DNA of 64,000 bases, taken from positions 1 through 64,000 of IMG/VR virus record IMGVR_UViG_3300020219_000012; one strand, given 5' to 3'. The notes beneath the pieces were generated by a model that saw nothing but the letters and a program-made list of their open reading frames with translations, made no database searches and was not told where the DNA came from. This document shows positions 1 through 64,000 of the stretch, one piece after another (position 1 is the stretch's first letter; every line of letters begins with the position of its first letter). The stretch comes from a virus. The translations under genes and the position numbers were made by a program.

Positions 1-899
1 TCGGTCGCGACCTAACCGAACATGCGCTGATGGAGAAGGAGGCGTTGGTGGCCGGACTGATCCGCGCAGGCCGAGCCCTTGGCGGGGCGCTGAAGGGGTG
101 GGGCGGCGCTGCCGCAAAGGCTACAGGTAGGGTCGCGAAGTCGACAGGTGGTGGCCTCGTCGAGGGGGTAAAGACGTTGACTGTCACGCCTGCCAAATTC
201 GTAGGCAGGACCCTTGCCAAGCCGTTCTCGCTTGAGAGTCGCATCGCCAGGGGGCAGAAGAATCTCGCCAAGACCGAGTCAATGATCGCCGGCCTCAAGG
301 CCAAGGGGGTTGGCAACGTCGGTCGAGACGGCGCCATCTCAAGCCTTGAGAAGGGCTTGGCCAAGGACACAGGTAAGCTAGAGAAGCTAAAAGGGCCGAT
401 GCCGTCCACATCGAGTGGGATTCAATCGAGGAACTCCCCGGATCCGAGTTCTGCGGCTTCGGCGTTGGCCGCCGCCCCTCGGACTACTCCCGGGCAGTTC
501 GCCCGATCCCCGGCTAGCAGGGCGGCTGATATGAAGGCCGGCAACGCCGATGCCGCTGGCGACGCGGCAAAGGCTGGCCACCGCCCCGCTGCTGCAGCCC
601 CCAAGGCCGAGGCAGAAAACCCGTCCGCGAACCTCACGACCGGCAAGCCGAAGAAGAAGAAGAAGAAGGGCGGTGGCCCTCCGGGCGCCGACCCGGCCGT
701 GCCAGCCGAAGGCCTCAACGTCAACAAGGGCAAGGGCGAGACCTTTATTAAATCCTGGGAGAAGTTTCGCGATGGTGGTTGGAAGTCGCTCTCGGGGCCC
801 GAGAAGCAGAAGCTCATTAACGCCGGAGCAGTGGCCGTAGTCGGTGGACGCGTGGTCACCGGTCAGGGCATGATCACCGGCGGTGACGGGATTATCTGA
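1..899 (+). CDS. Gly/Ala/Lys-rich putative internal virion protein (probably 5'-truncated by window edge)
   Basis: Frame is open upstream of ATG30 (..GRDLTEHALMEKEAL); EKEA site followed by amphipathic basic Gly/Ala-rich sequence and a KPKKKKKK run; stop 7 nt before portal ATG. Confidence 0.55.
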   Translation, partial: GRDLTEHALMEKEALVAGLIRAGRALGGALKGWGGAAAKATGRVAKSTGGGLVEGVKTLTVTPAKFVGRTLAKPFSLESRIARGQKNLAKTESMIAGLKAKGVGNVGRDGAISSLEKGLAKDTGKLEKLKGPMPSTSSGIQSRNSPDPSSAASALAAAPRTTPGQFARSPASRAADMKAGNADAAGDAAKAGHRPAAAAPKAEAENPSANLTTGKPKKKKKKGGGPPGADPAVPAEGLNVNKGKGETFIKSWEKFRDGGWKSLSGPEKQKLINAGAVAVVGGRVVTGQGMITGGDGII

Positions 900-906
900 G
901 TAGCTG

Positions 907-2883
907 ATGTCCGACGTCTCGCTAGGCCAGGGCGGCGCAGATCGGAGGCGGGGAACGGTTTATCCGTCCCCGTTCTTCGATATTGCGCAGACCTACATGC
1001 CACCGACAGTCAAGGAACTGTTCAGGTGGTGCGCCTACTTCTTCTACAAGGACCCGATGATCGGGTCGGTCGTCACCAAGATGGCCGAGTACCCGGTCAC
1101 CGACTTCGTCTACAACGCCGAGGAGAAGCACGTCCGCGACGGGTGGAAGGAGTTGATGGAGGACACCCTCAATCTCAAGCCCTTCCTCATCGAGATCGGG
1201 CTCGATTTTTTCTGCTACGGCAACGCCTTCATCTCCATCAACTTGCCGTTCGTGCGCTGGCTGCAGTGCACGGGCTGCTCGACGATGTTCCGCCTGTCGG
1301 ATCCATCGGTTGACTACAAGTTCCAGAACTACGGATTCAACATCAAGTGCGCGTCTTGCGGCACCAGCTGCACGGCCAAGATCGTCGACAAGCCACTTCG
1401 CGACCGCAGCGGTATCAACTTCGTCCGCTGGGATCCGAAGAACATCGACATCCACTACAACCCGATCACGGGGCGGTCGAAGTACCGCTACAAGATCCCC
1501 AACAAGATCCAGAAGGCCGTCCAGCAGGGCGACCGCAGCGTCCTGGTGGATATACCGGACATCTTCCTTCAGGCCCTAAAGCAGAAGCGCGACATCGCAC
1601 TCTCTGACCAGAACCTCTTCCACTTCAAGCGCCCGACGCTGGCCGAGGCGGACATGGGCTGGGGCAAGCCGCTCATCATTCACTCGATGGGCCGCATGTT
1701 CTATCTGTACGTCCTGCGCCGAGCCCAGGAAGCAATCGCCCTCCAGCGCATCATGCCGCTAGAGTTCATCTTCCCGCAGGCCAACGCCCAGCAGGATCCG
1801 TATCAGCACGTCAACCTGTCCAGCTGGCAGGGCACGGTGCAGAACGAAATCCGCAAGTGGCGGACTGACCCCAATTACATCTCGGTCGTCGCAGTGCCGC
1901 TCGGATTCGAGCGCCTCGGAGGGGACGGCCGAGCCCTTTTGCTAGGTCCCGAGATTGAGGTCACGAACAAGGAGATTACTGGCGGCATGGGCGTGCCGCT
2001 GGAGTTCGTGTTCGGTGGCCTGTCGTGGTCGGGGTCCAGCGTGTCGCTGCGCACCCTCGAGAACCACTTCCTCATGCACCGTCGCCTACTGCTCCGCTTC
2101 GTCAACTGGTCAAAGAACCGCATCCGCCTTTACCTCGGCCTCCCCGACATTGAGATCGGGTTCACCGAGTTCAAGATGGCGGACGATATCCAGCGCAAGC
2201 AGATCGTCATCCAGCTCAACGCCGCCAACAAGATCTCCGATCACACGATGCTCACCGAGCTCGGGTTCGACTACGACGACGAGCTCAAGATGATCGAGAA
2301 GGAAGCGGAGCAGCGTAACCGCATCCAGGCCGTCACCATGAAGGCCCAGACCGAGGCCCAGGGCGAGGCGTCCATCGTCCAGGCCAAGTACCAGGCCCGT
2401 GCCCAGGAGGCCATGAACGAGGCGTCAGGCGGGCAGTCCGGCGGTCAGCCCGCGCAGGGCGAGCAGGCGCAGGGACAAGCGCAGGGCGAGCAGCCTCAGT
2501 ACGCCGAGCAGGGGCAACAGCAAGCCCCGAACGCCGACCAGATGGGCGCCGATCAGCAGATGAGCGAGCAGGCAGCCCAGCAGGGCGCAGCCCAGCTTCC
2601 AGCCAACGTCGAGGGCGAGGCCGGGACCCAGTCTGGTGGGCAGGTTGTCCAGATGGACGCCTCCAGGGTCGCCAAGCAGTGGGCGAATCGCATCTCAAGG
2701 ATTCCGCCAGATCAGCGCGCATCCGTCCTGGCAGACCTGCGGCAGAAGATGCCGAATATGGCGCGCCTGGTTGAACAGATCCTGACCCAGATGCAGACCG
2801 GCGAGACCGCCGGTGAATCCGAGGAGCGCAACAAGCCATTGCCGCAGAGTGCCCCTCCGCGGCGTGAGGCGGGGACCATCTAA
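907..2883 (+). CDS. Phage portal protein
   Basis: 658 aa; portal-like features (LIEIGLDFFCYGNAF, LFHFKRP..GWGKPLI, EITGGMGVPLEFVFGG, SDHTMLTELGFDYDDE); CxxC..CxxC insertion; Gln-rich C-terminal linker. Confidence 0.8.
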   Translation: MSDVSLGQGGADRRRGTVYPSPFFDIAQTYMPPTVKELFRWCAYFFYKDPMIGSVVTKMAEYPVTDFVYNAEEKHVRDGWKELMEDTLNLKPFLIEIGLDFFCYGNAFISINLPFVRWLQCTGCSTMFRLSDPSVDYKFQNYGFNIKCASCGTSCTAKIVDKPLRDRSGINFVRWDPKNIDIHYNPITGRSKYRYKIPNKIQKAVQQGDRSVLVDIPDIFLQALKQKRDIALSDQNLFHFKRPTLAEADMGWGKPLIIHSMGRMFYLYVLRRAQEAIALQRIMPLEFIFPQANAQQDPYQHVNLSSWQGTVQNEIRKWRTDPNYISVVAVPLGFERLGGDGRALLLGPEIEVTNKEITGGMGVPLEFVFGGLSWSGSSVSLRTLENHFLMHRRLLLRFVNWSKNRIRLYLGLPDIEIGFTEFKMADDIQRKQIVIQLNAANKISDHTMLTELGFDYDDELKMIEKEAEQRNRIQAVTMKAQTEAQGEASIVQAKYQARAQEAMNEASGGQSGGQPAQGEQAQGQAQGEQPQYAEQGQQQAPNADQMGADQQMSEQAAQQGAAQLPANVEGEAGTQSGGQVVQMDASRVAKQWANRISRIPPDQRASVLADLRQKMPNMARLVEQILTQMQTGETAGESEERNKPLPQSAPPRREAGTI

Positions 2884-3233
2884 TGGCTGCCAAGGCAAGT
2901 GAAGTTAAGGTCTCAATCGGCGGCAAGAACCTCGGCGAGTTCGTCGTCGGTCGCTACAACATGTTCGACGACGAGGACATGGACAAGTACGCGACGCTCC
3001 GGACCAACGCGAATGACGCATCCCGGGGTATCTATATTGAGCAAATCCGGGAATATACTCGCAAGAAGACGACTCGCGACGGCGATGGCGAAGAAGCCAT
3101 GGTGACGACGACCGAGGAAGTGTTCTTGGTGGTCCATTACTGGATCAAGAAACCGTTACTCGAAAAGGGAGACAGCGATGCGGATGTCAAAGAAGCACGG
3201 CGCGACTGGGTCAAAGAACGTTCTGTGGGCTAG
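2883..3233 (+). CDS. Hypothetical protein
   Basis: 116-aa ORF coupled (TAATG) to portal stop; phage-like codon usage. Confidence 0.65.
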   Translation: MAAKASEVKVSIGGKNLGEFVVGRYNMFDDEDMDKYATLRTNANDASRGIYIEQIREYTRKKTTRDGDGEEAMVTTTEEVFLVVHYWIKKPLLEKGDSDADVKEARRDWVKERSVG

Positions 3234-3717
3234 CCTGGTCGCGATCGCGATCGTCTGCCTCCCATCCCTGGCAGCTGCGGACACCGCCCTCGGTAACGCC
3301 TCGTCGGAGGTCCTGAACATCCTCATCCCGGTGTTCGTCGCCCTCGTTGGCGCGCTGGCCACCTGGCTGCTCAACAAGATCCAGAAGAAGGTCGGCATCG
3401 ACGTCGGCCAGAAGACCGCTGACGCCTGGTCGGAGCTCGCGCGCAAGGCCGCCATGCGCGGCGGCGAGTACGCTCGCAAGAAGATGAAGGACGTCACCGA
3501 CGGCAAGAAGCTGCCTGGACCGGAAGTCATGGAGGTCGCCGCGAACTGGGCGATCGAGATGGCCAAGCAGCAGAAGCTCCCTGACATGGCTCGCGAAAAG
3601 CTCGAGGGGCTCATCGAGGCCAACCTGTTCGAGATCCGCATGGACGAGGCCGCCACGGCAGCTGCCGTCTCGGTGACTTCCGCCATCCCCGAGACCGGTC
3701 CGAAGGCTAAGAAGTAG
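3178..3717 (+). CDS. Putative holin (LL-H-like)
   Basis: N-terminal hydrophobic segment, TM helix ILIPVFVALVGALATWLL, then a helical domain ending ..KLEGLIEAN resembling LL-H-family holins. Confidence 0.5.
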   Translation: MRMSKKHGATGSKNVLWASLVAIAIVCLPSLAAADTALGNASSEVLNILIPVFVALVGALATWLLNKIQKKVGIDVGQKTADAWSELARKAAMRGGEYARKKMKDVTDGKKLPGPEVMEVAANWAIEMAKQQKLPDMAREKLEGLIEANLFEIRMDEAATAAAVSVTSAIPETGPKAKK

Positions 3718-3721
3718 CGAG

Positions 3722-4153
3722 ATGGCCGACCAGGCGCCGTCCTCCTTCGACCCCGCATCCATCCTGGGCAAGCTCAAGGATGTGGTCACGGAGAAGAAGG
3801 AAGCCGAGACCGGCGGTGGCAAGTCATGGGTCAGCGCGCTGATCCTTATTGCCACAGCCTTGATCGGCATGGCGGTCTGGGCCTGGATCAGCTGGCGACG
3901 CAACCAGGAGCTTGCCAAGCTCCGCCACGAGAAGTTCGTGACGGAGCTGAAGGCGTCCCAGGATGTGATCGACCAGAAGGTCGCCGAGGGTACGGCCAAG
4001 ATTGAAGAATCCAAGAAGGCTGTCAAGGCGGCGGTGGAGAAGATTCGCGTCATCGACGCAGACATTCGGGCCGAGGAGGCAAGGTATGCGGCTGACTTGC
4101 GCGCTATCGATAGCATTCGTTCTTGGCGTGACGTCGATCCCAGCGTTCGCTGA
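3722..4153 (+). CDS. Membrane-anchored coiled-coil protein (i-spanin-like)
   Basis: Single TM (ALILIATALIGMAVWAWISW) plus long coiled coil; follows holin-like gene; overlaps next gene. Confidence 0.45.
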   Translation: MADQAPSSFDPASILGKLKDVVTEKKEAETGGGKSWVSALILIATALIGMAVWAWISWRRNQELAKLRHEKFVTELKASQDVIDQKVAEGTAKIEESKKAVKAAVEKIRVIDADIRAEEARYAADLRAIDSIRSWRDVDPSVR

Positions 4154-4550
4154 CGATCTGTACCAGCCGCAGGTCGTTCCCGCGTGCAAGGTATACAAGA
4201 CCACCGGCGGCGATGTTTGCGGCTACCTCAACATCGAAGACTGGAAGTCGGTCCTCAGGGCTGACGCCGAGCTCGTTCATGCCCGGGTCAGGCTAACGAA
4301 AGAAGTCGAGCGAGTCACCCTCCTGACCCTTCAGCTCGCTGAGCTAGAGGGGCAGGTAGCAATCCACGCGAGCAGTCAATCGATAGTGGTGCAGAGAAAC
4401 TCCGATCTGACCAAGCAGCTGGTTGACCTGGGCCTCAAGTATCAACAGGAACGCGCCAAGCCGAGCTTCGGTTCTCCACTGGCCTGGACCTTGGCCGGCG
4501 TCTCGACGTCACTGCTTGCCGGGTTTCTGATCTCAAGCCTCATCAACTAG
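4086..4550 (+). CDS. Secreted coiled-coil protein with C-terminal TM (spanin-partner candidate)
   Basis: GAGGAGG upstream of ATG4086; signal peptide MRLTCALSIAFVLGVTSIPAFA, coiled coil, C-terminal hydrophobic helix. Confidence 0.5.
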   Translation: MRLTCALSIAFVLGVTSIPAFADDLYQPQVVPACKVYKTTGGDVCGYLNIEDWKSVLRADAELVHARVRLTKEVERVTLLTLQLAELEGQVAIHASSQSIVVQRNSDLTKQLVDLGLKYQQERAKPSFGSPLAWTLAGVSTSLLAGFLISSLIN

Positions 4551-4984
4551 CCCTCATACTCCTCCAGGAACGAGGTCTGTCCAGACTTGGCTCGCTGGAA
4601 CTGCGGGCCGGGTCCCAGGCCGGCGCCGGTGGCGCAGTTCTGCTGCGCTGCTGGCATCGCCTGGACCACATTGGCCGCGCCGGTTACCAGCGCGGCAACC
4701 GGCAGCATTGGCAGGCCGTGGCTCTGCCACTTCTTCACGAAGTGGGAATAGATGAGACTCCCCGCGGCGATCATGAACGCCCACGCGCAAGCCGCCAGAA
4801 ATGTTCTAAGGCCGGTCGCGAACGCGCTTACTCCAGGAGAGGTCCCGGCATAGGCGCCCTTGTTGTTAAGGATGAAGCCATGGGCAGGAACCATCGTGGC
4901 CGCAGCGAGGCCGGCGGCGATTCTCCGGACCGGGCTGGAATCACTAGAGAGCGCTGACGTTTTTCTTTCAGAGAAAAAATACAT
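4547..4984 (-). CDS. Hypothetical membrane protein
   Basis: Start MYFFSERK; hydrophobic segment FLAACAWAFMIAAGSLIY; downstream of GCTGGCATAAG motif. Confidence 0.5.
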   Translation of the reverse strand: MYFFSERKTSALSSDSSPVRRIAAGLAAATMVPAHGFILNNKGAYAGTSPGVSAFATGLRTFLAACAWAFMIAAGSLIYSHFVKKWQSHGLPMLPVAALVTGAANVVQAMPAAQQNCATGAGLGPGPQFQRAKSGQTSFLEEYEG

Positions 4985-4994
4985 GTCTTTCTTT

Positions 4995-5192
4995 CTATTT
5001 CCGCCGCGGCGCCAGCGCCGTCCTGGCCGCGTTAAGGACAACGATCGTCATCGCCCACTGGGTCGCGAGCTTTGCCGCAGTCCAGCAGCTCGCCTCGACC
5101 AGGAGGAACAACACTGATTTTGACCTGGCAGGCGGAGGCGCCTCGCGGACAGACGGGACGGTGGAGGGTGGTGGTTGCGTGTAGAAGTACAT
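4995..5192 (-). CDS. Small hypothetical protein (65 aa)
   Basis: AGGAGG RBS 9 nt before ATG5192 (MYFYTQPPP...). Confidence 0.55.
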   Translation of the reverse strand: MYFYTQPPPSTVPSVREAPPPARSKSVLFLLVEASCWTAAKLATQWAMTIVVLNAARTALAPRRK

Positions 5193-5277
5193 GGTCGATT
5201 GCCTCCTGATTTGGCAGTATTTCCGAGATGCTGGGGCAATCCGGCAGTCGTTCCGGGTAAGCTGGGTCCTTAAAACC

Positions 5278-5288
5278 CTTATGCCAGC
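5278..5288 (-). promoter_or_regulatory. GCTGGCATAAG motif copy 1 (candidate phage promoter)
   Basis: Exact 11-mer, also at 13538, 54024, 54175, 61907; intergenic between divergent genes. Confidence 0.6.
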
Positions 5289-5304
5289 GGCGGTCAGGTG
5301 ACCC

Positions 5305-8300
5305 ATGAACCCCTTTGACCACGAGAGCCAGTTCGAGAAGATCAAGAAGGACGTTGTCGCGTCCTTTTCGAAGGCCCTGGATATCCAGGCAACCGGTACG
5401 GGGCGAAAGATTGTCGTCAAAAACGTTTGGGTCGACGACAACAAGGACTCGTCCGACTGGGAGTCTCAGCGCGAGGCGGTTCGCAAGGACAGGACTTGGG
5501 GTGTTCCCGTCTACGCCGCAATGGATCTGGTCGATCGTAAGACTGGTGCCGTGCTTTCGTCGGCAAATAAACTGAAGGTCGCAACTCTTCCCAAGACCAC
5601 AGACCTCGGCAGCTTCATCGTCGACGGAAAGCACTACCAGGTTCAGAACCAGCTTCGCCGCAAGCCCGGCGTCTACGTCACCGAGAAGAAGAACGGCGAG
5701 AAGAAGACCGAGATCAACATCGCGGGGCGACCCTTCGACATCAAGTACGACAACGAGAGCGGCGTCTTCAAGCTGATGCGTGGCGGCCTGGACTCGACTG
5801 GCGTTCCGCTCTACCCGCTCCTGTCCCGCATCGGCATCTCCGACTCGGCCATGGCCAAGGCGTGGGGCGCCGATGTCCTCGAGGCCAACAAGGCGATCAA
5901 GGAGAAGGACGCCACCAAGGCGGTCCTGAAGGCAGGCGAGTACTTCACTCGCAGTAAGCACGACTCGCCCGATGCGGCAGCTGTTGCCATCAGTAGCTTC
6001 TTTGACACCGACGCCGAGCTCAGGCCGGAGGTCACCAAGGCAACTCTTGGCAAGGAGTTCAGTCGAGTTGGCCCCGAGACGCTGCTTTACGGTTCAGCCG
6101 AGCTGCTAAAGCTCAACCGGGGACAGCGCGGCATCGACGACCGAGAGGCGCTGGAGTTCAAGAAGGCGCTTGGCACCTCCGACCTCATTGGCGAGCGGAT
6201 GATTCAGAGCACCGGCGAGCTCGCGCCCAAGCTGTCCGAGCTGCGCAAGAAGATTTTTTACCGCCTGAACAATCGCAAGGCGCCACCGACGGACATCTCC
6301 AAGCTGGTCAGCTCCAACGAGCTCAGCTCCATCTTCACCAGTTTCTTCACGCAGTCCGCCCTGGCCAACACGACCGACCAGACCAACCCGGTCAACATCT
6401 TGAACGGCATGTCCAAGATCACCATCCTGGGCGAGGGTGGCGTGCAGTCCGAGCGGGCCATCCGCGACGAGGAGCACTCGCTCCATCCGTCACACATGGG
6501 GTTCATCGATCCAATTCACACGCCCGACTCGAGCAAGATCGGCGTCGTGATGAACCTGCCACTCGGTGGCGGCAGGAAGGGCGACGACCTTCAGACTCAG
6601 ATCATCTCGATCAAGGACGGCGCAAGGCGCTGGGCGACACCGGCCGACGTGCGCGACATGGTCCTCGCTTTCCCGGACCAGTACCAGGACGGCAAGCTCA
6701 TCGGCAACAAGGTCAAAGCGATGGTTCACGGCGAGATGCAGATGGTCAGGGCCGACCAGGTCGACGCCGTCCTTGCCTCGTCGAAGCAGGCATTCTCCAT
6801 CGCATCCAACACCATCCCATTCCTTCAGTCGGCGCAGGGTGTGCGGGCCCAGATGGCGACGAAGATGATCGAACAGGCGCTCCCGCTCACCTACCGGGAG
6901 GTACCTCTGGTGCAGGTCAAGGTTGGCAAAGGGACTATCGAAAACACGATCGGCGAAGGGTTCTCGGTCCGGTCACTGAGCGATGGCGTTGTCGAAAAGG
7001 TCACGCCCAATCGCATTACCATCAGGACATCCGACGGCGTCGTCGAGCAGCCGATTTACAATAATCTCCCGCTCAACGGGAAGTCGTTCCTGCACGCTAC
7101 CGCGACCGTGAAAGCCGGCGATGAGATCAAGAAGGGTGGGGTCATCGCAGACTCCAACTTCACCAGCGGTGGAACGATGGCCCTGGGTACTAATCTGCGG
7201 GCGGCGTATATCCCGTACAAAGGCTACAACTTCGAAGACGGCATCGTCATCACCGAGGCTGCGGCCAAGAAGCTGTCCAGCGAGCACATGCATGAGCATG
7301 CGATCTCGGCCGACAAAGGCGACACGTTCTCCAAGGACGCCTTCATGGCCTGGCGCCCCGGGGCGCTCACCCCGGAGCAGCAGGAGATGCTGGACACCGA
7401 CGGTGTTGTCCGAAAGGGGCAGATCATCAAAAAGGGCGATCCGCTCTGGGTCGGGACCCGGGAGAACCGGTATGACCCCGACTACCTGGCGATGAAGAAG
7501 ATCGCACCGAACACGAACCCGCGCCGCGGTCACATGGAAGAGTGGACGGGCGACACCGACGGTGTGGTGGTCGACGTCATCAAGACCGGCAAGAAGGTCA
7601 AGGTCTACATCAAGACCGAGGAGCCGGCGCAGATCGGCGACAAGCTGACGAACAGGCACGGCGCCAAGGGCATCATCACGAAGATCATCGCCGACGGCGA
7701 AGCCCCGTATACACAGAACGCCGACGGCACTTCAGAGAAGGTCGACATCCTCCTCAACCCCCACGGCATCGTCACGCGCATCAACCCATCTCAGATCTTG
7801 GAGACGGCTGCTGCGAAGATTGCCACCAAGTCCGGCAAGCCGTACATCGTCGATAACTTCACTGGTGCCGACTACGCGCGGGACATGGCTGCGGAGCTGG
7901 CAAAGAACAAGATCTCCGACACGGAGACCCTGTACGACGCCCACAGCAAGGAGGCCCTCGGTGACGTGCTCGTCGGACCACAGTACGTGCTCAAGCTGTC
8001 CAAGCAGGCGACGTCGCAGTTCTCCGCCCGCAACGACGGCAAGTACGACATCAACCGAGCCCCGATGCGAGGTGGCGAGGACGGCGCCAAGGCGCTAGAC
8101 CTTCTGTCCTTCTACTCGATGCTGTCGCACGGCAGCCGCGCCAACCTGCGCGAGATGGCGACTTATAAGGGTTCCCAGAACGAGCACTTCTGGAACTGGC
8201 TCTCCGCTGGACACAAGAGCGGCCAGGTGGCACCGCCGCCGCAGCCAACCTTTGCGTACAGGAAGTTCGAGGCGTACCTCAACGGCGCCGGCGTAAACAC

Positions 8301-11300
8301 CAAGCGCAATGGCTCAAAGATGGTCATCCAGCCAATGACCGACAGGGAGGTTTCGAGCATGAGCTCGGGAGCCATTACTGAGCCCATCTTCGTGCGCGGC
8401 AAGGATCTGCGCGAAGAAGTTGGCGGCCTGATGGACCCAAGCATCTTCGGAGGGAAGTTCGGTGATCGGTGGGGCCATATCGAGCTCTCCGAGTCGATCC
8501 CGAACCCGGTATTCGAGAACCCCATCAAGAAGCTGACGGGGATGAATGACACGCAGTACACCGGCCTGGTCAAGGGCGATCTGTTCGTCGACCCTGCGAC
8601 CGGAGAGTGGGCGGACCACGGACTCACCGGCGGCCCGGCCATCCAGAAGATGCTGAGCGGCATCGACATCGATACCGACATCAAGTCGTGGACCGACAAG
8701 GCCAAGCAGTCCAAGACGGCGGCGAAGTTGGACGAGGCGAATAAGCGCCTGAAGTACCTGCACGCCCTCAAGAAGATTGGCGTGCGACCCGAGGACGCGT
8801 ACGTCCAGAGCAAGATCCCGATCATCCCACCGCAGTTCAGGCAGATCGTCGAGACCGACGACGGGCAGATCTCGAACCCCGGCCTCAACACGCTCTACCG
8901 AGACGTCAGCCTCATCAACAACGAGCTGGCTTGGCAGAAGGGCATCGACTACATGCCCGAGGGGTCGAAAGCCGAGCTCCGCCAGAACCTCTACGACGGC
9001 GTGGCGGCGATCTATGGCCTCGGGGATCCGATCGCCAAGTATCCAAAGATGCGCGTCCCCCAGGGCATCATCAAGCAGATTAAGGGCGAGAAAGCAGCGA
9101 AGGAAGGCTTCTTCATCAAGAGCGTCCTCAAGCGAAACCAGGACCTGGTCGGCCGCGGCACCATCATTCCGGAGCCGAAGCTGGGGCTCGACGAGGTTGG
9201 TCTACCGGAGGAGATGTCGTGGAGCATCTTCCAGCCCTTCATCACCCGCAGACTTGTCAACTCGGCCGGCAAGTCTCCGAGCGATGCCTCGAGGGAGGTG
9301 CGCGACCGCACGCCGGCGGCGAGGGCGGCCCTGGATGCGGAGATGCTCGAGCGCCCCGTCATCCTCAATCGCGCCCCGTCGCTGCACAAGTTCTCCATCA
9401 TGTCGTTCAAGCCGCAGATCACCAGCGGCAAGGCCATCAAGATTCCACCACTGGTGGTCAAGGGGTTCAACGCCGACTTCGACGGCGACGCCATGACGGT
9501 CCACGTCCCGGTGCTGCCAGATGCCGTGGAAGAGGCGAAGCGGATGCTGCCATCCAACAACCTCTACAACCCCGGCACCGGTCAGATCATGATGCAGCCA
9601 CAGAACGAGGCCGCCCTCGGACTCTTTCTGATGTCGCAGGACTCGGTAAAGAAGAACGACATCCTGGCCGCGTTACCGGCGCAGCTACAGGAGAAGTTCA
9701 AGGATGTTGAGCTGAACAAGAAGGGGCTTAGCGCCCTGACTCGCGACCTCGCCGAGGCCATGCCGCGGGATTACGGCAAGGTCCTGGATAAGCTGAAAGC
9801 CCTCGGTGACGAGCACACCTATCGGACCGGCTTCACCGTCAGCATGAAGGATTTGACGCCGAACATCCCGGGCAGGCAGGACATCTTCGACCGAACGGCG
9901 AAGTCGCTGTCGAAACTGGACTTGTCCAGCGTGGACGGTCGAGAGCAAGGCCGCCAGATCACCGGAGCCGCTAACAAAGAGCTGGACTTGGCGGTTGTCG
10001 CTGGGCTCAATGCTCAGTCGAATAACCTGAACCTCATGGTTCAGTCCGGCGCCCGCGGCAACCTGAACCAGCTCAAGCAGACGGTGTCGACGCCGTTCAT
10101 GGTCGACGACCACCGCGGCAACGCTTCGCCATTCCCGGTCATGAACTCCTTCTCCGAGGGTCTCCGATTCTCGGATTACTGGAGCACGCTGTATGGCGCT
10201 CGCGCAGCCGCTGTCGACAAGCAGCTTCAGACCAGCAAGCCGGGCGAGTTCAATAAGGACATCATGGCCACGTCGGTCGCGACCGTCATCGCCAAGGATG
10301 ACTGCGGGACCAGGGAGGGCCTCGACATCGCCACCGGCTCATCCGACGCCGAGGACAGATTCTTGGCCAAGGACATCTCGGTCAGGGGGGATGTCATTGC
10401 TCCGGCCGGAAGCCAGGTGACGGCCGGCCTCCTGAGCACCCTTCGCGACAGAAGAATCAAGACTATCGACGTTCGGTCTCCGATTACGTGTCGTCTCCCG
10501 AAGGGGGTCTGCGGGAAGTGCTACGGGCTCAATGAGCACGGCATGTCCCCGTCCATTGGCGACAACGTTGGGGCCACGTCGGGGCAGTCGATGTCCGAGC
10601 CGCTCACGCAGATGACCATGCGTACCTTCCACTCGGGCGGAATCTCCGGCACCCGCGGCGTGGTCACCGGCTACGACAAGATCGACAAGCTCCTTAAGAT
10701 GCCCGAGATCAAGAAGGGGCGCGCCACTTTGTCACAGTCCGACGGTGTCGTTGACAGCGTCTCCGTGTCCGTCGGTGCTACGGGCAGGGACGTGAAGATC
10801 GGCGGCAAGAACCACTACATCTCGAATGACCTGTGGGACCCGGGCCGGGTTCGCGTCGGCGGACAGGTGGTCAAGGGCGACATCCTCTCGTCCGGCCTGG
10901 CTCAGCCAGATGAACTCGCCAGACTAAAGGGGATGCGGTCGGCCCAGGAGTACCTGGCAAATGAGATCCAGTCCGCCTACAGCAGCCAGGGCGTCGACCT
11001 CAAGCGTCGCTCGATCGAGACGGTCATCCGCTCTGTTGGCAACACCACCAGAGTCCTTGACCCCGGCGGTAGCGAGTTCCTCCACGGCGACGTCGCGCCA
11101 TGGACCGTCGTCGAGGACTACAACGCCAGGAAGCTGGGCAAGAAAAGCCTCGAGGAGGCTCACGGCATGACACTCCAGGAGGATGTGCCAGGAGTCGCAC
11201 GCGGCACGGTGATTAACGACCGCGTCAAGAAGCTACTCGAGCGCTCCGGGCTAACGGAGATCGAAACGGGGGTGCTGCCCATCCTGCACCGCCCATTCCT

Positions 11301-11505
11301 CAAGGGCATTCAGGAGATCCCGATGATGCGCGATGACTGGATGAGCCAGATGGGCTACCGCCGTCTCAAGGGGGCCATTGTCGAGGGGGCGGCTCGAGCT
11401 GCGGAGTCTGACCTTCACGGCTACTCGCCAATCCCTGGCTTTGCCTACGGGGCGGAGTTCGGCGAAGATCCAACGGGCAAGTCCAAGACTGAGGGCGTTT
11501 ACTGA
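5305..11505 (+). CDS. DNA-directed RNA polymerase, fused beta-beta' single polypeptide
   Basis: beta motifs (GSFIVDG..QLRRKPG, DQTNP, HPSHMGFIDPIHTP, GYNFEDG, GDKLTNRHGAKG, DILLNPHGIVTRIN) followed in frame by beta' motifs (WGHIEL, NRAPSLH, NADFDGD at 9469-9489, SGARGN, CGT..RSPITC..CGKCYG, SEPLTQMTMRTFH). Confidence 0.95.
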   Translation: MNPFDHESQFEKIKKDVVASFSKALDIQATGTGRKIVVKNVWVDDNKDSSDWESQREAVRKDRTWGVPVYAAMDLVDRKTGAVLSSANKLKVATLPKTTDLGSFIVDGKHYQVQNQLRRKPGVYVTEKKNGEKKTEINIAGRPFDIKYDNESGVFKLMRGGLDSTGVPLYPLLSRIGISDSAMAKAWGADVLEANKAIKEKDATKAVLKAGEYFTRSKHDSPDAAAVAISSFFDTDAELRPEVTKATLGKEFSRVGPETLLYGSAELLKLNRGQRGIDDREALEFKKALGTSDLIGERMIQSTGELAPKLSELRKKIFYRLNNRKAPPTDISKLVSSNELSSIFTSFFTQSALANTTDQTNPVNILNGMSKITILGEGGVQSERAIRDEEHSLHPSHMGFIDPIHTPDSSKIGVVMNLPLGGGRKGDDLQTQIISIKDGARRWATPADVRDMVLAFPDQYQDGKLIGNKVKAMVHGEMQMVRADQVDAVLASSKQAFSIASNTIPFLQSAQGVRAQMATKMIEQALPLTYREVPLVQVKVGKGTIENTIGEGFSVRSLSDGVVEKVTPNRITIRTSDGVVEQPIYNNLPLNGKSFLHATATVKAGDEIKKGGVIADSNFTSGGTMALGTNLRAAYIPYKGYNFEDGIVITEAAAKKLSSEHMHEHAISADKGDTFSKDAFMAWRPGALTPEQQEMLDTDGVVRKGQIIKKGDPLWVGTRENRYDPDYLAMKKIAPNTNPRRGHMEEWTGDTDGVVVDVIKTGKKVKVYIKTEEPAQIGDKLTNRHGAKGIITKIIADGEAPYTQNADGTSEKVDILLNPHGIVTRINPSQILETAAAKIATKSGKPYIVDNFTGADYARDMAAELAKNKISDTETLYDAHSKEALGDVLVGPQYVLKLSKQATSQFSARNDGKYDINRAPMRGGEDGAKALDLLSFYSMLSHGSRANLREMATYKGSQNEHFWNWLSAGHKSGQVAPPPQPTFAYRKFEAYLNGAGVNTKRNGSKMVIQPMTDREVSSMSSGAITEPIFVRGKDLREEVGGLMDPSIFGGKFGDRWGHIELSESIPNPVFENPIKKLTGMNDTQYTGLVKGDLFVDPATGEWADHGLTGGPAIQKMLSGIDIDTDIKSWTDKAKQSKTAAKLDEANKRLKYLHALKKIGVRPEDAYVQSKIPIIPPQFRQIVETDDGQISNPGLNTLYRDVSLINNELAWQKGIDYMPEGSKAELRQNLYDGVAAIYGLGDPIAKYPKMRVPQGIIKQIKGEKAAKEGFFIKSVLKRNQDLVGRGTIIPEPKLGLDEVGLPEEMSWSIFQPFITRRLVNSAGKSPSDASREVRDRTPAARAALDAEMLERPVILNRAPSLHKFSIMSFKPQITSGKAIKIPPLVVKGFNADFDGDAMTVHVPVLPDAVEEAKRMLPSNNLYNPGTGQIMMQPQNEAALGLFLMSQDSVKKNDILAALPAQLQEKFKDVELNKKGLSALTRDLAEAMPRDYGKVLDKLKALGDEHTYRTGFTVSMKDLTPNIPGRQDIFDRTAKSLSKLDLSSVDGREQGRQITGAANKELDLAVVAGLNAQSNNLNLMVQSGARGNLNQLKQTVSTPFMVDDHRGNASPFPVMNSFSEGLRFSDYWSTLYGARAAAVDKQLQTSKPGEFNKDIMATSVATVIAKDDCGTREGLDIATGSSDAEDRFLAKDISVRGDVIAPAGSQVTAGLLSTLRDRRIKTIDVRSPITCRLPKGVCGKCYGLNEHGMSPSIGDNVGATSGQSMSEPLTQMTMRTFHSGGISGTRGVVTGYDKIDKLLKMPEIKKGRATLSQSDGVVDSVSVSVGATGRDVKIGGKNHYISNDLWDPGRVRVGGQVVKGDILSSGLAQPDELARLKGMRSAQEYLANEIQSAYSSQGVDLKRRSIETVIRSVGNTTRVLDPGGSEFLHGDVAPWTVVEDYNARKLGKKSLEEAHGMTLQEDVPGVARGTVINDRVKKLLERSGLTEIETGVLPILHRPFLKGIQEIPMMRDDWMSQMGYRRLKGAIVEGAARAAESDLHGYSPIPGFAYGAEFGEDPTGKSKTEGVY

Positions 11506-12587
11506 TGAGCGAAGAAGAAGACCAGGCGCCAGCGCCGGATTTTGAAGTATCGACGCTCCCATCGGTCGCGACGATGATGGCCGCCCTGGCAGCCGGGCGA
11601 GCGGCGCAGCGCTCCGCAGGCGCTGCCATGGTCAGGCGATTCGACAAAATGCCAGCCATCAACGAGCTGCCGGGCACCCCCCTGGAGAATCTGGCAGCCT
11701 TCACCCGCAGGGAGGTTGACGACCTCACTGAGTTCGCAGCCAAGAAGGGCGTCCGCACCCCGATCGTGGCAGGCGGCGCGCGTGGCAATGCGGCGTTCTT
11801 CCCCGGCATGCCGAGGGTCGCCGACGTCATGGGACCCGAGGAGGCTCGACGTGCGGCCGACAAGCTCGGTCTTCCGCTCGGGATAGGCAAAGAGCAGATC
11901 GTCACCAGGGTCGGCTCGGTCCCCGTGGTGATGCATGAGATCGGTCACGCGGCGCCAATCCTGGGAAGCACCCGGCTACGGAATGCCTGGCAGGGTCTCG
12001 GCGCCGGCGTTCGCCTCGTCGGCGGACCGGCACGCGCGGCACTCATGGCCAACGCCATAACCTCCGAGCAGGAGGGTGAGAGCGACGTCCGCGGCTTCGC
12101 CCGTGACAACGCGGCCGCCCTGGTAGGGGCGACGTCCGCCCCCCAGCTCCTGGAGGAAGCGCGCGCCACAGGCAACGCGCTGGCAGGTGCCCGGCGCTAT
12201 GGCCCCGGCGTTGGCCGGACGGCAAGGGAGCTACTCCCCGCCTACGGCACCTATGCGCTGGCCGCCGCCGTGCCGGTCATTGCCACCCTGGCAGCGCAGA
12301 AGGTCATGGAGTACATGCGCAGTCGCGCACTGGCCGGCGAGAAGGTCGCGGCAGCGCCGACGAAGGAAGTCCAATCTCCTGGCATCCTGAGGGCATCAGC
12401 GAGCGCAGCCTGGCGCACTGGCGCATCAGCGCCGAAGCCGAAGACCACGCGACCCAGCTCGAGCCCTGTGTCGCGGGCAAAGGACCATCCCCAGGCAAAG
12501 CCGCCGAGCAAGGCGGCGTACTTCGCCGATGTGATCAAGAGCCTGAACAATCCGCAACGCGGGTTCCGCGGCGCAAAGCCCGGCTAA
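11505..12587 (+). CDS. Putative zinc metallopeptidase-like virion protein (HExxH)
   Basis: VVMHEIGH, downstream EEARAT third-ligand candidate, hydrophobic helices, EKVAA site then basic tail. Confidence 0.6.
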   Translation: MSEEEDQAPAPDFEVSTLPSVATMMAALAAGRAAQRSAGAAMVRRFDKMPAINELPGTPLENLAAFTRREVDDLTEFAAKKGVRTPIVAGGARGNAAFFPGMPRVADVMGPEEARRAADKLGLPLGIGKEQIVTRVGSVPVVMHEIGHAAPILGSTRLRNAWQGLGAGVRLVGGPARAALMANAITSEQEGESDVRGFARDNAAALVGATSAPQLLEEARATGNALAGARRYGPGVGRTARELLPAYGTYALAAAVPVIATLAAQKVMEYMRSRALAGEKVAAAPTKEVQSPGILRASASAAWRTGASAPKPKTTRPSSSPVSRAKDHPQAKPPSKAAYFADVIKSLNNPQRGFRGAKPG

Positions 12588-12612
12588 AAAAGACGGGCGC
12601 GCGCCCGTCTTT
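12585..12612. terminator. Bidirectional intrinsic terminator
   Basis: AAAAAAGACGGGCGCGCGCCCGTCTTT inverted repeat between convergent genes. Confidence 0.75.
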
Positions 12613-12617
12613 ACCTG

Positions 12618-13049
12618 TTAGCTCAGGAAGGAGCCGACATATTGGTCGCGTTCGCGAACCGTCATCCGGGAGATGCTCCTGAGTTGAACGGCTACATCCT
12701 GATGCGGGCACTGATCGGCAATCCTCGAAGACCACGACAAGAGCTTGTCGGCGTCGACGGCGATCGAGGCGATGTTCCTGCTCAGCATGTCGGTGTCCGC
12801 GACACTCAGCTTTAGGCGGTTCACCAGCTGGCAGAGGACGTCGTCATCCGCATCCCCGTCGACCAGGGTTCGCATGGCCGACATGGCAAACGGCAGCATC
12901 CTCCATGGGTAGTACCTCGTCATCATGTCGAGGGGAGGGTGGACCTGCGCCCTGACTCCTCCGGGCATGATGGTGAACTCTCCAATGTCGAGTACTAGCG
13001 GGCTTGGGGTCACGTCAATGTCACTTAGGCGGTGGGTAAAGTAGTACAT
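12618..13049 (-). CDS. Hypothetical protein
   Basis: 143 aa, starts MYYFTH, downstream of ssb. Confidence 0.6.
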   Translation of the reverse strand: MYYFTHRLSDIDVTPSPLVLDIGEFTIMPGGVRAQVHPPLDMMTRYYPWRMLPFAMSAMRTLVDGDADDDVLCQLVNRLKLSVADTDMLSRNIASIAVDADKLLSWSSRIADQCPHQDVAVQLRSISRMTVRERDQYVGSFLS

Positions 13050-13060
13050 GACGCCCTTCC

Positions 13061-13483
13061 TCAGAACGGGATGTCGTCGGTGCTCGAGCCACCCGCCGGC
13101 GGTCCGTCGTCATCGGAGCGCGCCGCAGTCGGCTTGCCGTCCTTGTCCTTGCCGCTCGACGCGCCGTCGACGAAGCGGAAAAACTCGCCCTTGACCTCGC
13201 GGCGGTACTGCTTCACGCCATCCTTGTCAGGGTAGCTGCGAGTCTTGGTCTTGCCCTCGATGTAGATCGACCCGCCCTTGCCGAAGTACTTGAAGATGGT
13301 CTCGGCCTGCTTCCCCCAGAAGCTCACCTCGAACCACTCAGTCTCCTTATGGGTGTTGCCGCTCTTGTCCGTCCAGGACTCATCGGTTGCCACGCTGAAC
13401 GACGTCACCGACGAGTCGCCGATGACCTTGTTCTCCGGATCTTTGCCCAGTCTTCCGAGAATGATCTGCTTGTTCACTGACAC
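13061..13483 (-). CDS. ssb: Single-stranded DNA-binding protein
   Basis: VNKQIILGRLGKDPE..FSVATDESW..TEWF..KGGSIYIEG; acidic C-terminus DDIPF; AAGGAG RBS. Confidence 0.93.
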   Translation of the reverse strand: MSVNKQIILGRLGKDPENKVIGDSSVTSFSVATDESWTDKSGNTHKETEWFEVSFWGKQAETIFKYFGKGGSIYIEGKTKTRSYPDKDGVKQYRREVKGEFFRFVDGASSGKDKDGKPTAARSDDDGPPAGGSSTDDIPF

Positions 13484-13537
13484 TGCTAGCTCCTTGAAAA
13501 CGGTGGATGAGGCGGGATGCTCCTGGCCTTCAAAACC

Positions 13538-13548
13538 CTTATGCCAGC
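13538..13548 (-). promoter_or_regulatory. GCTGGCATAAG motif copy 2 upstream of ssb
   Basis: Exact 11-mer; shares AAAACCCTTATGCCAGCG (18 nt) with copy 1. Confidence 0.65.
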
Positions 13549-13569
13549 GAAACTGGGTAGGATGGCCCT

Positions 13570-14541
13570 GTGAACAACAACTTCTGGAAGGGTGGCGGAC
13601 AGCCCTCTGGCCGCATCCTCTTCGGGGTCGTTGGGGAGCAGAACCCCAATCGTCCCGGAATCTATAGGTTTTCTTCGACCTGCGGGATCGTCGTGAACGA
13701 CGCCCACGTCCTGAGCCCTGACGCCGACAACAGCGGTGGCGGAGAGCATACCCAGCCCAGGGCCGGGTCCACCTGCGTGGCGGTAATGACCAGCAACGGA
13801 GCTCAGTGCTTCATTATTGGCTTCTCGCGATCGCCCACCGTGGACGACGAGTCAGATGAGGCTCCGAGCGTTGGAACTCCGGCCGACAGCGACACGGCCG
13901 GTGACAAGGTCTACAAGACCGCCGGTGGTGCCACTCTGCTTCTCAAGCGGGGTGGGGCGGTGGTCATGGAAGGTGGTCCGGGTTCGAGCATTCTACTGAA
14001 CCCGCTCAACAACCAGATGTCGCTCAGGTCATCGAACCTCCGCCAGAACGCCGACGGATACCTGGCCAAGCGAGGGCGGCAAAAGATCGGCTCCACCGAT
14101 CCGGAGACCGTCCACGAGGAAGCATTCCTCCACCAAGTTGGGCCCGCGTACGACAGGATCAGAATCCGCCACGGCAACCTGGACGCCAACGCCAGACGAA
14201 CGCTCGAGCTCGCCTCGGTAAAGATCGTGTCCAGCAAAGAGGTCGCCGAGATCAAGACCCGCGAGACCTACTTCAGCGACGGGTCCTGGGTCGGCGAAGG
14301 TCCCAAATACCAGTGGGGCGGGGCGGGCGCGGACGAGCCAGCCGTGCTCGGCCTCCAGCTGGTCGAAGCGTTCTCGACGCTCATCGACATCATCAAGGAA
14401 CTCAAGGTCGGGACCGCGTGGGGACCCTCGACTCCGCCGCTACCCCCGACTCCGATCCAGCTTGAACAGCTCAAGAGCCAGCTATCTGATAAGATTCTCT
14501 CGACCTTCGCCTTCTTCTCCAAGACTCCACCGACCCTTTAA
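13570..14541 (+). CDS. Baseplate central spike (gpV/gp5-like)
   Basis: N-terminal OB-fold-like QPRAGSTCVAV..FIIGF; beta-rich middle; C-terminal EPAVLG..L..L..TAWGPSTPP tip-like motif. Confidence 0.6.
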   Translation: MNNNFWKGGGQPSGRILFGVVGEQNPNRPGIYRFSSTCGIVVNDAHVLSPDADNSGGGEHTQPRAGSTCVAVMTSNGAQCFIIGFSRSPTVDDESDEAPSVGTPADSDTAGDKVYKTAGGATLLLKRGGAVVMEGGPGSSILLNPLNNQMSLRSSNLRQNADGYLAKRGRQKIGSTDPETVHEEAFLHQVGPAYDRIRIRHGNLDANARRTLELASVKIVSSKEVAEIKTRETYFSDGSWVGEGPKYQWGGAGADEPAVLGLQLVEAFSTLIDIIKELKVGTAWGPSTPPLPPTPIQLEQLKSQLSDKILSTFAFFSKTPPTL

Positions 14542-14996
14542 TGCCAGTCGTAGCCGTCACATCCGTCCTGGCGGCTGGCCTCCTGCCGATGTTCACCACC
14601 GGATCTTCACCGTCAACGACCAGGGCGTCGGCCGAGGCGTGGGCGCAGGCGTACATCGCGTACGTGACCGCCGGTGGCGTGGTTGGCGGTCAGGCCAAGG
14701 AGACGGCGTTCGCCGCCGCCCTCGAGACGGCGTTCAATCCCAACCTTTCTGGCGGCGGTCCTGCGCTATTCCTGAGCGCAATGAGCTCGTTCTGGATTGG
14801 TCTGCAGGTGCCGGCCCAATTGGCCACGGCAACGATCTTCGTCCCATCGTCGCCTAGCGTGGATAATCCACAGCCGGATGACGCCACGCCACAACAGCAA
14901 GCAAACGGATTGGCTCAAGTAATCGCTGGGCTTACACTGGGGGCCGTCAAGGTCATGCTGATTGCCCCGCCCAACACGGTACTGCCGCTCCTCTAG
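14541..14996 (+). CDS. Hypothetical virion protein
   Basis: 151 aa coupled to spike gene. Confidence 0.6.
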   Translation: MPVVAVTSVLAAGLLPMFTTGSSPSTTRASAEAWAQAYIAYVTAGGVVGGQAKETAFAAALETAFNPNLSGGGPALFLSAMSSFWIGLQVPAQLATATIFVPSSPSVDNPQPDDATPQQQANGLAQVIAGLTLGAVKVMLIAPPNTVLPLL

Positions 14997-15005
14997 GAGA
15001 ACACG

Positions 15006-17378
15006 ATGGAAAACCTATTCTCAGAAGACCCACAGTTCCGTCGCGTTCAGTACAAGAAGCTGTCGGACAACGCCCGTGAGTGGCAGCAGGAGATCGCAGC
15101 CCTGGTCGCCGAGAAGCTGCCGAAGGACCTTGGCCTGAGCATCGCCGTCACCTTCCAGAAGGTTGACGACGAAAAGGGTTACGCCATCGGTTCGGCGATT
15201 GCCTCCGACGAGAGCGGTAACTCGATCGGCATCCCGGCGATCGTCAAGTCATGGAATCTGGCGCCCATCGACCTGTTCTTCAAGGAGAACAAGGTCTACC
15301 CGCTGACCGATGACAACCTGGCCAAGGTCTTCTACCAGTCGAGCATGGGCACCGGCCTCGCCCCCGCGAACCCGCCTCCGGCGATGGCGGACGACAGCTT
15401 CGCAGAGGTCCGCTCGCCGCCCATGGGCGGGAAGTACTCCTACTCCTCGCCGCACTCGATGATTGGGGCGATCAGCGGGACCTTGGGCGCGGGCGATCTC
15501 CGGATGTTTAAGCAGGCTGTGGCACAGGAGCCGCGTCTGCTGGCGGCCTATCACCGCCGTGGCACCGACTCACTGCTGCGTAAGATCGCCGCCGAGGCTC
15601 CCAAGCAGACCGAGCAGGACGACGCCAACAAGGAGCGGGCCTCGGAGGTCTTCACCGTCAAGAAGGACGGCCCCAACCAGTACCGCCTGTTCTCGGCACC
15701 TGACGAGGTCTACGACCCGGTCATGATCTCGACCGATCGCCAGGGGCTCAAGCGCTTCCTGGAGATGCGCAAGTCCGAGCTGTGGGACTACGAGCAAGAT
15801 CCGCTCAACAGCATCGACCAGTACGGTCACTTCACCGTCATTCCTCCTGAGACGGTCTATGGCAAAGAGGTCGACGGCCCCGCCGGCAACATCAGCCTGG
15901 GCAAGCACCTGAATCCTTGGGTGTTCGATCCGCTACAGGACGACCGAATCGTCAGGACCGTCGACAAGTTCGGTCGCTACGGCGTCAAGGATGCCGACGG
16001 CGTTCTGGCCAAGGGCTGGGTCATCCCCAACGTCGTCGACTTCACTGGCGCCAGCAAGCCGATCAAGCTGTTCCTGGGCAAGTCGCTCGCCTCCATGCAG
16101 GGCCGCATTGCCGGCATCGCCCTCAACGACGATGCCGATGTCACGCTCAAGGCCGACCGGCCGGACACCGGCAAGATGGGGACCTTGGTTTACCGCGATG
16201 GGGACAGGGTGCTCGCCACCGTGCCCTTCCAGGTAACTTCGGTGACCGTCTACAAGAACCTTCGCAGCCTTGGCGTCGTTGACTACCAGGGCCACATCGC
16301 GAACCTGATCATCTCGCCCAATATCGACGGCATCGTCGCCGTCAACGACAAGCAGAAGTCAACCCTTGGGCCACTCCTGGGCGCCGGCAAGAACTACATC
16401 GTGTCGGCGAAGATGTTCTTCGTCCGCATGCCTCGCCTCTGCCAAGTCTCGGAAGGCCCCGACGACTTCAAGCGGATGGCAGCTGAGTGGCTGGACAAGA
16501 ATCCCGTAAAGGTGGCGCAGGCGAATGGCCGCTACATCTTCAAGGGTGGTGCGATCTCCAAGTATGCCAACCCGCTGTCGAGCCCCTCGCAGGGCGCCGG
16601 CACGATGGAAGTCAAAACGCCGGTAACCGCCCCCGCGGTCAAGCCGGGCATGGCCGGCAGCCTCGACAAGAAGGTAGAGACCCCGAAGCCCATCGCCCCC
16701 GCGGTCAAGCCGGGCATGGCCGGCAGCCTCGACAAGAAGGTAGAGACCCCGAAGCCCATCGCCCCTGCCGCTCCAGGTGCGGGCGCGACCGCGATGGGCA
16801 AAGTGTCGTTCGACTTCAACTCGCTGGCCCGCCACGAGGCTGAATTTCTGCTCGGCTACTGGGGGCTTGGCAGCGAGAAGGTCGCGGAGGTCCTCGACAG
16901 GTCCAGGGACCACATCCGCCTCGAGGTTCACCACCTACGCTTCCCTGCAGCTGGCCGGATGGCCAAGACGGCGTCGCCTAAGATCAAGGCATTCATCGAC
17001 TCGGTGCGGTCGCCTATCGGAGATCTGCTGAAGTGTGCTGCAAGCATCGACGATGCGCAGGCCGTTGACGCCGTCCTGTCTCTCGGATTCGTGAACGACG
17101 AGAACATCGTCAGGTTCGCGTCCGCCAAGCCGATGCTCTGGGAGGTTAGCCAGATGCTCGCCAAGCTGCTCCTGGCCTCCCGCCTGGGCATGGAGGATGT
17201 CCCCGAGGAGAACGTCAGGGCCGCCCTGGCTCACATCCAGAAGATCCTGGCCGGCCTCGAGCGCCTCCAGATGCTTAGCAAAACCCAAGAGAAGACGTCT
17301 GCCGTGAAGCAGTCGCCGCGGTCCCATGTTGGCGGCCGCCTGCTCCCGGCGGCGAGCTCCTACGGGTTTGTTCGATGA
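15006..17378 (+). CDS. Large putative head protein with multiple K-x-A sites
   Basis: 790 aa, AGGAG RBS; RKIAA, VKVAQ, SKYAN, EKVAE, AKTAS, LKCAA, EKTSA. Confidence 0.65.
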   Translation: MENLFSEDPQFRRVQYKKLSDNAREWQQEIAALVAEKLPKDLGLSIAVTFQKVDDEKGYAIGSAIASDESGNSIGIPAIVKSWNLAPIDLFFKENKVYPLTDDNLAKVFYQSSMGTGLAPANPPPAMADDSFAEVRSPPMGGKYSYSSPHSMIGAISGTLGAGDLRMFKQAVAQEPRLLAAYHRRGTDSLLRKIAAEAPKQTEQDDANKERASEVFTVKKDGPNQYRLFSAPDEVYDPVMISTDRQGLKRFLEMRKSELWDYEQDPLNSIDQYGHFTVIPPETVYGKEVDGPAGNISLGKHLNPWVFDPLQDDRIVRTVDKFGRYGVKDADGVLAKGWVIPNVVDFTGASKPIKLFLGKSLASMQGRIAGIALNDDADVTLKADRPDTGKMGTLVYRDGDRVLATVPFQVTSVTVYKNLRSLGVVDYQGHIANLIISPNIDGIVAVNDKQKSTLGPLLGAGKNYIVSAKMFFVRMPRLCQVSEGPDDFKRMAAEWLDKNPVKVAQANGRYIFKGGAISKYANPLSSPSQGAGTMEVKTPVTAPAVKPGMAGSLDKKVETPKPIAPAVKPGMAGSLDKKVETPKPIAPAAPGAGATAMGKVSFDFNSLARHEAEFLLGYWGLGSEKVAEVLDRSRDHIRLEVHHLRFPAAGRMAKTASPKIKAFIDSVRSPIGDLLKCAASIDDAQAVDAVLSLGFVNDENIVRFASAKPMLWEVSQMLAKLLLASRLGMEDVPEENVRAALAHIQKILAGLERLQMLSKTQEKTSAVKQSPRSHVGGRLLPAASSYGFVR
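16628..16765 (+). repeat. 66-bp perfect tandem repeat (x2), encodes APAVKPGMAGSLDKKVETPKPI
   Basis: Identical copies starting at 16628 and 16694. Confidence 0.95.
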
Positions 17379-17384
17379 ACCTGC

Positions 17385-18269
17385 GTGCGCTACCCCTACG
17401 AGAGATTCCTTAGATTCCTCGTTTCGCGCAAGGTTGACCCCAACCAGACGCTGAAGCGATACGGGCTTCCGCCCGTGAGCTCGCTATGGATCTCCGACTG
17501 TCGATCTGGGTTCCGCAGGTCAGCCCCGCACGCTCTTGTGCGGCACCTGGACTCCGACGATACCGAGCTCCTGACGACGGATGGCGTCGCGGAGTGGGCA
17601 GAGCGAGAGGGGATTCGCCTGCTCTGGGAGATTCAGCCGGAGCTCGGCGGCCTTGCGATGGCCAGGGAGCTGGACCTCTCGGCGAGGATCTTCGCCAACC
17701 AACAGGCCCGCCTGCGACTGGGGTTGTTTCTATTTTCGAAGGCTACCTCGTCCGAGATCGCCGAGCTCGCGGCCATCCACTTCGACATGGAGATCGATCC
17801 GCTCGTCATCGAGACGTATCGGAAGATCTTCTGGGATTCGCAGGCCGTTCCAAGTGGCGACTGGGAAACGCTCATCGACGCGATGGACAGGGACGAGCGC
17901 CACTACCTGGCGCTGGGATTCGAGAGACCAACCCTTGAGAACGTCCAGTGCATCCTGGGCATGAAGTACTCGCTGGAGCCCGATGCCGTCCTCAGGCGGT
18001 TGATGAATACCTCCATTGAGCAGTATGACTTGGCCATGAAGCAGCCGATTCCAGCGTCAGCCGACGCGTTGCGCTGGGGTGAGATGGCAAAGCAGGCGGC
18101 GGTCGCGCTGGCCGCCCATGTCCCCAAGAAGGCTCCCGAATCGTCGATTCCGAACGACTTTAACGGCCTGTTCACGGTTCAAATCTCCAAGTCCAACCAC
18201 ATCTCCCTGGCAAACCTGCAGGGTCGGGTAGGGGCGCCCTTGCCGCCCAAGCCCCCCGAGGAGGCGTAA
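17385..18269 (+). CDS. Putative terminase small subunit / hypothetical protein
   Basis: Helical 294-aa ORF coupled (TAATG) to terminase large subunit; assignment by position only. Confidence 0.4.
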   Translation: MRYPYERFLRFLVSRKVDPNQTLKRYGLPPVSSLWISDCRSGFRRSAPHALVRHLDSDDTELLTTDGVAEWAEREGIRLLWEIQPELGGLAMARELDLSARIFANQQARLRLGLFLFSKATSSEIAELAAIHFDMEIDPLVIETYRKIFWDSQAVPSGDWETLIDAMDRDERHYLALGFERPTLENVQCILGMKYSLEPDAVLRRLMNTSIEQYDLAMKQPIPASADALRWGEMAKQAAVALAAHVPKKAPESSIPNDFNGLFTVQISKSNHISLANLQGRVGAPLPPKPPEEA

Positions 18270-20059
18270 TGGAGGGCCCAGATCTCGAGGGCGACGATAG
18301 CGACCTGGAGGCGGACCCATTTGACTTCACAGGCAAGGAGATCGATCACGACGCTCCGGCGTTCGCCAACGACGTCAAGCGGGACGGCCAGTATGACTGG
18401 GAGCCACGCCTCACCCAGCTGACCCGACCCGGCAAGGCACGCCCAACCTTCCAGGGCCGCAAGAGCGACATTGCCCAGGCCGTGCTCTATCACCTTGGCC
18501 GGCCGCTCCGCCTCGACAACCACGCCTTCATGCTCCCCATCTACAACGATGAGGATGAGCGCCTGGTAATGAAGTGCAGTCGACAGGTTTCGAAATCCAC
18601 GACTGTCTGCAACCTGCAAATTATCGAATCGATCATTCGCCCGCACTGGCGGTCTCTCTACGTCTCGCCGTCCGCCCTCCAGACGCGGCAGTACTCCAAC
18701 GAGAAGCTGCGGCCGACGCTGATCGAGTCCCCGTTCGTCCAGCGCTACCTGTTCAACAAGGGCGTCACGGACCAGGTCTTCGAGAAGACCCTCGCTAACG
18801 GCTCGTACATCTTCCTGCGTTACGCCTTCCTCACGGCCGCTCGAGCTCGAGGCATCCCAGCCAGCCGCGTCTTCTTCGACGAGGCTCAGGATCTCCTCAA
18901 GGACAACATCAAGGTCATCAGCCAGTCGCTGTCGGCGTCGCGGCTCTCGATGGGTGTCCCGGGCAAAGAGATGATTACCGGCACCCCGTTGACCTTCTCG
19001 AACGCGCTCGAGGAGTACTGGCAGTGGTCCACCCAGAACGAATGGATGGTCCCCTGCGACTGCACCGGCGGCGAATCGGGCCGTTACTGGAATTACCTGG
19101 ACGCTCGCAGCATCGGCAGGAAGGGGCTGATCTGCTCGAAGTGCGGCAAGGCCATCAATCCGGCGCAGGGTCAGTGGGTCAGCTTCGCTCCAAATGAGTT
19201 CTACGTCGGCTACCACATCTCACAGCTGATGGTCCCGTGGAAGCAGAGCGAGGACGCCTGGCGGACCGAGATCGTTATGCCGCACGAGAAATGGCCGGAG
19301 TCGAAGTTCAACAATGAGATCTTGGGGATCTCCTACGACAATGCATCCGCGCCGGTTACGCGCATGGACATCCAGCAGAACTGCTGGCCGGTCAAGAAGC
19401 ACGAAGGCATCGACAGCTCGAACTTCACTTACTCGCGGGGGCCGGCCCATAGCGGCCTGCGCATCTTTGCCGGCATCGACTGGGGCGAAGGTCGCGAAGA
19501 GGGTGAGGTCAACTCGGGCAGGAAGAAGTTCGCTTCTTGGACCGTCCTGACCCTCGGAGCCTACGTCAACGCCGAGACCTTCTGGCCCTTCATGATGAAG
19601 CGGTACGTCGGCAAGGAGGTCGATCCGGAGCTAATCCTCCCCGACGTCGAACACATCTGCGCCCACTGGAACGTCGAAATCATCGGCGCCGACTGGGGTC
19701 ACGGATGGGGCATGAACAGCCGCCTGTTCAAGAGCCGTGGGAGGGAAGGCGTCATGCAGTTTGCCTACTCCGCCAACCTTGGCGAGCGCAAGCGCTGGGA
19801 CTCCAACGCCTACAAGTTCATCGTCAATCGGAACGCTGCCATGTCCACCTTTTTTGGTGACATCAAGCAGGGGAATTTCATGTTCCCCGCCTGGGACGCC
19901 TTCGAGCCATTCGCCAAGGACATCCTGGCCGAGTACGTAGAGTACAACGATCGCACCCGGACTATGATGTACGACCATCCTATCGACCAACCGGATGACG
20001 CCCTCCACAGCATGGTTTATGCGAAACTCGCCGCCGACATCACCCTCGGAAAGTTCTAG
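18269..20059 (+). CDS. terL: Terminase large subunit (lambda GpA-like)
   Basis: KCSRQVSKST Walker A, FFDEAQD Walker B, ITGTP motif III, CxC..CxxC Zn module, nuclease IFAGIDWG..GADWG..PDDALHS. Confidence 0.88.
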   Translation: MEGPDLEGDDSDLEADPFDFTGKEIDHDAPAFANDVKRDGQYDWEPRLTQLTRPGKARPTFQGRKSDIAQAVLYHLGRPLRLDNHAFMLPIYNDEDERLVMKCSRQVSKSTTVCNLQIIESIIRPHWRSLYVSPSALQTRQYSNEKLRPTLIESPFVQRYLFNKGVTDQVFEKTLANGSYIFLRYAFLTAARARGIPASRVFFDEAQDLLKDNIKVISQSLSASRLSMGVPGKEMITGTPLTFSNALEEYWQWSTQNEWMVPCDCTGGESGRYWNYLDARSIGRKGLICSKCGKAINPAQGQWVSFAPNEFYVGYHISQLMVPWKQSEDAWRTEIVMPHEKWPESKFNNEILGISYDNASAPVTRMDIQQNCWPVKKHEGIDSSNFTYSRGPAHSGLRIFAGIDWGEGREEGEVNSGRKKFASWTVLTLGAYVNAETFWPFMMKRYVGKEVDPELILPDVEHICAHWNVEIIGADWGHGWGMNSRLFKSRGREGVMQFAYSANLGERKRWDSNAYKFIVNRNAAMSTFFGDIKQGNFMFPAWDAFEPFAKDILAEYVEYNDRTRTMMYDHPIDQPDDALHSMVYAKLAADITLGKF

Positions 20060-20065
20060 GCGACC

Positions 20066-20272
20066 ATGGCCCGCGGCCCCTACCTCCAGTACCGCTACGA
20101 GATCTTGTCCGACGCGATCTACGTGGGCGAGGCGGCTCGTGGCGAGCTGTCCAGCGAGGCCGTCTGGACGATCAAGAAGATCGAACTCAGTCCCGATGGG
20201 GACCCGACGCGGGTTCGATGGACCGACACCACGGGGGTATGGGACAATCGCGCCACCGAGACGTACACCTAG
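20066..20272 (+). CDS. Small hypothetical virion protein
   Basis: 68 aa, IYVGEA..WTIKKI..WDNRA pattern. Confidence 0.55.
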   Translation: MARGPYLQYRYEILSDAIYVGEAARGELSSEAVWTIKKIELSPDGDPTRVRWTDTTGVWDNRATETYT

Positions 20273-20289
20273 TACCCTGAGGCAAATCC

Positions 20290-22674
20290 ATGGCGCTGAT
20301 TACCGACCCCGACAACCTTTCCCAGGGCTTCTCCACAACGGTCGCGCTCGCGACCTGGACTGGCGCCGCGGGCGCGGCTGTGGCTATCACGGCGGCCGCG
20401 ACGCTGCCGGCGATGGGTACAGCCGACTACTTCGAGGTCCGAGATCACTCAGTGCCCGGAAACAACGGTCTGTATCTCACGACCGGCACTCCGACGACGT
20501 CGTCTATTTCTTGCACCAAGCAGACGGGTGTTAACCCGGTCAACTCGGCAGCCGAGGCCATCCGGGTACTTGGTCGCAACAACACTCTCGCTGATGAGAA
20601 GGTGATCCACTTCGACGTGGACGCCCGGGAGATCTGGATTCTAGGCGGCATGGGTAACGTCTCGAATGACGGCGTCATGCTGCAGACCATCTATTCCTTC
20701 GCCAAGGAAGAGTGGAAGGACGACGTTGACCTGATCCAGCACCCGTTCCCGTTCACGGCGATTACGCCAGAGCAGTTCGAGCTCACCGACTCGTGGAACT
20801 TCAACAACGACACCACACGCAAGCTGGTGCGGACCGGCGGCTGGCGCGAGATCAGCTCGGCGGACATCCTCCAGCAGGAGTGGGTTGGCGTCGTAACGCT
20901 CGGCAGCTTCGAGGACGAAACCGCCGTCACCGGCGACCGAGCGTATTACCAGCAGGGGTCCGACCCAGTCGACACGGCCGCGGCCGTGAACTTCTCGTTC
21001 ACCGGGCCCGTAAACGAGGCGGTCAAGAGCTACGACCTTGTAACGTCGCCTTCGACCTACACCACGATCGCGATCACGACCAACAACACGCTGACGCGCT
21101 CGATCGGGTCGTGGATCACCGAGGGGTATCGGAAGGGTGGGCGCATTACCATCGCGAGCGCTGAGGACGGCGGGAACAACGGCACCTGGACCATCGCCTC
21201 CGTTACGGCTCTCGTTTTGGTGGTTACCGCCTCGTCGCTGGTCAACAACGCAGCCGATACGGCGCTGACAGGGGCGGTCAACAACCGCAACATCCTCAAC
21301 GTGTTCCTTCGCGTCCGCGATGCGGACACGAACGGCAAGACGTTCTCGCAGTCGAACCTGGCGGCCATCGGCACGACTGCCGTTGACAACAAGGTGTTTC
21401 GTTTCCCGCTCACTAACTCGACCGACCTCAAGATCGGCGAGACCGACGCGAACATCGCGGCCAACTCGCCGTACACGCAGATCAGGGCCAGGTACTTCGA
21501 TCAGGCGTTCTCCGTCGAGGTCGACAGCGGCACCAATCGAAACTACGGAATCGTCATCGATGTAGGAACTCACTCTGGAGTCGATGGCTCCACTGCGAGT
21601 GGTTTCACCCTCACATCCGCCGAAGGCGCCATCCCAACCGACGCGACCTACACCGGCGGCACGATCACCGTCTGGGACGGCACTCCAGACGGCACGGCCT
21701 ACACTATCGACGGAACGCCGACGGCGACGGTCGTTACGATCACGGGCACCTTCCCGTCGACGGAGTCGAATCTCTCGTTCACGCTTCAGCGGGCCACGCC
21801 CGTCGTGGCCACGGCCGAGCAGATCTACGAGAAAGTCCAGTACCTTCTTCGGCAGGCGGCCGACGTCGACTCGACTGACCAGACGGTCACGGGGCGAACC
21901 GCCGACGCCTTGCTGCGCTTCGTCGGAGACACTCTCGAGTGCGGGCAGGCGATCCCGAGCAACCCGAACGGTGGCGGCTCAGGCGTCATCATCGTTGGGT
22001 TCGACTCGAACGACACCAACCGACTCACGTTTTTCGACAACACCGGCACCAGCCGAAACTACCCGTTCGTCGCGGCCGGTTCGATCAACTTCAACGCCAA
22101 CCTCGTCAACGACGGGTCGGCGAAATACTGGATGTTTTACGAGTACGTTGCGCGCAAGTCGGTCGCCGATCTCGCCATCAGCGCCTCCTCTGGCTCGACT
22201 GCTAGCATCGATTCGTCAGGTGCAAACCTGCCGGCAGTTGCCCAGAACGACTACATCAACATCCTCGGCGCCGCCAGCCCCAAAAACAACGGCATCTGGC
22301 TGGTCACGGATGCAGCGCCCACGACCTCGCAGTTCGACGCGCGCAAAGTAGATGGCGTGACCGTTGTGAACCAGACCGCGTTCGCGGGAACGATCGACGA
22401 CAACCCGGTCAACAGCCCGCAGGCAATCATCGTCAACAACAACGCTGGCGACGCCGTCGCTGGAACGATTGGTGGCGCATCGGTCGGATTCGACTTCGAC
22501 TACGACAACAACGTTCAAGGTGGTCGGGTGGCAGCCACCGACGCCGCGGTCCGCCTGCGGGCCATCGGCCTCAACTCGGGGCAGTTTGTTGAGACCACAG
22601 GTACCATCACCCGAGCGACGGGGCTCACGTTCTCCCTGGTGGCGGCCCTCGAGCGTAATTATTCCAATACCTAA
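20290..22674 (+). CDS. Tail/fibre-associated structural protein
   Basis: 794 aa Thr/Gly/Asn beta-rich with repeated NNG-x-[YW] modules; ends ERNYSNT. Confidence 0.65.
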   Translation: MALITDPDNLSQGFSTTVALATWTGAAGAAVAITAAATLPAMGTADYFEVRDHSVPGNNGLYLTTGTPTTSSISCTKQTGVNPVNSAAEAIRVLGRNNTLADEKVIHFDVDAREIWILGGMGNVSNDGVMLQTIYSFAKEEWKDDVDLIQHPFPFTAITPEQFELTDSWNFNNDTTRKLVRTGGWREISSADILQQEWVGVVTLGSFEDETAVTGDRAYYQQGSDPVDTAAAVNFSFTGPVNEAVKSYDLVTSPSTYTTIAITTNNTLTRSIGSWITEGYRKGGRITIASAEDGGNNGTWTIASVTALVLVVTASSLVNNAADTALTGAVNNRNILNVFLRVRDADTNGKTFSQSNLAAIGTTAVDNKVFRFPLTNSTDLKIGETDANIAANSPYTQIRARYFDQAFSVEVDSGTNRNYGIVIDVGTHSGVDGSTASGFTLTSAEGAIPTDATYTGGTITVWDGTPDGTAYTIDGTPTATVVTITGTFPSTESNLSFTLQRATPVVATAEQIYEKVQYLLRQAADVDSTDQTVTGRTADALLRFVGDTLECGQAIPSNPNGGGSGVIIVGFDSNDTNRLTFFDNTGTSRNYPFVAAGSINFNANLVNDGSAKYWMFYEYVARKSVADLAISASSGSTASIDSSGANLPAVAQNDYINILGAASPKNNGIWLVTDAAPTTSQFDARKVDGVTVVNQTAFAGTIDDNPVNSPQAIIVNNNAGDAVAGTIGGASVGFDFDYDNNVQGGRVAATDAAVRLRAIGLNSGQFVETTGTITRATGLTFSLVAALERNYSNT

Positions 22675-22691
22675 AGGGGTAGAGTGCCCAC

Positions 22692-25097
22692 GTGGCCTAT
22701 GTCTTCGACTTTCTGACCCAGAGCAGCACCGTGGGTGCTGCGGCAGTCGTTGTCACACTGCCGGCTCACCTGGCCGACGATGTTATCGTGGTCTGCGTAT
22801 CCGCCGACGGCGGTGGCACGCTGACCGCGACCTGGGGCGGAACCTCGACCGGAGCCGGTCAGGTTGGTGCAACACAGGTCAGCGGAGCGCTGCTCTCGGC
22901 GGCTGTCTTCTACGCCCGCGCCACAGGGGCGGGTGCGACGGTGACCGTGAACATGGGGACGTTGGATGCCATCCACATCCACACGGTAATCCTGCGAGAC
23001 TGCGACACCACCTCATTCCTGGACATCGGCGACGCAGCGGTGGAGGCGTCGGCGTCGGCGGTTACGACCGGCTCGGTCACTACAACGGCTGCGGACTGCC
23101 TGATCCTTCACTACCTCGCAATCGACAACCCGATCACGCCGATCGCCGCGCACTCCAGGCCCGGCCCGGCGGCGACGATGCAGTTCCTGGATTCATCGGA
23201 TAACGGTGGAATCACCGTCACGACAGCGGCGGGCGGGGCGATCGGCTGGTACTTCCAGCGCGATGCCGGCGCGACACCCCAGCCCGTCTGGGACCTGAGC
23301 GTCTCGGGTATCACCGCCCGGTTCGTGATGGCCTTCCGCAATAAGTCGGGCGGAACGATTCCGCCGTACGTGGATGACTCGGCGCAGCTCGGGACTCAGC
23401 TGATGACCGGAAGCTGGTGGCTGTCGGCCACCACCGTCAACAATCAGAACTTCAAGGCGACACCGCTGACGTATGCCAACATCGGCCCCAGCGGCGCCGG
23501 CCAGGCGACGGCGTTCGATGCCGGCGCCGCGGTGGTCGACGCTGGCCTGAATCCATACTCAAGCGCCGTCAGGAGCACGCCTTCGGCCAGCGCGTCAACC
23601 GCGGGCGGCTTCGAGGTCGGATTTCCTACAGCCGCTGTCGATATGACCACGGGCTGGGTAGTTGGGGCGCTCCAGGCATCCACGTCCAAAATGGCCCTCT
23701 TCCACCAGGGATCTATTTCCCAGGGAGGGACCTTCCTGGTCATCGGCCAGGGTGCAAATTACCGAAGCTACAAAGTAATGGCCCGCAACAACCGCGATGG
23801 GGCCGGGGCAGGCTTTGCGATCTTCTCGGTCCAGGCAAACCAAACCCAGACTCGCTTCGGATTCAGCGCCACGGCGCCAACTATCACGGCGATCGACAAG
23901 CTCTTGGTCCTGCACAAGGGACAAAACGCCACGGGCTCGTTTTACTACATGGACTTTCACCTCATCAAGCGGGTGATCCTGGCCGGTGGCGACGCGACAA
24001 CCCCGGTTGATTCCGCGGGCGTCGCCGACATCGGCAAGTTCTGCAGATTACCGCTGCTTACCAAGTCCGGTGCCGCCGGCATCATCGCCTATGTTCCGAT
24101 TCAGGTCGGCGGCGGCGATGCCATCAATTTTCAGATCGCTGCCGGCGCCCTGCAGTTCCCGCGCATCTCGTCCGAGGCGGCGAAGGAAGTGAACTACCAC
24201 GGGGAGGATGGCGCCATCGGCATCAGCTATGCCGGCAAGAGCGGCGACGTCATCAAGCACACGAACTCGGTCGTCACATCGAAGAGCCCGTACTACTGGG
24301 AGATCAATTCAGCCGCCACGGCCGCGGCGGCCTGGGACTTCACGGGGCTGGCCATCGTTAATGCGAACGTGACACTACGCAACGTCGTGACGTTCTCGAG
24401 CATGACGTTCAACTCGTGCCCCACCCTGACCTTCTCTGATTGTCTGCTGACGTCTTGTGTGATCGGCGGCGTACCTGCGGCCAGCGATACAATGACGGCC
24501 ACGGCGGCGACCCTGATATCGAGCACCTCGATCGATGTCACCGGAGTCGCCGCTGGCAACAACTGGTGCAGCATCGTGACGCCCAGCATCTTTCAGTCAT
24601 GCGCATTCACTGGCTCTGCATCGACTGGTCATGCGATGCGCATTACAGCGGCGGGAACATATTCCTTCATCGGCAACACCTTCAGCGGCTTCGGCGCGGG
24701 AGACACGACATCGGCGGCCATTTACAATGACTCCGGCGGCCTCGTCACGCTCAACATCTCCGGCGGTGGATCCACCCCGACGATCAGGAACGGCGCTGCC
24801 GCCTCGACGGTCGTGAACAACAATGTAAACGTCACATTCACCGGGTTGCGAGACAGTACTGAGGTTCGCGTCTACACAACCAGCACGACTACGGAGCTTG
24901 CCGGCATCGAGGATGCGACCGACGGAACCGCCGACGCTCGCACGTTCACATTCGCCCTGGCTGCCGGCGTCATCGTTGATGTTCGAATTCACAACAAGAC
25001 ATATGAAGCCCTATCCTTGTTAGCTTTCACGATCCCGGCCTCCGATTCCTCGATTCCGATCTCCCAGCGCTTTGACCGTAACTTCAGCAACCCCTGA
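22692..25097 (+). CDS. Tail fibre/adhesin-like structural protein
   Basis: 801 aa beta-rich, beta-helix-like C-terminal half; ends DRNFSNP. Confidence 0.65.
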   Translation: MAYVFDFLTQSSTVGAAAVVVTLPAHLADDVIVVCVSADGGGTLTATWGGTSTGAGQVGATQVSGALLSAAVFYARATGAGATVTVNMGTLDAIHIHTVILRDCDTTSFLDIGDAAVEASASAVTTGSVTTTAADCLILHYLAIDNPITPIAAHSRPGPAATMQFLDSSDNGGITVTTAAGGAIGWYFQRDAGATPQPVWDLSVSGITARFVMAFRNKSGGTIPPYVDDSAQLGTQLMTGSWWLSATTVNNQNFKATPLTYANIGPSGAGQATAFDAGAAVVDAGLNPYSSAVRSTPSASASTAGGFEVGFPTAAVDMTTGWVVGALQASTSKMALFHQGSISQGGTFLVIGQGANYRSYKVMARNNRDGAGAGFAIFSVQANQTQTRFGFSATAPTITAIDKLLVLHKGQNATGSFYYMDFHLIKRVILAGGDATTPVDSAGVADIGKFCRLPLLTKSGAAGIIAYVPIQVGGGDAINFQIAAGALQFPRISSEAAKEVNYHGEDGAIGISYAGKSGDVIKHTNSVVTSKSPYYWEINSAATAAAAWDFTGLAIVNANVTLRNVVTFSSMTFNSCPTLTFSDCLLTSCVIGGVPAASDTMTATAATLISSTSIDVTGVAAGNNWCSIVTPSIFQSCAFTGSASTGHAMRITAAGTYSFIGNTFSGFGAGDTTSAAIYNDSGGLVTLNISGGGSTPTIRNGAAASTVVNNNVNVTFTGLRDSTEVRVYTTSTTTELAGIEDATDGTADARTFTFALAAGVIVDVRIHNKTYEALSLLAFTIPASDSSIPISQRFDRNFSNP

Positions 25098-25109
25098 GAC
25101 ACCCACCCA

Positions 25110-26687
25110 ATGAGTCTTCATAATGTTCGCGTGCCACCCGACTCGTCGGGAAAGCGGGTGCTTCAGCAGGCCCTGATCGAGATCAGCTACGGCAGTGGCA
25201 CAGCGCCGTTCGTGACCGGCGACCGCATCCTCTGCGCCAGTTCGGCCATCGCCGGGGTGGTCGTCCAGGTGGATGGGGGTACCTTGACCGGCACCATCAC
25301 GGTCAACCTGGACGATGACAGTCCATCGACAGAGACCCTGGGCGAGGCCATCGAGGTTGCGTCGATCTCTCGCGCCTTGCTCACATTGGCGACCCCTTAC
25401 TTCGTCCAGAGCGTCGTAAACGTCAGCGCTGCCAATGCCCTGAACGGGCAGATTATCAACGATTACGGAGCCTCACTGGTCGCCTTCGCTGAGGGTCAGC
25501 CCACGCTGACGGCTGATGGCGGCATGCGAACGGGGACTGCGTTTCAGCTGGGGCGGTACTCGTTTATCGATAGCTCGAATCCGCTGGACCTGTGGTCCGA
25601 TGTGGCCGGAACGGGTGCGACGACTCACGCTCCGGTATCCTCAACCATGCTTCTGCAGGTAGGGAGCGATAGCGGCGCTCGCGCCAACCTGACCACGGTC
25701 AGGTATCACTCCTATCTGCCGGGCGTTAGCCAGGCCGGCCTGTTCTCGCTCGTCCTGGGCGATTCCGGTAAAGCTGGCAACGTGCGCGAATGGGGATACG
25801 GCGACAACCTCAACGGCCTGTTCTGGACGATGAACGGAACGGATCTGGGGGTTACGGTGCGGTCGGACACTTCCGGAGCCCCTGTCGACACGTTCACGCC
25901 CAGGGCGGACTGGAACGGAGATCCACTCGACGGGACCGGTCAGTCGAGGTTCGTGCTGGACGTTTCCAAGAGGAACATTTTCTGGATCGACTTTCTCTGG
26001 CTTGGCAGCGGTGCCGTTCGATTCGGGGTGTACGACGGTCACGGGCGGAGGTTGGTGGCGCACACAGCCGAACACGTCGGCGTTGGCGTGTTGCCATATA
26101 TGTCCACGGCCACCCTCCCGCTAATGGTCTCAAATCGGAACACGGCGGCCACGGCTTCAACTACCGAGCTGCGACTGATCTGCATGTCCGTGGAGGCAGG
26201 CAATCGCCACGACTACGTCTACGATCATTTCTCGGACATCCAGGGGTCGACCCTTAAGACCATTACCACCGAGACTCCGGTGCTTAGCATCCGTCCGAAG
26301 ACGACGGTCAGTGGCAAGGTTAATAGAATTCAGGTGGTGCTGGATACGGTCTCCGTCCTGGTCATCGGCGGACCCGTGCGGGTGGATTTTTTGTACGGCG
26401 TACTGGCGATGACCGGGGCCGTCTGGAGCCCGGGCGAGGGCAGCATGGAGTATGACGTCGACGCCTCGGCCGTCACCGACTACACCCGAAAGTCGATCTC
26501 ACTGATTCTAGCCCCCGGTGCTCACAACATCGAGATGCTCAAGTACATCGCGCCTACCCAGTCCGCCATTGGACTTCACCCGGATGGCGTTACCGCCCCG
26601 GTCGTGAGCTGCGTCTTGACCAAGCTGGTACCGGCCGACACCGTCACGGCATTGGCCGGACTCACCCACCGCGAACATCGAATCTAG
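25110..26687 (+). CDS. Structural protein with lectin/ConA-like domain
   Basis: 525 aa; RYHSYLPG..WGYGD..NGLFW..WNGDPLDG..FWIDFLWLGSGAVRFG pattern typical of phage beta-sandwich proteins. Confidence 0.5.
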   Translation: MSLHNVRVPPDSSGKRVLQQALIEISYGSGTAPFVTGDRILCASSAIAGVVVQVDGGTLTGTITVNLDDDSPSTETLGEAIEVASISRALLTLATPYFVQSVVNVSAANALNGQIINDYGASLVAFAEGQPTLTADGGMRTGTAFQLGRYSFIDSSNPLDLWSDVAGTGATTHAPVSSTMLLQVGSDSGARANLTTVRYHSYLPGVSQAGLFSLVLGDSGKAGNVREWGYGDNLNGLFWTMNGTDLGVTVRSDTSGAPVDTFTPRADWNGDPLDGTGQSRFVLDVSKRNIFWIDFLWLGSGAVRFGVYDGHGRRLVAHTAEHVGVGVLPYMSTATLPLMVSNRNTAATASTTELRLICMSVEAGNRHDYVYDHFSDIQGSTLKTITTETPVLSIRPKTTVSGKVNRIQVVLDTVSVLVIGGPVRVDFLYGVLAMTGAVWSPGEGSMEYDVDASAVTDYTRKSISLILAPGAHNIEMLKYIAPTQSAIGLHPDGVTAPVVSCVLTKLVPADTVTALAGLTHREHRI

Positions 26688-26690
26688 GCG

Positions 26691-27224
26691 ATGCTGACGT
26701 CCGTCTACAGTGGCGCCTGGGACTACTGGGAGCTTCGTCACAAAGTGACTTTCGATCCCGAGCTGAAGCTCATCGTTATTAACGACGGCGTGGGCGAGAT
26801 CGATGTGCAGATCGATCTTTACTCCGACTCGAAGGAGTGGCTGCTGGTTGATGACAACGGCAGGTACGCCCCGCCGATGCGATCCGTTGGTGGCGATCCA
26901 CTTCCGGGTGGAAATCCACTGGGGCGAACATTCTTCCTGATCAACGGATGGCGCATCCTGCTGGGCCACGCCGTCGTGTTCACGGGGAACCTCTATTCCG
27001 AGAACTTCGCCAGCCCCTACCTTGTCGCCGCCGGCGTGCAGCTCGCCTCCGAGCAGCGGTCGAATCTGGTCGACGTGGCCCAGGCAACCATCGAGCCAAG
27101 CGACCTGGCCGGCCTGTCAGACGACATCTCTGCTGCCGTCTGGCAGTACACGCTTGGCGGGGCCACTGCCGAGGACCGCCTGCGACGAGCCCTGACCCTC
27201 GCGCAGTTCCTTGCCCTCAAGTAG
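26691..27224 (+). CDS. Hypothetical virion protein
   Basis: 177 aa; shares FD..I.I..Q..YS..KE..W pattern with the 20290 protein. Confidence 0.6.
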   Translation: MLTSVYSGAWDYWELRHKVTFDPELKLIVINDGVGEIDVQIDLYSDSKEWLLVDDNGRYAPPMRSVGGDPLPGGNPLGRTFFLINGWRILLGHAVVFTGNLYSENFASPYLVAAGVQLASEQRSNLVDVAQATIEPSDLAGLSDDISAAVWQYTLGGATAEDRLRRALTLAQFLALK

Positions 27225-27229
27225 CGCGG

Positions 27230-27688
27230 TCAATCCGGGTAGCCCGGTCCAAACCGATGCCTCAGTGCCTGCAGGATCGAACCGCCGGCTGCGCCGCTGA
27301 AAACGTCAGAGCCAAGATCTGCATATGACATGACCGGGGCTCGATTCAATTTATGACCGAAGCTGCGCCCCAGAAACGGCCCAGTTTTAAGTTCCTTCGT
27401 CAGCTTGCGCTTGGACTGGCGGCCCACCGCATTGGCAACAGCCTTCATCACGCTCCGGTTGTGTACAAACCGTCCCAGGCTACGAGATAGTACGGTCATC
27501 ACGGGGGCGATGACCGCACCGAAGGCGATCGAGCGAGCGTAGTTTTTACCATGGCTGGTAGATGACGAAACGATCCTGTCGACCGTGTCGTCTCCATCGG
27601 AGGAAAGAACAGATTGCCTGATCAGGGCTGGGTTCGCCGCCCCGACCTTCATGAGCTCGTCCGAGAACGCGGCAAGGAATGGTCGCAT
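27230..27688 (-). CDS. FxxELxKx(A/G)-leader protein
   Basis: MRPFLAAFSDELMKVGA; basic, with hydrophobic segments; TAGACT 8 nt before ATG and no SD. Confidence 0.65.
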   Translation of the reverse strand: MRPFLAAFSDELMKVGAANPALIRQSVLSSDGDDTVDRIVSSSTSHGKNYARSIAFGAVIAPVMTVLSRSLGRFVHNRSVMKAVANAVGRQSKRKLTKELKTGPFLGRSFGHKLNRAPVMSYADLGSDVFSGAAGGSILQALRHRFGPGYPD

Positions 27689-27705
27689 CGAACTTCAGTC
27701 TACCT

Positions 27706-27730
27706 AAAAAACAGCGCGCCAGCGCTGCTG
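27706..27730 (-). terminator. Intrinsic terminator
   Basis: Minus strand CAGCGC-TGGC-GCGCTG-TTTTTT after the 27736 stop. Confidence 0.65.
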
Positions 27731-27735
27731 TCGGA

Positions 27736-28170
27736 CTAGCAGATGAAGAGTTTAGGGATGCCGCTCTCGGCGAGAGTCTTGCGGATCATCTCGACAAGGG
27801 AGAATGCCCCCTCGAGCTCTCGATTCGCCGCCGCCACCGCGTCGTCGGCCATCTTGCTGGCGTTGCGGGCGGTGACAGAGTCCCCCATGCCGGCCGCCAC
27901 CTCGGACTGCAATGTGAACCTGCCCAGACTCTGCAGATGGTCGGCCGCATCCCGCATGGCCGACTGGGCAAGGTCACGCCCTGCCGCCATCCTGCGGCGC
28001 CCAACGACAAGCCGCTGCATGTGCGTGCCGCTCAGCATCGCTGCATCGAGCTCTACCAGATCCAGTGTCAGCTCGGAGGTTTTCTCGAACTTTTCGACAT
28101 CCTTCAGCAGGGCTCTAAGCTCTCGTCCGAGACTCTCATACATATCAATCAGGGCTTCGTAGGTGGACAT
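27736..28170 (-). CDS. Hypothetical helical protein
   Basis: AGGAGG RBS; 144 aa. Confidence 0.65.
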   Translation of the reverse strand: MSTYEALIDMYESLGRELRALLKDVEKFEKTSELTLDLVELDAAMLSGTHMQRLVVGRRRMAAGRDLAQSAMRDAADHLQSLGRFTLQSEVAAGMGDSVTARNASKMADDAVAAANRELEGAFSLVEMIRKTLAESGIPKLFIC

Positions 28171-28194
28171 CGTGAAGCCTCCTTTCTGATCTAC

Positions 28195-28848
28195 TTATGC
28201 CTGGATCGAGATCTCCGCAGCGAGTGGGCGAGCGATGGAGCCAGAGCCGCCAACACCGGAAGACAGTGTCTCGAATAGTTGAAGCAGTGCTTCGCCAACC
28301 TTTGACCCATCGGTCCAGGTTGCACCGAAGGCGAGCATGGTCTCGTCCATGAAGAAGGGATCGCCATTACGGGAGGCGTTCAGCACTACCGGCCCAGCCA
28401 GACGCCATCGCTTGTGCTGCTTGTCGCCACCCCAGTAGTCGACGGCGCCGTACACGGCACCGACCGGCATGTCGCCAACCACTCGGACCTTGTCATCCTC
28501 GATGAGGTAACCGCGGGCACGGAAGTAGCCCATGTCGGTCGGACCCAGGCGACCGTTCGACATGGCTGCCTGGTACAGGGCTCCACCCTCAGGGACGATC
28601 TTTCGATCGAAAGCGACGTGGACGATCGTTCGCAGCGGGGAGCCGTCGAAGCTGGGGGCGATCCTCTGTGCGAGTCCAAAGGCCAGTGCCGATATATCGG
28701 GCGGCTGTCCGCCGCAGGCATTGGCTTGCTCGATTAGACCCTTCCAGATCTTCGTCTGGTCGTATTTGCCTGGGCGTGCTGCAGGCGTCGCACCGGCGAC
28801 GGCCGCGAACGCCGATAGGTCTCCGCCGCAGTGGGGGCAGAACTTCAT
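28195..28848 (-). CDS. Hypothetical protein with N-terminal CxxC
   Basis: MKFCPHCG; AGGAG RBS. Confidence 0.7.
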   Translation of the reverse strand: MKFCPHCGGDLSAFAAVAGATPAARPGKYDQTKIWKGLIEQANACGGQPPDISALAFGLAQRIAPSFDGSPLRTIVHVAFDRKIVPEGGALYQAAMSNGRLGPTDMGYFRARGYLIEDDKVRVVGDMPVGAVYGAVDYWGGDKQHKRWRLAGPVVLNASRNGDPFFMDETMLAFGATWTDGSKVGEALLQLFETLSSGVGGSGSIARPLAAEISIQA

Positions 28849-28879
28849 CTGATTCTCCTTTTGCTGTATTTCCCGTCGC

Positions 28880-28906
28880 TTGACCCGGTTCGGGATAGCT
28901 TATACT
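28880..28906 (+). promoter_or_regulatory. sigma70-like promoter
   Basis: TTGACC-N15-TATACT upstream of the head-cargo cluster. Confidence 0.45.
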
Positions 28907-28941
28907 TTCGACAACGCGCCAGGCGCAACGAGGGCAACCCG

Positions 28942-29886
28942 ATGAACAGCCACTTCCAGTATTTGCTTGGTGGGTCGCAGCAGACCAAGGTCGCGTCCGA
29001 GCAGCTCGAGTTGCTAGGAAGGACCGCCGCCCGTCGCTACCTCCATGAGAGCGCGCCCTTGAACTCGTCCATCAAGAAGATGGCTGAGGAAAACGAGCTC
29101 AATCCCAATCAGATCGAGCGGGTCTGCGAGATCGCCAACATCGCCACGCACCAGGGTCTCTGGGCGAAGACGGCGCAGAAGGAGAGCATCGCCTTCGATC
29201 TGGCAGACGCCAAAACCATCGTGCGCGTAGGCGGAGGAGCTGCCGCGGCCCCGTGCGGCGAGTGCAGCACGCCCAAGCCGCCGGTCGTGTCGTGCGGAGA
29301 CTCGGACTACATGGGGCCGCCGAAGGGGATTCCCTCGGCCGGCCCGACGATGTCGTCGCTAATGGGTGTAGATCCGTCGCAGGTTCACAACGGACTAGGC
29401 GCCGAGCCTGACCGCAAGCGAATCATCATCGTTATCCAGAAGCACGCAGAGGCGCGCAAGACGCTCGCCGGCCAGCTCGTCTACAAGGGCATGGAGCTCG
29501 AGTCGCTCGAGAAGAAGGCGTTCGAGACCGTCAAGCAATGCGTACTGGGCGGCGATAGCATTGCCCACATCTACCAGGCCGCCGCCGGCATGGGCCTCGG
29601 CAAGATCGCCGAAGAGTACCTCCCAGAGTTCGAAGATCGGCTCATCGAGTCGGTCCATGGCCACATCCATCGCCGCCTCGTCAAAGAGGCTATCGGACGG
29701 GCCCCCGAGGATCTCATCAGCTCCGACATGGGAAACACGACCGTGATCAACGGCGCCCACCCTGTCATGATCTCGCTGGATACGATCCAGAGGAAGACCG
29801 GCGAGATCAAGAACGGACTCCACAACCTCCTGCGCATCGACGACGAGATCAAGGTCTTCAGCCAGCGCATGCGTGAGCTGTCGTGA
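28942..29886 (+). CDS. Putative head protein with K-x-A sites
   Basis: MNSHFQY..TKVAS..AKTAQ..QKHAE..VKEAI; LNPNQIERVCE.AN helical motif. Confidence 0.65.
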   Translation: MNSHFQYLLGGSQQTKVASEQLELLGRTAARRYLHESAPLNSSIKKMAEENELNPNQIERVCEIANIATHQGLWAKTAQKESIAFDLADAKTIVRVGGGAAAAPCGECSTPKPPVVSCGDSDYMGPPKGIPSAGPTMSSLMGVDPSQVHNGLGAEPDRKRIIIVIQKHAEARKTLAGQLVYKGMELESLEKKAFETVKQCVLGGDSIAHIYQAAAGMGLGKIAEEYLPEFEDRLIESVHGHIHRRLVKEAIGRAPEDLISSDMGNTTVINGAHPVMISLDTIQRKTGEIKNGLHNLLRIDDEIKVFSQRMRELS

Positions 29887-30290
29887 ATCATCGAACGGTT
29901 GGCTTTGCCAGCGAGCTCATCAAGATGGGCGGTCTACTCAGCGGCATCATGTCCAGCGGCGGCGGACTCCTGAAGAAGACCGTCGGCCTAGCCGCTCGTA
30001 ATCCGATGAAGGCGCTTGGGGTCGGCATGATCGTCGCGCCCACGGTCATGGCTGCCAGCAGCGCCTATAAGGGCGGCATGCAGCCTGGGGAGAAGGGGCG
30101 CTACCTGGCCGCGGGGCGCGACGGGTCCGGGCGCATCCGTGCAAGCGATGCCGCCTATACGAACTACCACGAGCTGTTCGATCACAAGCCGACGCCAAAG
30201 CAGGTTCGGGCGCTCAGCAAGAATCACAAGCCCGAGATGTTCAACCGCGTGAAGCATGCGCTTACGCCGACCGGCCCCAAGGAGAAGTGA
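29883..30290 (+). CDS. FxxELxK-leader protein
   Basis: GFASELIKMGG then amphipathic Gly-rich segment. Confidence 0.65.
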   Translation: MNHRTVGFASELIKMGGLLSGIMSSGGGLLKKTVGLAARNPMKALGVGMIVAPTVMAASSAYKGGMQPGEKGRYLAAGRDGSGRIRASDAAYTNYHELFDHKPTPKQVRALSKNHKPEMFNRVKHALTPTGPKEK

Positions 30291-30291
30291 G

Positions 30292-30912
30292 ATGCCACTC
30301 AGCTCGGTAGAACTAGCAAGACGTTGCCATGAGCGAGGGATCCTCTCCAAGGAGGCGATGGACGATGTCCTGCGCGTTCGCTCCAAGCTGATCAAGGAGG
30401 CCCTCGCAGAGAAGGCGGCAAGCTGGGCCGGTGGACTCGGCAAGACGATCAAGGACGGAGCCATCGGATGGAGGGATGCGGCGGGGCACATCGGCAAGAT
30501 GGTCGCCCTCGGCGGGGCGCTCGCCGTCGGGGGCGCAGGGGTCAGCGGACTGATGCGTCACAGCCGTGACAAGTCCGCCATGCGGGACATCGAGAGCTCG
30601 TACAAGCAGATGTTTCACGAGACGCCCGGCCTCGACCAGATGGACAAGGCGAAGATCGTCCGCCACTTCGGCGTGCTCGCTCGCTACGCACCCTCAATCG
30701 CCGCCGACCCGACCGTCGCCGGCGCCTGGGTCAAGAGCACGATCCAGATGGGCCACGTGGACGCCGACCTGGTCGGCAAGCTGAGCACCACGCAGTCCAT
30801 CATCGATCGGCACAATGAAGGTCGCACACTCTTCCAGCCCGGCGCGTTCACGGCCGGGATCAGTGTCGCCAAGGCAGCTCTGGGTAAGCCGCAAACCTCT
30901 GACAACGGCTAG
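30292..30912 (+). CDS. Putative head protein with glycine-zipper helix
   Basis: IKEAL, EKAAS sites; VALGGALAVGGAGVSG hydrophobic helix. Confidence 0.65.
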   Translation: MPLSSVELARRCHERGILSKEAMDDVLRVRSKLIKEALAEKAASWAGGLGKTIKDGAIGWRDAAGHIGKMVALGGALAVGGAGVSGLMRHSRDKSAMRDIESSYKQMFHETPGLDQMDKAKIVRHFGVLARYAPSIAADPTVAGAWVKSTIQMGHVDADLVGKLSTTQSIIDRHNEGRTLFQPGAFTAGISVAKAALGKPQTSDNG

Positions 30913-30921
30913 GGCTGCATC

Positions 30922-32406
30922 GTGCTCAGGCCCGATCCGCTTAACTGGTTCGCCCACGAGAAGGTGGCGAGTGACGTTGATCCGGGTAAGCCGTATCAAA
31001 TCACGAGCGACATCTCGCGCGACGCGATGGACCCGGGGGAGCGCGCCCTGGCCGGAGTGCTTAGCGTTGCCGGATCGCTGAGCGCAAAGTTAGCTCCGAT
31101 GGTCGGCCGAGCCATCGGCAGCAACTCCCTGGACAAGGCGTCCGTCCCTTGGGATGTGGCGCCAATCCGTGGCGTCGGGTCCATCGACGAAGCCCTGGAC
31201 GTCATGCACGACCGCAAGGCTCGGCCGGTCCGCCAGACCGGTCAGGTCATGGGCTTGTTCGATATCAAGCAACGTCACCCGGGCGTGCGCCGCGGTGACG
31301 AGGCTGCTGCCAAGCACCTTTTCGGCCGCTTCGAAAACCTCGACGACCTGCGGACGACCGTTGATTCGTTCATTGACAAGCACGACCTCAAAGCCAAGGG
31401 CGTGCGACTCAACATCCAGAACGGCCCGCTCTCCGGTCTTAGCGGCGGCGCCTATCACCCGGCAACCAAGGAAGTCTACCTGCCGCGCGTCGGCAAGGAG
31501 GTCGTCCTTCACGAGCTCGGCCACGCCGCCGACTACTCCACTCGCATCGGTCGCGTGCGAGCCTTTGCCGAGCCGGCCCTCGAGCGCGGCGTGATGATGG
31601 CACTGCCGATCGCCCTCGCGGCCGGAGACCACATCAAGGAAATGATCCCCGGCACCGTGGATGACAGGGCGATCTCGTTCATGCAGGACCATGCGCCCGG
31701 GATCATGGCCGCCACGTTGACGGCGACCACCCTCTACCCAGAAGCCAAGGCGTCCATCTCGGCTATTCGCCACATCCGCGACCTGGAGCGAGCAGGACGG
31801 CAGCCGGCTGGAGCGACCGTGAAGGCGTTCAAGCGACTGTCTCCTCTGTTTGGGTCGTATCTACTGGGGGCTGTGCCCGCCGTCGTGGGCATGGCCCTGG
31901 CCAAGAAGTACATGAACCAGGCGCGCGATGAGAAGCGAGAGCTTCAGGAGAACGCAGCCATCCAGTTCGAAGAGTTGGAGAAATCGGCCGCCGGATTTCT
32001 GACCGGAGTCCGGCAGGTCGGCGACGTCGCCAAGCAGATCGCCATCGGCACCCGCGACCTGATGACTCACCCCCACACCCTTCGTCGCTTGGGGCGAGCC
32101 GCGAAGGAGGTCGGTGGTTCACCGGAGTTCATCCGCGGTGCCCTCGGGGCCGCGATCCCGGCCACGCTCGGCGCGCTCTATATCTACGGGACGCCGGGCG
32201 GCAAAGAAGTCAGCTCGCGCATGCATCCAGATGTCCAGTCGCACTTGCTCAGGCATAAAGGCAGCTCCATCGGGCCGGCGGCCATCAAGGACGAGAAGTG
32301 GCGTGGGGAGCATCCGTTTCGGTTCGCCGGCATGGTCGCTGCCGGGGCAGCCCTCTCCGGTGGCATCATGTCGCGCTTCATCCATGACCTGACCAGGGTG
32401 CTCTGA
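30922..32406 (+). CDS. HExxH metallopeptidase-like membrane/virion protein
   Basis: VVLHELGH, YPEAKAS, several hydrophobic helices; EKVAS and EELEKSAA sites. Confidence 0.6.
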   Translation: MLRPDPLNWFAHEKVASDVDPGKPYQITSDISRDAMDPGERALAGVLSVAGSLSAKLAPMVGRAIGSNSLDKASVPWDVAPIRGVGSIDEALDVMHDRKARPVRQTGQVMGLFDIKQRHPGVRRGDEAAAKHLFGRFENLDDLRTTVDSFIDKHDLKAKGVRLNIQNGPLSGLSGGAYHPATKEVYLPRVGKEVVLHELGHAADYSTRIGRVRAFAEPALERGVMMALPIALAAGDHIKEMIPGTVDDRAISFMQDHAPGIMAATLTATTLYPEAKASISAIRHIRDLERAGRQPAGATVKAFKRLSPLFGSYLLGAVPAVVGMALAKKYMNQARDEKRELQENAAIQFEELEKSAAGFLTGVRQVGDVAKQIAIGTRDLMTHPHTLRRLGRAAKEVGGSPEFIRGALGAAIPATLGALYIYGTPGGKEVSSRMHPDVQSHLLRHKGSSIGPAAIKDEKWRGEHPFRFAGMVAAGAALSGGIMSRFIHDLTRVL

Positions 32407-33218
32407 TGTGGATGCGTGGCGTAAGGCTGCTGGGCGGGTGGACGCACCCAGAGCTTGCTGCATTGAACCGCATGCTAAGGCCGCTGCCGAGAAACTGGCT
32501 CGAGGGCAACGGGAACCTGCTTTCCATCATTCGGCGCAAGGCACTAGCCGATGCGCCGCCCGGTGCACCGGGTCATTCGAAGTACGACCCGGGGGCTCGC
32601 TCGATTGTCGTATACGACAAGGGCGTGTATCATCGCGGCCGCATCGACCAGGAGCAATTTCGGAGATCTGTATTTCATGAACTCGGTCACTCCATCCTCG
32701 AAGGGGATGATTCGATCCTTGCCCGATGGACCGCTGACACATCAAAAGATGGCTTCGTCGACGAGTACGCCAAGACCAGCCCCGCCGAAGACTTCTGCGA
32801 CACGTTCTCCGAGTTCCTGATCTTTCCTCAAAAGACCCAGCAAGTCGTCCCACGCAAGTGGCGGTTCTTGTACAACCTCATGCATCAAGCCCGGCCACAG
32901 GAGAAAACAGCCATGCCATTCCTCTACGCATTCACCCAAGAGCTCACCAAGGTCGCCGCCAGCTCCGGCGCGATGCGCGGATTCGCGAACATGGCCAAGA
33001 AGGTCATGGGATCGAACGTCGGCAAGGGAGCTCTTGCGGTCGGCGCCGGTGGCGCCGGTGGCGCGGCGCTCGGGCTAGCGAAGGGCAAGCGCTCCGGCTA
33101 CGAGCGGGGCACTGAAGACGTTTCAGTCGTCGCTACCCGCGCGCTGCAGGTCGGCCGCCAGCAGGGCGCGCAGATCGGCTACAGCTACGCCATGCAGCAG
33201 ATGAAGGCGAAGAAGTAG
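32406..33218 (+). CDS. Zincin (HELGH) domain fused to FxxELxKxA-leader cargo
   Basis: VFHELGH..YAKTSPAEDFCDTF; in-frame internal ATG32913 with AGGAG RBS starting MPFLYAFTQELTKVAA. Confidence 0.6.
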   Translation: MWMRGVRLLGGWTHPELAALNRMLRPLPRNWLEGNGNLLSIIRRKALADAPPGAPGHSKYDPGARSIVVYDKGVYHRGRIDQEQFRRSVFHELGHSILEGDDSILARWTADTSKDGFVDEYAKTSPAEDFCDTFSEFLIFPQKTQQVVPRKWRFLYNLMHQARPQEKTAMPFLYAFTQELTKVAASSGAMRGFANMAKKVMGSNVGKGALAVGAGGAGGAALGLAKGKRSGYERGTEDVSVVATRALQVGRQQGAQIGYSYAMQQMKAKK

Positions 33219-33222
33219 CGCA

Positions 33223-34074
33223 ATGACCAGGAAGCCCGAAGGACGCTTCTTCCGCGACCTCGACGGCCGTGACGACGGCATGTTCATGGGCAAGGCTGCC
33301 AGCCAGCCGGTGCCGATCGTCAACGCGTCCGGGGGCAAGGGCGACAAGTCAGATCAGTCGTCGAAGCTCAACGTCGGCGCTACTGGTGCGCCGGTAGGCG
33401 GCAGCGGCTTCGGTGGCCAGGGCATGGGCGGCGGAATGTACGGCACCGGCAAGGGTGTCGCCAAGAAGGCGGGGGCCGCTCCTTCCGACTGGGATGCCGA
33501 TACCAGCCTGCCGACCGGCTTCCATCGTCCAGCCTCCGAGCAGCCGAACGAGCTCGAGTCTGGCGGCGAGCGATTTCATGACACGAGCGACGGCACCGTG
33601 GCCCAACCAAGCAACCGCCACCGCCACGGTCTAGTGGAGGGTGGAGCCATGACGATGCGAGCCACTTCCAGCTCTCAGATGGGCAAGCACGCCTCTGCGC
33701 CAAGGTTCCTGGGCACGTCGTACGGAATCGAGAAGAGCGCCTTTGCTAGCGGACCTGAGCCAGGCAAGGCGAAGGGTAGCGAATGGGTTGGCCGGCGCGC
33801 GGACGAGTTCACTGGCAGCCTACGCAACGCGGCCGGTGGCGTCGGAGACTTTCTTGACTCTGGCGTCAAGGCAGTCACTCGCAGCCCCGTCGGCGCAACG
33901 CTCGCCACGCTCCTTGCGGCGCGCATGGGCCTCGGCGGAATCAAGAGGATCGGCCGCCTTGCCAAGGGCAAGCCGCCGACTCCGCCACCGTCGGCGGCAT
34001 CGGGCTTCGTTGGAAAGCTCAGGGCTGCCGCCGGGCGCGCAGTCCTCAACGCTCGCAACTTCGTGACCAAGTAA
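33223..34074 (+). CDS. Gly-rich putative internal head protein
   Basis: GKAAS, GKHAS, EKSAF sites; amphipathic basic C-terminal part. Confidence 0.6.
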   Translation: MTRKPEGRFFRDLDGRDDGMFMGKAASQPVPIVNASGGKGDKSDQSSKLNVGATGAPVGGSGFGGQGMGGGMYGTGKGVAKKAGAAPSDWDADTSLPTGFHRPASEQPNELESGGERFHDTSDGTVAQPSNRHRHGLVEGGAMTMRATSSSQMGKHASAPRFLGTSYGIEKSAFASGPEPGKAKGSEWVGRRADEFTGSLRNAAGGVGDFLDSGVKAVTRSPVGATLATLLAARMGLGGIKRIGRLAKGKPPTPPPSAASGFVGKLRAAAGRAVLNARNFVTK

Positions 34075-34125
34075 ACTTTCTCGAACTCAGATATAACCAG
34101 CAGAGCCACAAAGGACGAAAGACAC

Positions 34126-34554
34126 ATGCGCAACCTGACCGACATCCACAACCAGCTCAGCGCGGCCGATCAGGTCTACCTCGAGAAGCACGCCGAGCAG
34201 ATCAAGATCGCCGAAGAGGAGGATGCGGCCGGCCGCATCATGGCGCGCGGCTTCGCCGATGAGCTCACCAAGCTCGCAGGGCCGGCCAAGAGCCCCCTCA
34301 CCAATACCGTTCCTGGATCGACTGGCGGCTTTGGTAGCAGCTCCGCGTCCATCAAGGCGCCAGGTGGCACCGTGAAGTCGGGGCCGTACAAGACCGGTGG
34401 CGGCGCGACGGGCCCCGCCAAGCCTGCCGCCCCTGCGCAGCGTACGCCGATGGTGCCGCCGGTGAACCCGAACAGCGCTGCCAACGGCGGCGGTGGTCGC
34501 GCGTCGGCCGTGCCGAAGCCCAAGATGGGCACCGGTCGCGGCGTTCGCGGTTAA
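34126..34554 (+). CDS. GRIMARGFxDE-leader protein with Pro/Gly/Lys-rich tail
   Basis: EKHAEQIKIAEEEDAAGRIMARGFADELTKLAG. Confidence 0.7.
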   Translation: MRNLTDIHNQLSAADQVYLEKHAEQIKIAEEEDAAGRIMARGFADELTKLAGPAKSPLTNTVPGSTGGFGSSSASIKAPGGTVKSGPYKTGGGATGPAKPAAPAQRTPMVPPVNPNSAANGGGGRASAVPKPKMGTGRGVRG

Positions 34555-34574
34555 TCATTCGACCGGAGGTCCGC

Positions 34575-35429
34575 TTGCGTCCATTTCTGAGAGGTTTCTG
34601 CTCGGAGCTGGTGAAGACTGCCTTCGCCAGTGGACCAGTCGCGCCCGTCCCGGCCAGTGGGAAGCCAACGGCTCAGCGCCCCATCGGCGCCGCCGCGGCG
34701 CCGCCGCCTCCCGGATCTGCCCGGTCGTCTCCCGCTATCCCCACGCAGCAGATGCGGTTCGATAGGCCGAAGCAGGGGGACACCCATCGCCCTTCGCCAA
34801 CCTATACGCCAAAGCCGGGGGTGGCTGGGCCGGACCAGATTGCTGGTGGTGGCAAGCGCGGCGGTGGGCGCGGCCCAAAGGACCTTTCGCTCACGATGAG
34901 CGGACGGCTGGACGCAGGCAACAGGAACGCGCCGAGGGCCAGCTCATTTACCAGGGGTGACGCAGCACCGACCAGGCCAATCGGAAAGCCGATCGACCAG
35001 GGCGGTGAGTTGAGAAACAAGGACCTGCCGAATGCGACCGTCCTTGGCCCAGACGGCAAGCGGCGAGCTCCCAATGCTCAGGAGCAAACGTCGTCGCATG
35101 TGGATCCGAATTCGACCAGGAGGAAGGTGACTCCGGCCGACATGACAGCCAAAGACTGGATGCAGCCGAAGACCACCGATCGCCACACCGGCAAGCCAAC
35201 CAAGCGAGCCGTGTTCGAGTCGGACAACCCCATCAATGCTACGAGGGGCATGACTGACATCCGCGATGCGCCGTCGAGTCAGTTCGCCGGCGGGGGGCGC
35301 ATGCCGCCGCCCCCCAGGGCGATGGGGCCAGTCGCGCGCGGCGGGTGGGAAAACTCTACCGACCAGAGAGATCTGGCGGCACAGCAGATGCGTGACCACT
35401 TCGCAAGAAACGCCAAGCCGGGTAAATAG
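34575..35429 (+). CDS. FxxELxKxA-leader disordered basic protein
   Basis: GGAGG RBS, TTG start, MRPFLRGFCSELVKTAF. Confidence 0.65.
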   Translation: MRPFLRGFCSELVKTAFASGPVAPVPASGKPTAQRPIGAAAAPPPPGSARSSPAIPTQQMRFDRPKQGDTHRPSPTYTPKPGVAGPDQIAGGGKRGGGRGPKDLSLTMSGRLDAGNRNAPRASSFTRGDAAPTRPIGKPIDQGGELRNKDLPNATVLGPDGKRRAPNAQEQTSSHVDPNSTRRKVTPADMTAKDWMQPKTTDRHTGKPTKRAVFESDNPINATRGMTDIRDAPSSQFAGGGRMPPPPRAMGPVARGGWENSTDQRDLAAQQMRDHFARNAKPGK

Positions 35430-35431
35430 AC

Positions 35432-37288
35432 GTGTACAAGCTCGTCACATTCGCCGGCTACGACACATCGGGGCCGCACATCTTTCCGATTGAGCCGGAC
35501 CTGGACCGGACGATCGGTCATATCAAGATGGCGCGGCCGCTGCCGCCGGAGATCGAGCAGTACATCCGCACGGCCAAGCCGATCGCCGGAAAGACCCAGC
35601 TCCTCATCGACGCCATGGGCGCCGGTGAGTTCTACGGATCCAACGTCAACGGCGACTACTTCCCCGAGGAAGCGCTCCGCGCTGCTGGACCGGACTACGG
35701 CCACAAGACATTCGAGCTCTACGCCTATCCGTTCAAGCACCACGTCAACAAGGATCCGGGGCGGGCGTACGGCGAGAAGGTCACCCTCTCGGCTTACGAC
35801 CCGTACATGCACCGCGTACTCCTGATCGTCAGCGTCGACGATTCGAAGTGCCAGGACATCCTCGGCGACCTGGCGCAGAACAAGTACTGGGATGTCTCGA
35901 TGGGTTGCCGGGTGCCCTGGGACGAGTGCTCCATCTGCCACAACAAGGCGAAGAATCGCGGCGAGTACTGCCCGCACCTTCGCTACCAGATGAATAAGAT
36001 CCTCCAGGACGGCCGGCGCGTGTTCGCCTACAACCGCCTGCCGAAGTTCTTCGACATCTCGTTCGTGACGATCGGCGCCGAGAAGGCGAGCCACGTTCTC
36101 AAGAAGGTGGCGCACGCCAATCTCACGCCCAACGTCGTGAGCTCGGCCTCCCTCGGCGAGGTCTACTACGACAAGCTCGCCCTTCAAGAGAAGGATGCGA
36201 CACAGACCAAGAACGCCGACATCGAAAAGAACATCCCCTCGCAGCCGGCGGCCAACGTCACCGGGGTCACGCCGGAGGACAAGAGCAAGCTCCTCTCGTT
36301 CATGGATGCCGCCGGCGACGTGAAGGCGAGAGAAGTTTCGATCCCGCCTCCGGTGCTGGATCGCATGTCCGAGTTTCCGCTCGGCGAGGTGTTCTCGACT
36401 CTGACCTCGCTGGGCATCGGCCTGCGCCCCGAGGAGTTCCAGCGCATCGTCCTGGTCAAACAGGGAGCGAAGGCCTTGGCTGACAAGCTCGCCCACCACC
36501 GCATGGTCTTCGACGAGACCAAGACGGCCGCCAAGGCTCCGAGCTGGACTCGGGAGTTCGGGCCCTACTCCGTCGACGACTGCAACGAGAAGGTTGCGAT
36601 GCTGCTCGCTCCTTACATGCAGGAGCGGTCTTGTTATCCGGAGATTCTAAACGAGCGACTCGCTCGTATGGAGAAGCGCGGCGGCAGTGAAGACGCGGTG
36701 CGCGAGTCCCAGCGCCAGTGGTATCCGATGACAGACGAGCAGAAGCGTCTGTCGTCGGGCGTCCACGGCCTGGTGCCGGCAAGCCTGGCCCTGGCGGCGG
36801 GGTTCCTGGTTTTCAAGAAGGCGTTCCCGGGACTCATGGCCAAGGCCCCGCCGACGCTGCAGGCGATGGGGAAGTTCCCGTGGTTGCTCCCGCTACTACT
36901 TGGCGCTGGCGTCGCAACATCAGTTGGGGTTTCCAACATGACCGCCCCAATGCCCCTTACTAAACATGGGGCGAGTCGCGGGCTTGACGCTAAAAACACT
37001 GGGGCCTACCATGAGCCCAAGGTCGCGACGATCGCGCGGCTTGGTCTGATCCCACTTGCATATATGTACTCAGGCATTCAGCAGAAGCGATGGGAACGAG
37101 GAGAGCGACTCAATGCTCTCGATCGTTTGATTGCGGTGCGGCCTGAAGTCTTCGCTCTCGGTTCTTTCGCCGCTGGACCTTCCGTATGGAATGGCGTTAA
37201 AAGACTTACCGGCGGTTTGCTCAAGTCGGGCTCCGAGTCAATCGAAGATTCGATCATCAACGCGACTCGCCGGCTTGCGAGCCACTAG
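35432..37288 (+). CDS. Prohead (capsid maturation) protease with C-terminal extension
   Basis: N.NGDYF, HH.NKDP (candidate catalytic His), DVSMGC (candidate catalytic Ser), CSIC..CPH, FFDISFV, as in HK97/assemblin-fold proteases; lies just upstream of scaffold and capsid genes; C-terminal part with K-x-A sites and TM-like helices. Confidence 0.72.
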   Translation: MYKLVTFAGYDTSGPHIFPIEPDLDRTIGHIKMARPLPPEIEQYIRTAKPIAGKTQLLIDAMGAGEFYGSNVNGDYFPEEALRAAGPDYGHKTFELYAYPFKHHVNKDPGRAYGEKVTLSAYDPYMHRVLLIVSVDDSKCQDILGDLAQNKYWDVSMGCRVPWDECSICHNKAKNRGEYCPHLRYQMNKILQDGRRVFAYNRLPKFFDISFVTIGAEKASHVLKKVAHANLTPNVVSSASLGEVYYDKLALQEKDATQTKNADIEKNIPSQPAANVTGVTPEDKSKLLSFMDAAGDVKAREVSIPPPVLDRMSEFPLGEVFSTLTSLGIGLRPEEFQRIVLVKQGAKALADKLAHHRMVFDETKTAAKAPSWTREFGPYSVDDCNEKVAMLLAPYMQERSCYPEILNERLARMEKRGGSEDAVRESQRQWYPMTDEQKRLSSGVHGLVPASLALAAGFLVFKKAFPGLMAKAPPTLQAMGKFPWLLPLLLGAGVATSVGVSNMTAPMPLTKHGASRGLDAKNTGAYHEPKVATIARLGLIPLAYMYSGIQQKRWERGERLNALDRLIAVRPEVFALGSFAAGPSVWNGVKRLTGGLLKSGSESIEDSIINATRRLASH

Positions 37289-37296
37289 GAGAAGAG

Positions 37297-38007
37297 ATGC
37301 CCACCCTTGGTGAACTGATGGAGAAGTTCGGCTCTGCGGCCGATTCGAACAATGACGATGCTGGCGACGAGATCGTCCCGGCTGCCAGGCACAATCCGGC
37401 CACTGGCCACAACAAGACCGCTTCTGGAGGGGACGCTATGAAATCGCTTACGGACATCTACCTTTCGCTCACCCACGTCGACATGAACAAGGAAGCGGCC
37501 CAGGCCGCTTACGCCCCGAACGACGACGTCGACTTCGCCAAGATGGCGGAAGCGATGGCAGACGCCGAGGCGACCGAGTACGTCGAGCAGGACCAGTCGT
37601 ACAACGACGACGGCGGCCAGGACATCGTGAAGGTTGCCCAGGAGTATGACTCCGCCGGCCGCATCATGGCCCGTGGCTTCTTCGACGAGTTCAACAAGCT
37701 CGCCGGCGCGCTCGACACCGCCGCGGCGGACAACCAGATGACCGAGTCGGTCTCGGCTGCCTCGACCCCTGCGCTGGGTAACCGTGGCCTGCCGACCCTC
37801 GAGACCAACTACGCCGGATCGGCCGCGCACGACCAGGCGATGGAGACCGCGGGCCAGGCTGGCAAGCAGGTCTACCTCGACTCGCTGGCCCCGGCCAAGT
37901 CGATCAGCGCTGGCGCTGGCACCGGCGACGACCCCGAGGCTGCGGCGCTCTCGCTCGGCAGCGGGTCGCCGGCCGGGTTCGCCACGGTCAAGGATCTCCA
38001 GGTCTGA
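37297..38007 (+). CDS. Acidic scaffold-like protein
   Basis: HNKTAS, NKEAA, VKVAQEYDSAGRIMARGFFDEFNKLAG. Confidence 0.6.
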   Translation: MPTLGELMEKFGSAADSNNDDAGDEIVPAARHNPATGHNKTASGGDAMKSLTDIYLSLTHVDMNKEAAQAAYAPNDDVDFAKMAEAMADAEATEYVEQDQSYNDDGGQDIVKVAQEYDSAGRIMARGFFDEFNKLAGALDTAAADNQMTESVSAASTPALGNRGLPTLETNYAGSAAHDQAMETAGQAGKQVYLDSLAPAKSISAGAGTGDDPEAAALSLGSGSPAGFATVKDLQV

Positions 38008-38053
38008 CCTGTTGATCTGAGATCGTCCACCGAACCAACAGCTGAGGACACCC

Positions 38054-38479
38054 ATGAACTCTCTCAAAGAAGTCTACGCAGGCATCGCGCAGCAGGACCA
38101 CGTCAAGGTGGCTCAGGCTCGCGACACCCATGTCGAGTCGGCGGATTACTCCGACGTTGACGCTGGCCTCATGAAGCAGGCCCAGGACTACGACAACGTC
38201 GGTCGCATCCTCGCTCACAACGTGTTCAGCGACATGCTGAAGACGGCCCTCGACGAGTCGGCGCCCGGCGCCGGCGACGAGGAGAAGGCCAAGGCGCTCG
38301 CGGCGCTCCTTGCCGCTGCCAATGGCGAGAAGGCGGCCGAGGGCGAGGACGAGGACGAGTCCGAGGAGAAGTCCGAGGAAGGCGAGAAGAAGGCGAGCGC
38401 CAAGGAGGCCATTCTTCGGCGCATGTCCCAGGATCCGCAGTACGTGGCCCACCTCGTGGGCAAGTACTACGGTCGCTGA
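38054..38479 (+). CDS. Acidic scaffold-like protein
   Basis: VKVAQ, MKQAQDYDNVGRILAHNVFSDMLKTAL, EKKAS. Confidence 0.6.
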   Translation: MNSLKEVYAGIAQQDHVKVAQARDTHVESADYSDVDAGLMKQAQDYDNVGRILAHNVFSDMLKTALDESAPGAGDEEKAKALAALLAAANGEKAAEGEDEDESEEKSEEGEKKASAKEAILRRMSQDPQYVAHLVGKYYGR

Positions 38480-38510
38480 TCACCTCCCCGCTCCTCGCTA
38501 GGAGGTCCCC

Positions 38511-38939
38511 TTGGGTTTCACACTCGACCAGCTTCTGGAAACGACGGGCGTTGGCGGCCTGTCTGGCCGCGATCTCAAAAAGACCGCTGCCAAGCAGGAC
38601 GGCCGCGAACTGCTCAAGCTCGCGGAGCGATGCCGTCGTGCCGCCGACGTTGTCGAGGAGGTCCGGCCGATCGTCGATGAGCGCGACCTCGTCGAGAAGA
38701 CTGCGGCCGTTCAGATCATTCGTCGAGCCATCGAAGAGATTCGGGAGATCGACGGCGAGGTGATCGAGAAGGTGGCTTCGCCCTCGACGCCTTCGCAGCA
38801 GGCGACCTTCATCAAGGCCGCGCTCGAGGCAGGGCACCCGCCCGAGTCCATCGCCCGCTTCCTCGACAAGGTTCCCGGTGGCGCACCCGCTCGTCCCGCT
38901 GAGAAGCGGAAGAAGACAAGCGGCACGATCGTCGGATAG
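38511..38939 (+). CDS. Helical head protein with K-x-A sites
   Basis: GGAGG RBS, TTG start; KKTAA, LKLAE, EKTAA, EKVAS. Confidence 0.6.
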   Translation: MGFTLDQLLETTGVGGLSGRDLKKTAAKQDGRELLKLAERCRRAADVVEEVRPIVDERDLVEKTAAVQIIRRAIEEIREIDGEVIEKVASPSTPSQQATFIKAALEAGHPPESIARFLDKVPGGAPARPAEKRKKTSGTIVG

Positions 38940-38956
38940 GCCACCTGACTCCGACA

Positions 38957-38983
38957 AGCCCGGGTCCTCCGGGCTCTTTTTTT
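38957..38983 (+). terminator. Intrinsic terminator
   Basis: AGCCCGG-GTCCT-CCGGGCT followed by C and a 7-T run. Confidence 0.8.
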
Positions 38984-39004
38984 ACTCCGAAATGGTCGCG
39001 CGAT

Positions 39005-39032
39005 TTGACGTTATTCGGGTCACGCGTACCAT
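39005..39032 (+). promoter_or_regulatory. sigma70-like promoter for the capsid operon
   Basis: TTGACG-N16-TACCAT immediately after the terminator. Confidence 0.5.
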
Positions 39033-39046
39033 CAGAAAGGCAAACG

Positions 39047-39355
39047 ATGAGCAACGTCGAAAACAAAGACGAGCTTCTAAAGGAAGCCGCCGGCGCCCTG
39101 GAGCAGTCCCAGCGTCGCATGGAAGCGACGAAGCTGGCGTTTGAGATGGTTGAGCGCGGGAAGATCGTCCCGTTCTCCGACTATGCATCGTTTGAAACTA
39201 AAATTGCCTCCCTCATGAACAAGGACCTCCGGGTCGTTGAGGAAGCACTCGAGATGGACGGTAGCCTTGCCGATTTTGGCAAGGTCGCATCAGAAGCCCG
39301 TCCTACTGGCAACGACCCGGCTAGCAACTTTTTTCACGCGCTAGCGGACGACTGA
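39047..39355 (+). CDS. Putative capsid scaffold protein
   Basis: 102 aa helical; KEAA, KLAF, KVAS; ends NFFHALADD; two genes upstream of major capsid. Confidence 0.55.
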   Translation: MSNVENKDELLKEAAGALEQSQRRMEATKLAFEMVERGKIVPFSDYASFETKIASLMNKDLRVVEEALEMDGSLADFGKVASEARPTGNDPASNFFHALADD

Positions 39356-39382
39356 TCGCAGTTCCTTTGAAGGAGGACTCAG

Positions 39383-39898
39383 ATGGCATTTCCGGTTCCT
39401 AAGGATGTTCGCACCACCCGTGATTTCGAGCTGGTTCTAGGCCAGGACGAAGTCCTTCGTCAGTCGATGGCAATCGCTGATCTGACCAAGAATCTAGATG
39501 TTGGCGAGTGGGTCAAGCCTTCCACCAGCGGCGGCGTCACCAAGGCGGCCAAGCTCGTCGTTGGCGACACGCTCGCAGCGCCGGCGCTTGGCGCTCGCGC
39601 TTCCTGGACCCGCTTTCGTCCCGGCGATGCGTCGACCGGCCAGTCGGACGCTCTCGCAACCGGTACCTGCGATCTCCTGGGCGGCACCTACCAGGCCAAG
39701 ACCAAGATCTACGACACCGCCAGCGTGCTGTTCGCGCCGGGTCGTCTTCTAGTCGCGAAGTGGGACTCGGTCAACGACCGAGGCTATCTCGACGCCCTCG
39801 ACCCGGCTGCCGCCACCATCCGTCAGCTCCAGGCTGTCGTTGGTCGCTGCATCGAGGTCGCCGGTGGCGTCCTTCATTACGAGAGCCCGGGCCTCTAA
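39383..39898 (+). CDS. Putative capsid decoration/cement protein
   Basis: Beta-rich 171 aa directly upstream of major capsid; AGGAGG RBS. Confidence 0.55.
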   Translation: MAFPVPKDVRTTRDFELVLGQDEVLRQSMAIADLTKNLDVGEWVKPSTSGGVTKAAKLVVGDTLAAPALGARASWTRFRPGDASTGQSDALATGTCDLLGGTYQAKTKIYDTASVLFAPGRLLVAKWDSVNDRGYLDALDPAAATIRQLQAVVGRCIEVAGGVLHYESPGL

Positions 39899-39943
39899 GG
39901 GTCTCCTGGTAACCCCCCAAAGAAAGTACACAGGAGAAATCCC

Positions 39944-40837
39944 ATGGACCAGATCGACGCCGCAACTTTCAACAACCTGTTCATCTCGAAGCTCGACACC
40001 CACGACGGTCTCGAGAAGGCCGCCCAGGCGGGTGGCGCCTTCGTGCGTGAGCGCCTGCGCGAAGTCAGCTTCGCGCGCAGCATCGTGCCGCCCGAGTACG
40101 TCACCAAGGCGGACTGCCAGCGCTCGGTGAACCACGACACCCTCGTCAAGATCGTCGACATCGAGCCGCAGTCGTCTGCCGCCGCTGTCAACTTTCGCGG
40201 CAAGGCGTTCGAGCGCTACATCGAGGGCGATCGCTACGAGATCCCCTTCTTCAAGATCGAGTCCGAGAAGTTCCGCAAGAACGAGGCGGAGCTCCTGGCC
40301 TACGACTACCCGGTGACCAAGGTCATCGAGGAGAACTCGGTCAAGGACATCCAGAAGATCGAGGACGGCAAGTTCATCGAGTTCACCAACGCGGTCATCG
40401 TGGCCAATGGCAAGACCATTACTCCGGCGGCGGCGGGACCCGCAACCTCGGAGAACCTCGTCAAGCTCTTCAAGGCGCTGGATACCGACGAGCTCGCCGT
40501 CGGCACCATCCTGATGCACAAGGCTGACTGGGATGACTTCATGACCCAGGAGTCGGCTGTCATCGGAAGCCCGCTCGCCTCGGAGATCCTGGTCAACGGC
40601 TACAAGTACAACACCATCCTCGGCCACAAGCTGGTGGTGACTATCAAGTCGTCGATCGTCGTCCCCGGCGACATCTACATCTTCACGGACCCGAAGTACC
40701 TCGGTAACTTCTACATCCTGAACGACACGAAGTTCTACATCGAGAAGCGTGGCGACATGGTGTCGTGGCAGACCTGGGAGTACATCGGCATGGGCTACGG
40801 AAACCTCCGCGCCTGCGCGAAGATGACCCTGACCTGA
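39944..40837 (+). CDS. Major capsid protein (HK97-fold, compact)
   Basis: 297 aa, strong codon bias; RLRE.SFARSIVPP, IQKIEDGKFI spine helix, ILGHKLVVTIK..VPGDIY, WEYIGMGYGN; position after protease/scaffold. Confidence 0.78.
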   Translation: MDQIDAATFNNLFISKLDTHDGLEKAAQAGGAFVRERLREVSFARSIVPPEYVTKADCQRSVNHDTLVKIVDIEPQSSAAAVNFRGKAFERYIEGDRYEIPFFKIESEKFRKNEAELLAYDYPVTKVIEENSVKDIQKIEDGKFIEFTNAVIVANGKTITPAAAGPATSENLVKLFKALDTDELAVGTILMHKADWDDFMTQESAVIGSPLASEILVNGYKYNTILGHKLVVTIKSSIVVPGDIYIFTDPKYLGNFYILNDTKFYIEKRGDMVSWQTWEYIGMGYGNLRACAKMTLT

Positions 40838-40876
40838 TCCATTGACCGACTGCTGGTCTGAGGATACCGTCACCCC

Positions 40877-41356
40877 ATGAAGTTCAACGTCACCAACGTT
40901 TCCACGCGGTCTGAAAAGGGCGCGCGAAATGTCTTCCTGACGGAAGCCGGCAAGCTCCTCAAGGCGGGAGATTCGATTGCGTGCAATCGTATCGACAGCG
41001 GAACTTGGGGCCTGGAGAAGGCCGGCATCCTGAAGATCGAGGAAGGCAACTTCCCGACCCCGCCGATCTTCACGGATAAGCCAAAGGCCATCGAAGATGA
41101 CCAAACTGCCACGGCCCCCAAGGCTGAGGATGTTGCGGTTCGTCGGGCCGAGGCCGAGGCCATGGACAAGCGGATCGCCGCTGCCAAGGCGCTCGATGAT
41201 GCGAAGGTCGCTGCCGAGGTTGCCGCCAAGGCGCCGCCGGTGGTGGCGCCTGCGACTGACGAGTCGCATGACTCGCCGGTGACCGACGAGTCGCATGACT
41301 CGCCGGCCGCTGGCACGACCACGGCTTCGAAGAAGCATCGCGGCAGCAAGTTCTAA
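40877..41356 (+). CDS. Hypothetical virion protein with low-complexity tail
   Basis: 159 aa after major capsid. Confidence 0.65.
   Translation: MKFNVTNVSTRSEKGARNVFLTEAGKLLKAGDSIACNRIDSGTWGLEKAGILKIEEGNFPTPPIFTDKPKAIEDDQTATAPKAEDVAVRRAEAEAMDKRIAAAKALDDAKVAAEVAAKAPPVVAPATDESHDSPVTDESHDSPAAGTTTASKKHRGSKF
41254..41306 (+). repeat. 27-bp tandem repeat (x2, TDESHDSP) with internal palindrome
   Basis: GAC(T/C)GACGAGTCGCATGACTCGCCGG twice. Confidence 0.9.
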
Positions 41357-41385
41357 ACCTGCCGGCAACCCCGGGAGGCTAGGAC

Positions 41386-41862
41386 ATGCCTACGACGATT
41401 GGTACTGAGGAGCAGCGCCGGGCGCAGGAAGCGCGGCGGCTGCTTCGCCTTTTCTTGAACGACACCCCGGAGCTGAATCGCTTGATTCGGACCCAGGAGT
41501 CAGACGACGCCAAGCTCGACCTGGCGTTGCTGCTGGCCGTCGATGATTACAACATCACGGCTCCGCTACTGGGCAACGTCCAGGTATGGAACTTCCCGTC
41601 GATGTTCATGCTCATCTACGGGGCATCGATTCAGGTCCTGCGCAGCGCCGGACTCCTGCAGTCGCGCAATGAGTTGGCCTACAGCTCCGGCGGGGTCTCG
41701 GTTCGGATCTTCGACAAGACCCAGCTCTACCAGAGCTGGATTGCCCAGTTCGTCGCCGAGTACGAACTAAAGAAGCGCAACTTCAAGATGGCGCTCAACA
41801 TCGACGCCGCCCTCGCGGGTGGCGTCTCCTCTGAGTATTCCATCCTCAACTACTTCTGGTGA
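41386..41862 (+). CDS. Head-tail adaptor/neck protein
   Basis: LRLFLNDTPELN..SRNELAYSSGGVSV pattern; position after capsid. Confidence 0.6.
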   Translation: MPTTIGTEEQRRAQEARRLLRLFLNDTPELNRLIRTQESDDAKLDLALLLAVDDYNITAPLLGNVQVWNFPSMFMLIYGASIQVLRSAGLLQSRNELAYSSGGVSVRIFDKTQLYQSWIAQFVAEYELKKRNFKMALNIDAALAGGVSSEYSILNYFW

Positions 41863-41865
41863 ACC

Positions 41866-42738
41866 ATGCTGGCGTTCTCCAGGCTCGATATCATCATCGC
41901 CGAGCTCGGTGGTCCGCCATCGAACATCGCCCGCGTGCTTGTATGCTGGGAGCTGGTCACCCAGCACAGCGGCCTTCCTGCGACGCAGTTCTTCGTGGAG
42001 CGGTCGCTGTCTCCGCAGTTCACGGACGGCGAATACGACGTAATCAGTAATGCGATCCCTGGGGCCGCTGGCGATTACGTCTACGAGTACACGGACATCA
42101 CGCCCAACCTGTTCAGCTTCTGGCGGATGTACTTTTATCGAATCCGTGCGGTGACGCCGGACGGGACCGTCTACTCACAGATCCGCAGCTGGGAGACGTC
42201 GCCGCGCCCGCACGAGCTCGCCATCATCGAGCGCCATGACTTCGTGCTTCGGTACCTGCAGGGGCAGCCCAGCTTCGCCTTCGTGGAGCGCACCATCGGG
42301 TCCGCCCGCTGCAACTGCTACGACGCCACAGCAGGTCGCAGTCGGAAGTCGAACTGCACCGACTGCCTGGGGACCGGGCGGCAGCGCCCGTTCTTTGAAC
42401 CGATTCCGCTCTACGTCGACTACAACCCCGACGAGAAGCTCGTTCAGATCGCCAGCATGGGCGAGCTCCAGATGAACGAGAAGGACTCGTGGTTCTCGGC
42501 TTACCCACGGGTCAAGCCGGGAGACATCATCTACCAGGTACAGAACGCCATGCTCTGGCGCATCTCCCGGGTCAGCGTCATCCAGCCCATGGGCACGACG
42601 ATTCAGCACGTCGCCCGCCTGACCGGCCTCGAGCGCAACGAGGTTGAGTACCAGCGTCTGGTTCAGCGGATTGCCCCGGAGAGCCTCCAGGGAATCGTGC
42701 AAGAATGGGAAATGCTCAAGCGGGAGCGGATGTTCTGA
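41866..42738 (+). CDS. Head closure/neck protein
   Basis: Fn3-like N-terminus, CNC..CTDCLGTG, P.VKPGDII..WRI. Confidence 0.55.
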   Translation: MLAFSRLDIIIAELGGPPSNIARVLVCWELVTQHSGLPATQFFVERSLSPQFTDGEYDVISNAIPGAAGDYVYEYTDITPNLFSFWRMYFYRIRAVTPDGTVYSQIRSWETSPRPHELAIIERHDFVLRYLQGQPSFAFVERTIGSARCNCYDATAGRSRKSNCTDCLGTGRQRPFFEPIPLYVDYNPDEKLVQIASMGELQMNEKDSWFSAYPRVKPGDIIYQVQNAMLWRISRVSVIQPMGTTIQHVARLTGLERNEVEYQRLVQRIAPESLQGIVQEWEMLKRERMF

Positions 42739-42983
42739 TGCGCCCATTTCTAAACGGATTCGCCCGCGAGCTAGTCAAGCTCGCCGCCTTCCCGCAGCAG
42801 GAGCAGAGCCCTGGCTCGTTTGATGCCGCAACTGCCACGTCGATGGATTCGACCTCCGGGACTGGAGCGAAGGCTGGCGTGAAGGCCGCAGTTCCCACGC
42901 AAACCGCCCAGGCCCCCAAGAAGATCTCGCCCACGCCGCTCACCACCCCAAACGCCATGGTCGACGTCGCTTCGAAGTCGTAA
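42738..42983 (+). CDS. Small FxxELxKxA-leader protein
   Basis: MRPFLNGFARELVKLAAF; TGATG coupling. Confidence 0.7.
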   Translation: MRPFLNGFARELVKLAAFPQQEQSPGSFDAATATSMDSTSGTGAKAGVKAAVPTQTAQAPKKISPTPLTTPNAMVDVASKS

Positions 42984-43504
42984 TGAACATCTCTTCCTGG
43001 ATATCCTTTGAGCCGGGCTCCGGCGACGAGAAGTCTGAAGAGATCGACTCGCTGGCGAAGTCGCGGCTTGCCGCGCAGATCCAGACCCGCCTCCGCAATC
43101 AGGTCGACCCCGGCATCGACCTCCAGTCCGCTCGGCGCGCTCAATCGATCCAGGCCAGGGAAGCTGACGGGCAGATCGTCATCAGCGAAGACGACCAGGC
43201 CAAGCTGTTCTCCGGGGGCCAGGAGCAAGGCGAGGACGACTCTGAGCCGCCCGCTGGCAACCTGGACGATCTGTTCAAGCCAGGCTCCGGTGTGCCCGAG
43301 TCGGTCAGCAATCCCGATGGATCGACTCAGCTTGTTTTCAGATCGATCAAGGCCGCCGACGTGTTCGGCGAGCAGACCAAGCTGCGCCGCTCCGAGGCGA
43401 CCGAGCACGCCATCTCGGATGCGCTTCGCAATGGCGTGGTCGACGCCATCGAGAATGCGACCGATGAAGTCGAGCGTATGCGGGGCGGGGGCCGCGGCAG
43501 ATGA
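42983..43504 (+). CDS. Hypothetical neck-region protein
   Basis: 173 aa, coupled. Confidence 0.6.
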   Translation: MNISSWISFEPGSGDEKSEEIDSLAKSRLAAQIQTRLRNQVDPGIDLQSARRAQSIQAREADGQIVISEDDQAKLFSGGQEQGEDDSEPPAGNLDDLFKPGSGVPESVSNPDGSTQLVFRSIKAADVFGEQTKLRRSEATEHAISDALRNGVVDAIENATDEVERMRGGGRGR

Positions 43505-44166
43505 GCGAGCCGGTCATCACACAGGACAACGCCCGTAGCCTCCACGACGAGACGCAGCGGTACGTGATGCCCCATCAGGTCATCAAGAACCACATCCTCG
43601 AGGTCTGCCAGCTTCTCTTCGCCGACGCCACCAACCCAACCGGGTATACGTGGTCGCCCGAGGAGGAGAAGTCGACCATCCGAATCTGCGACAAGCACGC
43701 CTTCAACCTCGACAACGTCGGGGCTAACCCAGCCGTGGTGGCCAATCGAGGACCTCAGGCGTGGGCTAAGACCTCCGGATTTCGGCAGCTCCAGGGCGTG
43801 GACCTGCGGACGGACACCAGAACCTATATTGACCTGGTCCGAGGCAGCGTCATCCTGTCCTGCTTTTCCAGGTCGGGCCTTGAGGCTGAGGACGTGGCGG
43901 GGTTCCTGTTCGAATCCCTCCAAGTCTTTCGCGATGTCCTGCGGAAAATCGCAAGACGAGGTATCATCGTGCCGCATCATCTGGGGTTCTTCAGGATCGA
44001 AGCCTCCAGCATGGGCGAAGAAGCTCTCGTTAAAAGTGACTCGCGCCCCGACATCTCGGTTGTCCCCGTGGCTATCCAGGCAACGGTCCAGCGGCGCTAC
44101 AGCGTAGAACCCACGAACTCCCAGAAGCTGCAGAACATCGAAGTCCGGACAAGCAGGCGTGGTTAG
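43501..44166 (+). CDS. Putative tail terminator/completion protein
   Basis: 221 aa immediately upstream of sheath; by position. Confidence 0.45.
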   Translation: MSEPVITQDNARSLHDETQRYVMPHQVIKNHILEVCQLLFADATNPTGYTWSPEEEKSTIRICDKHAFNLDNVGANPAVVANRGPQAWAKTSGFRQLQGVDLRTDTRTYIDLVRGSVILSCFSRSGLEAEDVAGFLFESLQVFRDVLRKIARRGIIVPHHLGFFRIEASSMGEEALVKSDSRPDISVVPVAIQATVQRRYSVEPTNSQKLQNIEVRTSRRG

Positions 44167-44187
44167 CAACTCATGAGGAGCATTTAG

Positions 44188-47019
44188 ATGGCATACCGCC
44201 GACCTGCAATTGAAGTCATTCAGGAGTTCCAGGAGGCCGCTGCCTCCCTGTCGCTTCCCTCCTTGCCCGCCGTTATCGTGGGGCCCGGTTATCAGATCAA
44301 GGACGACGTTAACGTCGGCGTCTATTCTGAGACCGACCTCGCCGTGACCTCCTACGTCTACTCGGGGCTGTTCGCTGGATCGATCGTCGATCTGGCCGAC
44401 GCCCCGGAGGACGAGGCCGCAGCCAACGCGCACAAGTCCGTTGGGGTCGAGCTCAAGGATGCCTTCTTGGTCAAGGAGCCCGCGCTCCCCTCGACCTCGC
44501 AGATTACCGGCAAGCTCGCCACGACGAACCTGTTCCAGGACGTCACGGTTGGAGTGTTCTCCTCGTTCGATCCGGACGCCGATGAGGCTCCAACCTTCTA
44601 CGTTGACGTCATCAGCGGCGCCGGGCTGGACCCCGCCGACGTCGGCCGCAAGCTGGTCATCGACAAGAACAGTGACAACGAGCTCGTGGTGGCGGCGGAG
44701 TGGAAGTCCTCGCTTCCCCTCCTCAACGTTGTCTACCGCGTCCTCGAGTTCCGCGAGTCCGAGGTCTACCCCGAGACCGACTTCGACGTCGCCGGCATCT
44801 CCAAGGATTCCGTCGGCGTTGACATCAACCCCGGCCTCAAGACCGTCACCGACGCGGTCCCGATGACCGTGGTCGAGGGTACCGTCCTCCTGTCGTGGCG
44901 CGCGCTGCGGCCCGACCTGGCCGGCGCCTTGACTGCATTCACCGACCTGGACTCACTCGAGGCGGTATTCGGGGTCGGCTCGATCGTCCCCGCCAACACC
45001 GGCGCCTACGCGATCAACCTCGCCCTTCTGAACACCACCACGGAGGTGAACTTCACGGGGCTTGGGGCCGCGCTGTTCACCAGCGAAGAGAACGCTTACC
45101 AGGACGCCCTCGAGTACCTCGAGAACAAGGATGTCTACGGCGTCGCGATTCTCACGCAGAACGCAGCCGTTCATCAGATCCTGAAGACCCACGTGACCGG
45201 GATGTCCCTGTCGACGGTCGGACGCGAGCGAGTTGGTTTTCTCAACCGCGTGCTCAGCACGGTCGAGGTCGCGGTGCCGGCTTCTGGCATCGGCAACGAG
45301 ATCACCGCCGGCGCCAGCAACGGCATCAGCGGCGCCACCAACACAGAGTTCAAGGATCCAACCAACGGATCGTTCATCACGGACGACGTCGGCGTCGGCT
45401 ACTTCCTTGAGATCGTCGACTACACGGCAGTCTCCGGCGTCCACCGGTCGGTAACCCCCAACGAGCGCGACTACCTCAGATCCGGCCCAGACCAGCTGCA
45501 GATCGTCGGGGCGGCTTTTACGGGGACCGACATCGGCCGTAAGATCATCGTTCGCGGCGCCACCACCGGTGCCAACAACATCGTCTTCACGATCAGTGCT
45601 GCTGCCAGCGCGATCAAGGCGACGGTGACCCCGACGCCGACGGCCGAGCTCATGCTCAGCACGACCCGGGCATGGATCGCGGACACCCAGCGCGTTATCA
45701 CGCACAACGCCGCGGACGCGGTCGTTCTGGCAACCAGCACCTGGTCGTTCCTCAACGGCGCCTTCACGGCTGCCGATGTGGGCCGCCTGCTGTTCGTGGC
45801 CGGCACGGCCACCGCGGGCAACAGCGGCGCCTTCACGATCGCCGAGATCGTCAGCGCCACGTCGATCCGGACGGTCGAGGCTCCCGCGGCTGACGAGACC
45901 CTTGGTGTCGGTGTGACCCAGAGCGTCTACACCGTCAACCGCGAGCCGGCTCGCGACGTCACCTCGGACTCGGTCAACGGTACCAGCCGTGAGTGGACCA
46001 TCCTTGGCGGCGCCTTCACGTCGGCCGACATCGGTCGACGCCTCAGTGTCGCTGGGGCATCCAGCGCTGGTAACAACAGCGCCCTCCATGTCATCGAGTC
46101 CATCGTCTCCTCGACCGTGGTCAAGACCGACAACACCACGACTCCGGTCACCGAGACGTTCAGCGGGCTCGCCGTCACCCTCTCCACGCTTGACGTGGTG
46201 TCGGTGACTCCGAGCGCGGACGAGGAAGACTACATCCTCAACACCCGCCACCAGATCGCCAGCATCTCTTCGGAGAGCTCGCTGGTCTTGGTTGCCGATG
46301 CGACCGCCGGCTTCGGCGGCACACTCGGCAGCGTCGAGTACCGCATCACCAAGGATCTATCGCTCACCGAGCAGGCGACCCTGCTGGCTGGCTACGCGAC
46401 GTCGCTGGGCACCCGTCGCCTGGTTTCGTCCTGGCCGGACGTCCTGGCAGTGTCCGTGAACTCCCTGGCCACGAAGGTCCCCGGCTACTTCGCCGGTGCC
46501 GTTCTGGCCGGCATGACGGCCGGGCTGCCCAGCCAGGCCGGGTTCACCAACCTGACCATGACCGGGTTCGTGGGTCGCGAGAACTCGGATGACCGGTTCT
46601 CGGACGCGCAGCTGGACGTCATCGCCGGCGGCGGCAACATGATCCTGACCCAGTCGGTGCCGGATGCGGCGCTGGGCGTGCGCCATCAGCTGACGACCGA
46701 CCTGTCGACGATCCAGTTCCAGGAGTTCTCGGTCACCAAGAACGTCGACCTGATTGCGCGGTTCTTCCGTGGCGTCTACCGGCCGTTCCTGGGCATCTAC
46801 AACATCACCGATGGGCTGATGGACCTGCTCAAGACCCGAGGCGAAGGTGCGTTGGCGTTCCTCAGGTCGCAGCGTGTGGCACGGCTCGGTCCGCCCATCC
46901 TGACGGGCGAGATGACCCGCATCGAGACTTCCGAGACTCAGCCCGACACCGTCGAGATCGACATCGAGATCAGCGTGCCGCTGCCGCTCAACAACATCAA
47001 GCTGACCCTGCTGGTCTAA
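44188..47019 (+). CDS. Contractile tail sheath protein with inserted repeat modules
   Basis: MAYRRPAIEVIQEF start; C-terminal VPGYFAGAVLAG..QAGFTN, RHQLTTD..EFSVTKNVD, PLPLNNIKLTL sheath motifs. Confidence 0.82.
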   Translation: MAYRRPAIEVIQEFQEAAASLSLPSLPAVIVGPGYQIKDDVNVGVYSETDLAVTSYVYSGLFAGSIVDLADAPEDEAAANAHKSVGVELKDAFLVKEPALPSTSQITGKLATTNLFQDVTVGVFSSFDPDADEAPTFYVDVISGAGLDPADVGRKLVIDKNSDNELVVAAEWKSSLPLLNVVYRVLEFRESEVYPETDFDVAGISKDSVGVDINPGLKTVTDAVPMTVVEGTVLLSWRALRPDLAGALTAFTDLDSLEAVFGVGSIVPANTGAYAINLALLNTTTEVNFTGLGAALFTSEENAYQDALEYLENKDVYGVAILTQNAAVHQILKTHVTGMSLSTVGRERVGFLNRVLSTVEVAVPASGIGNEITAGASNGISGATNTEFKDPTNGSFITDDVGVGYFLEIVDYTAVSGVHRSVTPNERDYLRSGPDQLQIVGAAFTGTDIGRKIIVRGATTGANNIVFTISAAASAIKATVTPTPTAELMLSTTRAWIADTQRVITHNAADAVVLATSTWSFLNGAFTAADVGRLLFVAGTATAGNSGAFTIAEIVSATSIRTVEAPAADETLGVGVTQSVYTVNREPARDVTSDSVNGTSREWTILGGAFTSADIGRRLSVAGASSAGNNSALHVIESIVSSTVVKTDNTTTPVTETFSGLAVTLSTLDVVSVTPSADEEDYILNTRHQIASISSESSLVLVADATAGFGGTLGSVEYRITKDLSLTEQATLLAGYATSLGTRRLVSSWPDVLAVSVNSLATKVPGYFAGAVLAGMTAGLPSQAGFTNLTMTGFVGRENSDDRFSDAQLDVIAGGGNMILTQSVPDAALGVRHQLTTDLSTIQFQEFSVTKNVDLIARFFRGVYRPFLGIYNITDGLMDLLKTRGEGALAFLRSQRVARLGPPILTGEMTRIETSETQPDTVEIDIEISVPLPLNNIKLTLLV

Positions 47020-47052
47020 GCCGCCCCACTAGCTAGGTAAGGAGACTCAGCA

Positions 47053-47826
47053 ATGCCACTTCGTCCACAGGCCACGACCAGCTTCAACAACTGGAACTTT
47101 CACAACCACCACGTTCAAGAGGAACTGATGGGTGGAGAGTTCATCTCCGCCGAGACCACGCTCATCGCGGCAGGTCCGCCGCGCCTGACCGACGTCGGCA
47201 ACGGCGACACCGAGATTTCGGCCGACGAGGGCGACCTCGTCTTCCCGATCGGCGTTCTCGAAAACGTGGGCATGAGCCAGTCCAAGCAGCTGCAGCGGAT
47301 CTTCGAGATCGGCTCGAGCCGCAGCTACTTCGTGCCCGGCCGCACCGTCGGGTCGCTGACCCTGGGGCGCGTGCTCTATCACGGTCCCTCGCTGCTCAAG
47401 GTGCTCTACGCGCACTACAAGCAGAGCCGCGGCGACATCCGCTTCAACCACAAGGGCAAGGGCGCCACGATGAACCAGGGCGGCGTCCAGGTTCCTGACC
47501 CGAACGCTACCCTGCTCGAGCTCGCCTCGCTGCAGAACGAGCTGCACCGGGTGAAGTTCAACCCGGGCTACGACGACCTGTGGCTCAACCTGGCGTCGGA
47601 TCTATTCAACCAGCCGACCGGCATGGCGATCTACTTCCGCAACCAGCTCGACATGACGGTTGGCGGCGTCTACCTCGAGGAGTGCTACATCCAGGGCCAC
47701 CAGCTCTCGATCAGCTCCGGCTCAGCGCTCCTCATGGAGGGCGTCTCGCTGCAGTTCGAACAGGTTCGCCCGATCCGCATGCGCCTCGGTGGCGCAGGCC
47801 AGCCGCTCTACGCTAACGTCGGCTAA
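47053..47826 (+). CDS. Tail tube protein
   Basis: PIGVLENVGMSQSKQLQRIFEIGS.RSYFVPG..YLEECYI; follows sheath. Confidence 0.7.
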   Translation: MPLRPQATTSFNNWNFHNHHVQEELMGGEFISAETTLIAAGPPRLTDVGNGDTEISADEGDLVFPIGVLENVGMSQSKQLQRIFEIGSSRSYFVPGRTVGSLTLGRVLYHGPSLLKVLYAHYKQSRGDIRFNHKGKGATMNQGGVQVPDPNATLLELASLQNELHRVKFNPGYDDLWLNLASDLFNQPTGMAIYFRNQLDMTVGGVYLEECYIQGHQLSISSGSALLMEGVSLQFEQVRPIRMRLGGAGQPLYANVG

Positions 47827-47828
47827 TC

Positions 47829-48083
47829 ATGAACCGGCAGGCATTCGCAGATGAGCTCATGAAGGTCGCCGCCGGTGGCCTGTTCACGCGCATGGGCGCC
47901 ATCGGTGCAGCATCAGGCCTTGGCGCCCTGGGCCTTGGCAAGATGAAGCACATGATGACCGGCGATCCGTATGATGAGCCGGCGGACAACGTCCTGGGAG
48001 CCGCTGCCAAGGGCGGACTTGGCGGCCTGTCGGTTGCTGGACTCTTGCACCTGATTGGCAAGGCGTCCCGCAAGGTGCCCTAG
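47829..48083 (+). CDS. Small FxxELxKxA-leader glycine-zipper protein
   Basis: MNRQAFADELMKVAAG followed by two GxxxG hydrophobic helices. Confidence 0.7.
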   Translation: MNRQAFADELMKVAAGGLFTRMGAIGAASGLGALGLGKMKHMMTGDPYDEPADNVLGAAAKGGLGGLSVAGLLHLIGKASRKVP

Positions 48084-48586
48084 CCCCAGGCTGGCACCCC
48101 GGAGAGCGCCTTCAGCGCCCGCTTCTCACAGGCATCCTCCCAGCCGGGCTGGACCGTCACCCGGATCACCTTGATGGTGAAGTAGGTGATCTGGTACTTC
48201 TCGCTGGGCGGGACGTACCTGATCTCGACCGAGCGCGGAAACACGGCGTCCATCGCAGCGATGAAGAGGATGATGGTGTCGCGCCAGTCAGCCTGAATGG
48301 GGCGCAGCGGGAACATCTGGTAGATGTAGTCGTCGCCATCCTTGGTGTGCTCGATCATCCAACGCGAGCCAGACTGCCTGAACTCCTTGTAGTGGATGGC
48401 TGTGATGCCCATCGCCTCGGCTGAGCCGGAGAGGCGCTCTCCCAGATCCCGGCTTGCCTTGTCGAGCTCGAGCTCGTCATGGAGCAGCTGGTCGATCTCA
48501 GCCGCACGGCGGCGCACCGACTCCTTGTTCTCTTTGGCTTCGTCGGCCTTCCTGGCGACCGATCCGGAATCAAACATTCGTCCCAT
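48080..48586 (-). CDS. Hypothetical protein
   Basis: 168 aa; TTGACG-N16-CATACC upstream (48623-48596). Confidence 0.65.
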   Translation of the reverse strand: MGRMFDSGSVARKADEAKENKESVRRRAAEIDQLLHDELELDKASRDLGERLSGSAEAMGITAIHYKEFRQSGSRWMIEHTKDGDDYIYQMFPLRPIQADWRDTIILFIAAMDAVFPRSVEIRYVPPSEKYQITYFTIKVIRVTVQPGWEDACEKRALKALSGVPAWG

Positions 48587-48651
48587 GAAAGGGACGGTAT
48601 GCCAAAACCTACGCTTCCGTCAACGCCGATGCGCAGGCTAAAAAAGGTGGC

Positions 48652-49005
48652 TCACGTGAACATGTAGACGCGAAACTTCGCGTTCGCCGTCGTCGTCACC
48701 GACAGAGCGGTCAGCCCGCCATTGGGATTGAACCAAGCCCAGAACCCGCCATCGACCGAGATGGGTAGGACCTCGGTGGAGCCATTGATCTTGAGGTCAC
48801 CCTCCCCGGTCTCTACTTCGATGTAGCAGGCCTTGGCGTCGGTCAGCCGGCCCATCAGGCTCTGGTCGGTCTGCGCGCCAGTGATGCCCACGTCGTCGAC
48901 AGTGCGCTGCGTGTAGATCAGCGAGGCGCTGAACGTGCGGGTCGGCGGGGTCGCCTCGGCGCCCAGAGGAAAGGAGATCGTCCCGGCGATGGTCAAGGTC
49001 GGCAT
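48652..49005 (-). CDS. Beta-rich hypothetical (possibly virion) protein
   Basis: 117 aa; TAGTAT 6 nt before ATG, no SD. Confidence 0.6.
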   Translation of the reverse strand: MPTLTIAGTISFPLGAEATPPTRTFSASLIYTQRTVDDVGITGAQTDQSLMGRLTDAKACYIEVETGEGDLKINGSTEVLPISVDGGFWAWFNPNGGLTALSVTTTANAKFRVYMFT

Positions 49006-49020
49006 CGCCCGATACTACAC

Positions 49021-49812
49021 CTACTCAACGAGCACGGCAGCCCGGTCGATCTTCTCGTGGAAAGCCGGGTCCGCCGAGGCGACGAAGCTAAGGAGCGCGC
49101 CCGCAGACTCGCGATACTCGGTCGGGGTCATCGCACCGGAGAGGTGCTGGATCCTCTGAAGGATGAAGGCCGTCTGAAAGACGTCCTGCATGCAGTAGGT
49201 GTCGATCTCAAGGAACTTGCCCTCCTTGAATGCATCGTAGACCTTGCTGCCGTCGATGCCGACCTTGCCGGGTAGACCCATCAGCATCGCCAGGTTTGCC
49301 ATGTGCGGCCGCTGGAACGATCCCTTGTTGGTCCAGAGCTCCGCCAGGTCCATGTGGTGACCGGCGTAGCGATCGCGATACTCCTTGGACCACTGCGACT
49401 TGCCGCCCTTGTTGTCGTCGAGAAGGCCGAAGTACCACGGCATGGGGATACCGTAGCGAAAGGCCCTGGTTTGCAAGACCGGAACATCAAACCCTCGGCC
49501 ATGCCAGTCGACCAGGCGAAGCGGTTCCCGTTGCTCGAATAGAGAGCCGGAGGCGGCGGCGCTCCACCGCTCAATCATCTCCTTCTCGCTCTTGCCGCCA
49601 GCTAGGCCGCCGGCCGCGCAGCCACCCTTGACCGGCCTGAACCGTTCATCCAGGGCCAGCATCCCGATCGTCACAACCCTGTGCATTGAGATCGGCGGGA
49701 AGTCCGGGACGGGCTTCCCCTTCTCTGCCGAGATCCTGCACTCCTCGGCCCACGTCGACTGAAGCTCCGTCTCCGGGATCGTCTCGATGTCCTGAACCAG
49801 ATATTTGACCAT
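49021..49812 (-). CDS. 3'-5' exonuclease (DEDDy, PolB-exo-like)
   Basis: QDIET (ExoI), WHGRGFDVPVL (ExoII), YCMQDV (ExoIII). Confidence 0.85.
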   Translation of the reverse strand: MVKYLVQDIETIPETELQSTWAEECRISAEKGKPVPDFPPISMHRVVTIGMLALDERFRPVKGGCAAGGLAGGKSEKEMIERWSAAASGSLFEQREPLRLVDWHGRGFDVPVLQTRAFRYGIPMPWYFGLLDDNKGGKSQWSKEYRDRYAGHHMDLAELWTNKGSFQRPHMANLAMLMGLPGKVGIDGSKVYDAFKEGKFLEIDTYCMQDVFQTAFILQRIQHLSGAMTPTEYRESAGALLSFVASADPAFHEKIDRAAVLVE

Positions 49813-50251
49813 GCTGCTTCTCCAGGAAGAGCCATCGCCCTTCTCGTCGGTGGACCGGACGACCGATTTTCACCATCTCTTCGTAGGTGAAATTTCCTGT
49901 CTTGGCCGGCAGATCGCTTGGGTGGATTCGATACGCAGTATCTAGAGAGACTCTGACAATGCCAAAGGCCTCCACCCCCGCCCTGTCCATTTTTCGCAGC
50001 ATAGAGATCTGTGGGCCCGAGAAGGTGTGCTTGAGCATCTGTCCAATGCGGCGCCCCCTGTGGAGGGAGTTCGGCATCAGTGGCTGAATCTGCTTGGCCT
50101 CCACCGCCAAGGGCCTCTCGTCCAGGCGCCAGCACAGCAGGTCTGGGATCCCGAGCGTGTAGCCATCGTTTGGCCTGACGATGACTGCCGCATCCCCGTA
50201 GATGAGCTCGAGCGTCCTGATGAGCGCATCGACGAATCCGCGCTCAACCAT
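49646..50251 (-). CDS. PD-(D/E)xK nuclease (Holliday junction resolvase/VRR-NUC-like)
   Basis: MVERGF..GIPDLL..AVEAK..SGPQI. Confidence 0.65.
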   Translation of the reverse strand: MVERGFVDALIRTLELIYGDAAVIVRPNDGYTLGIPDLLCWRLDERPLAVEAKQIQPLMPNSLHRGRRIGQMLKHTFSGPQISMLRKMDRAGVEAFGIVRVSLDTAYRIHPSDLPAKTGNFTYEEMVKIGRPVHRREGRWLFLEKQHGQISGSGHRDDPGDGASVDVGRGVQDLGREGEARPGLPADLNAQGCDDRDAGPG

Positions 50252-50846
50252 ACCGCCTGGCCTTGCCGATCTCGAAGGTGGTCTTGACCGCCGCCCCCGT
50301 GGCATCAATTCGTATCACTTGCTCTCCCAGCCCGGGCTGCTTGAAGGTCGGGTCCCTGGGCGGCCAGGAGCCTGACATTTTAATAACCGCCGCGACGGTC
50401 GGGTTGAGCCAGGTGAGCATCTCATCGACGGTGCACCAGTTGACCCCCAGTGGCTTACGCGATGACATGCGGGGTATGAGATAGAGCTCGCCCAGCGGCG
50501 AGGAGAACTGGATGTATCTGATATTCATCCACTTGACGTATCGGAGTTCCCAGAGCTCTGGGTCCAGGTGGGTCGTGCGATACACTTCGGCGAGCCGCTC
50601 GTTGACTCGCTCCCAGGCCAGTATCACGCTATCGAGCTCCTTGTCGAAGCGAGAGGTGTCCTCGTCTCGGATGGAGTTCTCGACCTGCAGGCAAAGCTGG
50701 TCCAGGTATGGCTGAACCTTCGGATCGCCGGCCGCGTAGTCATTCCATCCGGGGAGACGCTCAGATTGAAGACGTGTCACTTCCCGGACGAGGCGAGCTC
50801 GCAGCTTCGCCTCCGTCGTCATGGGTTGGTCGCTGGTCATGATCAC
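50244..50846 (-). CDS. Hypothetical protein
   Basis: 200-aa ORF in a coupled minus-strand operon. Confidence 0.6.
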   Translation of the reverse strand: MIMTSDQPMTTEAKLRARLVREVTRLQSERLPGWNDYAAGDPKVQPYLDQLCLQVENSIRDEDTSRFDKELDSVILAWERVNERLAEVYRTTHLDPELWELRYVKWMNIRYIQFSSPLGELYLIPRMSSRKPLGVNWCTVDEMLTWLNPTVAAVIKMSGSWPPRDPTFKQPGLGEQVIRIDATGAAVKTTFEIGKARRYG

Positions 50847-51159
50847 CCCATATATCGATGGATAGGGTCCGGACCTTCGTAAGGTCCTGGCCCTTGAATT
50901 GTTCAGAACGAATGTAACCCTCGATCGTCACCCAGGAGCCCAGTCGGGCCTCGCGTGCGACCTTCTCGGCGTCCCTGCCGACCACCTCTACCAGCACGCG
51001 GTTCTTGCGTGCTCTGGCCTCACCGTCTGGATTGAGCCAGCTTTCGACCATGCATAGCTGAAAAGAAGTCAGCTTCGTCCTGGGACTGAGTGAACTGACC
51101 GTTGGCGTCGAGACCACAGTCCCCTGAAGCCAAGTCCGGTTGATGAACGGTGGCGGCAT
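50761..51159 (-). CDS. Second SSB-like OB-fold protein
   Basis: INRTWLQG..P..SFQLC..ESW..VEVVG..AE..LGSWVTIEGYIRS; no DDIPF tail. Confidence 0.7.
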   Translation of the reverse strand: MPPPFINRTWLQGTVVSTPTVSSLSPRTKLTSFQLCMVESWLNPDGEARARKNRVLVEVVGRDAEKVAREARLGSWVTIEGYIRSEQFKGQDLTKVRTLSIDIWGDHDQRPTHDDGGEAASSPRPGSDTSSI

Positions 51160-51508
51160 TTCGTTCCTGTGACTCTGCCATAGCCATGCGTAGTTTGCGC
51201 AAGGCGCTTACCTCGATCTGCCTGACCCGCTCCCGGGTCAAGTCCATCGCATCGCCAATCTCGTCGAGCGTGTGGGACCCGCCGGCCTCGGCTCCAACGA
51301 AGGTGCAGTTCATGTACCCCGCCTGCCTGATGGCGAAGGGGCAGCCGCGATTGGTGCACGGCTCATTCGGGAAGACCTGCCGCAAGTCCGGGCATCGGTC
51401 GGCCAGCACGCGACTCGGCGTTCCGATGATCCGATTCACCTCTTCGGTGTTGAACTCGCGCTTGATTCTCACGGTGTGTCTGTTCCTGGGGTTACTGCGC
51501 CGGGTCAA
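51020..51508 (-). CDS. Stand-alone sigma70 region-4 HTH protein with Cys-rich N-terminus
   Basis: HTLDEIGDAMDLTRERVRQIEVSALRKLR; four Cys upstream; start uncertain. Confidence 0.8.
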   Translation of the reverse strand: MTRRSNPRNRHTVRIKREFNTEEVNRIIGTPSRVLADRCPDLRQVFPNEPCTNRGCPFAIRQAGYMNCTFVGAEAGGSHTLDEIGDAMDLTRERVRQIEVSALRKLRMAMAESQERNAATVHQPDLASGDCGLDANGQFTQSQDEADFFSAMHGRKLAQSRR

Positions 51509-51524
51509 GCAGTGACATACGCTA

Positions 51525-51698
51525 TCACGGACGGATCAGCTTTTCACGCAGGCAGTCGCGGTGTACGTGGCAGACGGCAAGGACCGACTCGTCGACAACG
51601 AAGAAGTCCGGATCCGCTGGATCGAGTAGACCGCCGGCCAGCTCCACCGCAGGGGTGGAGGGCTTGATGGGCTGTCTGCACAGCACACATGTTTTCAT
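51525..51698 (-). CDS. 57-aa zinc-finger protein (not in ORF track)
   Basis: MKTCVLC...CHVHRDC; ATGA overlap with upstream stop. Confidence 0.6.
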   Translation of the reverse strand: MKTCVLCRQPIKPSTPAVELAGGLLDPADPDFFVVDESVLAVCHVHRDCLREKLIRP

Positions 51699-52120
51699 AT
51701 AATGATTCCGCCGCTAAGATCTTTGAGAATCCTTACCGACGGAAGGCCTAGCCCGTGGCGAGCCTGGTACCACTTGGGGACGGGGAACAGATCGTCGATA
51801 TGCTGTGACGGGAAGACCAAGCCGAGGATCTCATCCAGTCGCCAGTGCACGCCCCAGCCTCCGTTTTCGGAGTGCCACTCATGGGTGAGTGGTCGGTCGT
51901 CCAGCCAGTGCATGACCTCAACCGCCCACCCGTAGTCGCGTGGGACCTCGACGCGGGCGGCCTTCCCGCACATTCGGCACCAGGTCTGAACCATGACCGA
52001 CTCGGACTTGGTCTTCCGATTCGACCGAAGCCACTCGCGGTTGAGGTCTCGGAGGTGGAGGCACTTGAGGCAATCACCCGCCGCTGGTGGCCGTCTGGAT
52101 CGTGAACGAGGAGAGGTCAT
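51695..52120 (-). CDS. Hypothetical Cys-containing protein
   Basis: CLKC..CRMC; AAGGAG upstream of ATG52120. Confidence 0.5.
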   Translation of the reverse strand: MTSPRSRSRRPPAAGDCLKCLHLRDLNREWLRSNRKTKSESVMVQTWCRMCGKAARVEVPRDYGWAVEVMHWLDDRPLTHEWHSENGGWGVHWRLDEILGLVFPSQHIDDLFPVPKWYQARHGLGLPSVRILKDLSGGIII

Positions 52121-52586
52121 CGTCGGTCTCCTTCGTGAGTCCACGGCTGTGCACGGGCAGGGTGGACATCGTCTCCCTGGCCTCTCGGATTGCAGCCAGC
52201 GATTCACCCACGCCGGGTAGCGCCAGGTCGAGGCCGGCCAGGCTCTGCATGGCGAAGTCGAGGCGATTCTCGACGCGGGCCGCGGTCGCCCGAAGATCGG
52301 AGGCGAACGCCCCGGCATCCATCCGCGACTGCCGCGTGAAGTTCTCGAAAAGGTCGATGACGTTCTTGAACGTGGTCACCAGCGGGCGAGAGATGGCGGC
52401 GCGAACCCGGTCGTCCCCGAGGGCGGCGCGCTCGAGGAGGTTGGTGATCGTCAGCAGCGTGTTGTCGGGGAGAACCTGCACGAGCTCCTCGCAGACCCTG
52501 CACACATACACGTTCTGCTTGGGCAGATCGATCCTGCCCATCACGGACTCACACACAGGACACTTCACATCGTTGGCCTTGGTCAT
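52074..52586 (-). CDS. Zinc-ribbon plus helical protein
   Basis: MTKANDVKCPVC..CRVC; AAGGAG RBS. Confidence 0.65.
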   Translation of the reverse strand: MTKANDVKCPVCESVMGRIDLPKQNVYVCRVCEELVQVLPDNTLLTITNLLERAALGDDRVRAAISRPLVTTFKNVIDLFENFTRQSRMDAGAFASDLRATAARVENRLDFAMQSLAGLDLALPGVGESLAAIREARETMSTLPVHSRGLTKETDDDLSSFTIQTATSGG

Positions 52587-52596
52587 CTGATTCTCC

Positions 52597-53982
52597 TTAT
52601 CCAATCGGCATCACGATCGCCTTAAACTGCTCATCCTCGCCGCGGATCGTAACGGGCGAGGTTGCCTGATCTTTGGTGGGCGCAAACCCTAGTCGGATAA
52701 GGCCACTCTTGCACGCCAGTACAGCGGTCAGCAGGAAGCTGGCGTCGATTGCGACGTTGACCGAGGCCGGTCCGTCGAATCTCCTGGCCCCAATGGATTC
52801 CTTGAAACGCCGCCCCGACGGACCCGCGGAGGTGATGCTCAGCTCGTCACGTAAGACGTCGACGGCCAGCTCGATCCGCGTGTCGCCCTCGCCTCCATCG
52901 AGCTTCTTGAGGACGCGCTCGAGCTCGAGGCGGTCAACCGACCAGTGACCGCGATGGCCGGCATTTACAGACCGCCAGTTTTCCAGTCCCTGGGTCCCGG
53001 TGGCGCCCTTCATGGTCGCGTCGGCGACGGCCTGGTAGTCCGCGCCGCGGGCCACTATCTGAGTTTCGCTGATCTCGATGGCCGTCCATTCGCGATTGGC
53101 CACCGTCCGCAGATAGCGGAAGAACTGCTCACCCACCACAATGCCCGGAGGCAGCACACTGCCACGAGGCTGGACCTTCATCTGCGGCAGCTCGAGAATA
53201 TGAAGGCGTACGCCGTCGGTGCCGACCGCCGTGCACACCACGGTTCGGTTGGCATCCAGGCTGAAATCGAACAGCACCCCATGCAGACCTGGGCGCGTCG
53301 GATCTTTCGAGGTGGCGGCCATGACCCGGTTGCAGATCTCCTCGAAGTAGAAGGCGGGGACCACCGCCCTAGCCTCCCATGCACGAATGAGTGGCCGAGA
53401 TGGGAAGATGGCTTGGTCGGCGGTCTGCGGCATGCAGTGCTTTCCAATCCAGAACCGCCCGTCGCTCACTCCGACGGGGACTGTCTTGAAATTCTGTCGC
53501 ATTGCATTCGCCGCACTCCTGGCGCGGCGGGCGGGCACGATGGCCGAGAAGCCAGCGCCGCCGGGCTTCGCCACGCCTACCGCAACGGCGGTCCACAGGG
53601 ACGTTGAGGCGGCCTCCACGGTCATGCGATCCGAGTCCGGCTCATAGCCAAGCCTGACGTTGGACAGGAAGGGTAGCGCCTTGGTTGAGGGGATCGCCTT
53701 CTCGGCCGCGGACAGGAATCCGAACAGCACCTCACTGTCGATCTCCACCCCTACAACCCGTCGGTCGGTGGCGGACGAGCTGGAGACGAAGCAGTCCGTG
53801 GGTGGCTTGGCCTTCCTCTTGACCTGCGATTCGTGACGTAGCTCCTCCGCGGTGACGATCTCCACCTCGCGAACCGGCACGGCGTCCGTCTCTGTCAGTC
53901 GGGCCTTCCGTGGTGGGCGGCGTGGGGCGAGGATCTCGGTCGCCAGGGTGGCCGGCGACAGCTTGTTTTCCATGGTGGGCAT
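52597..53982 (-). CDS. dnaN: DNA polymerase III beta sliding clamp-like protein
   Basis: PFLSNV, KDPTRPGLHGVLF, VGTDGVRL, IDASFLL, SPVTIRG..FKAIVMPI. Confidence 0.75.
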   Translation of the reverse strand: MPTMENKLSPATLATEILAPRRPPRKARLTETDAVPVREVEIVTAEELRHESQVKRKAKPPTDCFVSSSSATDRRVVGVEIDSEVLFGFLSAAEKAIPSTKALPFLSNVRLGYEPDSDRMTVEAASTSLWTAVAVGVAKPGGAGFSAIVPARRARSAANAMRQNFKTVPVGVSDGRFWIGKHCMPQTADQAIFPSRPLIRAWEARAVVPAFYFEEICNRVMAATSKDPTRPGLHGVLFDFSLDANRTVVCTAVGTDGVRLHILELPQMKVQPRGSVLPPGIVVGEQFFRYLRTVANREWTAIEISETQIVARGADYQAVADATMKGATGTQGLENWRSVNAGHRGHWSVDRLELERVLKKLDGGEGDTRIELAVDVLRDELSITSAGPSGRRFKESIGARRFDGPASVNVAIDASFLLTAVLACKSGLIRLGFAPTKDQATSPVTIRGEDEQFKAIVMPIG

Positions 53983-54023
53983 CGGTCGTTCTCCTGGATC
54001 CCGTGACGTCGGGGTCCAGATCT

Positions 54024-54034
54024 CTTATGCCAGC
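54024..54034 (-). promoter_or_regulatory. GCTGGCATAAG motif copy 3 upstream of dnaN-like gene
   Basis: Exact 11-mer directly after a terminator. Confidence 0.65.
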
Positions 54035-54035
54035 T

Positions 54036-54073
54036 AAAAAAGTGACCTCTCCCCGCGTGGGGAGGGAGAGGTC
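54036..54073 (-). terminator. Intrinsic terminator
   Basis: Minus strand GACCTCTCCC..GGGAGAGGTC-ACTTTTTT. Confidence 0.75.
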
Positions 54074-54174
54074 CACGGCACAGGTGCGCCCCCACACACG
54101 ACGCCAACATCAAATCCATCGCGTTCCACCGAAACGAAGGATTCGATTATTGGATACCTGCTCCTCTCGTAACT

Positions 54175-54185
54175 CTTATGCCAGC
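54175..54185 (-). promoter_or_regulatory. GCTGGCATAAG motif copy 4
   Basis: Exact 11-mer overlapping the stop codon of 54176..54640. Confidence 0.5.
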
Positions 54186-54640
54186 AAAGAGGCGTCGATC
54201 GGCGTGCCGCGGGGCAGCTCGTCGATGACGGTCGGGTCAAGGAACTCAACATCCGCAAGGCCGCGGTCATCGACAACATCCCGGAACCGCAACGAGAACT
54301 CGATGTTCACGGTTGACGAGTGTCCGTTCGGGTGACAGACCCCGAGCCTGCAGCGCCCACTGGCCTCGTAGGTCTGGGCCTCACCGGCCTTGCCGCCTGT
54401 CGAGCTCGGCTGGGTCAGGACCTGGATCTTGTTGTTGGCGATGAAGTAGCGGCAGCCACTGGGATGGCCGTCGCTCATCTTGGTGAGCGCCTTGCGCAGC
54501 GCACAGATCATCTTCTCGTTCGGCGTCAGCGTGGCCACGCGCTTCGCCTTGCGATCAAGGCGATGGTTGACGGTCGCCGGGATGATGTTGCTGGTCGGCG
54601 CCTTGCGTTGGGCGGCGAACATTTCTTTGCGGATATGCAT
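54176..54640 (-). CDS. Hypothetical protein
   Basis: 154 aa. Confidence 0.65.
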   Translation of the reverse strand: MHIRKEMFAAQRKAPTSNIIPATVNHRLDRKAKRVATLTPNEKMICALRKALTKMSDGHPSGCRYFIANNKIQVLTQPSSTGGKAGEAQTYEASGRCRLGVCHPNGHSSTVNIEFSLRFRDVVDDRGLADVEFLDPTVIDELPRGTPIDASLLA

Positions 54641-54644
54641 TGGC

Positions 54645-55820
54645 CTACTCTACCTCGCTTTCATCATCCTCAGCATCCCCCAGCCGATAGCCACGGAACT
54701 CGGTCTTGACCTTGGTCTTCTGGATCTGGGCGATGTCGGATTCGAGTCCCGGGTTGGCCCGAGTCGCGACCTTGAGGAACTTCTTGAGCTTGCGGGAGTC
54801 TATGCTGGCCACCTCCTGGATTTCATGGCCGTACTCCATCAGGACATCAAGCAGCTCCTGCATGTCCCAGACTGCCGACGCCTTGGATCGGTACCCCCAG
54901 CACCACTTGTCGCCGATAACGACGGAGTCGTTCTCTTTGACGTAGGCCTTGAGGCGGGCCTTGAGCTCCTTGCTGAGGGCGTCCATGACAGTGATCCGCT
55001 GGGCGGCGTCGATGGCCTGGTCTTGGCTGATGACCTGGGTGTTTGTGACACTCAGATCCTGCGACAGCGGGCAGTGCTGGATGACATCGCAGTACTGGCA
55101 GTGCTTGCCGGGGATCGGATCCCAGTTCGAGATCTCCAGGATCTTCTGCTCCTTGAGCATCAGCGTCTGCTCAAAGAGCTGAAGGTCTTTGACGGTCCTC
55201 TTGGTCTCCGCGTAGAAGCCGTACCGCAGGTACCAGATCCTGGCCGTGTACTCCTCGATGTGAGGATACAGCTTGGATGCCAGCCAGCAGTACATGGTCA
55301 GCTGCTCATGGGCGTCCAGCTCGGCCTGGGTCATGACATGCGGCTGGCTCTTCCAGTCCGTGACCGTGCAGTGCTTCTTGTTAACATCAACGACGTCAAG
55401 AATGCCGCGGTAACTGGCGTTGTCCCACTCGGTATCATCGAACGCCTCATCGAGGGCGACCTTCTCCTCCACGCCGTAGATGTGCTTTGAGATCTGATAT
55501 CGCTCCGCCCACAGCCGAACCCAGGACATGATTTCGCCGATCTCGGCGAGGATGGTGTGCGGGGTGTGGCTGGCTACCGCGTCGGAGATCTGGTCCAGCG
55601 ACAGGCTGCTGGGCTGGATCTGCGCCTCCTGGCAAAGGGAGATGAGCTCCGCGATCGCCTCGTGACAGGCGGACCCGCGCTCGGCGGCTACTCGGATATA
55701 GCGATCGTCGACCTTGTCGATGTAGTGGAGTTTCAGATACCTGGGACAAGCGGCGTTGGTCAGAAAAGAGGGTGAAAGTTTCAGGGACAGTTCCTGCCCC
55801 AGGACCTTCAGCTTCTTCAT
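54645..55820 (-). CDS. RecB/Cas4-like PD-(D/E)xK exonuclease
   Basis: SPS..CPR, RGSACH, RGILDVV..TDWKS, QLTMY, CQYC..C Fe-S-type cysteines. Confidence 0.85.
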   Translation of the reverse strand: MKKLKVLGQELSLKLSPSFLTNAACPRYLKLHYIDKVDDRYIRVAAERGSACHEAIAELISLCQEAQIQPSSLSLDQISDAVASHTPHTILAEIGEIMSWVRLWAERYQISKHIYGVEEKVALDEAFDDTEWDNASYRGILDVVDVNKKHCTVTDWKSQPHVMTQAELDAHEQLTMYCWLASKLYPHIEEYTARIWYLRYGFYAETKRTVKDLQLFEQTLMLKEQKILEISNWDPIPGKHCQYCDVIQHCPLSQDLSVTNTQVISQDQAIDAAQRITVMDALSKELKARLKAYVKENDSVVIGDKWCWGYRSKASAVWDMQELLDVLMEYGHEIQEVASIDSRKLKKFLKVATRANPGLESDIAQIQKTKVKTEFRGYRLGDAEDDESEVE

Positions 55821-56824
55821 TGCGTGACTTCAGTCCCCGGCGGTAGCGCCGTCGTAACGGACTGGGTGACGGCCGCCGCCTTCGCAGCAGACTTGGCCCT
55901 CGCCGACTCCTCCTCCTTGACCTTGCCCTCGAGGATCTCGATCAGCTTGGCGTCGACCGCGTACTTCTTGAGAGAGGCCAGGCGCTTTGCTTCTGGTGCG
56001 CCGAGCTTGTCGAACAACTCCTTGATGCGCGGGGTCGCCAGGCGCTCGCGCTCGAGCGGCGTGGGACCGTCTTCGCCTTCCGCGGCAACCTGCGCCAGGG
56101 GCTGGCGCATCACCTCAGGCTCGTTGGTGCCGTCCGTGAGCCAGTCGCGCAGGACCTTGGCGACCTGGGCACCCGGCTTCTCGATGTACTGACCGTCCAG
56201 ATCGGAGCAGCGTGTCTTGGTGATCGACAGCGCATGGTCATTGTTCATGTCGCCGACGACATCGAACTCGTACTCAAGGCCATCCCGCTGAACCGGAGCC
56301 AGACCAATCTTCTTGGGAGCCGTCTTGCCAGTGCGCTCGTCCTTCTCCAGGACGTACTCGGTCTTGGTCCTCATCGTGGCGATGACGTGAGCGCTGGAGC
56401 GAAGGACGCCCTCCACCATGCTGTTGTGCTGCGGGGTAACGTCCCGCCAGGCGTTGAAGGAGCTGCCACTGTTCGAGCGCTTGGCCGAACGATCCACCTG
56501 CTCCAGGGCGCCATCCTTGCCGGTCCAGGCGTGCGACAGGGAGTCGATGACGATCACGTCATAGCCTGCCGCGTCAGCCGCCGAGATCGCCTCGACGTAC
56601 TTGGCCGGAGCGAAGCTGGCGAGCTCGAGGACATCGAACTCAAACTTGCCAGCGTACTTGGAGGCCGAGCCGCGCTCCGTGTCGATGACGGCAACCCGGC
56701 CGCCGGGCACGAGGTTGCAGGCGATTGCCAAGGCGGAGTAGGTCTTGCCGCTGCCCGCGGGGCCGATGAGGGCGATGCGCAGGCGGGCCTGCTTCTTGGT
56801 GGCCTTAACGAAATTCAAGCTCAT
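55817..56824 (-). CDS. AAA ATPase (Sak4-like recombinase)
   Basis: GPAGSGKT, VIDTERGS, VIDSLSHAW, QRDGLEYEFD, ITKTR. Confidence 0.85.
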   Translation of the reverse strand: MSLNFVKATKKQARLRIALIGPAGSGKTYSALAIACNLVPGGRVAVIDTERGSASKYAGKFEFDVLELASFAPAKYVEAISAADAAGYDVIVIDSLSHAWTGKDGALEQVDRSAKRSNSGSSFNAWRDVTPQHNSMVEGVLRSSAHVIATMRTKTEYVLEKDERTGKTAPKKIGLAPVQRDGLEYEFDVVGDMNNDHALSITKTRCSDLDGQYIEKPGAQVAKVLRDWLTDGTNEPEVMRQPLAQVAAEGEDGPTPLERERLATPRIKELFDKLGAPEAKRLASLKKYAVDAKLIEILEGKVKEEESARAKSAAKAAAVTQSVTTALPPGTEVTQ

Positions 56825-56908
56825 GAGTCAGATCCTTTACCGGAGTGATGCCGGGGTGAAACGAACAGGGGCGCCAGCAACATGCCGCGCCCCGTCTGTC
56901 CTAAGAAC

Positions 56909-56919
56909 CTTATGCCGGC
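56909..56919 (-). promoter_or_regulatory. GCCGGCATAAG motif variant upstream of the ATPase
   Basis: 1 mismatch to the 11-mer; intergenic. Confidence 0.55.
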
Positions 56920-56925
56920 GGTCTG

Positions 56926-57105
56926 TCACTGGGCAGCGATTGACGCCTCCAGCTGAGCGATCTCCTCCGTCAGGGCCGTCGCCTCCGTCGCCTCGGAGGC
57001 CGTCTTCTCCAGGACGCCATCGAGGGTCGCCAGACGAGATCTGGCAATCAGCAGGGCGTCCTCCTGGGCGCCCCTGACGCTCTCCACCCCGTACTTCTCA
57101 ATCAC
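56926..57105 (-). CDS. 59-aa acidic helical protein (not in ORF track)
   Basis: GTGA-coupled; MIEKYGVESV..EEIAQLEASIAAQ. Confidence 0.5.
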   Translation of the reverse strand: MIEKYGVESVRGAQEDALLIARSRLATLDGVLEKTASEATEATALTEEIAQLEASIAAQ

Positions 57106-57293
57106 GAGCGCGTGTCCTGAATCTCCCTGGAGGGCTGGAAGATGCCGAGCTTGCCGAACCAGGCGGACACCACCTTCGTCACGTTGAGGCCACCAACCAC
57201 CTCGCCGTAGTGAGTGATCTCCATGACGACATCGCCGTTGGACTTGATGGTCGGAGTGACCTGCGGGAGATCGAGCTTTTGCGGGTTGTTCAT
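57102..57293 (-). CDS. Small hypothetical protein
   Basis: 63 aa coupled. Confidence 0.55.
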   Translation of the reverse strand: MNNPQKLDLPQVTPTIKSNGDVVMEITHYGEVVGGLNVTKVVSAWFGKLGIFQPSREIQDTRS

Positions 57294-57604
57294 TTTCTGT
57301 ATCCCCTTCCCTTTGCCATGAATCGCCTGTTCGGGTTCAACGGGTCGTAGCGCCCTTCTCGTGCTGCGTCCCTGTTTGCCGACGCGCCATGATCGAGGGC
57401 GCCGGCTGGATTGCTGTGAGAGATGATGTGAACCGCCTTGAGCATGCAGGGGACGTCGAAGACGTCAGGCTCGGCGTCGGTGCCATGATCGAGCGCCAGG
57501 CGTGGGACCATGCTCTCGCACGGCACCGGGTCGTTGACCTCTGCCATGGGGACGATCTTCTCGAAAACGTGCCCGTGCGGACATTCGAAATCGTAAAGCG
57601 GCAT
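57290..57604 (-). CDS. FmdB-like zinc-ribbon protein
   Basis: MPLYDFECPHGHVFE. Confidence 0.65.
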   Translation of the reverse strand: MPLYDFECPHGHVFEKIVPMAEVNDPVPCESMVPRLALDHGTDAEPDVFDVPCMLKAVHIISHSNPAGALDHGASANRDAAREGRYDPLNPNRRFMAKGRGYRK

Positions 57605-57789
57605 CAGCGAACCTTCTTGATCTTGAAGAGGTCTAGTCGGGCGTCCAGGGCATCCTGGACGAATCCCGAGAAGGTCATCCCGTTGTTGCTTTCGAGGAAG
57701 CTCTCGACTCGCTGCACTGTGTCAGCCGGAAGGCTGACGGTCTTACGAGCAAAGCCTCCTGCGTAGCCGAGGCTGCGGTGACGACCCAT
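57604..57789 (-). CDS. Ribbon-helix-helix DNA-binding protein
   Basis: RKTVSLP..V..FSGFVQDAL. Confidence 0.6.
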   Translation of the reverse strand: MGRHRSLGYAGGFARKTVSLPADTVQRVESFLESNNGMTFSGFVQDALDARLDLFKIKKVR

Positions 57790-58101
57790 TTAGACGTCCC
57801 AGCCCTTGCCGCGAGCCACGCGCTTGGATGCGTAGAACCGGAGCATCTTGTCGCCCATCTGCTGGCCCACGTCGTAGGCCTTCTCAGCGAGCGCGTTGCG
57901 GACCTGGTAGCTCGGATGCTCGGCCCGGAAGGAGATAAAAAACCGGGGCGGCACGCCGTTGGCGCTGACGTGCACGCCAGTAGCGGTGCAGCCCATGGAC
58001 TCAATCTCCGCCTTCTGCTCGATGATGAGGGTGGTCAGTGCATCGTCGACCACGAGCTCGGCGTCGCTGGTGAGGGGTAGGCCGGCAATCCTTGGCTCCA
58101 T
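57790..58101 (-). CDS. Hypothetical protein
   Basis: Likely start MEPRIAG at 58101. Confidence 0.55.
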   Translation of the reverse strand: MEPRIAGLPLTSDAELVVDDALTTLIIEQKAEIESMGCTATGVHVSANGVPPRFFISFRAEHPSYQVRNALAEKAYDVGQQMGDKMLRFYASKRVARGKGWDV

Positions 58102-58151
58102 GGAAAGTATGAGTACTTCGTAAGACGGTCTTAAGTCAACGGCGTTGAGGC

Positions 58152-58181
58152 AAAAAAAATAGGCCCCGGTCAAGGGGCCTG
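58152..58181 (-). terminator. Intrinsic terminator
   Basis: Minus strand AGGCCCC-TTGACC-GGGGCCT-A-TTTTTTTT. Confidence 0.85.
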
Positions 58182-58203
58182 CTTTTCCGATGGGGCTGGA
58201 GGG

Positions 58204-58347
58204 TTACTCCGCGTCCGCCTTCTCGTCGTCGGAGTCGTCGCCGGACTCCTCGGACTCCTCGTCCTCGTCCTCGTCTTCGTCCTCGGACTCAGACTCCGCC
58301 TCGGGCTCGTCCTTCTCGGTCTCGGTCTCGGTCTCGTCGTCGGGCAT
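58204..58347 (-). CDS. 47-aa hyper-acidic protein (not in ORF track)
   Basis: GAGGAG RBS; MPDDETETETEKDEPEAESESEDEDEDEDEESEESGDDSDDEKADAE; followed by terminator. Confidence 0.65.
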   Translation of the reverse strand: MPDDETETETEKDEPEAESESEDEDEDEDEESEESGDDSDDEKADAE

Positions 58348-58356
58348 GGTATCTCC

Positions 58357-58749
58357 TCAGGGTTTCGCGGAAGCCGAAGTGGCGTCCTTGGTTGCGGTCT
58401 TCGGCTTGGAAGCCGTACTGCCGGGATTATCACCGAGGTTTGCCTTGGCGTCATCCCCCTTTGCCTCGTCCTTCGGGACGTCGTCCAGACGAATCTGGCT
58501 GAGCAGTGCCTGGACTCGGGTGACGCACTTCGCGCAGAGGTCGACGAAGTGGATCTTGGTGGTGTCAGTGAGGAGGGACCCCTCGACGTAGACCCTGGGG
58601 GCGGTCGGGGTTGCGACCAGTCCGCCGTTGAACGCGGCGGTCCCGAGGGCTGCCGGGGCGGAGGGCTCATCGGATGGAGGCTGCGAATCCCCCTCGATGA
58701 CCTTGTCGCAGCGATCGCAGATGATCTGAGTGACTTTCTTAACGGCCAT
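58357..58749 (-). CDS. CxxC..DLCxxC zinc-binding protein
   Basis: ICDRC..VDLCAKC. Confidence 0.65.
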   Translation of the reverse strand: MAVKKVTQIICDRCDKVIEGDSQPPSDEPSAPAALGTAAFNGGLVATPTAPRVYVEGSLLTDTTKIHFVDLCAKCVTRVQALLSQIRLDDVPKDEAKGDDAKANLGDNPGSTASKPKTATKDATSASAKP

Positions 58750-58930
58750 TTTTCTTTCCTCGAATCGGTTGCGGTGTGTTGTCCCAGACGTAAACGATCT
58801 GGGTGTCGCACTGTCGACATAGCGTGTTCGACAGGGCTGTATTTTCTACGCGCCCCCCGCGGGCGTCGCGGCACTCGTGGGGGACGGGGAGGAAGGGGCG
58901 GATGCTAGTACGCAGGACCCTGGGCATGAC

Positions 58931-59422
58931 TCAGTCTGGCACAGGGCCGAGCATCATCAGAGAGTCGAACTCCGCTAGCGCCGGTGGCGTTAGGTAGACC
59001 AAGCCGCCATGCAGACGGCAAATGCTCTCGGATGCTGGGAATGATCTCTTGCTCCAGAGCTCGCGCAGGCGCTTGAGTCGCCCCTCCTTCAGGTTGTGCT
59101 GATAGAAGGCCAGGCAGCGCAGGAAGCCATCGAGATAGGCCTCTCGATAGACCTTGGCAAAGTAGGCAGTGACTTTCGCGTTGGGATCGCTGGTGAGCGC
59201 CTCGGTGGCCGCACGACCGGACTGCGCCGCCGCCTCGGCCATGTCCTTGGCTTGCGCCTCGAACGCCTCGGGGAACTGAAGGGCTGAGCCGTTGACCGTG
59301 ATCTGCCCACAGGATCGGCAGACCAGCGGCAACTCGGCATCGTTGACGGCTCGCTTGCTGGACGCCGGCGTGGCTAAAAACTGGAACAGGCGGTCAGAGC
59401 CGCACCGGCCACAGCTCTGCAC
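58931..59422 (-). CDS. Zinc-ribbon hypothetical protein
   Basis: CGRCG..CRSCG. Confidence 0.6.
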   Translation of the reverse strand: MQSCGRCGSDRLFQFLATPASSKRAVNDAELPLVCRSCGQITVNGSALQFPEAFEAQAKDMAEAAAQSGRAATEALTSDPNAKVTAYFAKVYREAYLDGFLRCLAFYQHNLKEGRLKRLRELWSKRSFPASESICRLHGGLVYLTPPALAEFDSLMMLGPVPD

Positions 59423-59424
59423 GG

Positions 59425-59628
59425 TCAGCTCCGCGGCCCTGCCGCCAGAGTCACCTCATCCCGAGCGACCTTCTCTTCGAGGGCCGCCAGGGCATAGGAC
59501 ATCAGAGACACCTTCTTCATCACGCAGAGCATCTTCACGCGCGTGTGGAAGCTCTCAGGGACCTCGACATGGAGGTTCTTGACCTTCTCCACGTCCTTGA
59601 CATCAGATGCCTCTTTGTCGTTAGCCAT
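59425..59628 (-). CDS. Ribbon-helix-helix (ParG-like) protein
   Basis: KNLHVEVPESFHTRVKMLC..SL..AL. Confidence 0.65.
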   Translation of the reverse strand: MANDKEASDVKDVEKVKNLHVEVPESFHTRVKMLCVMKKVSLMSYALAALEEKVARDEVTLAAGPRS

Positions 59629-59789
59629 GGTTAGTGGGTATCATCGAATCAGGGTTCAGTCAACACCGCCAGGCAGCCAACATCAGAGTCAGAAAGCCGA
59701 ACAGGACGATGAATGTCCCGTCCGACGTCAGCGGCCAGCGCGGCATCCGCCGTTCCTGGCGATTGCCTTCGATCATAGATCTCCTCGGC

Positions 59790-60395
59790 CTAGAGGCCGA
59801 CGTGGGTCAGGACTTGATCAATGAGGGATTCGGGCGTGTTGGTGCCGTCGAGCAGGGTTGCCTTGTACGTCTTCGCCAGCGCCAGGTAGCGCTGCCTCAG
59901 CTCCTCGACCTTCTCGATCTTGTCGCTCTCGAAGACGACATCCTTGTACTTCTCGCGGCTCTTCATGCGGGACAGGCTGACTTCGGCCGGGATGTCGATG
60001 ACGAACAGGTGGTCCGGCAGCAGGACGCCGTCTGCGGTCGCCGAGTCGTAGACCTGCTCGATCTGCTTAACTTCGTGATGGTCTGGCTGGAACACGCGGC
60101 CCGACAAGGTCGGGTGACGATCGCAGACCACGTGATGACCCATGCGGAGACAGGCGCCGAGCTCGGCGTTGGCCTGCAGGCCGTCGGCGGCGAACAGGTA
60201 GAGGTATGCCTCCTGGGCGATCTTGACCTCCCCCCGCAGGCCTTTGCGAATGAGGGCGCCGACAGTGTTCTCGGACGGAAACCAGTACCGCAGGGAGTTA
60301 ACCCCCTTGCCGGCCAGGCGCTGGCAGATCATGCGCGCCAGGGTGGTCTTTCCACCGCCGTCACCGCCCTCCAGGCAGATGTACTTTCCGGTCAT
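59790..60395 (-). CDS. tmk: Thymidylate kinase
   Basis: LEGGDGGGKTT P-loop, LFAAD, VVCDR, LPDHLFVID. Confidence 0.88.
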   Translation of the reverse strand: MTGKYICLEGGDGGGKTTLARMICQRLAGKGVNSLRYWFPSENTVGALIRKGLRGEVKIAQEAYLYLFAADGLQANAELGACLRMGHHVVCDRHPTLSGRVFQPDHHEVKQIEQVYDSATADGVLLPDHLFVIDIPAEVSLSRMKSREKYKDVVFESDKIEKVEELRQRYLALAKTYKATLLDGTNTPESLIDQVLTHVGL

Positions 60396-60715
60396 GGCGC
60401 CTCGATGAGCGAGCTGGCGAGGAGGGTGACTTGCTTGAGGGCGTCCGCCTGGTCATGCATAGCGTCAGCGACGCGCCGATGGTGGGTGGCCAGACTTTCG
60501 ATAGCAGCAGCGGCAGCGGTCGCCTTAGCGGCATCCCAGGCGTCGATGGCCTCAGGGCTTGCGTTCGACTTCGACGGGCCGAGCAGTCGGTACGTGGCCC
60601 CCGTTGCTTCCAGCAGATCTTTTTGACTCACACCCAGGACGCGACTCCTGTCCTGATACAGCTTGTACGCCACCCTGAACCGGTCCGTCTGCTCGTCCGT
60701 TAACTGCTGCACCAT
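60392..60715 (-). CDS. Hypothetical protein
   Basis: AAGGAG RBS, MVQQLTDEQ. Confidence 0.55.
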   Translation of the reverse strand: MVQQLTDEQTDRFRVAYKLYQDRSRVLGVSQKDLLEATGATYRLLGPSKSNASPEAIDAWDAAKATAAAAAIESLATHHRRVADAMHDQADALKQVTLLASSLIEAP

Positions 60716-60995
60716 CTTGCTCCTTGAGTCGTCGGGCCTCTCGATCCCGGCGAACTTTCTGTTCGTGGCCTGATTGCAAACGCTTCGCCCGGCCGTCGAG
60801 GGCACTGGCGATTGCTGTGTATTGATCCGGGAACTCCTCTAGCAGTTGGTCGACTACATCATCCAGCGCGGCGTCGATCGCTGAGGCGATCTGGCGCATG
60901 GCGCGCCCCTTGAGCATCGTCGTCTCCACGCCTGGATCGATCTTGAACAGGAACAGCTGCGGCGGCGGCGGCTCGTTGTTGTCATCTCCGTCCAT
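60552..60995 (-). CDS. Hypothetical protein
   Basis: GAGGAG RBS, MDGDDNNEP; C-terminus overlaps next gene. Confidence 0.5.
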   Translation of the reverse strand: MDGDDNNEPPPPQLFLFKIDPGVETTMLKGRAMRQIASAIDAALDDVVDQLLEEFPDQYTAIASALDGRAKRLQSGHEQKVRRDREARRLKEQDGAAVNGRADGPVQGGVQAVSGQESRPGCESKRSAGSNGGHVPTARPVEVERKP

Positions 60996-61317
60996 CTGAC
61001 TCCTCGTAGAGAACTCTGGCCTGCATCTCGGCACTTCGTGCCGAGCGAGCGAGCTTTTTCATTTTGTCGGTCTCGAATAGGCGTCGGTCATGAGCAGAGT
61101 CCGCCGACCGCTCCAGCATCCGTAACACAGTTGCCCGAGGTCCTTCCACACGAGACAGCTCCAACCGAAACATAAACCGCCGAGATTTCTCCAGGAGCAG
61201 AAGGCTGCGGACTCTATGGCGGGATGCGCGATACGATCCCCAAAAACTACTCGAACGGCGCATCTGAGCCTCGGCCCCCTTGGGCGCAGCGTAGTTGATG
61301 ACTTGCCACTCCCCCAT
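60982..61317 (-). CDS. Basic hypothetical protein
   Basis: GAGGAGG RBS. Confidence 0.55.
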   Translation of the reverse strand: MGEWQVINYAAPKGAEAQMRRSSSFWGSYRASRHRVRSLLLLEKSRRFMFRLELSRVEGPRATVLRMLERSADSAHDRRLFETDKMKKLARSARSAEMQARVLYEESDGRR

Positions 61318-61333
61318 GCCCGGCCTCCTCTGG

Positions 61334-61362
61334 TTGACGGTTTGAATGGCTAGGTTGATACT
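61334..61362 (+). promoter_or_regulatory. sigma70-like promoter
   Basis: TTGACG-N17-GATACT upstream of 61425. Confidence 0.5.
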
Positions 61363-61424
61363 CTCTGGCCTGGGCGCAGGGCGGAATCTCCCGCTTCTGC
61401 CATGAACTCTAGAAGGAGATCCCC

Positions 61425-61823
61425 ATGGCCCGCACGAAGCTCTCGATCAAAGAAACCCGCAATCTCACCAAGCTCAACCGCGCGATCTCCGTCGCCTCCA
61501 AGCTGGAGGACGCCGACGACTACTTCGACGCGATTGAGACCACGGTCTACTCGGCGGCCGGCGCGATCGCCGTCACCGATGGACTGTCCGTCCTCACGGC
61601 CACCGGCGTCGCCCAGGCGATGACCCTGGCCGACGGCACCGTGGTTGGTCAGCAGATGGCCCTCATCATGCGCAGCACGACCACCGGCGGCAGCATGGTC
61701 GTCACTGGCACCTTCACGGGTGGCACGACCCTGACCTTCGATGCGGTTAGCGAGCGCGCCAAGCTCATCTGGGTCGGCGCGGCCTGGACGCCGGTCCCCG
61801 GCTACAGCGCAACGCTTGCCTAG
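61425..61823 (+). CDS. Putative virion (decoration/fibre-like) protein
   Basis: AAGGAG RBS; TLADGTVVGQ..LIWVGAAW beta domain. Confidence 0.6.
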   Translation: MARTKLSIKETRNLTKLNRAISVASKLEDADDYFDAIETTVYSAAGAIAVTDGLSVLTATGVAQAMTLADGTVVGQQMALIMRSTTTGGSMVVTGTFTGGTTLTFDAVSERAKLIWVGAAWTPVPGYSATLA

Positions 61824-61906
61824 CAAGTAGCTTGCCTGCCATGTGCAGGTGGAGTATCGGGGTCCGTCATCGCAAGGTGGCGGGCCCTAGCCCTTTCTGC
61901 ATTGTC

Positions 61907-61917
61907 CTTATGCCAGC
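61907..61917 (-). promoter_or_regulatory. GCTGGCATAAG motif copy 5
   Basis: Exact 11-mer, intergenic. Confidence 0.55.
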
Positions 61918-61948
61918 GGCGTCGACGACGACGTGACAGAATCCGACT

Positions 61949-62545
61949 ATGTCAACTCTCGACCGCTACGCCGTCCTCAGCCTGCAGGTCAAGGACAGGT
62001 ATCCGCGATTCTCCGTGGTCGAGCGGGATAAGTCCTGGCTCCGCCCCATCTTCTGGCTGCTCCAGAAGATCACCCGGCAGGACTACTCCGGCTTCACCAC
62101 CACCATCTTCTCCACCATGTACGTCGGATCGGACTGGGCCACCAGCTCGACCACGTCACGCTACCGGCTGCTTCGTCACGAGATGCAGCACATCAAGCAG
62201 TTCCACAACTGGCCCCTGGGCAGGCGGGCCTGGCCGGTAAACCACCTCCTGATGTCGCTGGTCTACCTGCTCCTGCTTCCGGTGATCTGGACTCTGCGGG
62301 CCAAGTTCGAGCGAGAGGGCTACACCCAGACCCTGCTGGTCGAGTACGAGCTCACCGGCCCCATTGCGGATACCCGGATGGAGGAGAACGCCCGCTGGCT
62401 GGCAGAGACGTTCGGAGGCTCCGCGTACCTGTACATGTGGAGGAAGAAGGCTGCTTACGCCTGGGCGATGGAAACCCAGCGCAAGATCAACGCGGGGGAG
62501 ATTCGGAACCAGCAGGATCGGGTAGAGGTACCCCGAGCTGCATAG
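61949..62545 (+). CDS. Membrane HExxH metallopeptidase-like protein
   Basis: LLRHEMQHIKQ, TM LLMSLVYLLLLPVIW, FEREGY. Confidence 0.65.
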   Translation: MSTLDRYAVLSLQVKDRYPRFSVVERDKSWLRPIFWLLQKITRQDYSGFTTTIFSTMYVGSDWATSSTTSRYRLLRHEMQHIKQFHNWPLGRRAWPVNHLLMSLVYLLLLPVIWTLRAKFEREGYTQTLLVEYELTGPIADTRMEENARWLAETFGGSAYLYMWRKKAAYAWAMETQRKINAGEIRNQQDRVEVPRAA

Positions 62546-62936
62546 CCAGGTCGCGTAACATCATGAACCGCTCGGCCACCCAGTCCGGGGAGGCTTCCCC
62601 GATAGCCGGGATACACAGCATGGTCCTGATCGTGGCCAGGCACCTCCTGGACAGATCCTTGAATCTCTCGGCATCGTGTCTGGCCTGCCACAGCGGAGAC
62701 CAATCGCCCATGGCGATATAACGGCGACCGACCTCCATCGCCAACTCGCCACAGGGATCCTTCTCGGTCGCCATCTTGGTGAGGATGTCCAGGTAGCGCG
62801 TGGAGACCTCGAAGGACAAGGTCGCGGCAGCCTCCCGCTGGCGACGAAGTGCGGCTTGAAGAGCGTGGCAGCAGTCAATGAGCGCCGGGTGGCGTACGCC
62901 ATCCTCGAGAGTCAGGCCGCAGCTACAGCTGATCAC
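62487..62936 (-). CDS. Hypothetical protein
   Basis: GTGA-coupled start VISCSCG. Confidence 0.5.
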   Translation of the reverse strand: MISCSCGLTLEDGVRHPALIDCCHALQAALRRQREAAATLSFEVSTRYLDILTKMATEKDPCGELAMEVGRRYIAMGDWSPLWQARHDAERFKDLSRRCLATIRTMLCIPAIGEASPDWVAERFMMLRDLAMQLGVPLPDPAGSESPPR

Positions 62937-63154
62937 GGGAGTACCGGGACCGGCCGTAGGTTCTTGTCGAAGCCGACTTGCCCCAGCATGGACTCCATGC
63001 TGCGGCAGGCGCCGCGGGAGCAGTCTCGCCAGTTGGCCGGGGACGTCTCCCCGGCCACGTCTTGGTGATGGGCCTGGTGGACTGTCTGGGCAATCCAGCA
63101 CATGTTCTTGGCGGCCAATCGCAGCAAGTGCGACGAGCCCTTCTCTTCTGGCAT
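62933..63154 (-). CDS. Small His/Cys protein
   Basis: AAGGA RBS; HQAHH..C..C. Confidence 0.5.
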   Translation of the reverse strand: MPEEKGSSHLLRLAAKNMCWIAQTVHQAHHQDVAGETSPANWRDCSRGACRSMESMLGQVGFDKNLRPVPVLP

Positions 63155-63162
63155 GGGGTCCT

Positions 63163-63375
63163 TTAATTTGTGCGACGGTGGAAGATCCGATAGACGCTCT
63201 CGCCCAGGCGCCGGCACTCCACCTGACTGGAGACGTACAGGCCCTCCAGAACCATCCGAACCTGGTCCGCAGCAAGGCCTGTAGCTTGCGCCACGGCCGC
63301 CGCCGTCACACCATTGGCGTGATTGCGGAGGGCGCCTAGCACCTGGTTCTGAATTGACACATTCGACACGGTCAC
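63163..63375 (-). CDS. Winged-HTH protein
   Basis: VLGALR..GVTAAAVAQATGL..V..L..L..V..YRI. Confidence 0.65.
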   Translation of the reverse strand: MTVSNVSIQNQVLGALRNHANGVTAAAVAQATGLAADQVRMVLEGLYVSSQVECRRLGESVYRIFHRRTN

Positions 63376-64000
63376 GTGTTTTCCCCTGTCGGCACCCCAG
63401 CAGTCAAGGTACCTGTCGCTGAACTGACATCGAGCAGACGGCTTCTCGCCAAGTCGACGGCGACGGGAGACAGGTCGTTGCCGGCGAAGGTGCGTCCATT
63501 CCGGAGGGCGGCCACGCCGCACGAGCCTGACCCCATGAAGGGGTCGCAGACCAGCTCACCCGGAGCCGAACTCTGCTTGATCAGCACCTCATTGACCGCT
63601 ACCGGCTTCTCGGTCGGATAGCCGTTGCGAACGCGGGGCACCTTGATGACGTCGGCCACGCCGAGGTTGTTAAGTCTTCGCTTGCCCTTCTCGAAGAACA
63701 AGATGAGCTCGTATCGGCACCGGTAGTGGTAGCCCATCCCAATCCCCATCTTGTCCCACACGATCGGCTTCCAGAACTTGAAGCCCACCGCCTCGGCCAA
63801 CGGCTTGGCGACGAACATCGTTTCCTGATCACAGAACATGTAGAAGTGGGCGTTCTTCTGGAGGGCCGCGTAGACCAACACGAATAGCTCGGTGAACCGG
63901 GAATTCGGGAAGATCTCGAACCAGTCATTGCTCGATGACTTGCTGTGCTTGAGGCGGGTCGTGGTCCCCCGCTTGCGGTGCTTCTCCAGCGACTCATAGG
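63372..64000 (-). CDS. DNA N6-adenine/N4-cytosine methyltransferase (beta class), 5'-truncated
   Basis: Frame open to window end (..PYESLEKHR); IVWDK, YPTEKP, DPFMGSGS SAM-binding motif. Confidence 0.88.
   Translation of the reverse strand, partial: YESLEKHRKRGTTTRLKHSKSSSNDWFEIFPNSRFTELFVLVYAALQKNAHFYMFCDQETMFVAKPLAEAVGFKFWKPIVWDKMGIGMGYHYRCRYELILFFEKGKRRLNNLGVADVIKVPRVRNGYPTEKPVAVNEVLIKQSSAPGELVCDPFMGSGSCGVAALRNGRTFAGNDLSPVAVDLARSRLLDVSSATGTLTAGVPTGENT

Follow-up and report, generated by a model that had tools for sequence, protein, structure and literature searches.

A strand-exclusive eight-nucleotide word as a candidate sigma-dependent promoter element in an uncultured phage lineage

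A short motif recurs at gene boundaries in a phage that encodes its own RNA polymerase (RNAP). Is it a promoter, which enzyme would read it, and which genes would it serve? The window, i.e. the whole stretch of DNA analysed, comprises the first 64,000 nucleotides of a 100,342-bp record (IMG/VR IMGVR_UViG_3300020219_000012), which is ~55% complete. An earlier note proposed a single-block early promoter that is read by the phage RNAP and defines a replication/recombination regulon, including islands inside the structural region.

Occurrence and genomic context of the word

The motif CTTATGCCAGC occurs exactly on the plus strand of the window at 5278, 13538, 54024, 54175 and 61907. A copy with one mismatch, CTTATGCCGGC, is located at 56909 (plus-strand coordinates), and all six share the same strand. 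Six matches compare with 0.60 expected, and none of 100 shuffles reached six. A core copy, CTTATGCC, was confirmed at 28194-28201. The motif scan reproduced the five exact sites, the mismatch copy, the core and the shared orientation reported in the earlier note. The single block lacking a -35 box was likewise upheld, but its extent of 11 nt was not. The conserved unit is the 8-mer CTTATGCC, which reads GGCATAAG on the minus strand; the extra GCT of the 11-mer is particular to this genome and absent from orthologous sites of relatives. In the whole record, GGCATAAG is present in 10 copies on the minus strand and 0 on the opposite strand (0.58 expected), and represents the top non-low-complexity 8-mer. 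Three copies are located outside the window (64393, 91659 and 93233). The word is non-palindromic, asymmetric and occurs as single copies, five of the ten reading TGGCATAAG.

All ten copies lie outside called ORFs and overlap at most a stop codon. Seven are embedded in minus-only gene runs (28194, 54024, 54175, 56909, 64393, 91659 and 93233). A terminator T-run precedes three copies, directly at 54024 and 91659 and with a distance of 28 nt at 93233. The proposed action on the minus strand agrees with the minus-only runs and with the two copies directly behind a minus-strand terminator. The distance between copy and start codon varies from 18 to 85 nt, and many copies are followed by GAAGGAGG and then ATG within 18-25 nt. 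Leader hairpins were found downstream of the copies at 54024 and 56909. The features of the window are as follows, with start sites predicted on the minus strand.

5278..5288 (core 5278-5285), minus strand: candidate promoter copy GCTGGCATAAG, predicted start 5271; heads a small island of an ORF from 5192 followed by one at 4547-5041, divergent from the RNAP gene
13538..13548, minus strand: candidate promoter copy GCTGGCATAAG, predicted start 13531; heads ssb (13061-13483, PF00436) and ORF 12618-13049, with a terminator at the end (T-run near 12591)
28194..28201, minus strand: core-only copy GGCATAAG, predicted start 28187; heads ORF 27736-28170 with its ATG 23 nt downstream, then a terminator (T-run near 27711)
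54024..54034, minus strand: candidate promoter copy GCTGGCATAAG, predicted start 54017; heads the clamp gene 52597-53982 (PF02767/PF02768, both below the Pfam cut-off)
54044..54073, minus strand: intrinsic terminator, 11-bp stem then T6; common end of the Sak4 operon and of the 133-nt unit
54175..54185, minus strand: candidate promoter copy GCTGGCATAAG, its TAA doubling as the stop of ORF 54176-54640, predicted start 54168; heads a 133-nt non-coding unit up to the terminator
56909..56919, minus strand: candidate promoter copy GCCGGCATAAG, predicted start 56902, 84-nt leader with hairpin; heads a Sak4-like ATPase (55817-56824, PF13479), a PD-(D/E)XK nuclease (54645-55820) and ORF 54176-54640
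61907..61917, minus strand: candidate promoter copy GCTGGCATAAG, predicted start 61900; between the plus-strand genes 61425-61823 and 61949-62545

The minus-strand units named previously, i.e. the 5192 island, ssb, the clamp gene after a terminator and the Sak4/nuclease operon, were recovered, but 61907 heads no minus-strand gene directly. A minus-strand ORF at 61350-61826 was considered as the gene served and was rejected in favor of the plus-strand ORF 61425-61823. The latter has a codon usage score of 0.48 vs -0.13 bits per codon, a strong Shine-Dalgarno sequence (SD) and better tblastn matches in distant relatives. Transcription from 61907 would run antisense through 61425-61823 toward the minus-strand gene 60982-61317. 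The position of this copy between two orthologous genes is kept in the related records G003 (41379) and G004 (29546). Two copies with leader hairpins and the antisense placement of 61907 suggest that some copies may have regulatory roles beyond those of operon promoters.

Self-contained units headed by the word include islands within the virion-gene block (5278, 13538 and 28194), as had been proposed. The replication/recombination regulon was recovered for three of ten units, namely SSB, clamp, and Sak4 plus nuclease. It does not extend to the others, which comprise function-unassigned genes, an HNH-type endonuclease, the 133-nt non-coding unit and one unit that is either antisense or has a long leader. 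Pfam and PHROG searches assigned no function to most downstream genes, and an Rfam search of 48-64 kb gave no match.

Conservation and start-site geometry

The word is strand-exclusive also in six related metagenomic phages. In seven related records, 43 copies of GGCATAAG are all opposite the RNAP and sigma genes, with 0 on the other strand. Approximately 32 of 36 copies in six records are outside called ORFs, non-coding DNA accounting for only ~11%. In all relatives, word, SD and ATG follow one another on the same strand. Before the clamp gene, it is invariant in four phages with clamps of 37-45% identity and diverged flanks; the order of terminator, motif, RBS and ATG is kept in G003 and G004, and the motif also in G005. 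The same pattern of a kept word in diverged flanks was observed before Sak4, SSB, the RNAP-adjacent island and the 64393 unit. Orthologs of the 56909 copy follow '...CAG stop' in G003, G004 (as GGCACAAG) and G005. The 5278 copy has a kept ortholog in G001, G002, G004, L027 and L028, the 164-aa ORF of its island is conserved in G001, G002 and G004, and copies orthologous to 13538 are present in G001, G002 and L026. A megablast of 18 kb against a phage collection yielded no match.

Salmonella phage Arash (OQ632216.1; 53% GC) carries GGTATAAG, which is identical to GGCATAAG except for C to T at -12. The variant is present in 30 copies on one strand vs one on the opposite strand (1.35 expected) and is the top 8-mer of the Arash genome. 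A T at -15 in 18 of the 30 sites yields TGnTATAAg. As in the present record, sites precede the SD and ATG of non-virion genes and follow terminators. Arash shares the homologous RNAP next to the portal gene and encodes the sigma factor gp10. It differs in an RNAP annotated as separate beta and beta' genes, in contrast to one 2066-aa chain here, and in an AT-rich, conserved discriminator (tAAagT-G-T-A), which is variable here. The paper describing phage Arash reports no promoters (PMC10585845); the GGTATAAG sites are an observation of this analysis and not published promoters. In Vibrio phage D69, G[T/C/G]TATAAG was found 39 vs 9 times. The strand bias is confined to this looser G-N-TATAAG, and exact GGYATAAG (5 and 9 copies) shows no enrichment over a control word. 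The looser word occurs together with a -35-like box in D69, and the strict single-block form is not universal. The related records and Arash mark the word as a phage-lineage signal.

Bacterial-type RNAPs start 7 nt after the -10 hexamer of sigma70 promoters. After the word, a pyrimidine at +6 followed by a purine at +7 was found in 10/10 copies of this record and in 29/30 sites of Arash. The clade shows this step in 29/36 sites (any other offset: 8 or fewer), where orthologous sites of close relatives are non-independent observations. The sigma70 -10 hexamer is T-12ATAAT-7, with T-7 as a key contact (PMC7598289). The hexamer here is CATAAG, and TATAAG in Arash and D69, with G at -7 invariant in all sites (>70, phages of different hosts). 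With this invariant G-7, the element is not a canonical sigma70 promoter, although it is -10-like. With the bacterial extended -10 promoter (TGnTATAAT), the word shares the independence of a -35 box, the extent from -15/-14 to -7, A-11 T-10 A-9 A-8, and a start, predicted here, 7 nt past the hexamer at a purine after a pyrimidine. It differs by G in place of T at -7 in all copies, by C-12 (in this clade), by an invariant GG at -14/-13 with an optional T-15, and by eight positions that are all fixed and not statistical.

Several other elements were considered and rejected. Weak signals upstream, at -18, -15 and -14 relative to the word, misfit the spacing of a TTGACA -35 box and probably reflect the shared ancestry of orthologous sites. 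A sigma54 site (TGGCAC-N5-TTGC) has GG at -24 and, 10 nt further on, a conserved GC at -12, and ATAAG would not be conserved in it; five copies contain TGGCAT, but neither the TTGC positions nor the -12 GC are conserved. The sigma28 (FliA) promoter combines the -10 element GCCGATAA with a -35 TAAA at fixed spacing. The resemblance to GGCATAAG is superficial, as the word differs and a conserved upstream element was not found. An operator of a dimeric repressor is contradicted by the lack of a palindrome, by single copies and by the location on one strand in 43/43 cases. Literature searches for GGCATAAG and GGTATAAG retrieved only unrelated primer matches and no paper describing the promoter class. 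The virion genes of this phage have separate, ordinary TTGAC-N17-TAnnnT promoters.

The polymerase and the candidate sigma factor

Two proteins with similarity to transcription enzymes are encoded in the window.

5305..11505, plus strand: single-chain beta-beta' RNAP, 2066 aa (PF00562, PF04565, PF04997, PF00623, PF05000, PF04998; PHROG RNAP beta families)
51020..51508, minus strand: 162-aa protein with sigma70 region 4 only (PF04545, 42.2 bits vs a cut-off of 24.1; phrog_351 sigma factor)

The RNAP gene is located between portal and terminase. The motif NADFDGD is invariant in four relatives, and tblastn matched RNAPs in Vibrio phage D69 and in Salmonella phage Arash (~33% identity to the latter). 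A T7-type RNAP (PF00940) gave no match, in a search that is uninformative because its controls also gave none. The region 4 protein may belong to the phage transcription apparatus. Sigma70 region 2 (Sigma70_r2) was not found in this 100-kb record of ~55% completeness. A sigma factor of the Arash gp10 type, which aligns to SigA regions 2-4 (E 7.8e-7), is encoded in G002, G004 and G006; in G002 and G004, its gene lies ~25 kb upstream of the RNAP gene. From this synteny, the corresponding gene of the present phage would be expected beyond the left contig end.

The G002 sigma was modelled against RNAP residues 740-1440 together with three controls. The model scored 0.71 and the best of the controls 0.00; the score benchmark was reached by 58/80 solved complexes and 2/110 mismatched pairs. 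Runs agreed in at least 46% of contacts, with a partner pLDDT of at least 65. The modelled interface between RNAP 1196-1228 and sigma 73-89 is read as the canonical clamp-helix/sigma-2 contact. Sigma-core complexes have already been solved, so the pass may reflect likeness only. A bacterial beta' in place of the phage chain would probably pass too. The analysis as a whole does not separate phage from host core as the partner of the sigma.

The sigma-type extended -10 geometry and the sigma70-family factor of the lineage point to a phage sigma as reader, probably with the phage RNAP. The previous claim of recognition by the phage RNAP is to be modified in this way. GGCATAAG on the minus strand is likely a phage-specific promoter element, read by a sigma70-family factor of the lineage, most likely with the single-chain RNAP; that a phage-encoded sigma factor reads it is very probable. 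We infer promoter function, reader and timing from these patterns, and the start site is predicted from sequence alone. The element would have an extended -10 layout, G-14 G-13 C-12 A-11 T-10 A-9 A-8 G-7, without a -35 box. The predicted initiating nucleotide is the purine 7 nt past the final G, i.e. at the minus-strand positions listed above. The reader would be a divergent sigma70-family factor of the Arash gp10 family, encoded in the virion-gene block of the lineage, and its most likely partner the phage's own beta-beta' RNAP. Mass spectrometry of Arash virions detected RNAP beta (most spectra of any protein), beta' and sigma gp10 (PMC10585845). The detection of both polymerase and sigma in virions suggests that the holoenzyme is probably delivered with the DNA. 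It would then switch on the non-virion units, namely SSB, clamp, Sak4 plus nuclease, several function-unassigned units and the minus-strand islands in the virion block, while the virion genes would depend on ordinary TTGAC-N17-TAnnnT promoters. The 'early' timing assigned previously is only partly supported; its sole basis is that the homologous Arash proteins are detected in virions. TGG(C/T)ATAAG resembles the host extended -10 element (TGnTATAAT), so some use by the host RNAP is possible.

Alternative readers and other phage transcription systems

A phage sigma could instead redirect the host RNAP core to GGCATAAG, while the single-chain RNAP reads something else. T4 gp55 and SPO1 gp28 redirect host RNAP. 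The motif geometry indicates only a sigma-type factor, many phage-encoded sigmas use the host core (PMC7824862), and the TTGAC-N17-TAnnnT class might be read by the phage RNAP. However, both RNAP and sigma were detected in Arash virions at high levels, the modelled sigma/clamp-helix contact involves the phage RNAP (with the caveat of likeness), and TTGAC-N17-TAnnnT looks like ordinary host housekeeping promoters. This division of labor is considered unlikely. Somewhat less likely still is recognition by the ordinary host sigma70 holoenzyme, which would use the copies as extended -10 promoters and require no phage factor. It would account for TGGCATAAG in half of the copies here, for the frequent T-15 in Arash, for the match of A-11, T-10, A-9 and A-8 to TATAAT and for the Y-R step at the sigma70 distance. 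It does not explain why G-7 is invariant in >70 sites of different hosts despite the T-7 contact (PMC7598289), why T-15 is not kept at orthologous sites or why all eight positions are fixed, unlike in host promoter populations. In addition, separate normal TTGAC-N17-TAnnnT promoters exist within the same genomes, and the word goes with the phage lineage, whether the hosts are Salmonella, Vibrio or high-GC.

Functions other than a minus-strand promoter have also been considered. The word might serve as the operator of a DNA-binding phage regulator or be a signal at the RNA level, e.g. a processing or leader element. Three copies precede plus-strand start codons (5305, 13570 and 61949) by 17-31 nt, and the two leader hairpins would fit such a role. 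An asymmetric, single-copy and strictly strand-specific word is unlike dimeric operators, and seven of the ten copies lack a plus-strand gene that they could serve. The two copies directly after terminator T-runs would rarely be transcribed from upstream; the distance to the start codon varies, whereas the Y-R step is fixed. Regulator or RNA signal is therefore an improbable function. Service of the plus-strand genes at 5305, 13570 and 61949 is hardly credible. CTTATGCC contains TATG, the late start-site motif of phiKZ (PMC7598289), and the same three copies lie just upstream of the start codons. In the minus-only runs, a plus-strand start would produce antisense RNA only. In all relatives, the word shares its strand with the SD and ATG that follow it, and no other virion gene is preceded by a copy.

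Several known systems are comparable to a minus-strand promoter read by a phage sigma, the preferred reading. In jumbo phages encoding RNAPs, a conserved motif of ~10 nt centred at -10 precedes early operons and is read by the virion RNAP (PMC7598289). Here, an invariant 8-nt block covers the predicted positions -14 to -7 before minus-strand units. Shared with the phiKZ/AR9-type early promoters are a short, bioinformatically findable motif near -10 upstream of non-virion operons and a virion RNAP, the latter seen in the present lineage in Arash only. The phiKZ/AR9-type RNAPs are split into 4-5 subunits without a sigma homologue by sequence, and their AT-rich motifs are unrelated in sequence to GGCATAAG. 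In contrast, the RNAP here consists of one chain that closely resembles bacterial beta/beta', in a lineage with a recognisable sigma70-family factor.

The region-2-like sigma gp55, together with gp33, reads the T4 late promoters TATAAATA. These promoters are likewise single-block, -35-less, -10-type elements specific to a phage-encoded sigma-like factor, but serve late (virion) genes with the host core, in contrast to non-virion genes and an own core enzyme here. In N4, a virion-carried RNAP transcribes the first genes, and the virion genes use host-type sigma70 promoters. This logic of the transcription programme is similar to the scheme proposed here, although enzyme and signal are unrelated, as N4 packages a T7-like single-subunit RNAP that recognises DNA hairpins. 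The factor gp33 and minimal sigmas have been discussed in PMC7824862. According to reviews, phages with multisubunit RNAPs lack a recognisable sigma, and sigma-encoding phages lack polymerases (PMC7598289, PMC7824862, PMC13282480). The present lineage seems to have both a multisubunit-type polymerase and a sigma, plus a very clean 8-nt promoter word.

A wider reading, given an even chance of being correct, covers a whole lineage of large phages, from Arash to the uncultured high-GC phages studied here. A virion-borne, self-contained bacterial-type machine, made of a compact single-chain core and its own sigma70-family factor that has evolved to demand G and not T at -7 (GG[C/T]ATAAG), would provide a private promoter code, ignored by the host holoenzyme and functional in very different hosts, with the phage enzyme assigned to non-virion genes and host-type promoters to virion genes. 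The cultured phage Arash carries the one-letter variant GGTATAAG, which makes the proposal testable at the bench. If true, the lineage would provide a minimal bacterial-type system of one core chain, one sigma and an 8-nt promoter, host-orthogonal and useful as a tool. It would also be a natural case of altered -7 base specificity in a sigma, and would open a route to transcription-unit annotation in a large phage family that is mostly uncultured.

The word and its phylogenetic footprint

The window corresponds to positions 1-64,000 of an IMG/VR virus record of 100,342 bp, whose estimated completeness is 55%. The 11-mer CTTATGCCAGC listed in the earlier note was recovered on the + strand exactly at 5278, 13538, 54024, 54175 and 61907 and with one mismatch at 56909. 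Chance would give 0.60 matches at up to one mismatch, not six, and a count of six was not attained in any of 100 shuffles. A scan of the whole record, as the note had proposed, identified the 8-mer CTTATGCC (GGCATAAG on the minus strand; hereafter the word) as the top non-repetitive 8-mer, with 10 copies against 0.58 expected. All have one orientation, and the word is absent in the other. They include the core copy reported near 28194.

Further copies of CTTATGCC from the 8-mer scan of the record
28194, + strand: within the window
64393, + strand: beyond the window
91659, + strand: beyond the window
93233, + strand: beyond the window

RNAP, clamp and sigma proteins as probes recovered six related metagenomic phage records.

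Related phage records and protein identities
G001: RNAP 76% identical
G002: RNAP 86% identical
G003: clamp 45% identical
G004: RNAP 60%, clamp 41% identical
G005: clamp 37% identical
G006: sigma 65% identical to the G002 sigma

Over the seven records, all 43 copies of GGCATAAG are on the strand that does not carry the RNAP and sigma genes. Orthologous sites retain the word with diverged flanks. In a clamp-upstream alignment of four phages the word is the sole long invariant block; in three of these phages a terminator, whose stem sequence has changed, precedes it. The GCT that extends it to CTTATGCCAGC is not retained in relatives, so the conserved unit shrinks from the 11-mer of the earlier note to the 8-mer. 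Eight further sites, counted in six records, carry GGCACAAG. Before Sak4 and clamp of G004 (68% GC; sites L031 and L032 at 38413 and 41373), it replaces the orthologous GGCATAAG by a T to C change at -10, while nine other G004 sites keep GGCATAAG; GGCACAAG is a natural variant tolerated at these putative orthologous promoters.

Units and leaders downstream

None of the ten copies falls inside a called ORF, beyond overlap with a stop codon. Seven are located within minus-strand gene runs, two are divergent to a plus-strand gene (5278 to the RNAP gene, 13538 to ORF 13570), and the 61907 copy lies between two plus-strand genes. A minus-strand terminator T-run directly precedes 54024 and 91659 and is found 28 nt upstream of 93233. 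The genes expected on the minus strand (ssb, clamp, Sak4/nuclease) were found downstream, together with several ORFs without family matches.

Genes downstream of copies
minus strand: ssb (PF00436)
minus strand: DnaN-like clamp (PF02767/PF02768, both under the Pfam cut-off)
minus strand: Sak4-like ATPase (PF13479)
minus strand: PD-(D/E)XK nuclease

Of the ten units, three clearly fit the proposed link with replication or recombination; the remainder are not clearly of this kind. Units with predicted starts at 13531 (to ~12591), 28187 (to ~27711) and 54168 (to 54044), as well as both units beyond the window, end at a terminator and are therefore regarded as promoter-to-terminator cassettes. Downstream of the 54175 copy, a 133-nt non-coding unit (54036-54168, minus strand) extends to the terminator at 54044-54073. 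It folds well, at -60.1 kcal/mol (z -4.0), matched no Rfam family, and no ORF in it is convincing (codon score -0.62 bits per codon); it is a candidate small RNA. In G005, too, the clamp gene is preceded by a pair of motif copies, spaced 228 nt.

Several predicted leaders carry additional features. The predicted leader of the 54024 copy contains a stable hairpin (53994-54019, minus strand) with a 10-bp stem ahead of the clamp RBS. That of the 56909 copy contains another (56855-56885, minus strand; GGGGCGC...GCGCCCC), which has a T-rich run after it and resembles an attenuator. Past the 5278 copy, an 85-nt leader (5193-5277, minus strand) adjoins the RNAP gene and may be regulatory; its nucleotides AGCTTACCCG..AAC and CCAACATCTC are kept in G002 and two related loci (L027, L028), with partial conservation in G001.

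Site geometry and the predicted reader

In the site profile, eight positions are fixed and nothing resembles a -35 element, in agreement with the single-block element envisaged earlier. All ten copies of the record have a pyrimidine at 6 nt and a purine at 7 nt past the word. Within the clade this step occurs at 29 of 36 GGCATAAG sites (no other offset in the range 8 to 23 exceeds eight), and it is found at 29 of 30 sites in the cultured relative Arash (Salmonella phage, OQ632216.1). As the spacing equals that from the bacterial -10 hexamer (-12 to -7) to the start site, the word is numbered G-14 G-13 C-12 A-11 T-10 A-9 A-8 G-7. Many sites have GAAGGAGG and ATG within 18-25 nt, and short leaders would result.

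In Arash (53% GC), GGTATAAG is the top 8-mer, with 30 copies on the non-virion strand and a single one on the opposite strand (1.35 expected). Of the 30, 26 have T at +6, all have a purine at +7, and 27 have a Shine-Dalgarno sequence and start codon no more than 90 nt downstream. Vibrio phage D69 (OZ195729.1; 45% GC) shows, on the minus strand, the less strict form G[T/C/G]TATAAG (G-N-TATAAG), 39 copies versus 9, with the same T-R step downstream, where tAAyaT-G/A is conserved. A -35-like TTCAAYA box lies ~17 nt upstream; the predicted promoter class is in two-part form in this branch.

Promoter function, start site, reader and timing of the word are inferences. The word keeps G-14, ATAAG and G-7 in phages whose hosts range from Salmonella and Vibrio to high-GC bacteria, which favours a reader encoded by the phage. 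The preferred reading is a GG(C/T)ATAAG promoter class, probably served by a phage sigma together with the single-chain RNAP, with Arash and the Vibrio phages as its cultured carriers. Alternatively, the host holoenzyme may use TGGCATAAG as an extended -10 promoter: A-11 to A-8 agree with TATAAT, but the G at -7 does not, and is invariant. A third reading has the word recognized by host core with a phage sigma. The phage encodes its own core, a single-chain beta-beta' RNAP (5305-11505; Rpb2 domains 3 and 6, Rpb1 domains 1, 2, 4 and 5) with an invariant NADFDGD, located on the virion-gene strand between portal (907-2883) and large terminase (18269-20059). Its nearest cultured homologues (~30-33% identity) are from Vibrio phages D69, D148 and D181 and from Arash. 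In mass spectrometry of Arash virions, RNAP beta (Gp206) had the highest number of spectra, and beta' (Gp216) and the sigma factor Gp10 were detected too (PMC10585845).

Homologues of gp10 occur in G002 and G004 (virion block, ~25 kb upstream of the RNAP), in G006 and in D69 (orthologue, 44% identity). The G002 sigma aligned to SigA regions 2-4 (E 7.8e-7). Sigma region 2 was not found in the present 100,342-bp record; by synteny, the gene would lie past its left end. A model of the G002 sigma with RNAP residues 740-1440 scored 0.71 (best of three controls 0.00); 58 out of 80 solved complexes reach the mark, as do 2 out of 110 mismatched pairs. At least 46% of contacts are common to the runs, and the partner pLDDT is at least 65. 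The modelled contact of RNAP 1196-1228 with sigma 73-89 is read as the classical clamp-helix/sigma-2 interface. Since sigma-core complexes are already solved, the pass indicates likeness, not proof. In a 162-aa protein (51020-51508, minus strand), a Cys-rich segment precedes sigma70 region 4 (PF04545, 42 bits), the sole sigma70 region present; the protein may be a -35/flap-binding accessory or appropriator. According to reviews, sigma homologues are missing from RNAP-encoding phages (PMC7598289, PMC7824862, PMC13282480). A literature search found no papers describing this promoter class.

A putative second promoter class

Sites of the form TTGAC(C/G)-N16/17-TAC..T or GATACT are found on the virion-gene strand.

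TTGAC-class sites
28880-28908, + strand
39005-39032, + strand
40842-40870, + strand
61334-61362, + strand

Orthologous sites are present in G002, G003 and G004; a few similar sites lie on the minus strand (near 48620, 73157-73186 and 89540-89569). Transcription from the 40842 site is predicted to start at the A that opens the ATG at 40877, and the mRNA is probably leaderless. A small plus-strand island (61318-62545) within a minus-strand region has its own predicted promoter, TTGACG-N17-GATACT, and two genes without assigned function (61425-61823, with paralogues in G004, and 61949-62545). Between them, the GGCATAAG copy at 61907 points antisense and would drive antisense transcription across a plus-strand gene. 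Conservation of this arrangement in G003 and G004 suggests control by convergent transcription.

The TTGAC-N17 sites look like housekeeping promoters. The phage would thus combine a phage-specific code for non-virion units with host-like promoters for virion genes, a split similar in logic to the N4 programme.
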